Origin: an uncultured Clostridium sp.
GTDB taxonomy: Bacteria > Bacillota > Clostridia > TANB77 > CAG-508
NCBI GenBank assembly: GCA_947568605.1
Contig: CANOPV010000001.1
Location: forward strand, 1 to 28,684
Direction of reading: 5' to 3'
DNA: 28,684 nucleotides
The notes under the pieces are model-generated. The model was not told the DNA's origin. It saw only the letters and a list, made by a program, of their open reading frames with translations, and did not search any database. Shown here one piece after another: positions 1-28,684 of this stretch. Positions within the stretch are counted from its first letter, which is position 1, and each line of letters opens with the position of its first letter. Both the position numbers and the translations under genes were made by a program.

Positions 1-82
1 TGGACCTACTGGGCCAGCTGGTGCTCCTAGTACTATTGCTGGGCCTACTGGACCAGCAGGAGCTACTGCTCCGATGACATAA
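1..82 (+). pseudogene. 5' part of an interrupted host collagen-like (Gly-X-Y) protein gene; truncated by the element, ending ...GPAGAT-A-P-M-T-stop
   Basis: Frame from base 2 reads GPTGPAGAPSTIAGPTGPAGAT then APMT and TAA at 80-82. GC-rich collagen codons switch abruptly to AT-rich DNA after ~70. The gene starts upstream of the window. Confidence 0.85.
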
Positions 83-98
83 ACCACAAAAGAATAAT
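57..98. other. attL junction: host arm, TGC/GC core (67-69), element arm ccgatgacataaaccacaaaagaataat (71-98)
   Basis: 71-98 is a 22/28 inverted match to 28513-28540, with the first 10 bp perfect. TGC is present at both 67-69 and 28541-28543. Confidence 0.85.
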
Positions 99-194
99 GA
101 TAATAAAATCAACAGAATTTACTGATAACTAGAAGTATAGATTTAATTCTATTCTTTTTTATTTCAATAAAAAACTATCAATTTATGATAGTCC

Positions 195-1316
195 CTAATT
201 TAAACCAACTGAAAAATCAATATAATTAGTTTTCAAATCTATATATCCTGTTGCTATTCCTTTTCTTTTTGTGCCATATTCATTCTTCACAGTTACTTCA
301 ATTCTAAAATAATAATTTCCATTGCCTTGATATTTTTCATCTATTTTTCCTGTAATCCAATGAAATTTTATGCCATAAGGATATTGAGCTTTTCCAGCTT
401 TTTCAAATAATTGCATTGCTTGTTCCTTATATTTTGTACTAGAGTATTTATCTTTTGTTATATCATCATCACTACTTGTATTATCATCTTTATTAACATT
501 ATTATCATCATTGCTATTATTGTTATCTTCTTTATCAATATCATTATCATTGCCATTGTTGTTATTATCTTTATCAACATTATTATTGTCATTGTTTTTA
601 TTGTCTTCTATATTATTATTGTCATCATCGTCATTATTATTTTTTGGAACGTGAAGACTAATTTCAATATTGTTATTTCCTAGATACAATATTGACAACT
701 CATATTTTTCACTATTATATGCTTTATATATTTTAGTATCTTTAATTGAATCAATATTAAATCCAATTTCTTCACATTTTTCAATATATTTACTTAATTC
801 TTCGAGAGATGTATTGCCAATATGAGCTATAAATGTTTCATCGTTATTCCAAGAAATTTTACCAAATGTAGAGTTTGGAACAGGAAGTTTAGATCCTAGT
901 CCAGATGTAGGCCATTCAATTTTACTCATTTCTTCTGGTGCATCTAAATGTATATAAAAGTCTTTATCACTGAAAACTAATCTAACTTTATATCCTTCTT
1001 CGTTAAAAGCAGAATATGTAGTTGGAGTTTCGTCACTTTCAATAGTATATTTTAAATTTATACATTTTTCTTTATAATCTTTATATTCATCTTCACTAAT
1101 ATTTTTGAGAGTTACTGATAGGGCTGTTTTTAAATCTGTTCCTATTTCGCCATAAGTACTTTTTGGCTCTGGTAAATATTTACTTAATTGTAATTCAGAC
1201 CATACTATATTTTGATATTTCTTTTTATTATCACTTTTTTTACTACACATTGTTATGCCTAAAATAACAATGACTAGTAGTAGTAATCCTAATAAAATCA
1301 TTTTTTTCTTTTTCAT
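195..1316 (-). CDS. Membrane-anchored surface protein: N-terminal TM/signal, two tandem ~90-aa domains (DUF6591-like), Asn/Asp-rich linker, C-terminal globular domain
   Basis: MKKKK plus hydrophobic stretch. Two repeats share W..(L)LP.P.ST.G.I ... Y..KC ... Y.A.N.E.Y...L. Canonical SD aaaggag and extended -10 upstream. The DUF name is from memory and unverified. Confidence 0.75.
   Translation of the reverse strand: MKKKKMILLGLLLLVIVILGITMCSKKSDNKKKYQNIVWSELQLSKYLPEPKSTYGEIGTDLKTALSVTLKNISEDEYKDYKEKCINLKYTIESDETPTTYSAFNEEGYKVRLVFSDKDFYIHLDAPEEMSKIEWPTSGLGSKLPVPNSTFGKISWNNDETFIAHIGNTSLEELSKYIEKCEEIGFNIDSIKDTKIYKAYNSEKYELSILYLGNNNIEISLHVPKNNNDDDDNNNIEDNKNNDNNNVDKDNNNNGNDNDIDKEDNNNSNDDNNVNKDDNTSSDDDITKDKYSSTKYKEQAMQLFEKAGKAQYPYGIKFHWITGKIDEKYQGNGNYYFRIEVTVKNEYGTKRKGIATGYIDLKTNYIDFSVGLN
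470..645 (-). repeat. Low-complexity tta/tca/ttg trinucleotide tract encoding an N/D-rich linker with imperfect (V/I)DKD/EDNNN repeats
   Basis: Translation NNNDDDDNNNIEDNKNNDNNNVDKDNNNNGNDNDIDKEDNNNSNDDNNVNKDDN. Confidence 0.8.
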
Positions 1317-1356
1317 ATAAACAAACTCCTTTTTACAAGTAAAAAATTACATTATA

Positions 1357-1365
1357 ATTATAACA
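1357..1365 (-). promoter_or_regulatory. Extended -10 promoter (TGTTATAAT) for the 195..1316 gene
   Basis: Plus-strand attataaca is TGTTATAAT on the minus strand, ~40 nt upstream of the start. SD aaaggag lies at 1326-1332. Confidence 0.55.
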
Positions 1366-1380
1366 CTTTTTAGGTTAAAT

Positions 1381-1406
1381 TAAAACACTCATTATTGAGT
1401 GTTTTA
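1381..1406 (-). terminator. Perfect 11-bp hairpin downstream of the 1463..2002 gene
   Basis: taaaacactca-ttat-tgagtgtttta. Confidence 0.6.
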
Positions 1407-1462
1407 GAAAGTAGGTATTTTTGTACTGCTAATTTACTACTTATACTACTATTACTACTATT

Positions 1463-2002
1463 TTAGTTTACTGCATAATAATTATAGATAGTCGCTAATT
1501 TTAAAATGATCCATAAAATAGCTTTTTCTATATCTTCATCTGGAACAACACTACTGATTCCATAATCAACTATGTACTGTATTGTAACGGGTAACATTAG
1601 TGTTCTTCCTTTTTGATTAAACATTTTAGAAATAAGATCAAAGACAACGTGTTCAGCTTCTTCTTGTGCTTCACAACAAGTATATTCCCAATTATTACTT
1701 CTTTCCAAAATTTTATTTTCTGAATAATCATAATCAAAAAAATCTAGTATATCATCAATATCACGATTGTGTTCTTTATCAAGATATTTTTTACAATCCA
1801 AATCTTTTATTTTTTCTAAATAATCATTGATTAACATTTCATAAGTTATTGTTTTTTCTTCTTTTGACAATTTATCAATTTCTTTAAATAAATCAAATAA
1901 ATCATAGTGATATTCGATTGCTCTTATTTTTTTGATCCTTTCTTCAAAATTTTTTGAAATATTATCTGCATACTCTTGTAGATTGTTTTTTTGTACTTTC
2001 AT
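1463..2002 (-). CDS. Hypothetical acidic protein (179 aa), divergent from the XRE genes
   Basis: Long ORF with SD aaaaggag upstream. No motif recognised. Confidence 0.65.
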   Translation of the reverse strand: MKVQKNNLQEYADNISKNFEERIKKIRAIEYHYDLFDLFKEIDKLSKEEKTITYEMLINDYLEKIKDLDCKKYLDKEHNRDIDDILDFFDYDYSENKILERSNNWEYTCCEAQEEAEHVVFDLISKMFNQKGRTLMLPVTIQYIVDYGISSVVPDEDIEKAILWIILKLATIYNYYAVN

Positions 2003-2169
2003 ACTTTTAGCTCCTTTTCATCTTCTATATTTTTTTGCCTACCTTCTAGCACTTTTTCGTCATATTTTTCACATTATTTCTAATACTATTATAAGTACCT
2101 TACTACATAGTTGGTATGGTTGAAAGGTAATAAACTTATTACAATATTAGTAAGTTATGAAGAAAGGGT

Positions 2170-2439
2170 GTGATGATAATCAAGAGTAAATACAAAGATC
2201 GTGCTCGTAAGATTCTTGCTAACAATATCGTATATTTTAGAATTAAGAAGAACTGGTCCCAAGAAGATTTTGCAGAAGGACTTGGAACTACCACTACTTA
2301 TGTATCTAATTTAGAAAATGCTAGAAGAAATGTTAGGATTGACTACATAGGTCATATTGCTGATACTCTTGGGATTCCTTTAGAACAATTATCTATCGAA
2401 AGAGATCCCGTAGAAAATCATCGTATACCACGACGATAA
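2170..2439 (+). CDS. XRE/Cro-C1 family HTH transcriptional regulator
   Basis: LANNIVYFRIKKNWSQEDFAEGLGTTTTYVSNLENARRNVRIDYIGHIADTLG is a classic XRE pattern. Confidence 0.9.
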   Translation: MMIIKSKYKDRARKILANNIVYFRIKKNWSQEDFAEGLGTTTTYVSNLENARRNVRIDYIGHIADTLGIPLEQLSIERDPVENHRIPRR

Positions 2440-2462
2440 GAATATTAAATTATTCTTTTTTT
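2438..2462 (+). terminator. AT-rich hairpin plus T-tract after the first XRE gene
   Basis: aagaata-ttaaat-tattctt followed by ttttt. Confidence 0.45.
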
Positions 2463-2573
2463 GTGCCGATTTCATTATAACACATCTTTTCTAATTTTTA
2501 TCGCTAATTTGCGTGAATATGTGGCTAATTTACATTTTGATAAATGAGATAATTATTTAGAAAGGTGGGAATA

Positions 2574-2882
2574 ATGACTATGCGAAGATTTGAAGAACTA
2601 CAAGGTCTAGTATCCACAGTAGATAAAAACACAATTTATGATACGATTTGTAAGAACATCAAAAAGTTTCGTGTGGAAAAATACAACGAGTTTAAGAGTC
2701 AAAATTCAAACAGTACAATTAACCCATATTCAAGTGAAAATATTGCAGCTTTACTAGATTATAACCACAATCACTATAAACGATTTGAAAGTGAAACAGA
2801 TAGTACTAAACAAATGCCACTTGATAAGATAATCAAACTATCTATTATATTAGAAAAAAATATTGATGACTTTATTAAATAG
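2574..2882 (+). CDS. Second XRE-like HTH regulator with an insertion between helix 1 and the HTH (likely start ATG 2574)
   Basis: ICKNIKKFR ... SSENIAALLDYNHNHYKRFES ... MPLDKIIKLSIILEKNIDDF. SD aaaggtgg lies before ATG 2574. Confidence 0.75.
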   Translation: MTMRRFEELQGLVSTVDKNTIYDTICKNIKKFRVEKYNEFKSQNSNSTINPYSSENIAALLDYNHNHYKRFESETDSTKQMPLDKIIKLSIILEKNIDDFIK

Positions 2883-2900
2883 TTGTAAGTACACAGATGT

Positions 2901-2926
2901 AAAAGAGTAAAATCTCTTTTTATTTT
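2901..2926 (+). terminator. Intrinsic terminator after the XRE pair
   Basis: aaaagag-taaaat-ctctttt then tatttt. Confidence 0.6.
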
Positions 2927-3086
2927 ATGCTAATTTTAGTCATTTATGTTTATATTAAAATTACATATTGCTTTCAATAATGCTTTATCCACCAAAGTAT
3001 CTTTTTATGAAAACCTAGTGTTTACAAGTGTTTACGATGATTTCATCAGACATTTTAGGCGTGTTTTCTACAACATTTATTCCTAA

Positions 3087-3114
3087 TTGACTATAAACAA
3101 TGGCGTGATATAAT
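3087..3114 (+). promoter_or_regulatory. Strong sigma-A-type promoter, candidate main transfer-operon promoter
   Basis: TTGACT (3087-3092), 16-bp spacer including TG at 3106-3107, TATAAT (3109-3114). Confidence 0.7.
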
Positions 3115-3277
3115 ATAGTAAAATACGAAATAAATGTACTCAATGGACACCATTTACAGGTGTTTTTTTCGTATTTTGTAATAATTTTAAGTGTTTCTAG
3201 TTTGAAATGCTTGATTTTTGGTAGTTTTTGGTATATTATAAACAGCAATTAAAGAAATTTGTTGTTTATAAGAAGTT

Positions 3278-3344
3278 AAGGAAGTAGTATGTATCCTGAT
3301 TTTAAGGTTGCTTACAACCTTAACGGCATCTACTTCCTTTTTTT
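3278..3344 (+). terminator. Long leader hairpin with T7 tail (attenuator-like)
   Basis: Outer stem aaggaagtag (3278-3287)/ctacttcctt (3330-3339), inner stem ttaaggttg/caaccttaa (3302-3323), then T7. Confidence 0.65.
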
Positions 3345-3358
3345 AGGGGGGGTAAGGT

Positions 3359-3559
3359 ATGAATCTATGTCTTAACTTAACAATGCAAATTATATTTACT
3401 AAAACAAAACAACTATTAGATGTCACACCCCTAAAATCAGCAAATCAACGTAGAAATACTTTTATTATTATAAAAAGAGCAATCAAACAAGGACCGCTTA
3501 TGTCCTTATATATGGTTGTTCTTTTTTCATTGAGTACTGGATCGGGGGCAAATTTATGA
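3359..3559 (+). CDS. Possible small protein (66 aa), coupled by ATGA overlap to the next gene; may instead be non-coding leader
   Basis: G-rich SD upstream and stop/start overlap at 3556-3559. No motif recognised. Confidence 0.3.
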   Translation: MNLCLNLTMQIIFTKTKQLLDVTPLKSANQRRNTFIIIKRAIKQGPLMSLYMVVLFSLSTGSGANL

Positions 3560-4011
3560 ACAATACCTTATTAGGAAAGGACGAGCTATCTTTATACGAT
3601 TATATCAAGTTAAGAAACATTATTTTAGATGTCTTTAAATTGTTGAAGTATCTAAAAAGAACTGATGACAAAATTGCTATTCCAAAGATTACTTGTGATT
3701 ATAGGGTTAGATATGAACAATTTATTCCTGTAAGAACTTCTATGGTAGAAAATTATGTTCTAAAAAATATGATGTTGGAAACAAGACTTGAAAATAAAAG
3801 AAGACAATTACTTTCAAAAATTACTTTAGCACTTCGTAAGTTAAATGATTTAGAATTACAAGTTTTTGATTTGACTTTCTATAAGTGCAAAGAAGAAGAT
3901 GAGATATTGTCTATTATGAATTATGGTAAAGATAAAGTCAGAGAAATTAGAAAAAGTGGTTGTATTAAGTTTGTAAGTGCTCTTGGTCTTGACGATAGAT
4001 GTTTTAAATAG
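3556..4011 (+). CDS. ArpU/RinA-like (sigma70 region-4-like C-terminal HTH) transcriptional activator
   Basis: RTSMVE motif, then KITLALRKLNDLELQVFDLTFY...EDEILSIMNYGKDKVREIRKSGCIKFVSALG, the pattern of ArpU-family regulators. Confidence 0.7.
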   Translation: MNNTLLGKDELSLYDYIKLRNIILDVFKLLKYLKRTDDKIAIPKITCDYRVRYEQFIPVRTSMVENYVLKNMMLETRLENKRRQLLSKITLALRKLNDLELQVFDLTFYKCKEEDEILSIMNYGKDKVREIRKSGCIKFVSALGLDDRCFK

Positions 4012-4085
4012 ACATCTATTTTTTTATGTGAAAGTTTGGGGGTGTTAAGAAAAAACTAAAATATTGCACTAAAAGAATATGGGGG

Positions 4086-4589
4086 TTGGTTTTTATAAAT
4101 AGATTAGAAGAACTTATAAAACTATTTGAAGAATGTTCAAGATCTGAAATTGGAACTGCATTACTAGCATTTGAAGAACACATATGTAAAGGTTTAGATG
4201 TTGGTAAAGAAGAATTAAAAAATTTACAAGAAATATTTGATTATTACGATGAATATTATAGCGATCATTATCCTAGTTTAGCAAATGAAGCATTGCAATC
4301 ATCAGAAAACTTAATATTAGAAAAATTTGGTTATTATACAAAAGACGGATATTTAATTAAGTTTAATATTGGTGCTTCTACCGATGAAGATTATACTTCT
4401 ATTGCTGTAAATGTAATTAACAAACAAACAGGTAATATAGAAAATGATTTTGAATGTATCTATAATAATGAAAAATTAGGATATGAACAAGACAATTATT
4501 TTGATTTGGTTTATAAAAGTTGTAAAGAAACCAGAAAACAATTAGATGAAAAATCTATTGAAGAAATTTTAAAAACGTATAAATTATAA
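4086..4589 (+). CDS. Hypothetical acidic protein (true start possibly ATA 4095)
   Basis: Long ORF. The TTG at 4086 directly abuts the GGGGG SD, while in-frame ATA 4095 is at normal spacing. Confidence 0.7.
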   Translation: MVFINRLEELIKLFEECSRSEIGTALLAFEEHICKGLDVGKEELKNLQEIFDYYDEYYSDHYPSLANEALQSSENLILEKFGYYTKDGYLIKFNIGASTDEDYTSIAVNVINKQTGNIENDFECIYNNEKLGYEQDNYFDLVYKSCKETRKQLDEKSIEEILKTYKL

Positions 4590-4600
4590 GGGGGTTATAA

Positions 4601-4840
4601 ATGGAATCAATACTTAATGATATTTTGCGTTTGATCAATGACGCAACAAACTACCTAAAAATGTTCGTGGCTGGAGCTACGGGCTTTTTTGTTTTAAAAG
4701 ATTGTATCTTTTATATGGTGGCTTCTGAAGATCATCAGAAAGCTGCTTCACTTCGTAAAATCAAAACAACACTTATTGCTGGTGTTTCGGTATTTCTTGT
4801 AGTTCAATTTGTAAACTGGATCTTAACTTACTTTAAGTGA
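4601..4840 (+). CDS. VirB2/TrbC-like pilin, two TM helices
   Basis: 79 aa with two hydrophobic helices separated by a short charged linker (EDHQKAASLRKIKTTL). Located in the transfer operon. Confidence 0.65.
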   Translation: MESILNDILRLINDATNYLKMFVAGATGFFVLKDCIFYMVASEDHQKAASLRKIKTTLIAGVSVFLVVQFVNWILTYFK

Positions 4841-4844
4841 TAAT

Positions 4845-5108
4845 ATGAGTCAAGAAAAATTAGTAAAAGAAATTATAAAAACGTGTAAATATTTTAGAAT
4901 TATGGAATTTGAAATTGAAAACTATTTTGTAGAAAAAAAGATTATTGACGGTTTAGAAGATATTATCTTTGTTGAAAATCTACTAAATATTTTCTACAAA
5001 AAGAAAAATCAAAAATACTATAAGAATCGTCTTAATCAACAAAGATTAAAAAATCTTCTTATAGAATTGGAAAAAATAAGATTAAATTTAGAATTTAAGG
5101 GGGTATAA
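4845..5108 (+). CDS. Hypothetical basic protein (87 aa)
   Basis: ORF tightly packed between pilin and ssb. Confidence 0.65.
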   Translation: MSQEKLVKEIIKTCKYFRIMEFEIENYFVEKKIIDGLEDIIFVENLLNIFYKKKNQKYYKNRLNQQRLKNLLIELEKIRLNLEFKGV

Positions 5109-5109
5109 A

Positions 5110-5448
5110 ATGTTTAATACAATGGCGTTAGTAGGAAGACTTTGTGCAGATCCTACTCTAAAAGAATTAGAAGACAATAAAAAAGTATGCAATATTACTT
5201 TAGCTGTTCCACGTCCATTTAAAAATGCAAATGGCGAATATGAAACAGACTTTTTCCCTATTAGTATATGGAATGGTATTGCTGAAAATACTGCAGAATA
5301 TTGTAAAAAAGGCGATATTTTAGGTATAAAAGGAAGATTACAAGGTAAGGATAATAAAATTTCTATAATTGCCGAAAGAATATCTTTTTTATCATCATCT
5401 AAATCAATAAAAGATGATATAGATCAAGAAAAAAATGTAAAAATGTAA
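5110..5448 (+). CDS. ssb: Single-stranded DNA-binding protein lacking the acidic DDLPF tip
   Basis: MFN...LVGRLCADP..., ITLAVPRPFKNANGEYETDFFPISIWN..AE..AEYCKKGD.LGI.GRLQ. Confidence 0.93.
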   Translation: MFNTMALVGRLCADPTLKELEDNKKVCNITLAVPRPFKNANGEYETDFFPISIWNGIAENTAEYCKKGDILGIKGRLQGKDNKISIIAERISFLSSSKSIKDDIDQEKNVKM

Positions 5449-5461
5449 TTTTTTTCAATTT

Positions 5462-5495
5462 AGGGGCTGTATTTTTTTTGAAAGCGCGTTATTAT
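5462..5495 (+). promoter_or_regulatory. Element-specific bipartite promoter motif, copy 1 (aggggctg-N14-gcgcgttattat)
   Basis: Same architecture and spacing as the copies at 25739 and 26329. Confidence 0.65.
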
Positions 5496-5522
5496 TCATT
5501 TAAAGAAAGGACGTGCTTATGT

Positions 5523-6107
5523 ATGTTAAAGAAAATATTTAAAATTAGTGGTATTATTTTATTAGTCGGTTTTATTAGTGTGTTTGTGAAAGGATATATT
5601 TATCAAGAAGCAAAAACTAATCAAAAAGACAATCTCATAGTTGATTCATCATAAAATGAAAAACAAGAGTTAATAGATGAAGACATAATTACTTCTCTAT
5701 TAGATAATAAGGAAGATCAAGAAGTATTAGAAACAAAACAAGAAGAAATTGCTCCAGAAGTAAAACAAGAAGTTGTTATTCAAAAAGAAAATACTTCTCA
5801 ACCAAAACAGGAAGTACAAACTTCTACTACACCAGAAGTTGTTGTTCCACAACCTAAACAACCTACAGAATGGGAAAAATTAGGTATTAGTGAATATGAT
5901 TATTACAATAGTCCAGAGATTTCTTGGAAAACAGTAGATTTTGATGTAAATAAATTAGGAAGTATGGAAGAAACAAAAAATGCTTGTTATAATGCAGGTG
6001 CAAATTATACAGGGTTAGAAAATTATCGTTTTAGATGTGATGAAACTTATAGTTACTCTGGTAAATTTTTAGGTTATCACATTCAATATATAGAATTAGA
6101 ATCATAA
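5523..6107 (+). pseudogene. Membrane-anchored/secreted protein (194 codons) broken by one in-frame TAA at 5652-5654
   Basis: MLKKIFKISGIILLVGFISVFVKG...IVDSS*NEKQELIDED...PKQPTEWEKLGISEYDYYNSP...YHIQYIELES*. SD gaaagga upstream. The frame is otherwise uninterrupted. Missing from the ORF track. Confidence 0.8.
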
Positions 6108-6128
6108 GGCCGTAAAGGTCTTTTTTTT
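6106..6128 (+). terminator. Intrinsic terminator upstream of the adhesin gene
   Basis: aaggcc-gtaaa-ggtctt followed by T8. Confidence 0.7.
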
Positions 6129-6152
6129 ATGAATTTATAAGGGGGAATTTTA

Positions 6153-8891
6153 ATGAATATAAAAAGAAAAATTTTACTTGCTATACCCATTTTACTGGGT
6201 ATAGTTTTAGGCTTTGCCACTTCTACTTTAGAAGTCAAAGCTGAAACTTATGCAGGACAAGCTATTTGGCCTAGCGAATATATTTCAAATGTATATTTGA
6301 AAAAAGCAAGATCCGACGGTTATGTTGCTTATAAACAAGCAAGATTTATGCGTCGTAGTGAAGATAATGCTTTTGTTTATTGTCTTCAACCATTTGTTGA
6401 TATTGATAATAACCTTATTTATAATGTTGCACGAAGTGATTATGCAACTTATCTTAATATGACACCAGAACAATGGGATAGAATTAGTTTACTTGCCTAT
6501 TATGGATATGGATATGGAAATCATAATACCCCAAAATGGTATGCTGTTACACAAGTATTGATTTGGCGTACTGCAGAGCCAACAAGTACTATTTACTTTA
6601 CTGACGGTTTAAATGGTACTAGAAATGACAATTTATTTATTGATGAAATAAATGAGATTGAAAGTTTAGTTGCTCAACACAATAAAAGGCCTAACTTTAA
6701 TTCAGAATCTATTACACTACCTTTAGGAAAAACTATTACATTAAATGATGTAAATAATGTTTTAAATGGGTATAGAGTGAAAGAACAAAGTAATGCAAGT
6801 GCAAGTATCAATGGTAATTCACTTTCAATTACTGCTACTGGTGTCGGAAATGCTACTATTAAGTTATCAAAGGAAGATTCTTTATATCCTACACCACCAG
6901 TAGTATATTTTAAGGAAGGCACTCAAAATGTATTTAGAGTTGGATCATTTGATCCTTTATATTCTACTATCAATTTAAAAGTAGTTGGTGGTCGTGTTGA
7001 AATCACAAAGAGAGATAAAGACACAGGCGAAGTAATTCCACAGGGATTAGCTTCACTTTCTAATGCCACTTATGGAATATACAATGCCGAAACAAACGAT
7101 CTTGTTGGAACAATAACAACGGATAATAATGCTTTTGCAAGAAGTGATTATCTACCTGATTTAGGTAGATTTTATTTGCAAGAAATTACACCTAGTCAAG
7201 GATATAAATTAGATACTCAAAAGTATTACTTCACAGTAGATGAAAATAATTTACTTGTTAAAGTAGATGTTTACGAAGAAGTAATCACTCGTGAATATGA
7301 AATTACAAAAGTTTATGCTTCTGATAAAACACAAATTATGACACCAGAGATTGGGGTTGAATTTGCTATCTATGATCATAATAATAATTTAGTATCAATA
7401 GAAACTACAGATAAAGACGGTAAGATTTACTTTTCACTTCCTTATGGCGATTACACATTAAGACAACTTACTTCTACAAGTGGGTTTGAAAAAATAGAAG
7501 ATTATCATTTTGAAGTTAGAGATTTAGGTCCTACTATCAATAAGGTTTTCTCAAATGCTGAAATCACATCAAGATTAAAAGTAGTTAAAGTAGATCAAGA
7601 CGGTAATAATATTACACAAGCTGGTATTAAGTTTAAAATTAAAGATTTAGCAACTGGTAAGTATGTATGTCAAACAGTATCTTATCCTACCACTACTACT
7701 TATTGTGAGTTTGAAACTGATAAGGACGGTGTTTTAATTACACCATATCCATTAAATAGTGGTAATTATCAATTAGAAGAAGTAGATCAAGTTGTTTATG
7801 GGTATGTTTGGAATTCTACACCACTTCCATTTACTATAGATGAGAAAGCTGATATTAAGAAAACTGATGAATTTGACGCCATACTTGAAATTCATTTTGA
7901 AAATCAAGAAGTTAAAGGTGTTATTGAATTAAATAAAGTTGGCGAACAAATAGTAATTGAAAATGGTACATATACTTATGAAGAAATAGAACTTCCTAAT
8001 GTAGTATTTGGTTTATATGATGAATCAGGTAATCTTATTAAAACACTTGAAACAAATGATAAAGGTTTTGTAAGATTTGAAGATTTAAAACTTGGAAAGT
8101 ATATTATAAAAGAAATTTCTACTACTGGAAATCATATTTTAGATAATGAAGAATATGAGTTTGTTCTTGAATATAAGGATCAATATACACCTATAATCAA
8201 AAAAACATTTACTCTTAAAAACTATCTAGGAAAAGGAAGTTTAGATTTTCGTAAAACTGATCTAACAAGTGGTAAGGAACTTCCTAATGTAAAAATAGAA
8301 ATATATACTTCTGACGATGAACTTATTTATAGTGGTGTTACTGATGAAAACGGTAAAATCAAAATAGAAAATCTATTTATTGGAAAATTCTATATAATTG
8401 AAACTGAAACAGTAACAGGTTATAAATTATCTGATGAGAAAGTATATTTTGAGATTTTAGAAAATGGCGAAGTTGTAAAAGCTAGTATGACTAATGAAAA
8501 ATTTAAAGGAGATTTGGAATTTACAAAGGTAGATTTATCTACTGGCGATCCACTTCCTAACACATTGATTGAAGTATATAATGCTGAAACAGAAGAACTT
8601 ATCTTTTCTGGTCGTACTGATGAAAACGGTAAAATCATCATTAAAGATTTAGAATATGGTAAGTACTACATTCTTGAAAAAGAAGCACCAGAAAATTATA
8701 TTTTGAATGAAGAAAAAATGTATTTTGAAATTTTAGAGAATGGCGAAGTTGTAAAAGCAACAATGACTAATGAAAAAGTAGAAATGCCTAAAACATTCAA
8801 TACTGATATAACTAGTGTTATTACTATTATGGGTACTGCCCTAGTAGGGTTAGGTCTTCTATTATATGCTAAAAAGAAAAATAATAAATAA
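6153..8891 (+). CDS. Thioester-domain (TED) adhesin with multiple SpaA/Cna-B isopeptide domains and a C-terminal sorting signal (MPKTF-TM-KKK)
   Basis: Signal peptide. VYCLQP (Cys77) and TQVLIW (Gln134) TED motifs. Repeated TD..G...L..G.Y...E...P.GY Cna-B units. Hydrophobic anchor followed by a Lys tail. Confidence 0.88.
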   Translation: MNIKRKILLAIPILLGIVLGFATSTLEVKAETYAGQAIWPSEYISNVYLKKARSDGYVAYKQARFMRRSEDNAFVYCLQPFVDIDNNLIYNVARSDYATYLNMTPEQWDRISLLAYYGYGYGNHNTPKWYAVTQVLIWRTAEPTSTIYFTDGLNGTRNDNLFIDEINEIESLVAQHNKRPNFNSESITLPLGKTITLNDVNNVLNGYRVKEQSNASASINGNSLSITATGVGNATIKLSKEDSLYPTPPVVYFKEGTQNVFRVGSFDPLYSTINLKVVGGRVEITKRDKDTGEVIPQGLASLSNATYGIYNAETNDLVGTITTDNNAFARSDYLPDLGRFYLQEITPSQGYKLDTQKYYFTVDENNLLVKVDVYEEVITREYEITKVYASDKTQIMTPEIGVEFAIYDHNNNLVSIETTDKDGKIYFSLPYGDYTLRQLTSTSGFEKIEDYHFEVRDLGPTINKVFSNAEITSRLKVVKVDQDGNNITQAGIKFKIKDLATGKYVCQTVSYPTTTTYCEFETDKDGVLITPYPLNSGNYQLEEVDQVVYGYVWNSTPLPFTIDEKADIKKTDEFDAILEIHFENQEVKGVIELNKVGEQIVIENGTYTYEEIELPNVVFGLYDESGNLIKTLETNDKGFVRFEDLKLGKYIIKEISTTGNHILDNEEYEFVLEYKDQYTPIIKKTFTLKNYLGKGSLDFRKTDLTSGKELPNVKIEIYTSDDELIYSGVTDENGKIKIENLFIGKFYIIETETVTGYKLSDEKVYFEILENGEVVKASMTNEKFKGDLEFTKVDLSTGDPLPNTLIEVYNAETEELIFSGRTDENGKIIIKDLEYGKYYILEKEAPENYILNEEKMYFEILENGEVVKATMTNEKVEMPKTFNTDITSVITIMGTALVGLGLLLYAKKKNNK
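8230..8780 (+). repeat. Two tandem ~92-aa Cna-B/SpaA repeats with high DNA similarity
   Basis: actgatgaaaacggtaaaatca and tattttga.attttaga.aatggcgaagttgtaaaagc..atgactaatgaaaaa each occur twice. Confidence 0.8.
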
Positions 8892-9480
8892 AATACTTGT
8901 AGTGATTGGATTGTTACTAATTATAGTGGCGATCCTTTCTACTTATTGTTTTCTACATAATAAAGAAATAGATAAACAAGAAACAGAAACTATTATCAAT
9001 GATTTGTTTCCAGATGTTCCTACACCAGAAGTAGAAATACCAGAAGAAACACCTACTATAATTGAAACACCAAAACAGGAATTTGTATTAACTGATAACT
9101 ATTTAGGATATATAGAACTTTCTGGGTATGGAATTAAAAGACTTATCACAACAGGAACATCAAAAAAAGTTTTAGATAAAAATTTAGTTGGTACTTTATC
9201 TGTATCTGCTAATTTAGATGATGAATTTGGTAATGTGATTCTAGCAGGCCATAGCACCAGTAATGTGTTTCAAAAATTACATTATATGAGAGTTGGCGAT
9301 CAAGTAAAGATTGTTACTCATCAAAATACTTACTATTTTACTATTATCAGTAAACATACAATCAATGATAATGATATGTCTTATTTCAATAGTATAAATG
9401 ACAAAAAACAATTAACACTTGTTACTTGTAAAAATAATAGTAAGCAACGACTTATTGTTATATGTGAATTAAGGGGGTAA
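8866..9480 (+). CDS. Sortase (class C/D-like)
   Basis: N-terminal TM. GNVILAGHS (His), LTLVTC (Cys), QRLIV (Arg). Overlaps the adhesin 3' end. Confidence 0.9.
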   Translation: MLKRKIINKILVVIGLLLIIVAILSTYCFLHNKEIDKQETETIINDLFPDVPTPEVEIPEETPTIIETPKQEFVLTDNYLGYIELSGYGIKRLITTGTSKKVLDKNLVGTLSVSANLDDEFGNVILAGHSTSNVFQKLHYMRVGDQVKIVTHQNTYYFTIISKHTINDNDMSYFNSINDKKQLTLVTCKNNSKQRLIVICELRG

Positions 9481-9485
9481 TTAAA

Positions 9486-9716
9486 ATTAAAAGATATAAT
9501 ACAAAGTTTATGTTTTACATAACAAAAAATCTCAAAAAAGATATAAGAAAAAGATCCAAAGAATTAGATATTTCTATGTCTGATTATATAAGGACACTAA
9601 TAAAAAAAGATTTAAAGGAATGTGAAATTGTTTCTAATACTTTGGAAAAAGATAAAAATATTTATGATGTGGATAATTTCAATAAGAAGTTATCAGGTTA
9701 CTATAGGGGGTTATAA
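9486..9716 (+). CDS. Ribbon-helix-helix (CopG-like) DNA-binding protein (ATT 9486 or ATG 9510 start)
   Basis: (KRYNTK)FMFYITKNLKKDIRKRSKELDISMSDYIRTLIKKDL shows a beta-strand plus helix-helix pattern. Confidence 0.65.
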   Translation: MKRYNTKFMFYITKNLKKDIRKRSKELDISMSDYIRTLIKKDLKECEIVSNTLEKDKNIYDVDNFNKKLSGYYRGL

Positions 9717-10379
9717 ATGAAGATATATGAAATAGATTTTAATCTTTATAGTCGTTTATTTAATGAGCGAGAAAACTCTGACTATGGTAAAATGCCTAGT
9801 TATTTAACTGGAAAATTCCTTGTAAAAAATAAAAATGGTAAAGGATATTTTGGTGTTGATAATTCCACTAATGAATGGTGGGAAGAAGAATTTAAAAACA
9901 AATTACAATGTCTTATATGGTTAGTAGATGATGAACTTACAACTGAACAAGTTATTGAGAAATATAATACTAACAAAGATGATTGTAAAGATTATAAAAA
10001 GTATCTTGTTAGTCAAGATGTTTTTTGTGAAAAAAATAATATTTATCATCGTGATTATTTTAAGTTTGATCCAAAGAAAGAATATGATTTTAAAATCAAT
10101 TTAGGTAGTGGTACAAGAGAGTTTTCTTCCACTATTGAAAATGCTTTAGGGTTAGCTTCAAATTATGAAACAGATTTATTATATAAGGATATTCTTATAT
10201 TTTCATCTTTGGGTTTTGAATGGGAAGAAAATTGTCGGCTTATAGAACAATATCTTGGAAAAAATTATGATAGACGTAACTTTAAAGAAAAAGATTTGTA
10301 CGATGACTTCGGTCTTCCATATAGGAAACCAAGCGACGGTTGTTTTAATTTCAAAGATGAAAAAACTATAAAAATGTAA
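9717..10379 (+). CDS. Hypothetical protein (220 aa)
   Basis: Long ORF with the GGGGG SD. No confident family. Confidence 0.75.
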   Translation: MKIYEIDFNLYSRLFNERENSDYGKMPSYLTGKFLVKNKNGKGYFGVDNSTNEWWEEEFKNKLQCLIWLVDDELTTEQVIEKYNTNKDDCKDYKKYLVSQDVFCEKNNIYHRDYFKFDPKKEYDFKINLGSGTREFSSTIENALGLASNYETDLLYKDILIFSSLGFEWEENCRLIEQYLGKNYDRRNFKEKDLYDDFGLPYRKPSDGCFNFKDEKTIKM

Positions 10380-10392
10380 AGGGGGTTAAAAA

Positions 10393-11295
10393 TTGATAGA
10401 ATTAGATAAAGATTTAGTAAGACGTTCTGATAATCAGAGTATGTATAATCGTGGCACTCATATTCAAGATGACGCTAATCACGAATATCAAAGATTTGTT
10501 GAATTATACGGAATCAGAGAACTAAACGAAAAACAATTAGAAATTGTAAATAAAAGAAAAGAACAATTTAAAGAGCTAATTACTGACAGTTATAATGAAT
10601 TATTAAGAGTTAATGCAAATTTTGTGCCTGTCAATGTGGCTGGTCCAGCAAAATATCCTGTTGAAAAAATGTGTAAGGTCCAAGCTAAAATAGATAACAC
10701 ACTTTATACTATTGAAGACAAGATAAAGAGATTCTATAAAAATACTGATGATATGTTAAAAAATGCTTATACAAAAGAAGAAATTATAAGTAAGTATAGA
10801 AATGGATATAATGAGCCAATTAGTAGTGACGATCCACTTGTAAAAGAAAAATTACAAGCAAAATTAGAATTTTTAGAAGAAAATCATCAATCATATTTGA
10901 ATTATAATAAGAAAGCTAGAAAAAATAATGAAGATCCACTTCCACCTTATGTATTAGCGAACTCTAATCAAAATATAAAATCAGTAAAGAATCGTTTAAA
11001 ACAGTTAGAAAAAATGGATAAACTACAAATGAATGACTACTATTTTAATAATGGCGAAGTCCGTTTTGATAAAGAAGATAATCGTGTCAAAATATTCTTT
11101 GATGAAAAACCAAGTCAAGAAGTAATAGAAGAATTAAAAAGTCACGCTTACAGGTGGTCGCCTAAAGGTTTATGTTGGCAAAGGAAACTTACACCAGACG
11201 CTATATATATGACAAAAAGAATGTTTGCTGATATAGGTAGTTTAGAAATTAAATTAGTACACGACTATACCAAAGAAAATAAAATGACAATGTAG
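10393..11295 (+). CDS. Conserved mobile-element protein with a C-terminal domain seen in DUF3560-like/polyvalent proteins
   Basis: VPVNVAGPAKYP, PISSDDPL..EKLQAKL and DNRVKIFFDEKPS.EV.EELKSHAYRWSP...WQRKLT are recognisable ICE/plasmid motifs. The family name is tentative. Confidence 0.55.
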   Translation: MIELDKDLVRRSDNQSMYNRGTHIQDDANHEYQRFVELYGIRELNEKQLEIVNKRKEQFKELITDSYNELLRVNANFVPVNVAGPAKYPVEKMCKVQAKIDNTLYTIEDKIKRFYKNTDDMLKNAYTKEEIISKYRNGYNEPISSDDPLVKEKLQAKLEFLEENHQSYLNYNKKARKNNEDPLPPYVLANSNQNIKSVKNRLKQLEKMDKLQMNDYYFNNGEVRFDKEDNRVKIFFDEKPSQEVIEELKSHAYRWSPKGLCWQRKLTPDAIYMTKRMFADIGSLEIKLVHDYTKENKMTM

Positions 11296-11306
11296 GTGGT
11301 GTTTGT

Positions 11307-12716
11307 ATGATGTTACAGTTATTAACAGTACAACACGAATCTGCAGGTTGGATAACAGACGCGATCCGTTGGGTATTTTGGATGTTGGCAAAAGGTGTAC
11401 TCATCTTACTAGACGGTATGTTTTTAATCATCAATGATATATGGAAATTCAAGTTTTTTGATAATCCGTATGTGAATAAGATATATTCGGCTGCAATCAT
11501 TGTGGCCTGTACTTGGCTAGTACTGAAAGTTATTATTGAAATTATAATGAGATATTTTGTCAATCAAGATGATAATTCTTCCCCCACTAGGGTATTTAGG
11601 GGTATCATTTTTTGTATAGTAATGATGTTTTTAATTCCACCCATATTTAATTGGGGATATGATGTATCATCTAAACTTACACAATATACAATATCAGCTT
11701 CATCTACTGCAGAAACAAGTCCTACTTCTTTTGAAGCTAGTATGTCTTCTATGATACTTACGGCTTTTGCAGATGATAGCAAAATGGACGAATCTGATAA
11801 AAAATACTTTATAGAGAACTGGTGGACGGTTGATTATAATGCTGTTATGAATGACGGCCTTTTTGATTCAGGGGAATATAAATATAGTTTTCATACTTTT
11901 TCCGTTTTCATAGTCGGTTTAGTCGTTGTTGTTCTTTTATTCTTTATAGGAATTCAAGTTGCTAAACGAGTGATAGAACTTGCTTTATATAAGGCAATCG
12001 CACCGTTTGTGTGTACGTCTTTAATATCAAATAGATCACATACATTTGAAGTATGGGCAAAAGGTGTTTTAGGTACATTCCTAGTTACTGCTGTCCAGTA
12101 CCTATGTATTGGAATATTATTTAATGTTTTTGGTACAGTTGTAAAAGGTACTTCTTATGCTATGTCTGTTATACTTATCATCATAGGTGCTTTACTCTTT
12201 ATCATATCATCGCCACAATTAGTGAGTGCTTTGTTAAATGCAAATACTGGAACAATGGCGAATATGAGTGAATTACATAGTATGGCTGCACTAGGTACAA
12301 GTATGATAGCTATGTCAAGATATGGGAAAACAGAAGATAACTCTACTAATTCAAATAATAGTAATGATAATTCTTCTTCTACACCAGACAGTAATTCAAG
12401 TGGTAATGATCCTAATATGACATCAAATTCTTCATCTTCTAATTTGGAATCTGCAAGTCAATCTTCTAATCAAGATAATTCTTCAAATTCTAATTCAGAA
12501 AGTAGTAGTCCTACTATGGATAGTGGAAGTAATGATATACCTACTTATAATGATGATATGTCTAACACCACTTCACTTGCTGATAGAATTGATACATACA
12601 AAGATATGATTGATAATAACAATTATTCATTTAATCAAGAATCTAGTACTTTATATAAAACTACTACAGATTGGGGGAATGTAAATGTATCTAATACCGA
12701 AGAACATAAGGGTTAA
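11307..12716 (+). CDS. VirB6/TrbL-like polytopic membrane protein with Ser/Asn-rich C-terminal tail
   Basis: Multiple TM helices, a KRVIELALYKAIAPFVCTS...FEVW motif, and a low-complexity tail. Confidence 0.85.
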   Translation: MMLQLLTVQHESAGWITDAIRWVFWMLAKGVLILLDGMFLIINDIWKFKFFDNPYVNKIYSAAIIVACTWLVLKVIIEIIMRYFVNQDDNSSPTRVFRGIIFCIVMMFLIPPIFNWGYDVSSKLTQYTISASSTAETSPTSFEASMSSMILTAFADDSKMDESDKKYFIENWWTVDYNAVMNDGLFDSGEYKYSFHTFSVFIVGLVVVVLLFFIGIQVAKRVIELALYKAIAPFVCTSLISNRSHTFEVWAKGVLGTFLVTAVQYLCIGILFNVFGTVVKGTSYAMSVILIIIGALLFIISSPQLVSALLNANTGTMANMSELHSMAALGTSMIAMSRYGKTEDNSTNSNNSNDNSSSTPDSNSSGNDPNMTSNSSSSNLESASQSSNQDNSSNSNSESSSPTMDSGSNDIPTYNDDMSNTTSLADRIDTYKDMIDNNNYSFNQESSTLYKTTTDWGNVNVSNTEEHKG

Positions 12717-12960
12717 AAGAGAAATATTTAAAGGATATGGAATTAAAGAGATATTACTACTTGGTCTATCTGTTCTTGTAGGTTTTATACTTGCAAAAAT
12801 TTTTGGAACAGGGCTAATTAAAATATTCTTCTTTTGCTTCTTTCCTATTCTTACATTTTTAATTACTTTGCCTATGCCAAATGGATCAGGCAATATTTTA
12901 AGTATCATAATAAAAATGATAAAGTTTAGGTCAAGTCAAAAGAAATATAAAAAATTTTAA
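12685..12960 (+). CDS. VirB3/PrgI-like small membrane protein
   Basis: MYLIPKNIRVKREIFKGYGIKEILLL followed by two TM helices. Located between virB6 and virB4. Confidence 0.8.
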   Translation: MYLIPKNIRVKREIFKGYGIKEILLLGLSVLVGFILAKIFGTGLIKIFFFCFFPILTFLITLPMPNGSGNILSIIIKMIKFRSSQKKYKKF

Positions 12961-12969
12961 TTACAAATA

Positions 12970-12999
12970 TTGACAAAGTACGACAATTTCATATATACT
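12970..12999 (+). promoter_or_regulatory. Sigma-A promoter internal to the transfer region
   Basis: TTGACA (12970-12975), 18 bp, TATACT (12994-12999). Confidence 0.65.
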
Positions 13000-13005
13000 T
13001 ATATT

Positions 13006-13088
13006 GTGAACAGGGAATAGCAATGAAGTGCCCTGTTGATGAAGTAAAGAAGTTTATCAATCTCAAGCTATATAGAGATTGTTTTTTT
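13006..13088 (+). ncRNA. Candidate ~80-nt small RNA or leader (two hairpins, T7 terminator) carrying a 24-aa mini-ORF at 13023-13097
   Basis: Stem aacaggg/ccctgtt (13009-13037) and stem caatctc/gagattg (13058-13081) plus T7, directly after the promoter. Confidence 0.4.
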
Positions 13089-13120
13089 ATGGAATAATAT
13101 ATATTATTTTTTTACATTAT

Positions 13121-13148
13121 GATTAGTTGTTATTGACTAATCTTTTTT
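13121..13148 (+). terminator. Further terminator-like hairpin before the 13168 gene
   Basis: gattagtt-gttatt-gactaatc plus T6. Confidence 0.55.
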
Positions 13149-13167
13149 ATAGATAAGGGGGTTAAAG

Positions 13168-14025
13168 ATGAATAATAAAGTAGATGATGTAATGATTACT
13201 CTATTAAAGGCAAAAGAAGATATAATGAACAAATCTAATAATGGCTTTTATAATGATATTATTACAGGTTTAGATAATATGATTGTTGATTATACAATTA
13301 AAAATAAAATGACTAACAAAGAAATTTTAGATTGTGCTATGTCTTTATATGAACATAAAGGAAAAAATAAGTTTATGGAAAAAATCAAAAATTTAAGTCC
13401 TAGTAAACTTATTCAAAGAACTAAAAATAAAATCATTGAAAATCATAAAAAAAAACAAATTAGGGAAAAATACGAAGAAGAGATTGTCCTACTCGTCAAA
13501 GACAAGTTAAAAACAATGATTGATGAAGATCGTAAGAAAACTACTACACTAGAAGAAACAAAAGAAAATAAAAAAGACTTTTTTAAAGATAAAAATATTT
13601 CTATAGTTAATAATGGTATTATTAACATAGATGACAATTTAGATATTGATAAGGATAGGCCTATTCTAGTTTTAGATAAAGAAATGGCTAAAATAATTGA
13701 TGTAAATAAAGCTGGTACATTCATTTTTCAAGATAATGATAATTATTTTGTTTATAGAAAATCAGATAATATTCACAATTCTGATATTGAAAAATCACAA
13801 CTTGTAAAATTTTCTTCTTTAGATCAAGCTATTGTTTACTCTATTGATGATAGTGTATCAGCAAAGGACATCAGAAATGACTTTGATAAATTTAAAAATA
13901 AATATGGCAATTTGGATAATTTCATTAGTGATAAAAGAAGTCTAAAAAAATCTCGTAGTAGTATCAATTATGTTGATAATAGTATCAATATGAATTTAGA
14001 AACAAAAAATTTAAGGGGGTTATAA
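13168..14025 (+). CDS. Hypothetical protein (285 aa); N-terminal ~65 aa paralogous to 14029..14295
   Basis: Shared V..TLLKAKE.I ... YN.I...LDN.IVDY.I..KM...EIL.C. Confidence 0.75.
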   Translation: MNNKVDDVMITLLKAKEDIMNKSNNGFYNDIITGLDNMIVDYTIKNKMTNKEILDCAMSLYEHKGKNKFMEKIKNLSPSKLIQRTKNKIIENHKKKQIREKYEEEIVLLVKDKLKTMIDEDRKKTTTLEETKENKKDFFKDKNISIVNNGIINIDDNLDIDKDRPILVLDKEMAKIIDVNKAGTFIFQDNDNYFVYRKSDNIHNSDIEKSQLVKFSSLDQAIVYSIDDSVSAKDIRNDFDKFKNKYGNLDNFISDKRSLKKSRSSINYVDNSINMNLETKNLRGL

Positions 14026-14028
14026 TTT

Positions 14029-14295
14029 ATGAATAAAACAAATGATGAAGTCTATATGACTTTATTAAAAGCAAAAGAAAATATTGCAAAATATACAAAA
14101 GAAAAAGTTAGAAATAAAGATTGGCAACCATACTATAATAGTATTGTTGAAGATATTGACAATATTATTGTTGATTATGCTATCACTACTAAAATGTCAT
14201 CAGATGAAATTTTAAGTTGTCTATTTGAAATGGGTGCTGATGATAAGAATAGTATTTTCCACGATGATTACAATAATATCAAAATGAATTTATAA
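14029..14295 (+). CDS. Hypothetical protein (88 aa), stand-alone paralog of the preceding N-terminal domain
   Basis: Direct visual alignment with 13168..14025. GGGGG SD upstream. Confidence 0.75.
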   Translation: MNKTNDEVYMTLLKAKENIAKYTKEKVRNKDWQPYYNSIVEDIDNIIVDYAITTKMSSDEILSCLFEMGADDKNSIFHDDYNNIKMNL

Positions 14296-14314
14296 AAAAT
14301 AAGGGGGTTATAAT

Positions 14315-16669
14315 TTGAAAAAGGATAAAAAGAAAAAGATTGATAAGTCTATTTTAGAGTGGCTTCCTTTTAAGGAAGTATGGAACGACTTACTCTTTTT
14401 AGAAAATGACAAAATTGTAGGTGTTATCAAAGTCAATAGTATTAACCTACAGTTATGTTCTAGTGAAGAACAAGATTCAAAGATATTCCAGTTTAGAAAA
14501 GTATTATTAAGTATGGAATATCCTTTTAAAATACTAGCACTAGATAAACCTATTTCTCTTACAGATCACATAGATAATTTAGTATATCTTGCTAAAAATA
14601 CTGATGATGAAATAAAACAAAAATTACTTGATGAAGACATCAATTATGCTGATAATATTATGAGTAGAAATCTAGTCAATAATAGAGAATTTTACTTATT
14701 GATTGAAGAAAGCAAAGATAATATTAAGTTACTAAAATCAAAAATCAATGATCTTGTTTCTCAATTATCTAATATAGGTTTATCATCAGAACAAGCAAAA
14801 ACTGATGATATTAAGGAATTACTTTTTACTTTCCTTAATCCTAACGAATCACTAGAAGTTTTTAAACAAGATTCAAGTTTGAAATCATTAAAAGAAAAAA
14901 TCGCACCTATAGCTATGAAATTTAATGATAAAGACATTTTACTAGGCGATTGTTATGCTACTAGTATGATTATTGATACATTCCCGTCCTATGCTCGTGG
15001 TAGTTGGTTAGGAATGTTATCTAATATTAAAAACACTCGTATGATGATTAGTGTTGAACAAATGGATAATGTAGAAGTATCTAAAACACTAAAAAAAGGT
15101 ATGAGTGAAACTCGTAGTAAGTATATCAATACAAGTGATAGAAACGATCAGATAGTCCTTAAAAATCAATTAGAAGATTACGAAAAACTTACTAATAAAA
15201 TGGATCGTGAAAATGAAAAAATGCTACTAATGTCGGTAGTATTTTTTTCTTATGCAAATACACAAGAAGAATTACAGAAAAGAGTTAAAGAAATTAAGTC
15301 AGCTTTATCTTCTCTTAATCTTCGTGGATCACAACTTATTTTTGAACAAGAACAAGGCCTTAAAACATCACTTCCTACTTTAGAAATGCCACTTCAAAAA
15401 AGTTTTGGTCTTCCTATGCCTATTACTACGGTAGCTGCTTCTTTTCCATTTGTTTTTGAATCTATACAAGATAATGGTAATTCCATAATTCTTGGCGATG
15501 ACATAAACGGCGGTCTTACTCTGTTTGATTTATGGAAAAGAACTAACAAAAGAACAAACTCTAATATGTGTATTATAGGTAAAAGTGGAAGTGGTAAGTC
15601 CACCCTAATAAAGAAACTTATACGTGGTAATTTTGCTCGTGGTGGTGGCTCTAAAAAAACTAGAATTTTGATTGTAGATCCAGAACGTGAATATAAAGAC
15701 TTATGTCTTTCACTTAATGGAAAATGGATAGACGCAGGAAGTGGATCAGGTTGTATCATCAATCCATTAGAAATTAAAAACTCTACTAATGATGAAGATA
15801 ATAATGCCGCTGTTGTAAGACATTTACAAACATTTAGAACATTTATTAAATATTATTTTAAAGATTTAACAGAATTAGAACTTACTAAAATTGAAGAAAT
15901 ACTACTTCGCACTTATAAGAAAAAGAATATTACTTTAGATACTGATGTTAGTATACTTTCTTCAAAAAATTATCCTATAATAAGTGATTTTCATAATGAA
16001 ATAATAAAAGAATTAGATAAGGCAAAAAATGATAAACGTGTCAATGATGATAATGTAAAATCACTAGAAAAGATAGAAGCTATTGTTCGTCGTATGGCTA
16101 CTGGTGTTGATAGTAAGTTATGGAATGATTATAGTAATCTTGACTTAAATTCTGATTTAATCGTCTTTGATATACATAGTCTTCTTGAAAGCGACGAAAC
16201 AATTTTACGAACACAATTTTTCAATATTCTATCTTTATGTTGGAACATCATAAGTCAGAATCGTGAAGAACAAGTTATACTAATTGTTGATGAAGCTCAT
16301 CTTCTTATTGATCCAGATAATAAGGACGGTTTAGAGTTTTTGAAAAAGACTAGTAAAAGAATCAGGAAGTATGCAGGAAGTCTTATAGTATGTACTCAAA
16401 ATATGATTGACTTTACTTCTCCAGAAGTTGTTAGATACGGTCAAGTTATAGTAGATAATTCAGATTATCAGTTTATTATGGCACAAGGAAGTGAAGAAAT
16501 CATTTCATTACAAAAGGTATTAAGGTTAAGTGATAATGAACGCCGTTTTTTACAAACGGCTGGAAAAGGACAAGCAATTTTTGTTATTTCTCACGACAAA
16601 AGAATTCCTATCTTCGTACATCTTCGCCCAGAAGAAAAAGAACTTTTTGGCAAAGGTGGTGGACGATAA
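14315..16669 (+). CDS. virB4: VirB4/ConE-family conjugation ATPase with a PrgI-C-terminal-like N-terminal extension
   Basis: Walker A GKSGSGKS, IVDPEREY, Walker B LIVDEAH, SKRIRKYAGSL..CTQN. Confidence 0.95.
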   Translation: MKKDKKKKIDKSILEWLPFKEVWNDLLFLENDKIVGVIKVNSINLQLCSSEEQDSKIFQFRKVLLSMEYPFKILALDKPISLTDHIDNLVYLAKNTDDEIKQKLLDEDINYADNIMSRNLVNNREFYLLIEESKDNIKLLKSKINDLVSQLSNIGLSSEQAKTDDIKELLFTFLNPNESLEVFKQDSSLKSLKEKIAPIAMKFNDKDILLGDCYATSMIIDTFPSYARGSWLGMLSNIKNTRMMISVEQMDNVEVSKTLKKGMSETRSKYINTSDRNDQIVLKNQLEDYEKLTNKMDRENEKMLLMSVVFFSYANTQEELQKRVKEIKSALSSLNLRGSQLIFEQEQGLKTSLPTLEMPLQKSFGLPMPITTVAASFPFVFESIQDNGNSIILGDDINGGLTLFDLWKRTNKRTNSNMCIIGKSGSGKSTLIKKLIRGNFARGGGSKKTRILIVDPEREYKDLCLSLNGKWIDAGSGSGCIINPLEIKNSTNDEDNNAAVVRHLQTFRTFIKYYFKDLTELELTKIEEILLRTYKKKNITLDTDVSILSSKNYPIISDFHNEIIKELDKAKNDKRVNDDNVKSLEKIEAIVRRMATGVDSKLWNDYSNLDLNSDLIVFDIHSLLESDETILRTQFFNILSLCWNIISQNREEQVILIVDEAHLLIDPDNKDGLEFLKKTSKRIRKYAGSLIVCTQNMIDFTSPEVVRYGQVIVDNSDYQFIMAQGSEEIISLQKVLRLSDNERRFLQTAGKGQAIFVISHDKRIPIFVHLRPEEKELFGKGGGR

Positions 16670-16692
16670 TTAAACAAGTTACTAATGGAATT

Positions 16693-17352
16693 ATGAAAGG
16701 AAAAATGCTTATAGCACTTCTTCCAGTTATTGGAATTATAATGATTGTTTTAATTATTCTATCCATATTGGCTGCACTTTTTGGAAGTGATACGGCTTTC
16801 TATCAATCTTTTTTCGTTCTTCCATTTGATACTAACACCTATACTATTACTTCCCCATACGGCGAAAGAATAGATCCTATAAGTGGCAAAAAATCTTTTC
16901 ACTCTGGTATAGATGTCGTTCCTACTTCTTCTAATATAGTAGCTGTTGCAGACGGTACAGTTATTGTAAGTGAAGTCCAAGATATGGGTGGCGAAAGTAT
17001 CATTATAGAACATAAACTAGGCGGTCAAGTTTATAGATCTGGGTATCATCATCTTAAAGAAAATTCTAGGGTGGTAAATGTTGGCGATCAAGTTAAGCAA
17101 GGACAACAAATTGGAATTATGGGAAGTACTGGGTACTCTACTGGTCCACATCTTCATTTTTCCTTACAAAAATTTAATGCTAGTAGTCAAAAATTTGAAC
17201 GAACAGATCCTAGCATTGTTATCAATAATAAGATTAGCGCAAAAGAATATAACTTGTATGATTATGACAATTCAAATGGTGGTGGGTATCAAATACCTAC
17301 ACTTCCAGAATTAAAACCTTATGCACCAAGTCTTCCAAGTGTTGGTCCATAA
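16693..17352 (+). CDS. Membrane-anchored M23 (LytM-like) peptidoglycan endopeptidase, VirB1-like role
   Basis: ITSPYG.R.DP, HSGID (HxxxD), GSTGYSTGPHLHF (HxH), N-terminal TM. Confidence 0.92.
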   Translation: MKGKMLIALLPVIGIIMIVLIILSILAALFGSDTAFYQSFFVLPFDTNTYTITSPYGERIDPISGKKSFHSGIDVVPTSSNIVAVADGTVIVSEVQDMGGESIIIEHKLGGQVYRSGYHHLKENSRVVNVGDQVKQGQQIGIMGSTGYSTGPHLHFSLQKFNASSQKFERTDPSIVINNKISAKEYNLYDYDNSNGGGYQIPTLPELKPYAPSLPSVGP

Positions 17353-17672
17353 TTTAGGCCTAACACTTTTATAAAAAACATCTTAAAAGTGGCGAGAAAT
17401 TAGAAAAATAATAAGTTTAAAGTGTGTACGATTGTTACACACCCTAGATTTTATAAGGGTTTCAAAGTAAACGATTGTATAACATTTTAGTAAAATGTAA
17501 ACACTTGTGTTTTTCATCAATGCCTTATGAAATAAGGCTAAACTCGCCACTGGCGAGTTGTTTGTAAACAGGGTTTATCCTGCTTTTAATGTGTTGTTAA
17601 AATTATTGAGTTTTTGACTATTTTATGGTCGTGATAATGGCCGAAGTTTAGGCCTAAAAGAAAGGAAGTTAT
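17353..17672. other. Candidate origin of transfer (oriT) region with an array of short inverted repeats
   Basis: Non-coding, upstream of the RHH-RHH-relaxase cluster. At least six perfect hairpins between 17422 and 17559. Direct repeat tttaggcctaa near both ends. Confidence 0.7.
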
Positions 17673-17810
17673 ATGAAATTATTTTTGATTATATTGTTTA
17701 TCAATATTGTAATATTCACATCAGTTTTTTTATTTTGTGCTTGTAAGGTAGCAAGTATAGCTGATGAATCAATAGAAATAGAAAATTATAAAAAGTCAGG
17801 GGGTAAATGA
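17673..17810 (+). CDS. Small hydrophobic membrane peptide (45 aa)
   Basis: MKLFLIILFINIVIFTSVFLFCACKVASIADESIEIENYKKSGGK. SD gaaagga. ATGA overlap with the next ORF. Confidence 0.6.
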   Translation: MKLFLIILFINIVIFTSVFLFCACKVASIADESIEIENYKKSGGK

Positions 17811-17932
17811 TGAAATCTTTTCTATGGAAATGGGAATTGTTTTTTGGAAATTGCTACACTATATTTGATAAAGATAAAAATAAAATTAGAAAAATTTTAA
17901 TCTATCGTAAAAGAATTTATTTGTTAGATTAG
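17807..17932 (+). CDS. Small hypothetical protein (41 aa)
   Basis: GGGGG SD. MMKSFLWKWELFFGNCYTIFDKDKNKIRKILIYRKRIYLLD. Confidence 0.4.
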   Translation: MMKSFLWKWELFFGNCYTIFDKDKNKIRKILIYRKRIYLLD

Positions 17933-17958
17933 ATTTGAATTTAAAGGGGGTTATATAA

Positions 17959-18138
17959 ATGAATGATAAAAAAAGTACATATTTAAAGGTACTCGTAGAT
18001 AATAAAACAGATAATGCTTTTAGAAAAATTTTAGAAATTAAAGGGCTTACAATTCAGGAAGTTTTAGAGAATATGCTAAAAGATTATATCTTTGAAAATC
18101 TTGATTGTATTATGTTGAATAATGGAAGAACAAAATAA
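17959..18138 (+). CDS. RHH auxiliary relaxosome protein (Aux1-like, 59 aa), not in the ORF track
   Basis: MNDKKSTYLKVLVDNKTDNAFRKILEIKGLTIQEVLENMLKDYIFEN is an RHH pattern. GGGGG SD. Overlaps the next gene. Confidence 0.7.
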   Translation: MNDKKSTYLKVLVDNKTDNAFRKILEIKGLTIQEVLENMLKDYIFENLDCIMLNNGRTK

Positions 18139-18562
18139 GAATGGCAATATTATTGCTTTCAGAGTTGATCCATACAAAAAGCAATTACTTCAAGATCAGG
18201 CGTCTAAAAATAATATGAAAATAAGTGAATATTGTAAAAATGTTTTGTTAGATAATTTAGATCAAACAATGCTTTTAGATAGTCAAAAAAAATTAAGAGA
18301 ACTTATTATTGAAACAGTTACGAACGCAAATGAAAAACAATTTTATAAAATATTGACGATGATTAACAAGAACAATATAGGAATTGAAACTATCATATTA
18401 CAAAATGATATGACTTATAAATATTTTGATATTCCACAAACGAGATCAGAACTTAATACTCATCTAGTCAACCACCCTATAACAGAAGTGGCTAGAGAAC
18501 AAGTGCTAAAAAATATTCGTGAATTACGAAGTCAAAAGGACAATGTAGATGAGCAAAAGTAA
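18122..18562 (+). CDS. RHH auxiliary relaxosome protein (Aux2/MobC-like, 146 aa)
   Basis: IIAFRVDPYKKQLLQDQASKNNMKISEYCKNVLL. Immediately upstream of the relaxase. Confidence 0.8.
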   Translation: MEEQNKNGNIIAFRVDPYKKQLLQDQASKNNMKISEYCKNVLLDNLDQTMLLDSQKKLRELIIETVTNANEKQFYKILTMINKNNIGIETIILQNDMTYKYFDIPQTRSELNTHLVNHPITEVAREQVLKNIRELRSQKDNVDEQK

Positions 18563-19979
18563 TATTGTTACGAGAGTTAGATATAAAAAAGATGTGAACT
18601 TTCAAAGGTTGGTCGGTGGCTGGTGTAAGTATGTTTCAAAAGACGGAGCTAATGGAAAATCTTTAAGAGATTTTTCTTCCGTCAATGACTTATACGAAAA
18701 AGAACTTGGGATATATGATGATACTAAAGAATCAGAAGAATGTTATATTTGGGATAAAAACGGCGATGTTTCAAAACAGGAAATTTTAAAAGACTTGCCT
18801 AAAGATAAATCAGGTCGTATGTGGACGTTAGTTTTATCATTTCCTCCAGAATTTGCTCTTGAATCAGGTCTTAAAACAAAACAAGATTATTATTTGATGA
18901 CTAAAGCTATTATGCCAAAATTTATACTAGATAATGATTTGGATCTTACTAATACAAAGTGGTATGCTAGTCTTCATCAGGACACCGACAATCCACATCT
19001 ACACATAAATCTATTTGAAATAGAAGAAACTAGAAAAAAAGATACATTAGAAAAAACTGCGATGAAATATTTAAAAAGTAATATTGCTTCTTATCTTGTA
19101 GATAATACTTCTTTTTATAAAGATCAAGATTATCTACTTTTAGGTCTTGATTATAAGATTAGAAAAAGTAATTACACTAAAGTAGATCAAGAGTTGTTTT
19201 TCTCTAATAAATTTAGAAAGAGTTTAAATAAAGATTTATTAAGTCTTTATAACAAACTTCCTAAAAAAGGTCGTCTTCAATATAATTCAAAAAATTTAGA
19301 TTATTGTAGAAAAGATATTGACAAGATTATAGAAAAAATTTTATATCACGATAAGATAAAATATGATTTTGAAAAGTACTATCACTCTCTGGAATCAATA
19401 GAACGTGAACAAAAAAAGTTATATGGTAACTCTAAAAATAACAAGTATGTGGAAAACAAAATGAAAAGACTTTACTCTAAAATTGGAAATGATATTTTAT
19501 ATAATTTTAAAGTTTATAATTCAAAAGATTTTTTAGAATCTCAAAAAGAATTTTTAGAAATCAACATAATGAATATGGAATTTATTAGTAGAAATACCAA
19601 AAAGAAATCTACCATAGTCAAACACGCAACAGAACTTTATAAACTAGGAAAACTTGCTTCACTCTCTGATAGTGATATAAAAAAGTTATTGGAAAAATGG
19701 ATCAAGAAATCAAAAATCAATTATGATGTTGATTTACTATTTAATGCTGTTTCTAATACTAGAGAAGATATAAATGTTACTGACTTTTATAAAGCATTAT
19801 CACATCTTGGATATACTAAAGAAAGATATGATACTTATAAAGAAAAATCATTTTATAAGAATTTACGATTCAAACAATTTATTAAGAAAGCAAATTATTA
19901 TTTAATGGTTGAAACAAAAAAAGAAGAAGAATTTTTGCTTGAACTTTTAGAAAAGGAACTTCAAGGCAAAGATATTTAA
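18549..19979 (+). CDS. Relaxase, MOB_L family
   Basis: KWYASLHQDTDNPHLHINLFEIEETR matches the MOB_L signature W-x4-H-x2-T-x3-HUH-x4-E-x4-R exactly. Upstream motif MWTLVLSF. Confidence 0.88.
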   Translation: MSKSNIVTRVRYKKDVNFQRLVGGWCKYVSKDGANGKSLRDFSSVNDLYEKELGIYDDTKESEECYIWDKNGDVSKQEILKDLPKDKSGRMWTLVLSFPPEFALESGLKTKQDYYLMTKAIMPKFILDNDLDLTNTKWYASLHQDTDNPHLHINLFEIEETRKKDTLEKTAMKYLKSNIASYLVDNTSFYKDQDYLLLGLDYKIRKSNYTKVDQELFFSNKFRKSLNKDLLSLYNKLPKKGRLQYNSKNLDYCRKDIDKIIEKILYHDKIKYDFEKYYHSLESIEREQKKLYGNSKNNKYVENKMKRLYSKIGNDILYNFKVYNSKDFLESQKEFLEINIMNMEFISRNTKKKSTIVKHATELYKLGKLASLSDSDIKKLLEKWIKKSKINYDVDLLFNAVSNTREDINVTDFYKALSHLGYTKERYDTYKEKSFYKNLRFKQFIKKANYYLMVETKKEEEFLLELLEKELQGKDI

Positions 19980-19992
19980 GGGGGTTATAACT

Positions 19993-21837
19993 ATAAAGAA
20001 ATATTTTAATTACATACTAGTAGTTATTATTTCTTTATTGTTTTTTACTTTCATCATTACTAATTTTGTTGTATGTATGAAAAGTAATTTTGAATTAAAA
20101 TTTATATATAATCTTTTAGATATAATTAGTATTGTTTCAAAAGATAGAAATATTTTAGTAGGCATTTCTTTAATAGAATGTCTTTTTCTTTTGGCCTTAT
20201 TATATTATAAATATAGTTTTAAAATTAAAAACTCTAACAGTACAAATGGTGTACCTAAAAGAATCAATAGTAATGAATTTGGTAGTAGTACCTTTGCTAC
20301 TATTAAGGAAGTAAGAAAAAACTTTACTACTTGGCGATTTAATAAGAATAATAAGTCTGGTGGTATGGTTGTTGCAATAGATGATAATAATTACTATGTA
20401 GATACTAGCTCTAATCATACATTGATTATTGGTAATACTGGATCTGGTAAAACAGTTTCAGTAATTGATCCACTCATATTTAATTTAGCTGACGCTGGCG
20501 AATCAATGATTATCAATGATGTCAAAGGCGAACTTTACAAAACTACTTATGATTATTTAAAAAAGAAAGATTATGATATTAAGATTATCAATTTAAGAAA
20601 TACAAGTAATAGTGATTTTTGGAATCCACTCACGATCGCTTATGAGTATTTTAAAGAGAATAATTTTGAAAAAGAGATTGAAACAATCAATGATTTATCA
20701 GGTGCAATATGTGAAGATGTTACTAGTCGTGATAAGTACTGGCAAGAGTCTTCATCTTCTGTTTTAAGTGCATTATGTCTTGCTCTTTTAGAAGACGCAA
20801 AAAGTGAAAGTCAAATACACTTTCATTCTATCTATAACTTACTTGTGGAACACGGTGCTAAAAAGTATGGCGATCAGAATTCACTTGATAAGTATTTTAG
20901 TGATCGTCCATTTGGAAGTACTGCAAAAAATCTTTACTCTACAGGAAACTTTGCTCGTGGGGAAACAAGGGCTACTATTTTTTCCATTCTAGCGTCAAAA
21001 TTAAGAGTTTTTGGAGATACTGGTGTTAGTTATATGACTAGTAAAACTTCATTCAATATAAGGGACATAGGTAAGAAAAAAACTGCTATCTTCCTTATCA
21101 TTCCAGATGAAAAGATTTCTAGGCATTTCATAGGTAGCTTATTTATCAATCAAGTCTATCAGGTTTTAGTAGAAGAAGCTCAAAAAGAAAATTCTGGTAC
21201 ACTTCCTATTAGGGTAAATTTCATACTAGATGAATTTTCAAATATGGTAAAGATTGCTGAATTTTCAAAAAAACTTACAGTAGCAAGATCCAGAAATGTT
21301 AGATTTTATTTAGTAATTCAAGATTTTAATCAGTTGCAAGAAAATTATAAAGAAATGGCTGGTACTATTAAGTCTAACACTAGTAATTGGGTTTATCTCT
21401 CTACAAACGATTATAATACCGCTCACGAGTTATCAAATAGAATTGGAAAATATACGATTGCCACTACTAGAACATCATCTTCTAATAGATATGGAAAAGT
21501 TGATTTCAATCTGTCATCTGACACATCACTTACTGGTCGTGATTTAATTACTGCAGATGAGCTTATTAACTTTAAAGTTGGCGAAGCTATCATATTAAGA
21601 ACTAGAATGTCGCCTATAAAGACAAATTTAAAGCAAATAAGTGATTATCCATTTAGATATAAAGTTACTGATACAATAGAAGTCAAACAAGATGAATTCC
21701 ATAAACTAGAACTTTTTGATCTTGATACATTTAGAATTGAACAAGAATTATTTTCCAATAAGGAACAAGTACAAGATGTACCTATCAAAAAAGCAAGTCC
21801 AACCAGAAAGAGAAAACCTAAAAATGACTCTGAATAA
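19993..21837 (+). CDS. virD4: VirD4/TraG coupling protein (ORF track starts at TTG 20038; inferred start ATA 19993)
   Basis: N-terminal TMs, IGNTGSGKT Walker A, INDVKGEL, DPFW-like DFWNP, FILDEF, RSRN..F.LVIQD..QL. Confidence 0.93.
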   Translation: MKKYFNYILVVIISLLFFTFIITNFVVCMKSNFELKFIYNLLDIISIVSKDRNILVGISLIECLFLLALLYYKYSFKIKNSNSTNGVPKRINSNEFGSSTFATIKEVRKNFTTWRFNKNNKSGGMVVAIDDNNYYVDTSSNHTLIIGNTGSGKTVSVIDPLIFNLADAGESMIINDVKGELYKTTYDYLKKKDYDIKIINLRNTSNSDFWNPLTIAYEYFKENNFEKEIETINDLSGAICEDVTSRDKYWQESSSSVLSALCLALLEDAKSESQIHFHSIYNLLVEHGAKKYGDQNSLDKYFSDRPFGSTAKNLYSTGNFARGETRATIFSILASKLRVFGDTGVSYMTSKTSFNIRDIGKKKTAIFLIIPDEKISRHFIGSLFINQVYQVLVEEAQKENSGTLPIRVNFILDEFSNMVKIAEFSKKLTVARSRNVRFYLVIQDFNQLQENYKEMAGTIKSNTSNWVYLSTNDYNTAHELSNRIGKYTIATTRTSSSNRYGKVDFNLSSDTSLTGRDLITADELINFKVGEAIILRTRMSPIKTNLKQISDYPFRYKVTDTIEVKQDEFHKLELFDLDTFRIEQELFSNKEQVQDVPIKKASPTRKRKPKNDSE

Positions 21838-22960
21838 TCAAACTATGACTTTATTTAATTATGAATATCCATTTATTAAACTAGATAAGAATAATGTTAA
21901 GGTTGGTACTTTCTTTTCTGGTATTGGAAGTCCAGAAATGGCTTTTCATAGATTAAAAGAAAATGGTATTATAAATAATTATGAATCTGTATTTTTTTGT
22001 GAAGTGGATAAACACGCGATTAAAAGTTATTGTGCGATCCATAATAAAACACCAGATGACAATCTTGGGGATATTACTAAAATCAATGGTGCTGATATTC
22101 CATATTGTGATATTTGGATCGGTGGCTTTCCCTGTCAAGATATAAGTATGGCTGGTGTTCGTCGTGGCTTTGATTTTGGAAGTCGTACTCGTTCTTCTCT
22201 TGGGTGGAAAATGATACAATTTTTAAGAGAAGTAAAAGATCCACCAAAAGTAGTTATTTTTGAAAATGTGGCTGCAATTACTCATTCAAAATTTAGAATA
22301 ACATTGAACTTATTTAAAAATGATTTAGAAGAATTAGGATATTCACTTTATGATGATGTTTTATGTGCTTTAGATTATGGTACACCACAAAATAGAGAAA
22401 GATATTTTTTAGTTGCAATCAAGGGAAAATACTTATATCAATTTCCACAAAAAATGAAATTGAAGTTAAGACTTAAAGATTTACTAGAAAAAGATATTGA
22501 TCCTAATCTTATTTTATCTGAAAAAGTTCCATTTGATTTACAAAGTTTTGTTGCTAATAAAGATTATACAAAAGATTGTAAGTTAGTTTGTAAGAATCTG
22601 AAAGATAAAAGAAGAAAATATATAATAGATTTATATAGATTTATTGACGGTAAAAATAAGTGTGGACGTGATACATCTAGTAAATATAATCAAACTGCAA
22701 GGTTATGGTCTATAAATGGATATTGTCCTACACTAACGGCGAATTCTACAGAAGATACAAGTAAAATGATTATCTATCGTGATAATTGTTTTTTTGTGAA
22801 AAAAATTAGTCCTTTAGAAAGCTGGCGTTTTATGGGGTTTAGTGATGAAGATTTTTATAAAGCAAAAGACATCGGTACTTCTAATCGTCAATTATTCAAA
22901 CAAGCTGGAAATAGTATTGCTACAAATGTGATTTATCATATTTTAAAAAAATTATTTTAA
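21824..22960 (+). CDS. dcm: Orphan C5-cytosine DNA methyltransferase (likely start ATG 21824)
   Basis: Motif I FFSGIGS, IV GFPCQD, VI FENV, VIII QNRER, TRD TL motif (CPTLTA), X QAGNSI. Confidence 0.93.
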   Translation: MTLNNQTMTLFNYEYPFIKLDKNNVKVGTFFSGIGSPEMAFHRLKENGIINNYESVFFCEVDKHAIKSYCAIHNKTPDDNLGDITKINGADIPYCDIWIGGFPCQDISMAGVRRGFDFGSRTRSSLGWKMIQFLREVKDPPKVVIFENVAAITHSKFRITLNLFKNDLEELGYSLYDDVLCALDYGTPQNRERYFLVAIKGKYLYQFPQKMKLKLRLKDLLEKDIDPNLILSEKVPFDLQSFVANKDYTKDCKLVCKNLKDKRRKYIIDLYRFIDGKNKCGRDTSSKYNQTARLWSINGYCPTLTANSTEDTSKMIIYRDNCFFVKKISPLESWRFMGFSDEDFYKAKDIGTSNRQLFKQAGNSIATNVIYHILKKLF

Positions 22961-22986
22961 TATCATAGATATATATTAGAAAAAAA

Positions 22987-22995
22987 TGTTATAAT
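22987..22995 (+). promoter_or_regulatory. Extended -10 promoter (TGTTATAAT) for the lipoprotein pair
   Basis: Exact TGnTATAAT ~40 nt upstream of 23038. Confidence 0.55.
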
Positions 22996-23037
22996 TGATT
23001 TACAAATAGATATACTATTTGAAAGTGAGATGATATA

Positions 23038-23592
23038 GTGAAAAAAGTATTGTTATTATGTTTAATAAGTATTTGTATTTTATTAACTGGTTGTTCGGAA
23101 GAAAAGGATTCATTTGAGCATTATGATTTAAAAGATAAAGATTTGAATATTTATACATATTTTAGTGATAACGGCAAAGAAGTTTATGCTTTAGCAGATA
23201 TAACGCCTAGTTCTTATGAATCGTTTTTAACGGGGTTCTTCTATAAAATTGATGACAACGATTATATTTTATTAGAAACATTAGAATCATCCCAACAAGA
23301 TGCTTATAAAAAAGACTATATGTATCAATTTTATGATAATAAACTTTATGGTGTTGGAAATGGAAATTCCCCTATGATATTTGAAATAGAGTTAAAAAGA
23401 AAAGAAAGTAAAATTAAAGAGTTAGAATTTAAAATAGATGAAAAAACTAATCCTTTTTTAATAAGTAGTATTAGAAATATTGATAAAGACTTAATTACTA
23501 TTTCTGGGGATATTTTTATAAGTGAACATAGTGAGTATAGATACTTTGAATGTTCTTTAAAAAACTATGAATGCTCTATAAAGGATAAATAA
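23038..23592 (+). CDS. Lipoprotein of unknown function
   Basis: MKK plus hydrophobic stretch and lipobox LLTG-C. Confidence 0.8.
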   Translation: MKKVLLLCLISICILLTGCSEEKDSFEHYDLKDKDLNIYTYFSDNGKEVYALADITPSSYESFLTGFFYKIDDNDYILLETLESSQQDAYKKDYMYQFYDNKLYGVGNGNSPMIFEIELKRKESKIKELEFKIDEKTNPFLISSIRNIDKDLITISGDIFISEHSEYRYFECSLKNYECSIKDK

Positions 23593-23599
23593 TAAATTT

Positions 23600-24004
23600 A
23601 TGAAAAAAATTACATATTTTGTTTTGATAACTATATCATTTTTAATATTGATATGTATTATTTATGTTATATTAGGTTTTACTGGTAATTTATATACAAA
23701 AAAAGAATCATATCTTTCATCAAATAAAGAATATAAAATTGTTATAAAAGGTAATGGTGCAAAATGGCCGTTCGGTAGTGAAGATATAAAGGTGTATGCT
23801 TATAAAAATAGTTTTACTGGCACTTTTAGTAAAGCAATTTATAAAACAAAAATATTTAATGATGGCAAAATTTTAAATGATAGTAATTTTAATATTGAAT
23901 GGAATGATAATATTGCATACCTTTCTTTAAATGGCGAAGAACAAAAAGATGAAATTTTAAAAATAGTTTTTGAAGATAAGGTTACTATTGAAAAAATGGA
24001 ATAA
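23600..24004 (+). CDS. Single-TM membrane protein of unknown function
   Basis: MKK plus one TM helix, then a soluble domain with WPFG, NDG and GEEQ motifs. Confidence 0.75.
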   Translation: MKKITYFVLITISFLILICIIYVILGFTGNLYTKKESYLSSNKEYKIVIKGNGAKWPFGSEDIKVYAYKNSFTGTFSKAIYKTKIFNDGKILNDSNFNIEWNDNIAYLSLNGEEQKDEILKIVFEDKVTIEKME

Positions 24005-24130
24005 TAAATGGAATTAGATTATCAAACAAAAAGATAATCTTTTCTTTTGGCCTATTTTATTCTAGTAAAATCGTGATATAATGTAATTGATATGTAGGAT
24101 CCTAGAATAATATATTCGGTCATCTGTTGA

Positions 24131-24159
24131 TTGACTTTTGTAATGTATTACTGTATGAT
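24131..24159 (+). promoter_or_regulatory. Sigma-A promoter for 24204
   Basis: TTGACT, 17 bp, TATGAT. A second TGaTATAAT lies at 24074-24082. Confidence 0.55.
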
Positions 24160-24203
24160 AATACGTACTCTATCAAAACTTTAAGTATTAAGGAGTAGTA
24201 TGT

Positions 24204-24725
24204 ATGAAAAACGAACAGTATTTAGAACTTCGGAATCAGGTTTCAGAAATGAATAAGATTAACGATGAAATAAGTCTTATAAACTGGAATCGTGAAGACG
24301 GTCCCAAATTTTCATCTGTAGAAGAAATGAAAGAATTTGAACATAGATTAAAAAATAATGAATTTGATTATTTTTTTGAAGATAAAGATAATGCTGATAT
24401 ACTAGATACAAAAGATGTTATTGTTGAAAGTTTTTCTCATACACTAGAAGACATATCATTCTATATTTATACATACCAAAACAAAAGTAACTATAACTAT
24501 GTTACTTATCTATCATTAACTAATACAAAAGATAATGATATAATTGACAAATTATGTGGTAATACTACTTCTGATAAAGAATCCGCACATAATTATTTTG
24601 AAACATTAAAACAAGCAATAACAAATAATAATATAAATGATATTTTGGAAAACTTAACTTTAGGAGCACAAAAAACTATAGTATCATTAAAAAATAAATT
24701 ATCTAAACTAACTAGTGAAAGCTAG
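24204..24725 (+). CDS. Hypothetical protein (173 aa)
   Basis: Canonical SD aaggag. No motif recognised. Confidence 0.7.
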   Translation: MKNEQYLELRNQVSEMNKINDEISLINWNREDGPKFSSVEEMKEFEHRLKNNEFDYFFEDKDNADILDTKDVIVESFSHTLEDISFYIYTYQNKSNYNYVTYLSLTNTKDNDIIDKLCGNTTSDKESAHNYFETLKQAITNNNINDILENLTLGAQKTIVSLKNKLSKLTSES

Positions 24726-24753
24726 TTTTTTTGTTTATAAAGGGGGTTAAAAT

Positions 24754-25737
24754 ATAGATATAGGAAAATTAGTGAATGATCTAAAAGATTATTCTAAAAA
24801 TAATGAATTTGATAAGATTAAAGATATAACATTAAAATTTGAAAAAGATTTTCTTGATAATTGTAAAAGTGAATATGATTTTAAAAGTTTGATTGATGAT
24901 TTATCTTTATATAGTAATTATACAGTTTTAAATACATTATTGATAAAATATCAATATCCAGATTTTCTATCACTTGGAACAAAACAATCATATTTAGATC
25001 AAGGTGTTCAATTACTAGAAAATGCTACACCTATTGAAATACTAACACCAATCAGTGATGAATATGTATCTATAAAAGAAAATGATAAAGTGATAATTAA
25101 AAATATGAAAGATCTGACAAAACAAGAATTAAAAAGATATTTTGATAAAGAGAATAAAGATGTTGTGTTTCATCATAAAGATTTTAAAGGTCTTAATTCT
25201 ACTATACTCTTTGATGTAAAAGATACAACAATGAAGAAAATTGATTATGATACTGGGACGCTTCCGGCTCTTTTTTATTCTTCTTATGATGAAATTTACA
25301 ATAGTTTTATAAAGGCACTTTATGCTGACGGTTTTAAAGTAAAATATGTTAATATGAATAATAAATACTCTTTTGATAAGGATAGTAAAACAATTAGTTT
25401 AAAACAAGGTTTGAACAAAAGAACACACTTAATGATAGTGCTTGATATTTATACAAATAATATAGCTTCTAATGAAATGGAAAAAGATATGTTAGATATG
25501 GTTATTTCAAGAAGAATTGGAATAGATAAAGAAGATGTTTCTTTTGATAAGTTTCAATCTTGGTATAAGAATCAAGATATAAAAACAGTAGATAATCTAC
25601 TAAAAGTGATTGTTAATAAAGGAAGAAAATTTGCAAATAATTTTAATAAGTTTTATGAGATAGAATTTCAAAAGAATGAAAGCTTATATCCAGATGACGA
25701 GAAAGGTTTATATGATGACTTTTCTCTTTTTTCATAA
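24754..25737 (+). CDS. ArdC/LtrC-like ssDNA-binding protein with a degenerate metallopeptidase region (start ATA 24754 or GTG 24772)
   Basis: LSLYSNYTVLNTLLIKYQYPD...G..LLENATPIEILTP resembles the ArdC N-domain (YSFNN.LLI..Q.P...G..V..G...I.IL.P). No HExxH is present downstream. Confidence 0.55.
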   Translation: MDIGKLVNDLKDYSKNNEFDKIKDITLKFEKDFLDNCKSEYDFKSLIDDLSLYSNYTVLNTLLIKYQYPDFLSLGTKQSYLDQGVQLLENATPIEILTPISDEYVSIKENDKVIIKNMKDLTKQELKRYFDKENKDVVFHHKDFKGLNSTILFDVKDTTMKKIDYDTGTLPALFYSSYDEIYNSFIKALYADGFKVKYVNMNNKYSFDKDSKTISLKQGLNKRTHLMIVLDIYTNNIASNEMEKDMLDMVISRRIGIDKEDVSFDKFQSWYKNQDIKTVDNLLKVIVNKGRKFANNFNKFYEIEFQKNESLYPDDEKGLYDDFSLFS

Positions 25738-25738
25738 A

Positions 25739-25772
25739 GGGCGCTGACAAGAATTTTCTGGCGCGTTATAAT
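25739..25772 (+). promoter_or_regulatory. Element-specific bipartite promoter motif, copy 2 (gggcgctg-N14-gcgcgttataat)
   Basis: Perfect TATAAT. CTGACA lies at the -35 position (17 bp). Confidence 0.75.
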
Positions 25773-25793
25773 TCGTTTGTAAGGCGGTGTAAA

Positions 25794-26081
25794 ATGAAAA
25801 AGAATTGTTATGATGAATTATATAACATTCATAAAGAAAGGAAAATCAGGGCTTTTTATGTTGATCTATTATGTGAGATACTTCTACTTCGTTATGAGTT
25901 TTCTTATAAGGAAACAACAAAAAAAGATGTATTGAGTGAACTACCAAGTTTGAGAGAATTTAAAAGTACAGAAGTAGAAAAAATTTATAATGATAGTCTT
26001 AAGATATTAGAATTAAGATATAGAATTAAAGTTTTAGATGATAGTCCATTAAAATTTGTAAAAGAAAATGAAATATCATAA
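25794..26081 (+). CDS. Hypothetical protein (95 aa)
   Basis: SD aaggcgg. Directly downstream of motif copy 2. Confidence 0.7.
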   Translation: MKKNCYDELYNIHKERKIRAFYVDLLCEILLLRYEFSYKETTKKDVLSELPSLREFKSTEVEKIYNDSLKILELRYRIKVLDDSPLKFVKENEIS

Positions 26082-26126
26082 ATAATAAAATATAGGCAAA
26101 TACTTGCTAATTAGTGAATATACTAT

Positions 26127-26160
26127 AAAGAATAGACATAAAACTCTATTCTTTTCTTTT
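26127..26160 (+). terminator. Intrinsic terminator
   Basis: aaagaataga-cataaaac-tctattcttt plus a T-rich tail. Confidence 0.65.
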
Positions 26161-26193
26161 TTCTTTAAATAAGATTTAAAGGGGGTTGAAAAA

Positions 26194-26346
26194 ATGAAGA
26201 ATAAAAAGGTAACTTATAAGATTATAAATGAATTTAATGTTGATAAAGATAAAACAAAGGACGATTTAAAACTTTCTTTTAATAAGAAACTTTTAAAGGT
26301 AATACTTTCTATTGAAAAAAATGTATATGGGCGCTGTAATTCCTAA
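26194..26346 (+). CDS. Small basic protein (50 aa) upstream of the recombinase; candidate recombination directionality factor
   Basis: GGGGG SD. MKNKKVTYKIINEFNVDKDKTKDDLKLSFNKKLLKVILSIEKNVYGRCNS. The function is inferred from position only. Confidence 0.55.
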   Translation: MKNKKVTYKIINEFNVDKDKTKDDLKLSFNKKLLKVILSIEKNVYGRCNS

Positions 26347-26362
26347 ACGAGCGCGTTATAAT
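26329..26362 (+). promoter_or_regulatory. Element-specific bipartite promoter motif, copy 3, upstream of the recombinase
   Basis: gggcgctg-taattcctaaacga-gcgcgttataat, with boxes identical to copy 2. Confidence 0.75.
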
Positions 26363-26415
26363 ATTATTATGTTATCAATGAATTCTGTTAAATTAGTAAA
26401 GGAGCTAAATTTAAT

Positions 26416-28509
26416 ATGAAGAAAATAGTTGAAACAGTTGATATTATTATAAGGAGAGTGGTACTTTATTTAAGACTATCAAAAGAAGATGTTGATAAAC
26501 CTACCAAAGAAGCTATTAGTGAGAGTATTAAGAATCAAGAACTAATGCTTCGTGAAGAAGTGGCAAAACACCCAGATTGGGAAATTGTAGGTGTTTATTG
26601 TGATGAAGACTTTTCGGGAGCAGGAACATATAGGCCAGACTTTGAAAGAATGATTACTTCTTGTGAAAATGGCGAAGTTGATATTGTTTTATGTAAAAGT
26701 CAATCAAGATTTTCAAGAGATATGGAAGTCATCGAAAAATACTTACATAATAAATTTCTTATGTGGAATGTTAGATTCGTTAGTATTGTAGATAATGCTG
26801 ATACTGATAATAAAGGTAACAAAAAAGCAAGACAAATCAATGCACTTGTTAATGAGTGGTTTTTGGAAGATTTATCTGATAACATCAAAGCGACTTTTCG
26901 TACAAAATGGCAAAATGGCGAATGTACTGCTTCTTTCGCAAAATATGGGTTAATGAAAGATATAAAGAATAAAAATCATTTACTTATTGATCCTATTGCT
27001 AGTGAAGTTTTAAAACAAATTGCTGATATGCTTTTCGCAGGATATGGGCAAGATAAAATTGCAAAGACTTTGGAAGATAAGAAAATTCCTAGTCCTTATG
27101 AATATAAAGCGATGAATGGTTGTAAATTAAAACTTCCTATTTCAAAGAAAGAAGATAAATACTCTATTTCAAAAGCTGGTCAATATATTGTTAGAATTTC
27201 TTTATATAATGAGTATAAACAAATTTTAAGAAACATAAAATCTGTTTATGTATTTGGTACTGATAATCAAAAAGAATATAATTCAAAATTTCATATTAGA
27301 GTTAGATCCATAAGTGAAGATTTAAAGTTATACTATACCACTGATAATTTATCATCTAGTATAGATAACCTAGACTTTAATAATATTGATTTTTCTAGTG
27401 ATGTATGGCACGAACTAAAAACAAATGATATGATTCCAGATGATGTCTATTATATTGGAAGTGCAAATGTTGAATTAGATAGACTAATAGAAACTGGTTT
27501 TGAAATAGAAATAGAACTTGAAGAAAACAAAGGTCATAATACTTATAAAATGTTTACAAAATCAAAAGCAGATGATACCGATACACAATTTAATTTTGAA
27601 TATGAAATAAGAAGAAGATACAAATGGTCTGGACGTGTTATTTATAATATGTTAAGAGATCCTATTTATAATGGTACTTTAATACAAGGTAAAACTAGAA
27701 GAATAAGTTATAAAAATCACAAATGTATAAATGCAAAAAAAGAACACTGGGTTACAAGTGAAAGTGCTCTTGAAAAAATATTTGATGATGAAAAGTGGTT
27801 ATCTATTCAAACAAAATTAAATGAAGTTAGTAGATCAGGTGCAGACGGTGTTAAACATATCTTTTGTGGAAAAGTTTATTGTTCTGAATGTGGTAGTATA
27901 TTGCGTAAAAATAGTAGTTGTCAAAACAAAGATAGCGAAAAAGTAGAATATCTATTATGTAAGGATAAAGAGAACAAATGGGCAAATTGTGATAATAACA
28001 AGTCTATCAAATTAAATGTATTAGAAGATTATGTTTTATCAGCTATGAATGGCTTGTTAGATGAGTATTATGATAAAGATACATTAAAAGAACTTCACAA
28101 AGAAGTTATTGATAAAGATTTATTCAAAGATCAATTAGATAGTTTTAATAAAGAGAAAAACGACATTCAAAATCTTATAAAAAGAAAAAAAGAGATATTT
28201 CAACAACTTTATGAAGATCGTGCTACTGGAATTATTGATGATAATGATTTCACTTCCCTACGAGCAAAGTATAAGGAAGATGTAGATAAGTTAAGCGAGA
28301 GATTATCTACTATAGATAATGAATTAAAGTTAATTGAAATGAAACAAAACAAGTTAAAAGATAGAGATAGTCTTCTTTCAAAGTATAGACATTTCGATGT
28401 TCTTACACCAGAACTACTTGATGAATTTATAGATAAGATCAAGGTAGGAAAAATTGATGATGAAACAAATACTAGAGAAATTAGAATCGTTTGGAACTTC
28501 CAAACTTAA
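26416..28509 (+). CDS. Large serine recombinase (integrase) with a ~155-aa insertion in the recombinase domain
   Basis: YLRLS (Ser22), [22 protein letters not shown], recombinase-domain W and L.DPIY.G, Zn ribbon CSEC...C...C, coiled coil, ends EIRIVWNF. Confidence 0.95.
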
Positions 28510-28512
28510 TAA

Positions 28513-28555
28513 ATTACTTATGTGTGGATAATGTCATCGGTGCAACTGGTGCCAC
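28513..28555. other. attR junction: element arm (28513-28540), TGC/GC core (28541-28543), host arm
   Basis: Inverted partner of 71-98, four bases after the integrase stop. Abrupt switch to GC-rich collagen codons. Confidence 0.85.
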
Positions 28556-28684
28556 TGGACCTCAAGGCTTACAGGGAGTACAAGGTCCTCAAGGTGAAGT
28601 AGGAGCGACTGGTGCACAGGGTGTACAAGGAATTCAAGGACCTACTGGTCCTCAAGGTGCGACTGGTGCTACTGGAAATCAAGG
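28542..28684 (+). pseudogene. 3' part of the interrupted collagen-like gene
   Basis: [48 protein letters not shown], a perfect Gly-X-Y run extending beyond the window. Confidence 0.88.

Follow-up and report, generated by a model that had tools for sequence, protein, structure and literature searches.

A complete ICE in a collagen-like gene of a mouse-gut spore-former points to an integrase clade that targets Gly-Pro-Thr repeat DNA

Background

The clostridial conjugative or mobilisable transposons Tn5397 and Tn4451 carry large serine recombinases of the DUF4368 type (TndX and TnpX, respectively), which belong to a known multi-targeting clade (Durrant et al. 2022, PMC10083194); Tn5397 prefers Fic-domain DNA (PMC4430133). 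The sporulation gene-intervening elements, namely skin (SpoIVCA) in sigK, SPbeta (SprA-SprB) in spsM, gin in gerE, vfbin and yin, each sit at a single fixed site within a single gene and have been shown to excise during development. Finally, the phage-type serine integrases phiC31, Bxb1 and A118, each with a single unique attB, have minimal attP and attB sites that are imperfect inverted repeats round a non-palindromic 2-nt core, which sets polarity; a palindromic core abolishes polarity in serine integrases, as is established for Bxb1 and phiC31.

The stretch of DNA analyzed here (the window, 28,684 nt) is one entire MAG contig from an uncultured mouse-gut spore-former and holds a complete ICE set in collagen-like coding DNA. 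Very probably the ICE lies inside a collagen-like gene because its integrase clade uses Gly-Pro-Thr repeat DNA as a landing site, with crossover at an AC dinucleotide. Like Tn5397 and Tn4451, it is a conjugative element with a Resolvase, Recombinase, Zn-ribbon and DUF4368 recombinase at one end; the crossover is 2 nt long, several sites serve as targets, and DNA coding for a particular protein motif is preferred. Its integrase belongs in the multi-targeting clade of Durrant et al. (PMC10083194). The core, however, is not the central GA of Tn5397 and Tn4451 but AC, with GT or AT in the sister elements, so that the ICE is a relative of Tn5397 rather than a copy. It differs further in its target (Gly-Pro/Ala-Thr repeat coding DNA), in its transfer genes (a MobL relaxase and a VirB4/VirD4 set, not Tn916-type) and in its integrase, which has a beta-domain insert of 120-158 aa that all 15 clade members share and that none of the 27 other, shorter relatives has.

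With the gene-intervening elements it shares a serine-recombinase element splitting a gene of a spore-former, here probably a spore-envelope gene, that precise excision would rebuild (PMC4191935, PMC5595907); unlike them, it is found in several genes and in both orientations, and is fully conjugative. The att sites are built like those of phiC31, Bxb1 and A118, but the target is a short degenerate motif with many copies in repeat genes, and within this one clade the core has changed between AC and GT on several occasions.

The element and its host

Insertion within collagen-like coding DNA, as the preliminary description had it, is borne out by in-frame Gly-X-Y sequence on both sides, 64 nt on the left and 138 nt on the right; these flanks are very short because the contig ends in repeats. 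Strand, frame and analogy suggest that both belong to one gene, and the 202 nt of Gly-X-Y flank in total would suit either a spore-surface protein or a phage fiber. Past the insertion the left ORF continues as T-A-P-M-T to a stop (TAA, 80-82); the insertion would truncate the gene, its 5' fragment here ending four codons into the element.

The ICE extends from 67 to 28544 plus one AC, about 28.48 kb, and relaxase, coupling protein, VirB4 ATPase and integrase all lie inside these ends (Table 1). It was rightly called complete: alongside VirB4 and the coupling protein there are a TrbL-like protein, an M23 hydrolase, a MobL relaxase with a NikA-like partner and an SSB, as well as an adhesin with its sortase and, at the right end, an intact large serine recombinase. 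The intact frame of that integrase, together with the recent multi-site spread described below, suggests that the ICE is active.

Table 1. Features of the ICE and its flanks, in window coordinates
Feature	Position	Strand
Left flank, 5' piece of the split collagen-like ORF in frame 2: GPTGPAGAPSTIAGPTGPAGA	1..64	+
Core AC of attL; bases 1 and 2 of Thr codon ACT 65-67	65..66	+
P' arm of attP, left terminal inverted repeat, TGCTCCGATGACATAAACCACAAAAG...	67..100	+
DUF6591 protein; cargo or function not assigned	195..1316	-
HTH_3 (Cro/CI-type) regulator	2170..2439	+
Small T4SS pilin-like protein; weak match, E 2.5e-4, below Pfam cut-off	4601..4840	+
Single-strand DNA-binding protein	5110..5448	+
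Surface adhesin: thioester domain and SpaA-type repeats	6153..8891	+
Sortase	8866..9480	+
TrbL/VirB6-like channel protein	11307..12716	+
VirB4/TraG-type conjugation ATPase	14315..16669	+
M23 peptidase, cell-wall hydrolase of transfer apparatus	16693..17352	+
NikA-like relaxase accessory protein	18122..18562	+
MobL-family relaxase	18549..19979	+
Type IV coupling protein (VirD4/TraG)	20038..21837	+
C-5 cytosine DNA methyltransferase	21716..22960	+
Integrase-proximal module: three proteins, 173, 321 and 95 aa, no known family	24204..26081	+
Large serine recombinase, 697 aa	26416..28509	+
P arm of attP, right terminal inverted repeat, ...GTGTGGATAATGTCATCGGTGCA	28511..28544	+
Core dinucleotide AC at attR	28545..28546	+
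Right flank, 3'-ward part of collagen-like ORF, open to contig end	28547..28684	+

The three-protein module next to the integrase has no Pfam or PHROG match and also adjoins the integrase in L013, L014 and L015 (72-98% identity). No directionality factor was recognized among the integrase-adjacent ORFs by Pfam and PHROGs, and this module would be its likeliest location.

The host lineage has the marks of an endospore-former, with Spo0A_C in the host MAG and 24 of 24 relatives (25/25 genomes) and SpoIVA in 8 of 8 relatives, the latter not being found in the host's own MAG, which is 68% complete. A second recombinase element in the same MAG splits a CotJC/Mn-catalase gene.

The integrase clade and its target

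The integrase matches the Pfam domains PF00239 Resolvase (E 2.9e-20), PF07508 Recombinase (E 9.6e-13), PF13408 Zn ribbon (E 1.9e-7) and PF14287 DUF4368 (E 1e-8). The catalytic motif of the serine-nucleophile resolvases, YLRLSKED, is at residues 18-25; the Recombinase and zinc-ribbon domains lie C-terminal to the catalytic domain, as in serine integrases, and DUF4368 forms the C-terminal domain, as in the TndX-like clade. By domain content it is a TndX-like, DUF4368-bearing large serine recombinase, predicted to catalyze attP x attB recombination. The clade-specific insert (residues 247-399) gives a confident all-beta model (pLDDT 82.6), with no significant structural match in PDB or AlphaFold clusters.

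The clade that carries this insert has a phylogenetic support of 100/100, and its smallest members are mini-elements of 3 kb, its largest ICEs of 30 kb; all of them keep the right terminal repeat. It is apparently not described before, and full-text literature searches returned no paper linking serine recombinases to collagen-like genes as integration targets. All 15 of its integrases (37-97% identity) adjoin collagen-like or Gly-rich DNA, and fourteen independent ones (37-93% identity) end beside Gly-X-Y coding DNA. The consensus from 20 half sites is WGGWCC-NRY-WGG. Its WGGWCC gives GGWCCW-AC-WGGWCC, which is Gly-Pro-Thr-Gly-Pro coding DNA and palindromic by nature, since Gly (GGN) and Pro (CCN) codons are reverse complements. 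Core and orientation go together: AC elements are inserted in the sense direction in 7/7 cases and GT elements antisense in 6/6.

A mechanism can be proposed on this basis. Clade members would integrate into DNA encoding Gly-X-Thr-Gly-X, with two integrase dimers binding two sites, the near-palindromic attP and an attB of the form GGWCCW-AC-WGGWCC, and with strand exchange at the AC that begins the Thr codon. Being non-palindromic, the core would set the orientation of insertion, with AC elements co-directional with the collagen gene and their GT sisters reversed.

The same ICE at other sites

The same ICE is present in another mouse-gut MAG, G041, collinear with the window and with an integrase 97% identical; at the nucleotide level the two are 91.5% identical across 21.7 kb and 96% identical in the final 2.5 kb. 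The identity spans exactly 65 to 28546, the blastn alignment ending at 28546 and the flanks differing beyond. This copy resides in a prophage tail-fiber gene, its end lying next to a Gly-rich tail, at a site that fits the half-site consensus poorly. A further copy, in G318 (integrase 92% identical), is in a different, short collagen/BclA-like gene and in the opposite orientation. Neither copy has collagen DNA of the ICE's own beyond the AC. The idea that the middle 10 bp of attP are inverted in the G318 element relative to that of the window was considered and rejected, as it disagrees with the G318 attL.

Integrases at least 92% identical are thus found at three different sites, in unrelated target genes and both orientations, which is the behavior to be expected of a mobile multi-site element and not the single fixed site of the gene-intervening elements. 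Near-identical copies at different sites in different MAGs also suggest, indirectly, that the ICE may excise, transfer and re-integrate.

Crossover position and alternative readings

The preliminary description placed the crossover at the self-complementary GC of a TGC common to both ends (68-69 and 28542-28543), giving the attB GGAGCTACTGCAACTGGTGCC. The TGC is indeed there (67-69 and 28541-28543), and both ends have a 10-nt perfect inverted repeat (ATGTCATCGG / CCGATGACAT) that occurs only three times in the 1.25-Mb assembly, at both contig ends and in one unrelated place. The attP of this register is an 11/12 palindrome, as described; the longer end repeat is real too, though a recount gives 21/28 matches and not 22/28. 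The two ends have a second repeat in common, ACTG (65-68 and 28545-28548), and the resulting attP, ...ATGTCATCGGTGCA-AC-TGCTCCGATGACAT..., with arms matching at 13/14 innermost and 25/34 overall positions, is better than that of the GC register. At the AC position the attL and attR dinucleotides are identical in 6/6 complete elements (the window, G041, G318, L014, L016 and L023), while at the GC position they differ in four of the six (GG/GC in L014, GC/CC in L016, GT/GC in L023, GG/GC in G318). TGC moreover stands at both ends of the G041 copy in spite of the different target there, and must therefore be part of the element arms. In eight of eight intact homologues of the tail fiber, 22 residues separate the conserved FAxVxx motif from the C-terminus; this spacing is 22 when the ends are joined at AC but 24 when they are joined at GC, so that the homologues fit the AC joint and a GC joint would add two residues absent from all of them. 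The GC joint is in frame, as had been noted, but it reads GAT-AT-GAT and breaks the Gly-X-Y pattern, and with a palindromic core an enzyme of this family would lose polarity; we regard this joint as very improbable. The comparative evidence puts the crossover three bases further out on each side, at the AC of a Thr codon (65-66 and 28545-28546), a 2-nt core common to attL and attR at the center of an imperfect attP dyad. Excision, presumably with a directionality factor, would then exactly rebuild GGAGCTAC joined to TGGTGCC, which reads G-A-T-G-A in frame with Gly-X-Y unbroken and is 6 nt shorter than the attB first proposed; with this crossover and attB the puzzle of a palindromic core is gone.

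Neither the empty attB nor the circular attP junction that had been predicted was found in the contigs and genomes searched. JGI metagenome contigs have no empty attB in the AC or GC version, 301 genomes of the family have none in the AC version with up to 3 mismatches, and two genomes of the same genus have no match to the right flank; the circular attP, in both versions, is likewise not among the metagenome contigs. Logan contigs from four mouse-gut runs contain neither junction and break inside the repeats. Two Logan contigs stop matching at 28546 and 28549, which hints at other insertion sites, but they are too short to use. No empty L016 site was seen, since 22 of 22 contigs with the neighboring glycosyltransferase carry the element; P0122 is an intact relative, next to the same kind of glycosyltransferase and only 71% identical. 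A tandem second element beside L016, considered because of a P'-like motif and a missing gene start, was rejected, the candidate ORF not being an integrase.

An assembly artifact might be suspected, either a circle linearized within a collagen-like gene of its own or collagen ends joined from different loci, given that the window is one entire contig with repeats at both of its ends and that an ORF runs open from TTG 28491 through the end repeat and on into the right flank. The chance of this is slight indeed, as the same ICE with identical ends lies within chromosomal contigs of 87 kb (G041) and 77 kb (G318), and the right junction recurs, as far as 28546-28567, in Logan contigs from independent mouse-gut runs. 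A developmental switch, in which excision in the sporulating mother cell confines production of an exosporium collagen-like glycoprotein to that stage while the germ line keeps the ICE, deserves more attention but is still unlikely. It would suit a spore-forming lineage (by the Spo0A and SpoIVA counts above) whose MAG has a CotJC/Mn-catalase gene split by another recombinase element, and it has real precedents in skin, SPbeta, gin and vfbin (PMC4191935, PMC5595907, PMC5025042). Targets in relatives have BclA_C or C1q-like C-terminal domains next to glycosyltransferases, related mini-elements sit stably in BclA-type genes, and a 5.3-kb non-conjugative relative is in the same BclA-like gene in 22/22 contigs with one identical neighboring protein. 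Those 22 contigs may, however, share one clonal origin, and the L016 5' gene fragment has no recognizable start. The ICE itself keeps its full transfer apparatus and, with its three sites, both orientations and a prophage tail fiber among its targets, lends no support to the switch role first suggested for it; neither a sporulation promoter nor a directionality factor nor an excision product came to light. Exact excision would indeed restore the reading frame, at the AC joint too, but this carries no information about a switch: conservative serine recombination gives back the sequence as it was before insertion in every case. The most fitting view of collagen-like repeats is as landing pads, plentiful and tolerant, on which a multi-site mobile element can settle.

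Significance

The landing-pad reading would mean that a property of the genetic code is exploited: with Gly and Pro codons being reverse complements, collagen-coding DNA has a built-in dyad and offers many safe landing sites. A clade with a short, clear target motif and an extra domain is also a natural system for studying target choice by large serine recombinases, which matters for genome engineering. A bolder idea, which we think improbable, is that the beta-domain gained by the whole clade is dedicated to reading palindromic Gly-Pro-Thr-Gly-Pro DNA and that the members are mother-cell-excised interrupters of exosporium collagen-like glycoprotein genes in small-genome gut spore-formers, with the flipped AC/GT core deciding orientation; if so, a strain's set of elements would determine the make-up of its spore surface. 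The collagen-like genes of gut spore-formers are often split or unassembled, and insertions of this clade in their repeats are one possible cause.

The element, its ends and its host

The preliminary description of a complete ICE set in collagen-like coding DNA is borne out: the element is flanked at either end by + strand Gly-X-Y coding DNA, and Pfam recovers a full conjugation gene set. The transfer apparatus consists of a VirB4-type ATPase, a coupling protein, a TrbL-like protein and an M23 hydrolase, accompanied by a MobL relaxase with its NikA-like partner and an SSB for DNA processing, a thioester/SpaA adhesin with its sortase, and a C5 methyltransferase. The catalytic motif of the large serine recombinase at the right end (see table) is YLRLSKED. 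At three positions of this gene the same substitutions (27403 G>A, 27404 T>A and 27415 C>T) separate all four of the independent mouse-gut runs from the window, whose bases there are therefore a private variant or assembly errors.

Both the TGC at each end (67-69 and 28541-28543) and the inverted repeat described earlier are present, the latter perfect over 10 nt (ATGTCATCGG / CCGATGACAT). A reading frame open from TTG 28491, within the element end, continues through 28684 and so takes in the 3' portion of the interrupted gene; the terminal inverted repeat GTGGATAATGTCATCGG translates as V-D-N-V-I-G in the frame of the gene fragment that follows (window 28491-28684; and, at loci of integrase relatives, L014 4596-4622 and L111 1577-1621), the frame at L014 beginning with ATG.

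The sequencing runs that contain window sequence are mouse-gut metagenomes. The window makes up the entire contig C1 of a fragmented MAG (1.25 Mb in 240 contigs, 68% complete, 25.7% G+C). Spo0A was found in this MAG and in 24/24 relatives searched; SpoIVA was found in 8/8 relatives searched and not in the MAG itself, at 68% completeness. From this distribution the host is a member of a lineage of small-genome (~1-2 Mb) spore-formers. Across this MAG and its relatives, most genomes of the lineage have 2-5 separate Spo0A_C-domain matches, unusual for genomes of 1-2 Mb. All other contigs of the MAG lack collagen-like coding DNA, and the remainder of the interrupted gene is thus unassembled. As the flanks measure only 64 and 138 nt, we infer that they are continuous as one gene, presumably one for a spore-surface protein or a phage fibre.

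Position of the crossover

Exchange had been placed at the GC within TGC, with excision restoring the reading frame. The frame is indeed restored at that joint, but also at the AC of a second repeat common to both ends, ACTG (65-68 and 28545-28548), so the window by itself cannot choose. The GC joint yields GAT-AT-GAT. Exchange at AC gives an attP of ATGTCATCGGTGCA-AC-TGCTCCGATGACAT, the arms of which match at 13 of 14 positions and, further out, at 25 of 34. The empty site predicted from it (window 40-66 fused to 28547-28575) reads GGAGCTAC joined to TGGTGCC, with Gly-X-Y unbroken in translation, and the predicted circle junction (28511-28546 fused to 67-100) reads ATCGGTGCAAC joined to TGCTCCGAT. 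Neither an empty attB nor a circle junction, both of which the preliminary description had proposed to look for, was found in JGI metagenome contigs, 301 genomes of the family or Logan contigs; in each of four independent runs the Logan contigs show the right junction, but they break within the repeats.

Six elements with both ends available, the window ICE and five relatives, were compared. Two bases past the right arm's conserved ...GCA, attL and attR have the same dinucleotide in all six (see table), while at the position proposed earlier the two ends disagree in four (GG/GC, GC/CC, GT/GC, GG/GC). The strongest evidence for the AC crossover comes from the copy in G041, a different MAG from the mouse gut that bears the label 'uncultured Bacilli bacterium', where the ICE lies within an 87-kb contig. 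The two copies are collinear, with integrases 97% identical and DNA identity of 91.5% across 21.7 kb, rising to 96% in the final 2.5 kb; identity runs exactly from 65 to 28546, the flanks outside being unrelated. In G041 the ICE interrupts, at its 3' end, a tail-fibre gene of a prophage, intact homologues of which have 22 residues from a conserved FAxVxx motif to the C-terminus, ...GGVRPCFYID, in 8/8 cases; rejoining the interrupted gene at AC gives the same 22, at GC 24. The six-element comparison, the limits of identity and the fibre lengths all place the probable crossover at AC, 65-66 / 28545-28546, three bases outward of the earlier proposal on each side. The element proper would then span 67-28544, and the TGC at each end would belong to the element arms, not to the target. 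With AC as the core, the difficulty posed by a self-complementary GC core falls away.

Recombinase of the window ICE and dinucleotides common to attL and attR in the six elements compared
Item	Position	Description
Large serine recombinase, 697 aa	26416-28509, right end of ICE	Resolvase, Recombinase, Zn-ribbon and DUF4368 domains (Pfam)
Window ICE		AC
G041		AC
G318		GT
L014		AT
L016		GT
L023		GT

Target recognition

Collagen-like or Gly-rich coding DNA adjoins the element end in every integrase homologue collected from public assemblies, at 37-97% identity. The consensus of 20 core-aligned target half sites is W-G-G-W-C-C-N-R-Y-W-G-G, from which the full site would be GGWCCW-AC-WGGWCC, coding for Gly-Pro-Thr-Gly-Pro. 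Because GGN (Gly) and CCN (Pro) codons are reverse complements of one another, coding DNA of this kind is by nature a dyad centred on the Thr codon, asymmetric only in its core. AC-core elements are co-directional with the collagen gene (7/7) and GT-core elements antisense to it (6/6), and one AT-core element sits at an ATG codon where the repeats end. A maximum-likelihood tree groups the collagen-targeting integrases in a single clade (support 100/100), within which changes between an AC and a GT core have occurred several times, even in sisters of 92-97% identity.

All 15 collagen-targeting integrases carry an insert of 119-158 residues (residues 247-399 of the window integrase, window 27154-27612). 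In 27 shorter relatives, of about 500-570 aa, only 2-5 residues align to this stretch, and none of the 27 flanks Gly-X-Y DNA. AlphaFold predicts with confidence that the insert folds as an all-beta domain (pLDDT 82.6, pTM 0.77); the model has no significant structural match in the PDB or AlphaFold clusters. Because its presence correlates perfectly with collagen targeting, we propose that the insert may read the repeat DNA. Many shorter relatives at L055-L087, with integrases of ~530 aa, adjoin a conserved CCATGGTGG just downstream that could encode GHGG, which suggests that this sister group targets a different conserved coding motif, possibly in an amidase-type gene.

Is the insertion a gene switch?

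The preliminary description also took the restored frame as a sign that excision could control the collagen-like gene. Conservative serine recombination restores the frame in any case, so the restored frame is no evidence of a switch, a reading that we consider unlikely. Integrases at least 92% identical occupy three different sites in both orientations, namely the collagen-like gene of the window, the prophage tail fibre of G041 and, in G318, a short collagen/TNF-like gene interrupted antisense between MFNHCENSLLEHPRGPRCSNCFVQGPTGAT and GPSGLPGPS..., and the ICE retains its complete transfer apparatus. On the other side, the hosts are spore-formers, and excision of skin, SPbeta and gin in the mother cell is well documented (PMC4191935, PMC5595907, PMC5025042). 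Several targets of relatives are BclA_C-type genes beside glycosyltransferases, and a 5.3-kb non-conjugative relative interrupts the same BclA-like gene in 22/22 contigs sharing one identical neighbouring protein. Another contig of the MAG, C90, has a different serine-recombinase element set against the middle of a CotJC/Mn-catalase gene. The idea of a switch is unsupported for the window ICE.

The C90 recombinase (locus L114, 1-1834, minus strand) is the second large one in this MAG. It shares 47% identity with the window integrase in its N-terminal part, has an internal TAA, and directly adjoins Mn-catalase/CotJC-family coding sequence that matches profile positions 149-197 of 284 (Pfam). 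It resembles a further gene-intervening element, situated in a gene of spore-coat type. At L016 (11569-11800), a locus of the widespread 5.3-kb relative, the BclA-like 5' fragment has ~40 collagen codons without a recognisable N-terminus or start, and is followed by a motif like the left attP arm, P' (GT TGGTGCGTATCGG), and a metal-resistance gene block. The gene is perhaps permanently broken at this locus, or else a tandem second element is present; the single candidate ORF tested there is not an integrase.

Relation to known systems

Among described systems the closest are Tn5397/TndX and Tn4451/TnpX, conjugative or mobilisable transposons whose serine recombinases are of the DUF4368 type and use several targets, Fic-domain DNA being preferred by Tn5397 (PMC4430133); the DUF4368 clade was defined as multi-targeting by Durrant et al. 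2022 (PMC10083194). The window element differs from these in its core (AC, not GA), its class of target and its insert domain, and full-text literature searches returned no paper linking serine recombinases with collagen-like genes as integration targets. The window holds a real, complete ICE, which a collagen-repeat-targeting serine integrase has inserted into collagen-like coding DNA, at the AC of a Thr codon.

Follow-up and report, generated by a model that had tools for sequence, protein, structure and literature searches.

Conserved ATA and ATT codons behind extended SD sequences as candidate start sites of four genes in a mouse-gut conjugative element

The 28,684-nt stretch of DNA analysed here (the window) represents a 28.7-kb ICE carried by an uncultured mouse-gut bacterium. 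At four of its genes, including that of the VirD4-type coupling protein, a strong SD is followed at the usual distance by ATA or ATT, which raises the question of where translation of these genes starts and whether such weak start codons are a property of the element or of its host. A first-pass annotation had placed the starts at ATA 4095, ATT 9486, ATA 19993 and ATA 24754, and re-reading of the sequence returned the same coordinates and codons. The genome to which the window belongs has a completeness of 68% and includes neither infC nor the 16S 3' end; host properties were taken from the hosts of sister elements, which are small-genome, low-GC Bacilli-like MAGs.

SD sequences and start-codon spacing in the element

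A scan of the window identified 18 distinct GGGGG sites on the + strand and no GGAGG on this strand. At 14 of the 18 sites, an ATG or TTG in frame with a long ORF follows at a spacing of 6-9 nt, the range that had been given before, and at the other four the sole in-frame codon at a spacing of 7-9 nt is ATA or ATT. All 18 coding-strand GGGGG sites are, to judge from the sequence, ribosome-binding sites. The extended SD context reads (T/A)AAGGGGGT and can form eight base pairs, one of them G-U, with the canonical tail of the 16S rRNA, which was found in two sister-element hosts; in mRNA form, the SD common to the element is (U/A)AAGGGGGU. As the first-pass annotation had pointed out, three of the four near-cognate sites have intergenic SDs, the exception being the SD at 9473, and the same SD and spacing are found at stop-adjoining and at intergenic near-cognate sites.

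A canonical in-frame start at functional spacing is lacking at 9486, 19993 and 24754, and at 4095 the only canonical codon is a TTG at spacing 0. The 194 unambiguous host ATG starts show spacings of 4-10 nt, and none of them (0/194) has a spacing of 2 nt or less. With the internal SD-like sites of this genome as a yardstick, the chance of an in-frame ATA or ATT at a spacing of 6-9 nt is about 0.15 per site, and the chance of all four sites jointly about 5e-4.

The four proposed start sites and their N-terminal extensions

The 614-aa protein encoded at 19993..21837 (+ strand, as are all features below) was classified by Pfam, NCBIfam and hydropathy as a VirD4-type coupling protein of the CD1115 family. 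It matches PF02534 (E = 5e-58) and NF045973 (358 bits, cut-off 250), shows T4SS-DNA_transf and TraG-D_C matches in Pfam and contains a P-loop. Its extended SD AAGGGGGT (19978..19985) shares the AA with the relaxase stop codon (TAA 19977-19979), and the proposed ATA start (19993..19995) is located 8 nt after GGGGG. ATA was found at this start in 11/11 distinct diverged lineages at a spacing of 7-8 nt, though the compared lineages are kin and lineage counts, here and below, overstate independence. ATA-AAG-AAA is kept in all 11 while the spacer and the neighbouring codons vary, and ATA accounts for only 34% of the Ile codons in the element. In one lineage (L015), an earlier start is excluded because an in-frame TAA lies two codons upstream of the ATA. 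Hydropathy analysis yields two TM segments, at residues ~4-28 and 52-72, only with a start at ATA 19993. A start at TTG 20038, a codon that is TTA in 3/10 lineages, would cut the first segment and halve its helix. The earlier claim that ATA 19993 completes the first TM of VirD4 is borne out by this analysis, and the segment is to all appearances part of the functional protein. The NF045973 model comprises the soluble domain only and matches residues 133-552, whereas the N-terminal membrane anchor of the subfamily is encoded after the proposed ATA start, and most database entries lack it. The N-termini of database homologs are ragged, with called starts at 12 different positions, and truncated in 15/16 aligned sequences.

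Upstream of the gene at 24754..25737, a terminator-like hairpin with a T-run (24710..24732), read from the sequence and kept in homologs via compensatory changes, is situated just before the intergenic, extended SD AAGGGGGT (24740..24747); a consensus terminator scanner made no call at this hairpin, which has too few G-C pairs. The proposed start (24754..24756) is located 7 nt after GGGGG and is ATA in nine lineages, ATT in two and never ATG, down to 45% identity. In several lineages an in-frame stop lies two codons upstream, and the first canonical start of most homologs is found 33-82 codons downstream, inside the conserved N-terminus. GTG 24772 is TTA in distant homologs (46% identity) and TTG in L006. 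This site had been ranked as the weakest of the four; with ATA or ATT in 11 lineages and a GTG that is not kept, it is instead among the best supported. The 327-aa product has no match in Pfam (including the ArdC domain) or NCBIfam and no sequence match in the PDB. AlphaFold2 and Foldseek predict an ArdC-like fold (mean pLDDT 87.6; 89-95 for residues 1-40), and ArdC of R388 (6I89, 6SNA) is the best and only significant Foldseek match (E = 7e-6, probability 1.0), with about 10% sequence identity and an overall TM-score of only 0.34-0.44. Both proteins stem from conjugative elements, and the likeness to ArdC is that of the predicted fold. The first two helices of the model are conserved and score a pLDDT of 89-95, and going by this model the functional protein includes the N-terminal helices read from ATA 24754. 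Throughout the family, neither the VirD4 nor the ArdC-like gene has ATG at this position, although a single transition would suffice to create it.

The gene at 9486..9716 encodes a 76-aa ribbon-helix-helix (RHH) protein with a weak NikA-like/ORF56-like match; both PF21983 (E = 0.0015, residues 5-39, 19.1 bits) and NF041793 (E = 3e-4, 20.8 bits) score below their cut-offs of 27 and 50 bits, respectively. Its extended SD AAGGGGGT (9471..9478) lies within the 3' end of the sortase gene, with the GGGGG at 9473 in the last sortase codons and the sortase stop TAA at 9478-9480, and the proposed ATT start (9486..9488) is located 8 nt after GGGGG. In 41/91 database homologs (M[KRQ][RK]Y..), a canonical start stands exactly at the position of ATT 9486. 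The codon is ATG in L014 and L022 (54% identity), and ATT is kept in an RHH subclade (L012, L013, L023). Most homologs have Ile in place of Met-9510 and start eight codons earlier. The N-terminal residues are conserved in the 41 homologs, residue 5 is the first residue of the weak NikA-like match, and the peptide read from ATT 9486 is in all probability part of the functional protein. In L024 the start position carries AGG, which suggests that some copies may simply be defective.

The 164-aa protein encoded at 4095..4589, for which homologs were aligned, matched no Pfam or NCBIfam family. Its intergenic SD GGGGGT (4081..4086) is conserved in L009, L010, L011, L023, L025 and L026, and the proposed ATA start (4095..4097), 9 nt after GGGGG, occurs at a spacing of 8-9 nt in 8/8 lineages seen. 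The rival TTG 4086 abuts the SD at spacing 0 and is conserved in most homologs, as is the 9-nt spacer TTGGTTTTT; conserved TTG and spacer would also fit a coding sequence M-V-F. In L025, TGG is aligned with TTG 4086 and a TTG follows one codon on, at spacing 3. In L026, the TTG is out of frame and the gene contains a nonsense codon. Contrary to the earlier ranking, 4095 and not 24754 is the weakest case, and it is ambiguous because the SD-abutting TTG is conserved in most homologs.

Alternative explanations

We consider it likely that the four genes are translated from AUA 4095, AUU 9486, AUA 19993 and AUA 24754, with their output held low. All four combine an extended SD and a spacing of 7-9 nt with a codon that is conserved among orthologs, and from codons, spacing and conservation we infer the actual initiation at AUA/AUU, the reduced yield and its purpose. 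Were the nearest canonical codons (TTG 4086, ATG 9510, TTG 20038 and GTG 24772) the true starts and the upstream GGGGG sites incidental or acting from afar, the truncated forms of these proteins in public databases would be correct; all four codons are in frame, and GTG 24772 has an AGGA 6 nt upstream. This reading is nevertheless improbable, since the codon is replaced in homologs at 24772 (TTA or TTG), at 9510 (Ile, with a start eight codons earlier) and at 20038 (TTA in 3/10 lineages, besides the halved TM segment), the VirD4 N-termini scatter over 12 positions, and TTG 4086, though conserved in most homologs, sits at a spacing of 0 that none of the 194 host genes shows. Production of the proteins at 9486 and 19993 mainly by termination-reinitiation of sortase and relaxase ribosomes, with the near-cognate codon tolerated, is very unlikely as well. 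The two stops (TAA 9478-9480 and TAA 19977-19979) overlap or abut the SDs, and in L053 the RHH gene begins with the classic TAATG overlap; however, SD and spacing are identical at the uncoupled sites 4095 and 24754, whose intergenic position behind hairpins precludes coupling. Moreover, coupling would still need a start codon and refines rather than replaces initiation at AUA/AUU. Decay of the start codons, with the genes surviving as silent remnants in a degenerating element, is scarcely credible: against the in-frame TAA at 5652-5654 in another gene of the window copy, the AGG in L024 and the nonsense codon in L026 stand the same ATA/ATT in at least 10 diverged lineages, whose ORFs are intact and whose extensions show conservative substitutions, a family-wide loss of an essential coupling protein that decay would imply, and the presence of the element in many independent mouse-gut metagenomes (public runs, as DNA contigs).

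The first-pass annotation had left the choice between systematic translational tuning of transfer genes and a host lineage in which IF3 discrimination is relaxed. Relaxed fidelity, whether by weak IF3 discrimination or by an unusual initiator tRNA, would make ATA and ATT ordinary starts genome-wide, for which the small, low-GC genomes of the hosts and a handful of host genes located elsewhere than on the element could be cited: C22 and C84 are the credible candidates for ATT/ATA starts, and C104 resembles another mobile-element gene. The genome-wide count of SD-led ATA/ATT starts that had been proposed as a check shows them to be rare outside the element, with candidates at no more than about 1% of SD-led host starts (<=4/~400, against 4/18 in the element; Fisher p = 1.5e-4, with rough denominators). 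The element contains no tRNA gene, and canonical starts predominate among the distant coupling-protein genes sampled throughout the class. Inspection of infC, likewise proposed, revealed ATA or ATT/ATC starts behind GGAGGTG in four sister-element hosts. This layout is the classical IF3-autoregulatory one, which presupposes a discriminating IF3, and discrimination in these hosts therefore looks intact. Relaxed host fidelity is thus highly improbable, and element-encoded attenuation is favoured because the host rarely uses ATA/ATT and because of the infC layout in the sister hosts. Tuning of transfer genes, the other alternative, is supported by the homolog alignments, in which the ATA/ATT codons and the N-terminal extensions are conserved across related elements.

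Proposed attenuation of initiation and known near-cognate starts

In element-encoded attenuation, the strong SD would anchor the 30S subunit and so allow fMet-tRNA to decode AUA or AUU despite the mismatch at the third position. Most of these complexes would be rejected by IF3, so that output would amount to only a fraction of the AUG level. The proteins kept low by the element would be the membrane coupling ATPase VirD4, the ArdC-like protein, the small RHH DNA-binding protein and the 164-aa protein. The arrangement recurs in related elements and therefore has the look of an inherent limit on how much protein is made.

The infC gene of E. coli starts at AUU. An AUU start is also reported for E. 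coli pcnB (Binns and Masters 2002, cited within PMC13009471). As suggested for the element, a weak start codon limits expression of infC and pcnB in a manner sensitive to the IF3 level; however, both are Gram-negative chromosomal genes, and for the element genes the link to IF3 is drawn from infC of the sister hosts, which has the same layout. In Firmicutes, conserved AUA/AUU starts with an extended SD include those of S. aureus infC (AUA), ccpN (AUA, also in B. subtilis), cvfC1 (AUU) and citZ (AUA); Ribo-Ret and reporter data indicate an output of ~10-30% of AUG for the S. aureus starts (PMC13009471). These genes and those of the element have in common a near-cognate AUH codon, normal spacing, an extended SD, conservation of the codon among orthologs and a reading as attenuation, with the yield measured in S. 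aureus only. In contrast, the element genes are part of a mobile element and not of the chromosome, occur four per 28 kb and have the SD AAGGGGGU instead of a GGAGG-type one. The literature searched contained no report of conserved weak starts on coupling proteins.

It is conceivable, though doubtful, that the element deliberately assigns the four genes to the IF3-sensitive translational class to which host infC belongs. If so, a shortage of free IF3 relative to ribosomes would raise their output and with it transfer competence, and conjugation would be coupled to the translational state of the host; the lack of ATG at the start of the VirD4 and ArdC-like genes would then be due to selection that disfavours strong expression. 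More generally, conserved weak starts on several genes of a single mobile element suggest that the conjugative elements of gut bacteria with low GC set protein stoichiometry at initiation or, alternatively, limit toxic proteins.

Gene callers accept only ATG, GTG and TTG and miss starts at ATA/ATT; the error is passed on to predicted structures, to domain models and to the membrane topology. N-terminal truncation affects, besides the 15/16 aligned VirD4 homologs, about half of the RHH homologs in databases and the majority of ArdC-like homologs in the gene calls for the contigs examined. A further ATT and ATA at spacing 2, located at 9480 and 19987, had been omitted from the first-pass annotation, and the exact codon used at 9486 and 19993 could differ accordingly. 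At this spacing-2 codon, ATG occurs in single lineages only (L053 and L003).

A GGGGG Shine-Dalgarno sequence ahead of ATA and ATT codons

The window is the longest of the 240 contigs in a fragmented MAG (1.25 Mb, 25.7% GC, 68% complete), taken in full, and carries an integrative conjugative element (ICE) of the Firmicutes type, with genes for a SpaA/thioester adhesin and a sortase, TrbL-like and VirB4-like proteins, a MobL relaxase, a VirD4 coupling protein and a large serine recombinase. The same or near-identical DNA occurs in many mouse-gut metagenomes of independent studies. Public runs compared with 9400-24850, available as contigs, place the element in several independent mouse-gut samples and inform on its presence only, not on start codons or RNA.

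The + strand of the window contains 18 separate GGGGG sites and no GGAGG. At 14 of these sites, ATG (12) or TTG (2) follows at a spacing of 6-9 nt and opens a long ORF. Four + strand sites deviate from this arrangement, the sole in-frame option being ATA or ATT: ATA 4095 (spacing 9), ATT 9486 (spacing 8), ATA 19993 (spacing 8) and ATA 24754 (spacing 7). Nearly all GGGGG sites share the Shine-Dalgarno (SD) context (T/A)AAGGGGGT. Based on internal SD-like sites in this genome, an in-frame ATA/ATT is expected at 6-9 nt with a chance of ~0.15 per site, and in all four cases with ~5e-4. The coordinates, codons and spacings described in the first-pass annotation are therefore accurate and do not represent a chance pattern. 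An alternative genetic code was ruled out: TAA, TAG and TGA all terminate long ORFs, so that the standard code applies. Consensus promoter and terminator scans at 4095 and 24754 yielded nothing useful.

In the genome of the window as a whole, 266 canonical starts are led by GGAGG vs 33 by GGGGG, 14 of which lie on the window contig. The GGGGG dialect is element-specific and is retained in all relatives fetched.

Conservation of the proposed start codons among relatives

Relatives of the VirD4 gene were compared at eight loci in reference genomes and eight in metagenome contigs (N-terminal identity 58-100%). The alignment of homologs at 19993, proposed in the first-pass annotation, revealed ATA-AAG-AAA at 7-8 nt past GGGGG in 11 distinct lineages. 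Variation is seen in the spacer and in the codons just before ATA (ACT, AAA, AAT, ATT), ATA accounts for only 34% of Ile codons in the element, and nearby Ile columns of the alignment show a mixture of ATA and ATT. The codon aligned with 19993 is never ATG across the family; a single lineage, L003 and its kin, exhibits an ATG two codons upstream at a spacing of 2. In the related locus L015, an in-frame TAA is located two codons ahead of ATA and an earlier start is consequently impossible there. The canonical alternative TTG 20038 is replaced by TTA in three of ten lineages. Translation from ATA gives two hydrophobic segments (residues ~4-28 and 52-72), and initiation at TTG 20038 would leave only 12 residues of the first. 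Of 16 aligned database homologs, 15 have annotated N-termini that are truncated, at 12 different positions, the ragged pattern expected if a family lacks a canonical start. ATA/ATT starts in the element would have real consequences for annotation.

The ArdC-like gene at 24754 provides a second conserved case. A single arrangement recurs in 11 lineages, with identities as low as 45%: a hairpin that shows compensatory changes among lineages, a T-run, AAGGGGGT, 7-9 nt and then ATA (nine lineages) or ATT (two); ATG was found in none. The hairpin, upstream of 24742, was not called by the terminator scanner, for which it has too few G-C pairs. Several lineages carry an in-frame stop two codons upstream of the start, and in most the first ATG, GTG or TTG is found 33-82 codons downstream, within conserved sequence. 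GTG 24772, the canonical alternative in the window, is replaced by TTG in L006 and by TTA in distant homologs. For the 327-aa protein, an AlphaFold2 model built on these homologs reaches a mean pLDDT of 87.6 (89-95 over residues 1-40), and its helices begin at residue 3; its sole significant fold matches are to ArdC of R388. Pfam, NCBIfam and PDB sequence searches with this protein and with the 164-aa product of the gene at 4095 identified no significant family.

For the latter gene, the eight lineages seen, with identities as low as 39%, all have ATA 8-9 nt past GGGGG. Most of them also keep the spacer TTGGTTTTT with its TTG (4086), which adjoins the SD and is the start that gene callers choose. 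The TTG reading is broken in two lineages: L025 has TGG at the aligned position (a TTG is present at spacing 3), and a spacer shortened by one T puts TTG out of frame in L026. L026 weighs less, as the gene there also has a nonsense codon. Among 194 unambiguous host ATG starts behind GGAGG, spacings of 0-2 nt never occur and 3 nt occurs once, with 41, 22 and 16 cases at 7, 8 and 9 nt, respectively. ATA is considered the start at this site with moderate confidence. A further GGGGG box (TTTGGGGGTG..) lies ~40 nt upstream of the SD (window 4036-4094; L011, L025, L026). Together with the 9-nt spacer between the GGGGG boxes and ATA, it is kept in homologs that share only 39-55% identity in the coding sequence; a promoter element, an RNA structure or a protein site are candidate roles.

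The start position of the RHH gene at 9486 was compared with 91 database homologs. A canonical start at the codon aligned with ATT was found in 41 (M-K/R/Q-R/K-Y-N...), while calls for ~36 close relatives begin at the internal Met (9510 in the window), those for 12 at assorted later codons and those for two at two codons upstream. At the DNA level, L012, L013 and L023 exhibit ATT at the start codon; L014 and L022 have ATG there and Ile at the internal Met. In L053, an ATG is located two codons upstream, within a TAATG stop-start overlap. In L024 (8715-8740), the start codon is AGG, 7 nt past GGGGGG, where the closest homologs have ATG; this start is either dead or of a rarer near-cognate type.

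Taken together, comparative evidence makes initiation at ATA/ATT very likely for three of the four genes and likely for the fourth.

Host translation apparatus or mobile-element genes

The first-pass annotation suggested either relaxed IF3 start-codon discrimination in the host lineage or translational tuning of transfer genes. Outside the element, ~400 SD-led canonical starts vs at most four credible ATA/ATT candidates were found, as compared to 4/18 in the element (Fisher p = 1.5e-4, with rough denominators). One of the four (C104) uses GGGGG and seems to belong to another conjugative element. Host candidates C11 and C19 were rejected as a downstream canonical ATG has its own SD; C36 was rejected as well, its start probably being a downstream canonical ATG that aligns to the usual cytidine deaminase N-terminus, and C131 was dropped as a probable gene-internal site. 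The window's own 68% complete genome yielded no infC and no 16S 3' end, and both were read from hosts of sister elements instead. In four such hosts, infC starts with ATA (three) or ATT/ATC (one) at 5-9 nt behind GGAGG within GGAGGTG, and two of them show a canonical 16S tail. An element-encoded tRNA was rejected since no tRNA gene was found in the element. A class sample of 399 genomes contained no close relatives of the element, only distant coupling proteins, most of them with canonical starts; no such start is present in two or three (L042, L049, perhaps L041), one of them with an SD-led ATT. These observations favour a property of particular mobile-element genes over one of the host translation apparatus. 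Further SD-led ATA/ATT starts precede small genes near the recombinase in relatives (L015 12366-12385, L003 16133, L002 16164). At one such position the window has ATG (26194), indicating that start-codon strength flips between lineages at some genes.

Initiation at such codons is an established mechanism, which the element genes would join. In E. coli, infC uses AUU. Conserved AUA/AUU starts with extended SDs were mapped by Ribo-Ret in S. aureus for infC, ccpN, cvfC1 and citZ, that of ccpN also being present in B. subtilis, and yield ~10% of AUG, with ccpN reaching as much as 30% in rich medium (PMC13009471). The AUA start of S. aureus infC, shown there to be real, has the layout found for infC in the sister hosts, which is thought to permit IF3 autoregulation (PMC13009471); E. 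coli pcnB uses AUU, according to work cited within that study. The four element sites agree with the S. aureus class in all sequence-level features. Unlike that class, they reside on a mobile element, four genes within 28 kb, use an SD variant rare in the host and, in the case of VirD4 and the ArdC-like gene, show no ATG anywhere in the family. A literature search turned up no report of ATA/ATT starts for coupling proteins or ICEs. The purpose of the element's ATA/ATT starts would be attenuation, with a possible link to IF3.

Additional features of the window and host genome

Downstream of VirD4, an ORF corresponding to a DNA methylase in relatives is called from TTG 21716, which creates a 120-nt overlap (21716-21837) and makes the product ~36 aa longer than the 377-378 aa of its homologs; the true start probably lies close to the VirD4 stop. 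A gene for a ~194-aa membrane-anchored protein (5523-6107) is interrupted by a single in-frame TAA (5652-5654). The 204-aa homolog of L023 and the 195-aa homolog of L024 are uninterrupted across this position, and the window copy would thus contain either a nonsense mutation or an assembly error.

The host genome also harbors a GC-rich intergenic repeat with nested hairpins (29 matches, in C16, C18, C29, C32, C44, C52, C71, C76, C93 and others; L054-L056), one hairpin reading GGCCCCTTT..AAGGGGGC, then GTCATCGAAGATGAC, then GGGGGTTC. The repeat has no Rfam match, resembles a REP- or MITE-like element and is frequently paired with a GGAGG/CCTCC-type cousin. It explains many SD-like motifs in this genome that have no downstream gene.

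What the first reader, a model, noticed from the sequence alone, without database searches (positions are those of the whole stretch)
5462..26362. Private GC-rich bipartite promoter motif (GGGCGCTG-N14-GCGCGTTATAAT) in three places, a candidate regulon for the ArpU-like protein
Seen: copies at 5462-5495 (aggggctg...gcgcgttattat), 25739-25772 and 26329-26362 have an identical 14-bp spacer in otherwise very AT-rich DNA. Each ends in a -10 box and has a weakened -35 (CTGTAT, CTGACA, CTGTAA). They precede the adhesin/sortase block, the 95-aa gene and the integrase. Established: RinA/ArpU-type proteins are activators in phages, and ICEs often use a dedicated activator (for example SetCD in SXT). 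Inference: this is an activator- or alternative-specificity-dependent promoter class that synchronises excision with mating-adhesin expression.
Basis: partly seen in the sequence, partly recalled or inferred. Interest (0 to 1): 0.78.

Follow-up and report, generated by a model that had tools for sequence, protein, structure and literature searches.

The report
Conserved private promoter before integrase genes
Three copies of a GC-rich two-box signal wrapped around an ordinary -10 box mark the starts of the mating-adhesin operon, a small gene and the integrase gene of this conjugative element, and the same signal recurs before serine-integrase genes in well over a hundred mobile elements of gut Firmicutes, often just downstream of a small sigma-region-4-like gene, so it is probably a dedicated "switch-on" promoter class for excision and transfer.

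Summary
GGSGCTG-N14-GCGCGTTATWAT occurs three times in the window, all on the + strand. Shuffles give none, and the host genome has no other copy.

It is not private to this element. An exact-pattern scan found 56 sites in low-GC gut Bacilli genomes. Every one points at the gene downstream: 41 lie before large serine recombinase genes only 25-97% identical to this one, and the others are orthologues of sites 1 and 2. Retrieval by protein homology alone shows the boxes kept while spacers and flanks diverge. G-36 C T G-33 and C-15 G-14 never vary.

A relaxed form lies before recombinase genes in other Bacilli and in 40-50% GC Clostridia. There a Sigma70_r4 ORF sits 585-939 nt upstream in all 15 loci with enough DNA, against 0 of about 40 motif-less recombinase loci.

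The window's "ArpU-like" protein scores below the family threshold, but its model has a sigma-region-4-like C-terminal domain. It stays 78-94% identical where the recombinase and XRE modules were swapped.

Best reading: a dedicated promoter class read with an element-encoded sigma-4-like factor, as in Tn916 Sig7-8. This is inferred, not shown. Several motif-bearing islands have no such gene, and no transcription start data exist. A repressor operator remains a serious rival.

The parts
5462..5495 (+). Motif copy 1 (AGGGGCTG-N14-GCGCGTTATTAT). It lies 14 nt after the SSB stop and 27 nt before the first gene of the adhesin/sortase/T4SS block.
   Evidence: Orthologous copies occur in 11 genome loci and in ICE variants whose ArpU-like protein is 78-79% identical.
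25739..25772 (+). Motif copy 2 (GGGCGCTG-N14-GCGCGTTATAAT; CTGACA-17-TATAAT). It starts 1 nt after the stop of the 321-aa ORF and lies 21 nt before the 95-aa gene.
   Evidence: 11/12 promoter score. Orthologues are in L010, L032, L004 and L073.
26329..26362 (+). Motif copy 3. Box 1 overlaps the last codons of the 50-aa ORF. It lies 53 nt before the recombinase ATG.
   Evidence: The equivalent site is kept before recombinases 25-97% identical.
3556..4011 (+). 'ArpU-like' 151-aa protein with a sigma-region-4-like C-terminal domain. It is the candidate reader of the motif.
   Evidence: TIGR01637 E=1e-5, 25.7 bits, below the 43.1 cut-off, aligned over its full length. No Pfam hit. AF2 model pLDDT 74; fold hits are almost all sigma-28, ECF sigma and SigA region 4, with E values of 0.05-1. 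It is 78-94% identical in related ICEs.
3087..3114 (+). Near-consensus sigma-A promoter (TTGACT-16-TGaTATAAT) ahead of the operon that holds the ArpU-like gene. It is not a motif copy.
   Evidence: The 66-aa ORF between it and the ArpU-like gene is not conserved as protein.
2170..2439 (+). XRE/HTH_3 regulator (89 aa). It is a candidate immunity repressor of the early promoter rather than of the motif.
   Evidence: Pfam HTH_3 E=4e-12. tblastn finds no homologue upstream of the ArpU-like gene in D-type ICEs or in L204, although those keep the motif.
5523..6107 (+). First gene after copy 1 (membrane-anchored; 195-225 aa in relatives). In this window it is interrupted by one in-frame TAA.
6153..9480 (+). 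SpaA/thioester-domain adhesin (6153-8891) and sortase (8866-9480), followed by the T4SS genes. This is the transcription unit that copy 1 would head.
   Evidence: Pfam results.
25699..25726 (+). Terminator-like hairpin plus T-run just before copy 2.
   Evidence: The flank is conserved in B-type orthologues.
25794..26081 (+). 95-aa protein downstream of copy 2. The stored model resembles winged-helix domains (MAGE, ScpB).
   Evidence: TM 0.6-0.74; a lead only. No Pfam or NCBIfam hit. An 84-aa homologue (36% identical) follows the B-type site in L004.
26194..26346 (+). 50-aa ORF of a small-protein family (..LFNKKL..I..EK..G[RG]CN) that always abuts the recombinase gene. It may be a recombination-directionality partner.
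   Evidence: The family also occurs before motif-less recombinases.
26416..28509 (+). Large serine recombinase (697 aa; Resolvase, Recombinase, Zn_ribbon_recom and DUF4368 domains).

Best explanation
The three sites are promoters of one dedicated class. Each has a sigma-A-type -10 hexamer (TATAAT or TATTAT) with a weak -35 (CTGnnn) 17 nt upstream. This core sits inside two GC-rich specificity boxes: box 1 is GGSGCTG at about -39 to -33, and box 2 is GCGCG at about -18 to -14. They start three transcription units: the adhesin/sortase/T4SS operon, the 95-aa gene (perhaps with the 50-aa gene), and the serine integrase. The boxes are most likely read by RNA polymerase together with an element-encoded protein that has a sigma-region-4-like DNA-binding domain. 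In this element that is the ArpU-like protein at 3556-4011, made from the sigma-A promoter at 3087 under the XRE immunity module. One early regulator would then switch on excision and mating functions together. This is the same logic as Tn916 Sig7-8 at Psig7 and as phage ArpU/RinA at late promoters. Shown here: the motif, its non-random occurrence, its orientation and position relative to genes, its conservation, and its synteny with sigma-4-like genes.
For: (1) The motif is non-random and not used by the host: 3 copies against 0 in shuffles, no other copy in the genome. (2) Promoter geometry holds. All 56 low-GC sites from the exact-pattern scan point at the downstream gene, whose called start (the first ATG/GTG/TTG) lies from just inside the -10 box to about 100 nt after it. 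In the three F-type loci a small ORF begins there and the recombinase starts about 310 nt downstream. Site 2 follows a terminator-like hairpin. (3) Selection acts on the boxes rather than the flanks. The A, B and C sites of one element share only the boxes. Homology-based retrieval shows the motif before D- and E-type recombinases (35-45% identical) with different spacers, and G-36 C T G-33 and C-15 G-14 are invariant in 40 distinct sites. (4) The motif is specific. It is absent before other serine recombinase types in the same host family and in metagenomes. (5) The ArpU-like protein has a sigma-4-like fold. Region 4 reads -35 elements, and box 1 overlaps the -35. (6) The ArpU-like protein stays 78-94% identical, and all three sites are kept, in ICEs whose recombinase (45% identical) and XRE module have been replaced. 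(7) Independent lineages show the same pairing. The relaxed motif lies before recombinase genes in other Bacilli families and in 40-50% GC Clostridia-type contigs. A Sigma70_r4 ORF lies on the same strand 585-939 nt upstream in 15 of 15 loci with enough upstream DNA, against 0 of about 40 motif-less recombinase loci. (8) There is precedent. Tn916 Orf7 (region-4-like) and Orf8 form a split sigma that drives the element's main promoter and is needed for excision (bioRxiv 10.64898/2026.10.01.756105). A motif-like sequence lies 45 nt before tndX, downstream of orf7/orf8, in a Tn5397-like record.
Against: No transcription start or expression data were obtained: public RNA runs were available only as low-depth contigs. 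E-type (10 genomes), F-type, X-type and G204 elements keep the motif before their recombinase genes but have no detectable ArpU- or sigma-4-like gene nearby, or in the genome with these queries. The ArpU-like and Sigma70_r4 proteins are barely alignable (E=1e-3 in a small database), yet the motif is almost the same. That favours a more conserved reader such as host RNA polymerase or another factor. Known ArpU/RinA/LtrC sites are three 7-nt direct repeats just after the activator gene (PMC3753634); here a terminator follows the gene and no such repeats are seen. The -10 is a perfect sigma-A hexamer and site 2 has a 5/6 -35, so some sites might fire without any activator. Box 2 lies where a classical activator would clash with RNA polymerase. 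No region-2-like partner was found: the conserved 87-aa neighbour is a plain helical bundle. There is no motif upstream of the ArpU-like gene itself, so no autoregulatory loop as at Psig7.
Confidence: 0.42

Rival explanations
1. The sites are sigma-A promoters whose GC-rich boxes form the operator of an element-encoded repressor. Half-sites GSGCT and AGCGC lie 19 bp apart and span -38 to -14. The integrase, the small genes and the transfer genes would be silent in the integrated state. They would fire together on de-repression in donors and by zygotic induction in new recipients, as with ICEBs1 ImmR at Pxis.
For: The boxes cover the core promoter from -39 to -14, the usual place for a repressor. 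The -10 is perfect, and the -35 is 5/6 in B-, Y- and Z-type sites. A 5-bp inverted repeat GCGCT-N14-AGCGC is present at site 3 and in many relatives. An integrase needed in both donor and recipient fits de-repression logic. Small ORFs of unknown function always abut the integrase-proximal sites, and the 95-aa protein looks like a winged helix.
Against: No candidate repressor co-varies with the motif. The XRE gene is replaced in ICE variants that keep the motif. The p50-like ORF family also occurs before motif-less recombinases. The dyad is imperfect in about half of the sites (S=G), with no compensating change in box 2. This reading does not explain the tight synteny with sigma-4-like genes.
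Confidence: 0.28
2. The sites are ordinary constitutive sigma-A promoters. The motif is inherited with the recombinase module and was copied twice within this ICE. The GC-rich boxes would serve an RNA-polymerase-intrinsic or DNA-physical role, such as spacer rigidity, supercoiling sensitivity or insulation in AT-rich DNA, with no dedicated factor.
For: The motif follows homologous recombinase genes across Bacilli and Clostridia, whatever other genes are present, including islands with no detectable regulator. Host RNA polymerase is the only reader known to be shared by all these hosts. In Tn916, Pint is read by host sigma-A and is active in transconjugants.
Against: Sigma-A has no known need for G-36/C-35 or C-15/G-14, yet these are the most invariant positions, more so than parts of the -10. 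No host gene uses the motif. Some lineages lost the boxes but kept the TATAAT (L126/L189), so the boxes can be separated from basal promoter function. The A and B sites precede unrelated genes and share only the boxes.
Confidence: 0.17
3. The paired GCGC tetramers make the promoters sensitive to cytosine-5 methylation, by the element's own C5 methylase (21716-22960) or by a host GCGC system. The promoters would then sense whether the DNA has just arrived.
For: Five of the six GCGC sites in the window lie in the boxes. The host genome is strongly depleted in GCGC: 88 seen against 318 expected. The element encodes a C5 methylase whose best solved relative is M.HhaI, which recognises GCGC.
Against: The similarity to M.HhaI covers only the catalytic domain (query residues 90-264), not the target-recognition domain, so the specificity is unknown. 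Natural variants keep the CG at -15/-14 but lose GCGC (GTGCG, ACGCG, GAGCG), and box 1 is often GGGGCTG with no GCGC.
Confidence: 0.04
4. The sites are DNA sites for the recombinase (accessory, att-like or res-like), or fold-back single-strand promoters of the Frpo type.
For: There are three direct copies, one next to the recombinase gene. An earlier scan note (e1-3246966) describes a hairpin promoter mimic before other serine-integrase genes.
Against: The element ends carry an unrelated inverted repeat (CCGATGACAT.A.CCACA). The recombinases behind the motif are only 25-45% identical and should differ in site specificity. As single-stranded DNA the regions fold no better than shuffles (z -0.4 to -1.5).
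Confidence: 0.03

Closest known systems
Tn916 split sigma factor Sig7-8 (Orf7/Orf8) acting at Psig7 (Gomberg & Grossman, bioRxiv 10.64898/2026.10.01.756105; Celli & Trieu-Cuot 1998 as cited there)
   Same: An ICE-encoded small protein with a sigma-region-4-like domain directs transcription from a promoter that the host does not otherwise use, and so switches on excision and conjugation genes. A sigma-4-like gene lies a short way upstream of the recombinase module. A motif-like sequence lies before tndX in a Tn5397-type record that carries orf7/orf8.
   Different: No region-2-like (Sig8/RsoA-like) partner was found here. There are three dispersed promoters rather than one main promoter that needs circularisation. 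No copy lies upstream of the factor's own gene, so no positive feedback is evident. The -10 equals the sigma-A consensus. The Psig7 sequence could not be compared because it is not given in the papers read.
Phage late activators of the Ltr superfamily: ArpU, RinA, LtrA (Sigma70_r4), LtrB (DUF1492), LtrC (PMC3152322, PMC3753634)
   Same: The protein is small with a C-terminal sigma-4-like DNA-binding domain. It is encoded in an early operon under a cI/XRE-type module and turns on a later block. The window protein aligns end to end with the ArpU model.
   Different: The score is below the family cut-off. The element is conjugative, not a phage, and the exact motif is absent from IMG/VR. Known sites are three 7-nt direct repeats immediately after the activator gene and upstream of the terS promoter. 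Here two GC-rich boxes are embedded in the core promoter, 1.45 kb and about 22 kb from the gene.
SetCD of SXT/R391 ICEs and the SetCD-activated promoters of mobilisable genomic islands
   Same: One element-encoded activator has a recognisable box at several promoters for excision and transfer. The same box also lies before int/xis genes of islands that lack the activator.
   Different: SetCD is a FlhDC-type activator of Gammaproteobacteria, unrelated in sequence, and it binds upstream of the -35. Here the dependence of the factor-less islands on an ICE is only a hypothesis.
ICEBs1 ImmR repression of Pxis (as summarised in the Tn916 preprint)
   Same: A single regulated promoter class governs excision and transfer genes. 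A regulator site overlaps the core promoter.
   Different: ImmR is an XRE repressor. In this ICE family the XRE gene is not conserved with the motif.
Phage T4 middle promoters (MotA box plus sigma-70 -10; sigma appropriation by AsiA/MotA) (from my own knowledge)
   Same: A consensus housekeeping -10 is combined with a private element in place of a good -35.
   Different: The proteins are unrelated. The T4 box is centred at -30 and is AT-rich. No AsiA-like remodeller was identified here.

Membership tests
ArpU family phage transcriptional regulator (TIGR01637) | Scores at or above the curated model cut-off (43.1 bits) | tested here: not met
   25.7 bits, E=1e-5. No Pfam family at E<=1.
ArpU family phage transcriptional regulator (TIGR01637) | Full-length collinear match and a C-terminal sigma-region-4-like DNA-binding domain | tested here: met
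   Residues 15-147 align to model positions 6-134 of 136. The AF2 model's C-terminal helices match region 4 of sigma-28, ECF sigmas and SigA (rmsd 1-3 A over 57-75 columns), but Foldseek E values are only 0.05-1.
ArpU family phage transcriptional regulator (TIGR01637) | Encoded in a prophage just upstream of terS, with three 7-nt direct repeats right after the gene as its binding site (PMC3753634) | tested here: not met
   The context is a conjugative element. A terminator hairpin follows the gene and no triple repeat is seen. The motif is two boxes 20 bp apart inside the core promoter.
Split (two-subunit) sigma factor of the Sig7-8 / SigO-RsoA type | A subunit with sigma region 4 | tested here: met
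   Fold search of the ArpU-like model. Motif-bearing relatives carry Pfam Sigma70_r4 or Sigma70_r4_2 ORFs.
Split (two-subunit) sigma factor of the Sig7-8 / SigO-RsoA type | A second small subunit with sigma region 2 (Sig8/RsoA-like) encoded beside it | tested here: inconclusive
   The upstream 66-aa ORF is not conserved as protein. The conserved 87-aa neighbour folds as a helical bundle with no sigma-2 match. The Tn5397 Orf8 hits from the phmmer run were cut off in the printout and were not examined. Other small ORFs were not modelled.
Split (two-subunit) sigma factor of the Sig7-8 / SigO-RsoA type | Association with core RNA polymerase and factor-dependent initiation at the target promoter | not testable with these tools
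   Needs pull-down, ChIP or in vitro transcription.
Sigma-A (housekeeping) promoter | -10 hexamer TATAAT with a -35-like hexamer at 16-18 nt | tested here: met
   TATAAT twice and TATTAT once. CTGACA, CTGTAA and CTGTAT lie at 17 nt. Only site 2 passes the 9/12 consensus scan.
Sigma-A (housekeeping) promoter | A mapped transcription start about 7 nt after the -10 | tested here: inconclusive
   RNA-labelled public runs hold the element only as low-depth contigs. No read starts could be seen.
Large-serine-recombinase attachment or accessory site | Sequence related to the element's own att half-sites | tested here: not met
   The ends carry CCGATGACAT(A/T)A(A/T)CCACA inverted repeats, unrelated to the boxes.

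The most novel reading that the evidence does not exclude
The motif is a shared 'address' across mobile elements. Conjugative elements that encode the sigma-4-like factor use it for their own excision and transfer genes. Non-conjugative islands, such as the E-type defence islands with restriction-modification and Abi genes and the F, X and Y types, carry it before their integrase genes without encoding the factor. An incoming or resident ICE would then trigger their excision in trans. This would be a Firmicutes counterpart of SetCD-activated mobilisable islands, spanning Bacilli and Clostridia.
Probability: 0.12. Interest if true: 0.8.

Novelty: new variant of a known kind. Interest (0 to 1): 0.55.

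Why it matters
Almost nothing is known about how conjugative elements of uncultured, small-genome gut Bacilli (RF39-like) and many gut Clostridia decide to excise and transfer. This work gives a short, highly specific and easily searched DNA signal that marks the integrase promoter, and in this family also the transfer-operon promoter, of well over a hundred elements. It also names a small candidate reader gene. That makes the control circuit directly testable with reporters, gel shifts and in vitro transcription. It offers an annotation handle for element boundaries and regulons in metagenomes. It extends the recent Tn916 finding that ICEs may use their own sigma-like factors rather than repressors. 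If factor-less islands respond to the same signal, it would reveal cross-talk between mobile elements in the gut.

Tried and rejected
- **Transcription starts from public RNA runs.** The runs are stored only as contigs at depth 2-6. No starts were visible and DNA carry-over cannot be excluded.
- **Exact motif in IMG/VR.** There were no hits. Only the relaxed pattern gave hits, and these look like integrative or conjugative elements rather than phages.
- **Recombinase-site idea.** Rejected, because the element ends are unrelated to the boxes.
- **Single-strand fold-back promoter or RNA hairpin.** Folding is no better than shuffles, and the 5-bp dyad shows no compensatory change.
- **GCGC methylation switch.** The methylase resembles M.HhaI only in the catalytic core, and many natural sites lack GCGC.
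- **Host regulon.** No host copies were found in the own genome. In G171 the only extra weak copies lie before a tyrosine-recombinase-like ORF and at one uncharacterised place.
It is not conserved with the motif.
The family is also present where the motif is absent.
- **87-aa neighbour as a sigma-2-like partner.** Its model has no such fold.
- **Extra motif copies upstream of the sigma-4-like genes (autoregulation).** None were found.
- **Literature search for the motif strings.** Nothing relevant turned up.
- **ArpU-like homologue search.** It found only close relatives (at least 78% identical), all unnamed.

Full report
**The observation.**
The window is one whole 28.7-kb contig of a 1.25-Mb, 68%-complete MAG with about 27% GC. 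The pattern GGGCGCTG-N14-GCGCGTTATAAT, allowing up to 3 mismatches, matches at 5462, 25739 and 26329, all on the + strand. None of 100 dinucleotide-preserving shuffles gave a match. The gap is always 14 nt but its sequence differs between copies.

Counting TATAAT as -12 to -7:
- box 1 (GGSGCTG) lies at -39 to -33;
- a weak -35 (CTGTAT, CTGACA or CTGTAA) lies 17 nt from the -10;
- box 2 (GCGCG) lies at -18 to -14.

The consensus scan scores site 2 at 11/12. The own genome has no other copy, and no other pair of GCGC tetramers 15-25 bp apart. Five of the window's six GCGC tetramers lie in the boxes. GCGC is also strongly depleted in the host, with 88 seen against 318 expected.

**Context in the window.**
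The window is a Gram-positive conjugative element. Its genes run in this order:
- an XRE regulator (2170-2439);
- a near-consensus sigma-A promoter at 3087-3114;
- the 151-aa ArpU-like gene (3556-4011), followed by a terminator hairpin;
- a pilin-like gene and SSB;
- site 1, then a membrane-protein gene that here carries one in-frame stop;
- a SpaA/thioester adhesin, a sortase, TrbL, PrgI, VirB4, an M23 peptidase, NikA, a MobL relaxase, VirD4 and a C5 methylase;
- a terminator-like hairpin (25699-25726), then site 2 and a 95-aa gene;
- a 50-aa gene whose last codons are box 1 of site 3;
- a 697-aa large serine recombinase.

The -10 boxes end 27, 21 and 53 nt before the three start codons, each of which has a Shine-Dalgarno sequence.

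**Conservation elsewhere.**
An exact scan of 185,579 species genomes for GGSGCTG-N14-GCGCGTTATWAT gave 68 loci.
- Fourteen loci are scattered in higher-GC genomes with no common context, so they are background.
- Fifty-four loci, holding 56 sites, are in low-GC gut "Bacilli/Tenericutes/Mollicutes" MAGs.
- Every one of these sites points at the gene that follows.
- Forty-one lie before large serine recombinase genes. These are 70-97% identical to the window's (C type), 42-45% (D type, 685-701 aa), about 35-44% with an N-terminal extension (E type, 713-717 aa), or 25-32% (F and X types).
- Eleven are orthologues of site 1, three are orthologues of site 2, and one precedes unidentified small ORFs (L005).

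Because the pattern forces the boxes, I also fetched loci by recombinase homology alone from metagenomes.
- Among the full-length D-type homologues with upstream DNA, 11 of 14 carry the motif with 0-3 changes (GGTGCTG, AGGGCTG; GTGCG, ACGCG, ATGCG). The three exceptions are a deletion (L120) and two without it (L126, L130). L126, and its partial-match duplicate L189, lost both boxes but kept TATAAT in register.
- A truncated D-type match (L135) keeps only the core: TATGCTG in box 1 and ATACG in box 2, six changes.
- Three of the four E-type homologues carry it with 0-1 changes; the fourth (L181) has five.
- Across 40 distinct sites, G-36 C T G-33 and C-15 G-14 do not vary, while the spacer is free.
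- Other serine-recombinase types lack the motif, both in the same host family (30 loci) and in metagenomes (about 40 loci).

**A wider family.**
A 400-genome sample of the class found GGGGCTGACA-N11-GAGCGTTATAAT in two other families. It again lies directly before a 572-aa serine recombinase. A relaxed scan of IMG/VR found about 20 contigs of 40-50% GC with GGGGCTGnTTTTTCCCGCnnGGAGCGTTATAAT before 565-aa recombinases. A Tn5397-type record has ATAGCTGAAA...GGCGTGGTATAAT 45 nt before tndX. No paper in the searchable library contains these strings.

**Who reads it?**
*The ArpU-like protein.* It is a weak ArpU match (25.7 bits against a 43.1-bit cut-off, though aligned over its full length). Its AlphaFold model (pLDDT 74) has a C-terminal four-helix domain. 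The structural neighbours of that domain are almost all sigma region 4, from sigma-28, ECF sigmas and SigA, although the Foldseek E values are weak. Region 4 is the part of a sigma factor that reads -35 elements, and box 1 overlaps the -35.

*Co-variation within the ICE family.* The protein stays 78-94% identical and all three sites are retained. In the same elements the recombinase is swapped for one only 45% identical, and tblastn no longer finds the XRE module. It fits a cascade in which XRE controls the early promoter, the early operon makes the ArpU-like protein, and that protein acts at the motif promoters.

*Synteny in other lineages.* In the Z-type and Clostridia-type loci, which were found purely by DNA pattern, a Pfam Sigma70_r4 ORF lies on the same strand 585-939 nt upstream of the motif. 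This holds in all 15 loci with enough upstream sequence. None of about 40 motif-less recombinase loci has one, although three have an ArpU-like ORF.

*Precedent.* A 2026 preprint shows that Tn916 Orf7 (region-4-like) and Orf8 form a split sigma factor. It binds RNA polymerase, drives the main promoter and is needed for excision.

**Reasons for caution.**
- E-type islands (10 genomes; they carry restriction-modification, ClpP and Abi genes and no T4SS homologues), F-type and X-type elements and the truncated element in G204 keep the motif before their recombinase genes. Yet protein search, the TIGR01637 model, custom profiles and Pfam all find no ArpU- or sigma-4-like gene in them.
- The two kinds of sigma-4-like protein are barely alignable, yet the motif is nearly identical.
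- Known ArpU/RinA sites have a different architecture (PMC3753634).
- The -10 is a perfect sigma-A hexamer.
- Box 2 lies where a classical activator would collide with RNA polymerase.
- No sigma-2-like partner was found.
- Public RNA runs gave no transcription-start information.

A repressor operator therefore stays a serious rival. In that reading the half-sites GSGCT and AGCGC lie 19 bp apart. The candidate binders would be the small proteins encoded beside the sites, including the winged-helix-like 95-aa protein. A factor-independent promoter inherited with the recombinase module is a weaker rival, because the most invariant bases are ones that sigma-A does not need. Three further ideas were tested and found unsupported: recombinase binding sites, single-strand fold-back promoters and a GCGC-methylation switch.

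**Verdict.**
It is a conserved, host-unused promoter signal that marks serine-integrase genes in many Firmicutes mobile elements. In this ICE family it also marks the transfer/adhesin operon and a small-gene unit. I put about 0.85 on the sites being promoters with a dedicated trans-acting reader. The kind of system is known (Tn916 Sig7-8, phage Ltr activators, SetCD). The motif, its architecture and its distribution appear undescribed.

Noticed in passing
window 5523-6107: The first gene after site 1 encodes a membrane-anchored protein that is 195-225 aa in relatives. Here it has a single in-frame TAA near 5652, so it is either a nonsense allele or an assembly error.
   Followed up: partly
window 26194-26346; also L022, L008, L049, L130, L133, L137: A family of 35-60-aa ORFs (..LFNKKL..I...EK..) sits immediately upstream of large serine recombinase genes, both with and without the motif. 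It may be a recombination-directionality or cofactor protein. In the Clostridia-type loci a DUF6870 ORF holds the same position.
   Followed up: partly
whole genome G000; window: GCGC is strongly under-represented in the host genome: 88 seen against 318 expected from dinucleotides. This suggests pressure from GCGC-directed restriction. The element carries a C5 methylase of unknown specificity at 21716-22960.
   Followed up: partly
G171:C16, G201:C17, G202:C7, G203:C41 versus the window: The ICE family is modular. The ArpU-like/pilin/SSB/T4SS backbone is 71-94% identical, while the recombinase (45% identical) and the XRE regulator module are exchanged.
   Followed up: partly
G206:C1 about 70-86 kb (L112): This E-type island has a Bsp6I-like restriction enzyme plus a C5 methylase, ClpP, DUF3846 and large unknown proteins. 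It ends with the p50-like ORF, the motif and a 713-aa recombinase, next to host HtrA and an Abi_2 gene. It has no conjugation genes.
   Followed up: partly
L016, L042, L038, L069 (planctomycete contigs, 51-58% GC): Four contigs share GGGGCTGAC...GCGCGTTATAAT followed by conserved gcgcg-rich repeats about 60 nt before an ORF that starts VQN. They are probably an unrelated conserved promoter.
   Followed up: no
G171:C4:146509-146541 (L200): A 2-mismatch copy (GGCGCTGACAAATAAAAATAAGCGCGATACAAT) lies 23 nt before a 249-aa ORF. Fragments with tyrosine-recombinase motifs (HTLRHT) follow, so the signal may not be limited to serine recombinases.
   Followed up: no
window 61-80 and 28520-28540: The element ends carry the inverted repeat CCGATGACAT(A/T)A(A/T)CCACA inside collagen-like Gly-X-Y repeat coding sequence. 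The right arm contains a DnaA-box-like TTATCCACA.
   Followed up: no
window 3359-3559: The 66-aa ORF that overlaps the start of the ArpU-like gene is not conserved at protein level in a related ICE (L204). The stretch is more likely a leader than a gene.
   Followed up: partly

Follow-up and report, generated by a model that had tools for sequence, protein, structure and literature searches.

The large serine recombinase (LSR) gene close to the right end of this stretch of DNA raises the question of why its product carries an extra segment of about 155 residues inside the DNA-binding recombinase domain. The stretch (the window, 28,684 bp, whose positions are used throughout; all features described lie on the forward strand) is an entire contig of a MAG with a completeness of 68%, a size of 1.25 Mb and a GC content of 25.7%. 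It also carries genes for a VirB4-type ATPase, a coupling protein, a MobL relaxase, TrbL, a TED-SpaA adhesin and a C5 methyltransferase, and both contig ends consist of collagen-type DNA.

The LSR gene (positions 26416 to 28509) is an ORF of the TndX/TnpX-like DUF4368 type that encodes a protein of 697 aa. The resolvase-type catalytic domain, with the nucleophile S22 (residues 15 to 168; 26458 to 26919; Pfam PF00239, E 2.9e-20), matches the catalytic domains of TnpX and TP901-1 in the PDB. The recombinase domain comes in two parts. Based on Pfam and on an AlphaFold2 (AF2) model, the N-terminal part (residues 171 to 244; 26926 to 27147) comprises β6, β7, helices F and G and the IPSPYEY loop, and the C-terminal part (residues 402 to 475; 27619 to 27840; PF07508) comprises W404, the putative recognition helix H, the β hairpins and helix I. 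A zinc-ribbon domain follows (residues 483 to 544; 27862 to 28047; Pfam PF13408), then a coiled-coil motif (about residues 553 to 650; 28072 to 28365) and a C-terminal DUF4368 module (residues 652 to 695; 28369 to 28500; Pfam PF14287, E 1e-8). The full-length AF2 model (pLDDT 82.4) shows long antiparallel helices at residues 554 to 648, namely 554 to 569, 571 to 603 and 609 to 648. With its catalytic domain, recombinase domain, and zinc ribbon with coiled-coil, the predicted protein has the domain set of an LSR. The initial annotation had described the frame and the catalytic motifs as intact; indeed, the reading frame is open throughout the 697 residues, and R20, S22, R98 and R101, as well as the four zinc-ribbon cysteines (C489, C492, C515 and C525), are invariant in an alignment of 70 homologues.

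The extra segment lies exactly where it had been placed, at residues 245 to 401 (about 157 aa; 27148 to 27618). It splits the Pfam Recombinase domain, which corresponds to the first DNA-binding domain (DBD1), between helices G and H. The PF07508 match is thus found in two stretches, the C-terminal one of which covers residues 398 to 470 and aligns with profile positions 34 to 101, and Pfam has no match for residues 245 to 397. Searches of Pfam, NCBIfam and PHROGs with the insert alone returned nothing significant. The suggestion that this position is normally occupied by a short loop was confirmed, as only 4 residues are aligned in the gap in insert-less relatives (12 genomic loci). Similarly, the alignment with an insert-less paralogue encoded on another contig (C90) of the same MAG skips from residue 244 to residue 420 of the query. 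Because these proteins skip the segment, it represents a true insertion at a site that normally holds a loop of some 20 to 25 residues.

We predicted the structure of the insert with AF2, using an alignment of 74 inserts. Modeled alone, it forms a nine-stranded all-β domain (mean pLDDT 89.7, pTM 0.84), whose strands include residues 255 to 264, 271 to 281, 292 to 299, 303 to 308, 346 to 354, 359 to 368, 377 to 386 and 395 to 400. These strands coincide with the alternating β patterns that had been read by eye from the sequence, and the Ig-like sandwich proposed at that time corresponds to a predicted β-sandwich of the Ig-like/cohesin/CnaB kind. The same sandwich appears in the full-length model, flanked by a short helix at 241 to 245 and by a helix at 406 to 414 that starts with a conserved Trp. 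The models thus show the insert as an autonomous, independently folding β-sandwich domain, conserved in its clade and without a family match. By analogy with the helix-turn-helix (HTH) domains of resolvases, the helix that directly follows the insert, the third of the HTH, is most likely recognition helix H; the putative orientation of the insert relative to DNA is deduced from HTH geometry.

The interruption of a known domain might suggest a self-splicing or foreign element, such as an intein or a nested mobile insertion, or else an assembly artefact, but nothing else argues for this and we consider it extremely improbable. The segment has no Hint or intein family match in Pfam and its predicted fold is a β-sandwich. 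Inteins are recognized by a Cys or Ser at the first junction and by His-Asn followed by Cys, Ser or Thr at the second; by eye, the junctions of the insert, K|ED and YK|WS, do not follow this pattern. Furthermore, hundreds of independent assemblies contain this insert, among them one from the cultured species Thomasclavelia cocleata, in which a protein of the same 90%-identity cluster (WP_301082339.1) is annotated.

All of the 120 closest database homologues, with identities down to 42% and lengths mostly of 680 to 703 aa, carry 110 to 170 residues at the insert position. A scan of species-representative genomes identified 80 loci, of which 68 are insert-bearing, with inserts of 118 to 164 aa, and 12 are insert-less. 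The MAGs of gut origin in which these 68 were found bear labels such as Bacilli, Tenericutes, Mollicutes, 'Mycoplasma sp.', Acholeplasma sp. CAG:878 and Clostridium sp. CAG:914. Among 399 evenly sampled genomes of the host's class, the only one with the insert is that of the window itself, which fits a sporadic, mobile gene. We built a tree of the LSRs from 516 shared columns, with the insert masked and two paralogues as the root. The insert-bearing sequences formed one clade (support 0.88), sister to an insert-less group (support 0.99), and the insert was not lost in any of the 69 tips, with identities down to under 40%. Since the insert-bearing sequences are monophyletic and sister to an insert-less group, the tree points to one acquisition of the insert, at the root of a TndX/TnpX-like LSR clade. 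The earlier proposal of an undescribed integrase subfamily is in keeping with this clade, which apparently has not been described.

The sequence of the insert has diverged more than that of the other domains. Its identity to distant homologues is 32%, compared with 36% for the C-terminal half of the recombinase domain and 40% for the zinc ribbon, and the alignment of 74 inserts has one invariant column and about ten nearly invariant positions. In pairwise comparisons with five relatives its dN/dS is 0.22 to 0.42, against 0.06 to 0.10 for the catalytic domain and 0.12 to 0.19 for the rest of the recombinase domain, making it the least constrained domain of the LSR. These values nevertheless argue for purifying selection on the insert. 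Its net charge is −8 in this LSR and averages about 0 among relatives, with a range of −11 to +11, while those of the recombinase and zinc-ribbon domains are positive.

A protein segment with these features could be a tolerated passenger, which entered a permissive surface loop once, has no specific role, and is kept because its clean loss is rare or destabilising. The highest dN/dS of all the domains, the variable length, the single invariant column and the lack of charge conservation would all be accounted for in this manner. We regard it as rather unlikely, since none of the 69 tips, whose identities fall to under 40%, has lost the insert, and its dN/dS, below 0.45, is well under 1. The presence of about 10 nearly invariant positions and the confident prediction of a fold from a diverse alignment also argue against a passenger.

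We then looked for the target of the recombinase at the two ends of the mobile element. The window by its sequence holds a complete ICE of 28,480 bp, measured from AC core to AC core. Its left flank is the 5′ part of a collagen-like gene, which represents host arm B of attL (positions 1 to 64) and reads GPTGPAGAPSTIAGPTGPAGA. The predicted crossover dinucleotide AC of attL (65 to 66) comes next, followed by attP arm P′ (67 to 92), the ICE's left end, which is symmetric to the right one at 20 of 26 positions and has another flank in genome G001. At the other side, the right end, attP arm P (28519 to 28544), with this same symmetry, terminates in GCA and is followed by the predicted crossover dinucleotide AC of attR (28545 to 28546), which is common to attL. 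The 3′ continuation of the collagen-like gene, host arm B′ of attR (28547 to 28684), then runs in GXY repeats to the contig end. The junctions are accordingly ...GGAGCT-AC-TGCTCCGATGACAT... on the left and ...ATGTCATCGGTGCA-AC-TGGTGCC... on the right. Deletion in silico of the 28,480 bp from core to core generates a continuous collagen-like frame of GXY triplets. The AC common to attL and attR, the symmetry of the attP arms and the in-frame attB obtained by this deletion give indirect evidence for a putative conservative attP × attB recombination with a 2-bp stagger.

From these junctions we infer that crossover takes place at the AC of a Thr codon, within DNA that encodes G-P/A-T-G-P/A. We also considered crossover at CG, GC/TGC, GA or CT. 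These alternatives give mismatched cores or an irregular attB encoding G-x-T-A-T-G, of which about 2 Mb of related DNA contains no intact site, against 121 regular ones. In addition, the AC-core model fits the window, genome G001 and eight small elements of 2.8 to 5.3 kb (L002, L007, L024, L041, L043, L046, L053 and L067), for which regular in-frame sites were rebuilt. The AC core was preferred for these two reasons. In elements of the opposite orientation, the dinucleotide is GT on the recombinase strand.

The initial annotation had proposed to relate the presence of the insert to the target gene, and this comparison was informative. Among loci with at least 70 nt downstream of the LSR gene, the motif CA-(AC or GT)-NGG was found at most 85 nt from the stop codon in 47 of 59 insert-bearing loci, in none of the 12 insert-less ones and in 4% of background windows. 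At least three GXY triplets were present in 41/59, 0/12 and 3.5%, respectively. The sites of the insert-bearing clade show that its predicted attB is short and nearly palindromic, (G/C)CA-AC-NGG(T/A)CC, and encodes G-P/A-T-G-P/A. There are exceptions to collagen targeting. One insert-bearing subclade (L047 to L052, L054, L057 and L070) is found in the 'EPTGALD' codons of ABC-ATPase genes, with the same CCA-AC-NGG core. Furthermore, one LSR of identical sequence is located both in a collagen-like gene (L093, a contig of Thomasclavelia cocleata, and L096) and in the tail-fibre gene of a prophage (L094 and L095), where the site reads ...CCC-AC-ACC... The tail-fibre and ABC-ATPase exceptions match the DUF4368, TndX-like 'multi-targeting' LSR clade of Durrant et al. 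2022 (PMC10083194), although the two target genes of the identical enzyme are under the '>3' cut-off used there for multi-targeting.

What, then, might the insert do? Our preferred but tentative reading is that it serves as an accessory site-selection or architectural module on DBD1. Such a module would help the LSR to select, or to assemble productively on, short tandemly repeated sites, either by touching the flanking DNA locally or through an influence on how neighbouring subunits and domains pack; it would be neither catalytic nor the primary DNA-reading part. Three observations point in this direction. First, the insert is anchored beside the recognition helix of DBD1. Second, the conserved host motif is located in the inner half-site, which is where DBD1 binds in the solved LSR-DNA complexes (PMC3783163, PMC11722253); in LI integrase, helices F, G and H of the recombinase domain make up its HTH core, the subdomain bound to the inner half-site (PMC3783163). 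Third, the gain of the insert coincides on the tree with the use of a collagen-type attB. A more specific version, in which the insert is a portable site-selection and assembly module for a very short codon-repeat attB, GGNCCA-AC-NGGNCC, and chooses the register within tandem arrays, appears unlikely to us.

Several observations nevertheless argue against site selection. The coincidence between insert and target represents a single evolutionary event, as both arose on one branch, and one insert-bearing subclade sits in ABC-ATPase DNA, although this DNA shares the CCA-AC-NGG core. The insert is not consistently basic, with a charge of −8 in this LSR where the recombinase and zinc-ribbon domains are positive, and it is the least constrained domain. 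Lastly, β-sandwich modules usually bind proteins or serve as spacers. Thus, the initial proposal that the insert recognizes targets in repetitive collagen DNA has circumstantial support, because it is the insert-bearing clade and not its sister group that sits at CA-AC/GT-NGG sites in DNA encoding G-P/A-T-G-P/A; this support is limited by the single event, the ABC-ATPase subclade and the lack of basic character.

A strong competitor, which we consider somewhat less likely, is that the insert is a protein-protein interaction or regulatory module. It might dock on the LSR's own coiled-coil, on the partner dimer in the synapse or on a small factor of the element or the host, and thereby tune synapsis or the balance between integration and excision. 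Its fold class is typical of protein binders, such as cohesins, mu-homology domains and the stalk domains of adhesins, and its neutral to acidic charge is consistent with this role. In a solved serine integrase, both the coiled-coil and the opposite catalytic domain touch DBD1 (PMC11722253). In addition, TnpX and TndX require no separate directionality factor for either integration or excision (PMC2475636), which makes directional control built into the protein plausible in this lineage. However, protein binding leaves the change of target site that coincided with the insert unexplained.

The origin of the insert was sought by structure and profile comparisons. The AlphaFold and Foldseek check proposed at the outset gave a confident sandwich, but Foldseek found no specific fold relative for it in the PDB (best E 0.016) or among AFDB clusters. 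An independent structure scan (VIA) gave a best Z of 7.1, with YcnI, cohesins, mu-homology domains and pilins in a range typical of a common arrangement. A protein atlas search with the insert as the query yielded no usable match. By shape, the top ESM Atlas cluster (TM 0.67) consisted entirely of proteins with SdrD_B, and the next one (TM 0.65) contained DUF11; in these clusters, the SdrD_B or DUF11 domain is located elsewhere in the protein.

Sequence searches were more specific. Against 1.8 billion representatives, phmmer matched the insert alone to only 14 proteins, two of which are surface proteins of 1308 and 1577 aa that align at about residues 900 to 1050, just before SdrD_B. The hhalign comparison of the insert profile with these surface proteins (P0129 and P0131) gave probabilities of 97.8% and 97.5% and E values of 7e-13 and 6.5e-12 over 131 to 136 columns. 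The corresponding module is unannotated and rare, as it was found in only four proteins, one of which is encoded in an ordinary chromosomal cell-envelope neighbourhood. These profile matches show that the insert and a module found in giant surface proteins of Gram-positive bacteria are remote homologues; no other relatives of the insert were detectable. In view of this homology, the insert is most simply explained as an adhesin-type β-sandwich that was probably captured from a Gram-positive surface protein by the recombinase gene. The TED-SpaA adhesin of the ICE itself was ruled out as the donor, since it is unrelated to the insert. The insert is thereby comparable to the β-sandwich stalk modules of Gram-positive surface proteins, which stand beside SdrD_B, SpaA or MucBP domains, on account of this remote homology and of the first rank of the SdrD_B cluster in the shape search. 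Those proteins are secreted and anchored in the wall or the membrane, whereas the insert is inside a cytoplasmic DNA enzyme.

In its catalytic domain, recombinase domain, zinc ribbon, coiled-coil and C-terminal DUF4368 module, the LSR resembles the transposase-like LSRs TndX of Tn5397 and TnpX of Tn4451/3, the latter of which has 707 aa in its full-length form. Other similarities are the terminal location of the gene in a conjugative or mobilisable element, a short target motif around a fixed dinucleotide and the occurrence of an identical insert-bearing enzyme at more than one target gene. In contrast, TndX aligns to the LSR in two pieces without the insert, with 27.5% identity. The crossover dinucleotide of TnpX and TndX is GA, whereas the one that we place here is AC, and the target is collagen-type codon DNA.

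The LSR also shares its overall architecture with the solved serine integrases. Superposition of the full-length model on these structures gives Z values of 13 to 18: 17 to 18 for the integrase-RDF complexes 9y66 and 9dxf, 15.8 for Bxb1 (9iu8), 13.2 for the LI/A118-type enzyme of Listeria (4kis) and 13.1 for phiC31 (9teo). None of these enzymes has a domain between helices G and H. With chains of 287 to 592 residues and aligned stretches of 227 to 470 residues, they leave no room for a sandwich of 157 aa. The known variable element of DBD1 is a β-hairpin loop rather than a whole domain (PMC11722253). The absence of the insert from the solved LSR structures and from TndX is in line with the expectation that it is not common in characterised LSRs, just as the lack of a Hint or intein match and the β-sandwich fold bear out the expectation that it is not self-splicing.

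The collagen-like gene interrupted by the ICE is probably BclA-like, expressed late in sporulation, with a product at the spore surface. The host MAG, at 68% completeness, has Spo0A_C, while SpoIVA was not found in it. The arrangement is reminiscent of the intervening elements that LSRs excise from sporulation genes, such as skin with SpoIVCA in sigK, SPβ with SprA in spsM and gin with GirC in gerE. As in those systems, the gene split by the LSR element is probably one of late sporulation, and precise removal of the element rebuilds the ORF. The present system differs from them in that the element, at 28.5 kb, is an ICE equipped with a complete transfer apparatus and that the same enzyme also occurs within the tail-fibre gene of a prophage.

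In the literature, which our search covered in part, we found no description of a domain within the recombinase domain of an LSR or of collagen-targeting LSRs. New aspects of this locus are the insert, which in the models is a folded adhesin-type sandwich, its status, on sequence evidence, as the mark of one LSR clade, which is the collagen-codon-targeting clade, and the placement of the putative crossover at the AC of a Thr codon. As the element occurs in Thomasclavelia cocleata too, which is a cultured species, bench tests are feasible.

LSRs are leading tools for the insertion of large DNA, and the engineering of their DNA-binding domains rests on very few architectures. Here, a natural clade combines a folded extra domain in the HTH of DBD1 with a simple and well-defined target of about 14 to 16 bp. 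Should the insert contribute to site choice or to synapsis, it would offer a new means of controlling specificity; should it prove dispensable, it would reveal a permissive site for domain insertion beside the recognition helix. A portable site-selection module, if true, would represent a new principle of LSR targeting, usable for compact landing sites. In gut Bacillota, the clade makes landing sites for ICEs and mini-elements out of collagen-like genes, probably coding for spore-surface proteins, and out of look-alike codon strings.

The window, which is the entire contig, holds a complete ICE of 28,480 bp with both junctions included (1-92 and 28519-28684). Exact deletion of the ICE, with the inferred crossover dinucleotide AC as core at 65-66 and 28545-28546, restored an open collagen-like frame, and at both its left and right ends the contig breaks off in the assembly inside GXY repeats.

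The same enzyme was found at two different target genes. In some genomes (L093/L096) the identical recombinase P0140, together with a near-identical ICE end, is located inside a collagen-like gene; in another (L094/L095 = genome G001, L013, L099) both are located in the 3'-terminal part of a prophage tail-fibre gene, where the reconstructed target site reads G-A-G-G-V-G-G-V and is followed by a natural stop. The P0140 annotation is also present in Thomasclavelia cocleata. A subclade of insert-bearing recombinases (L047, L048, L050-L052, L054, L057 and L070) occupies the 'EPTGALD' codons, corresponding to the D-loop region, of ABC-transporter ATPase genes, and these codons share a CCA-AC-NGG core with the G-P-T-G codons of collagen. 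Insert-less relatives at L081 and L090 are also found in ABC ATPase genes, but in another part (LAVEPDILLLDE).

Collagen-like genes are repeated targets, and in several loci a second large serine recombinase gene, insert-less and encoding 479-542 aa, lies 0.1-2 kb from the first element (L006 5585-7213, L010 5181-6770, L001 7799-9238). The targeted collagen-like gene is adjoined in several unrelated loci by a gene for a glycosyltransferase-family-2 and/or TPR protein (L002-L005, about 1-2250; L007/L008, 5815-6891; L093, 12968-13966). BclA-type exosporium genes are accompanied by glycosyltransferases, an arrangement that this neighbourhood resembles.

The MAG that contains the window encodes three more large serine recombinases, all devoid of the insert (contigs C90, C100 and C84). 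The closest paralogue, on C90, is 46% identical to the window recombinase over the catalytic domain. Its reading is split between two frames at the position corresponding to the insert, owing to a frameshift or else to a fault in the assembly. A module homologous to the insert was detected by a word-based search in only four proteins, which are very large and of the SdrD_B/MucBP type; in the giant surface proteins P0129 (about 900-1050) and P0131 (about 895-1050), it matched no Pfam family.

Directly upstream of the recombinase gene are two small ORFs of 95 and 50 aa (25794-26081 and 26194-26346) with no family match. They are candidates for a putative directionality or partner factor, and comparable small ORFs precede the recombinase gene at L093 and L007.
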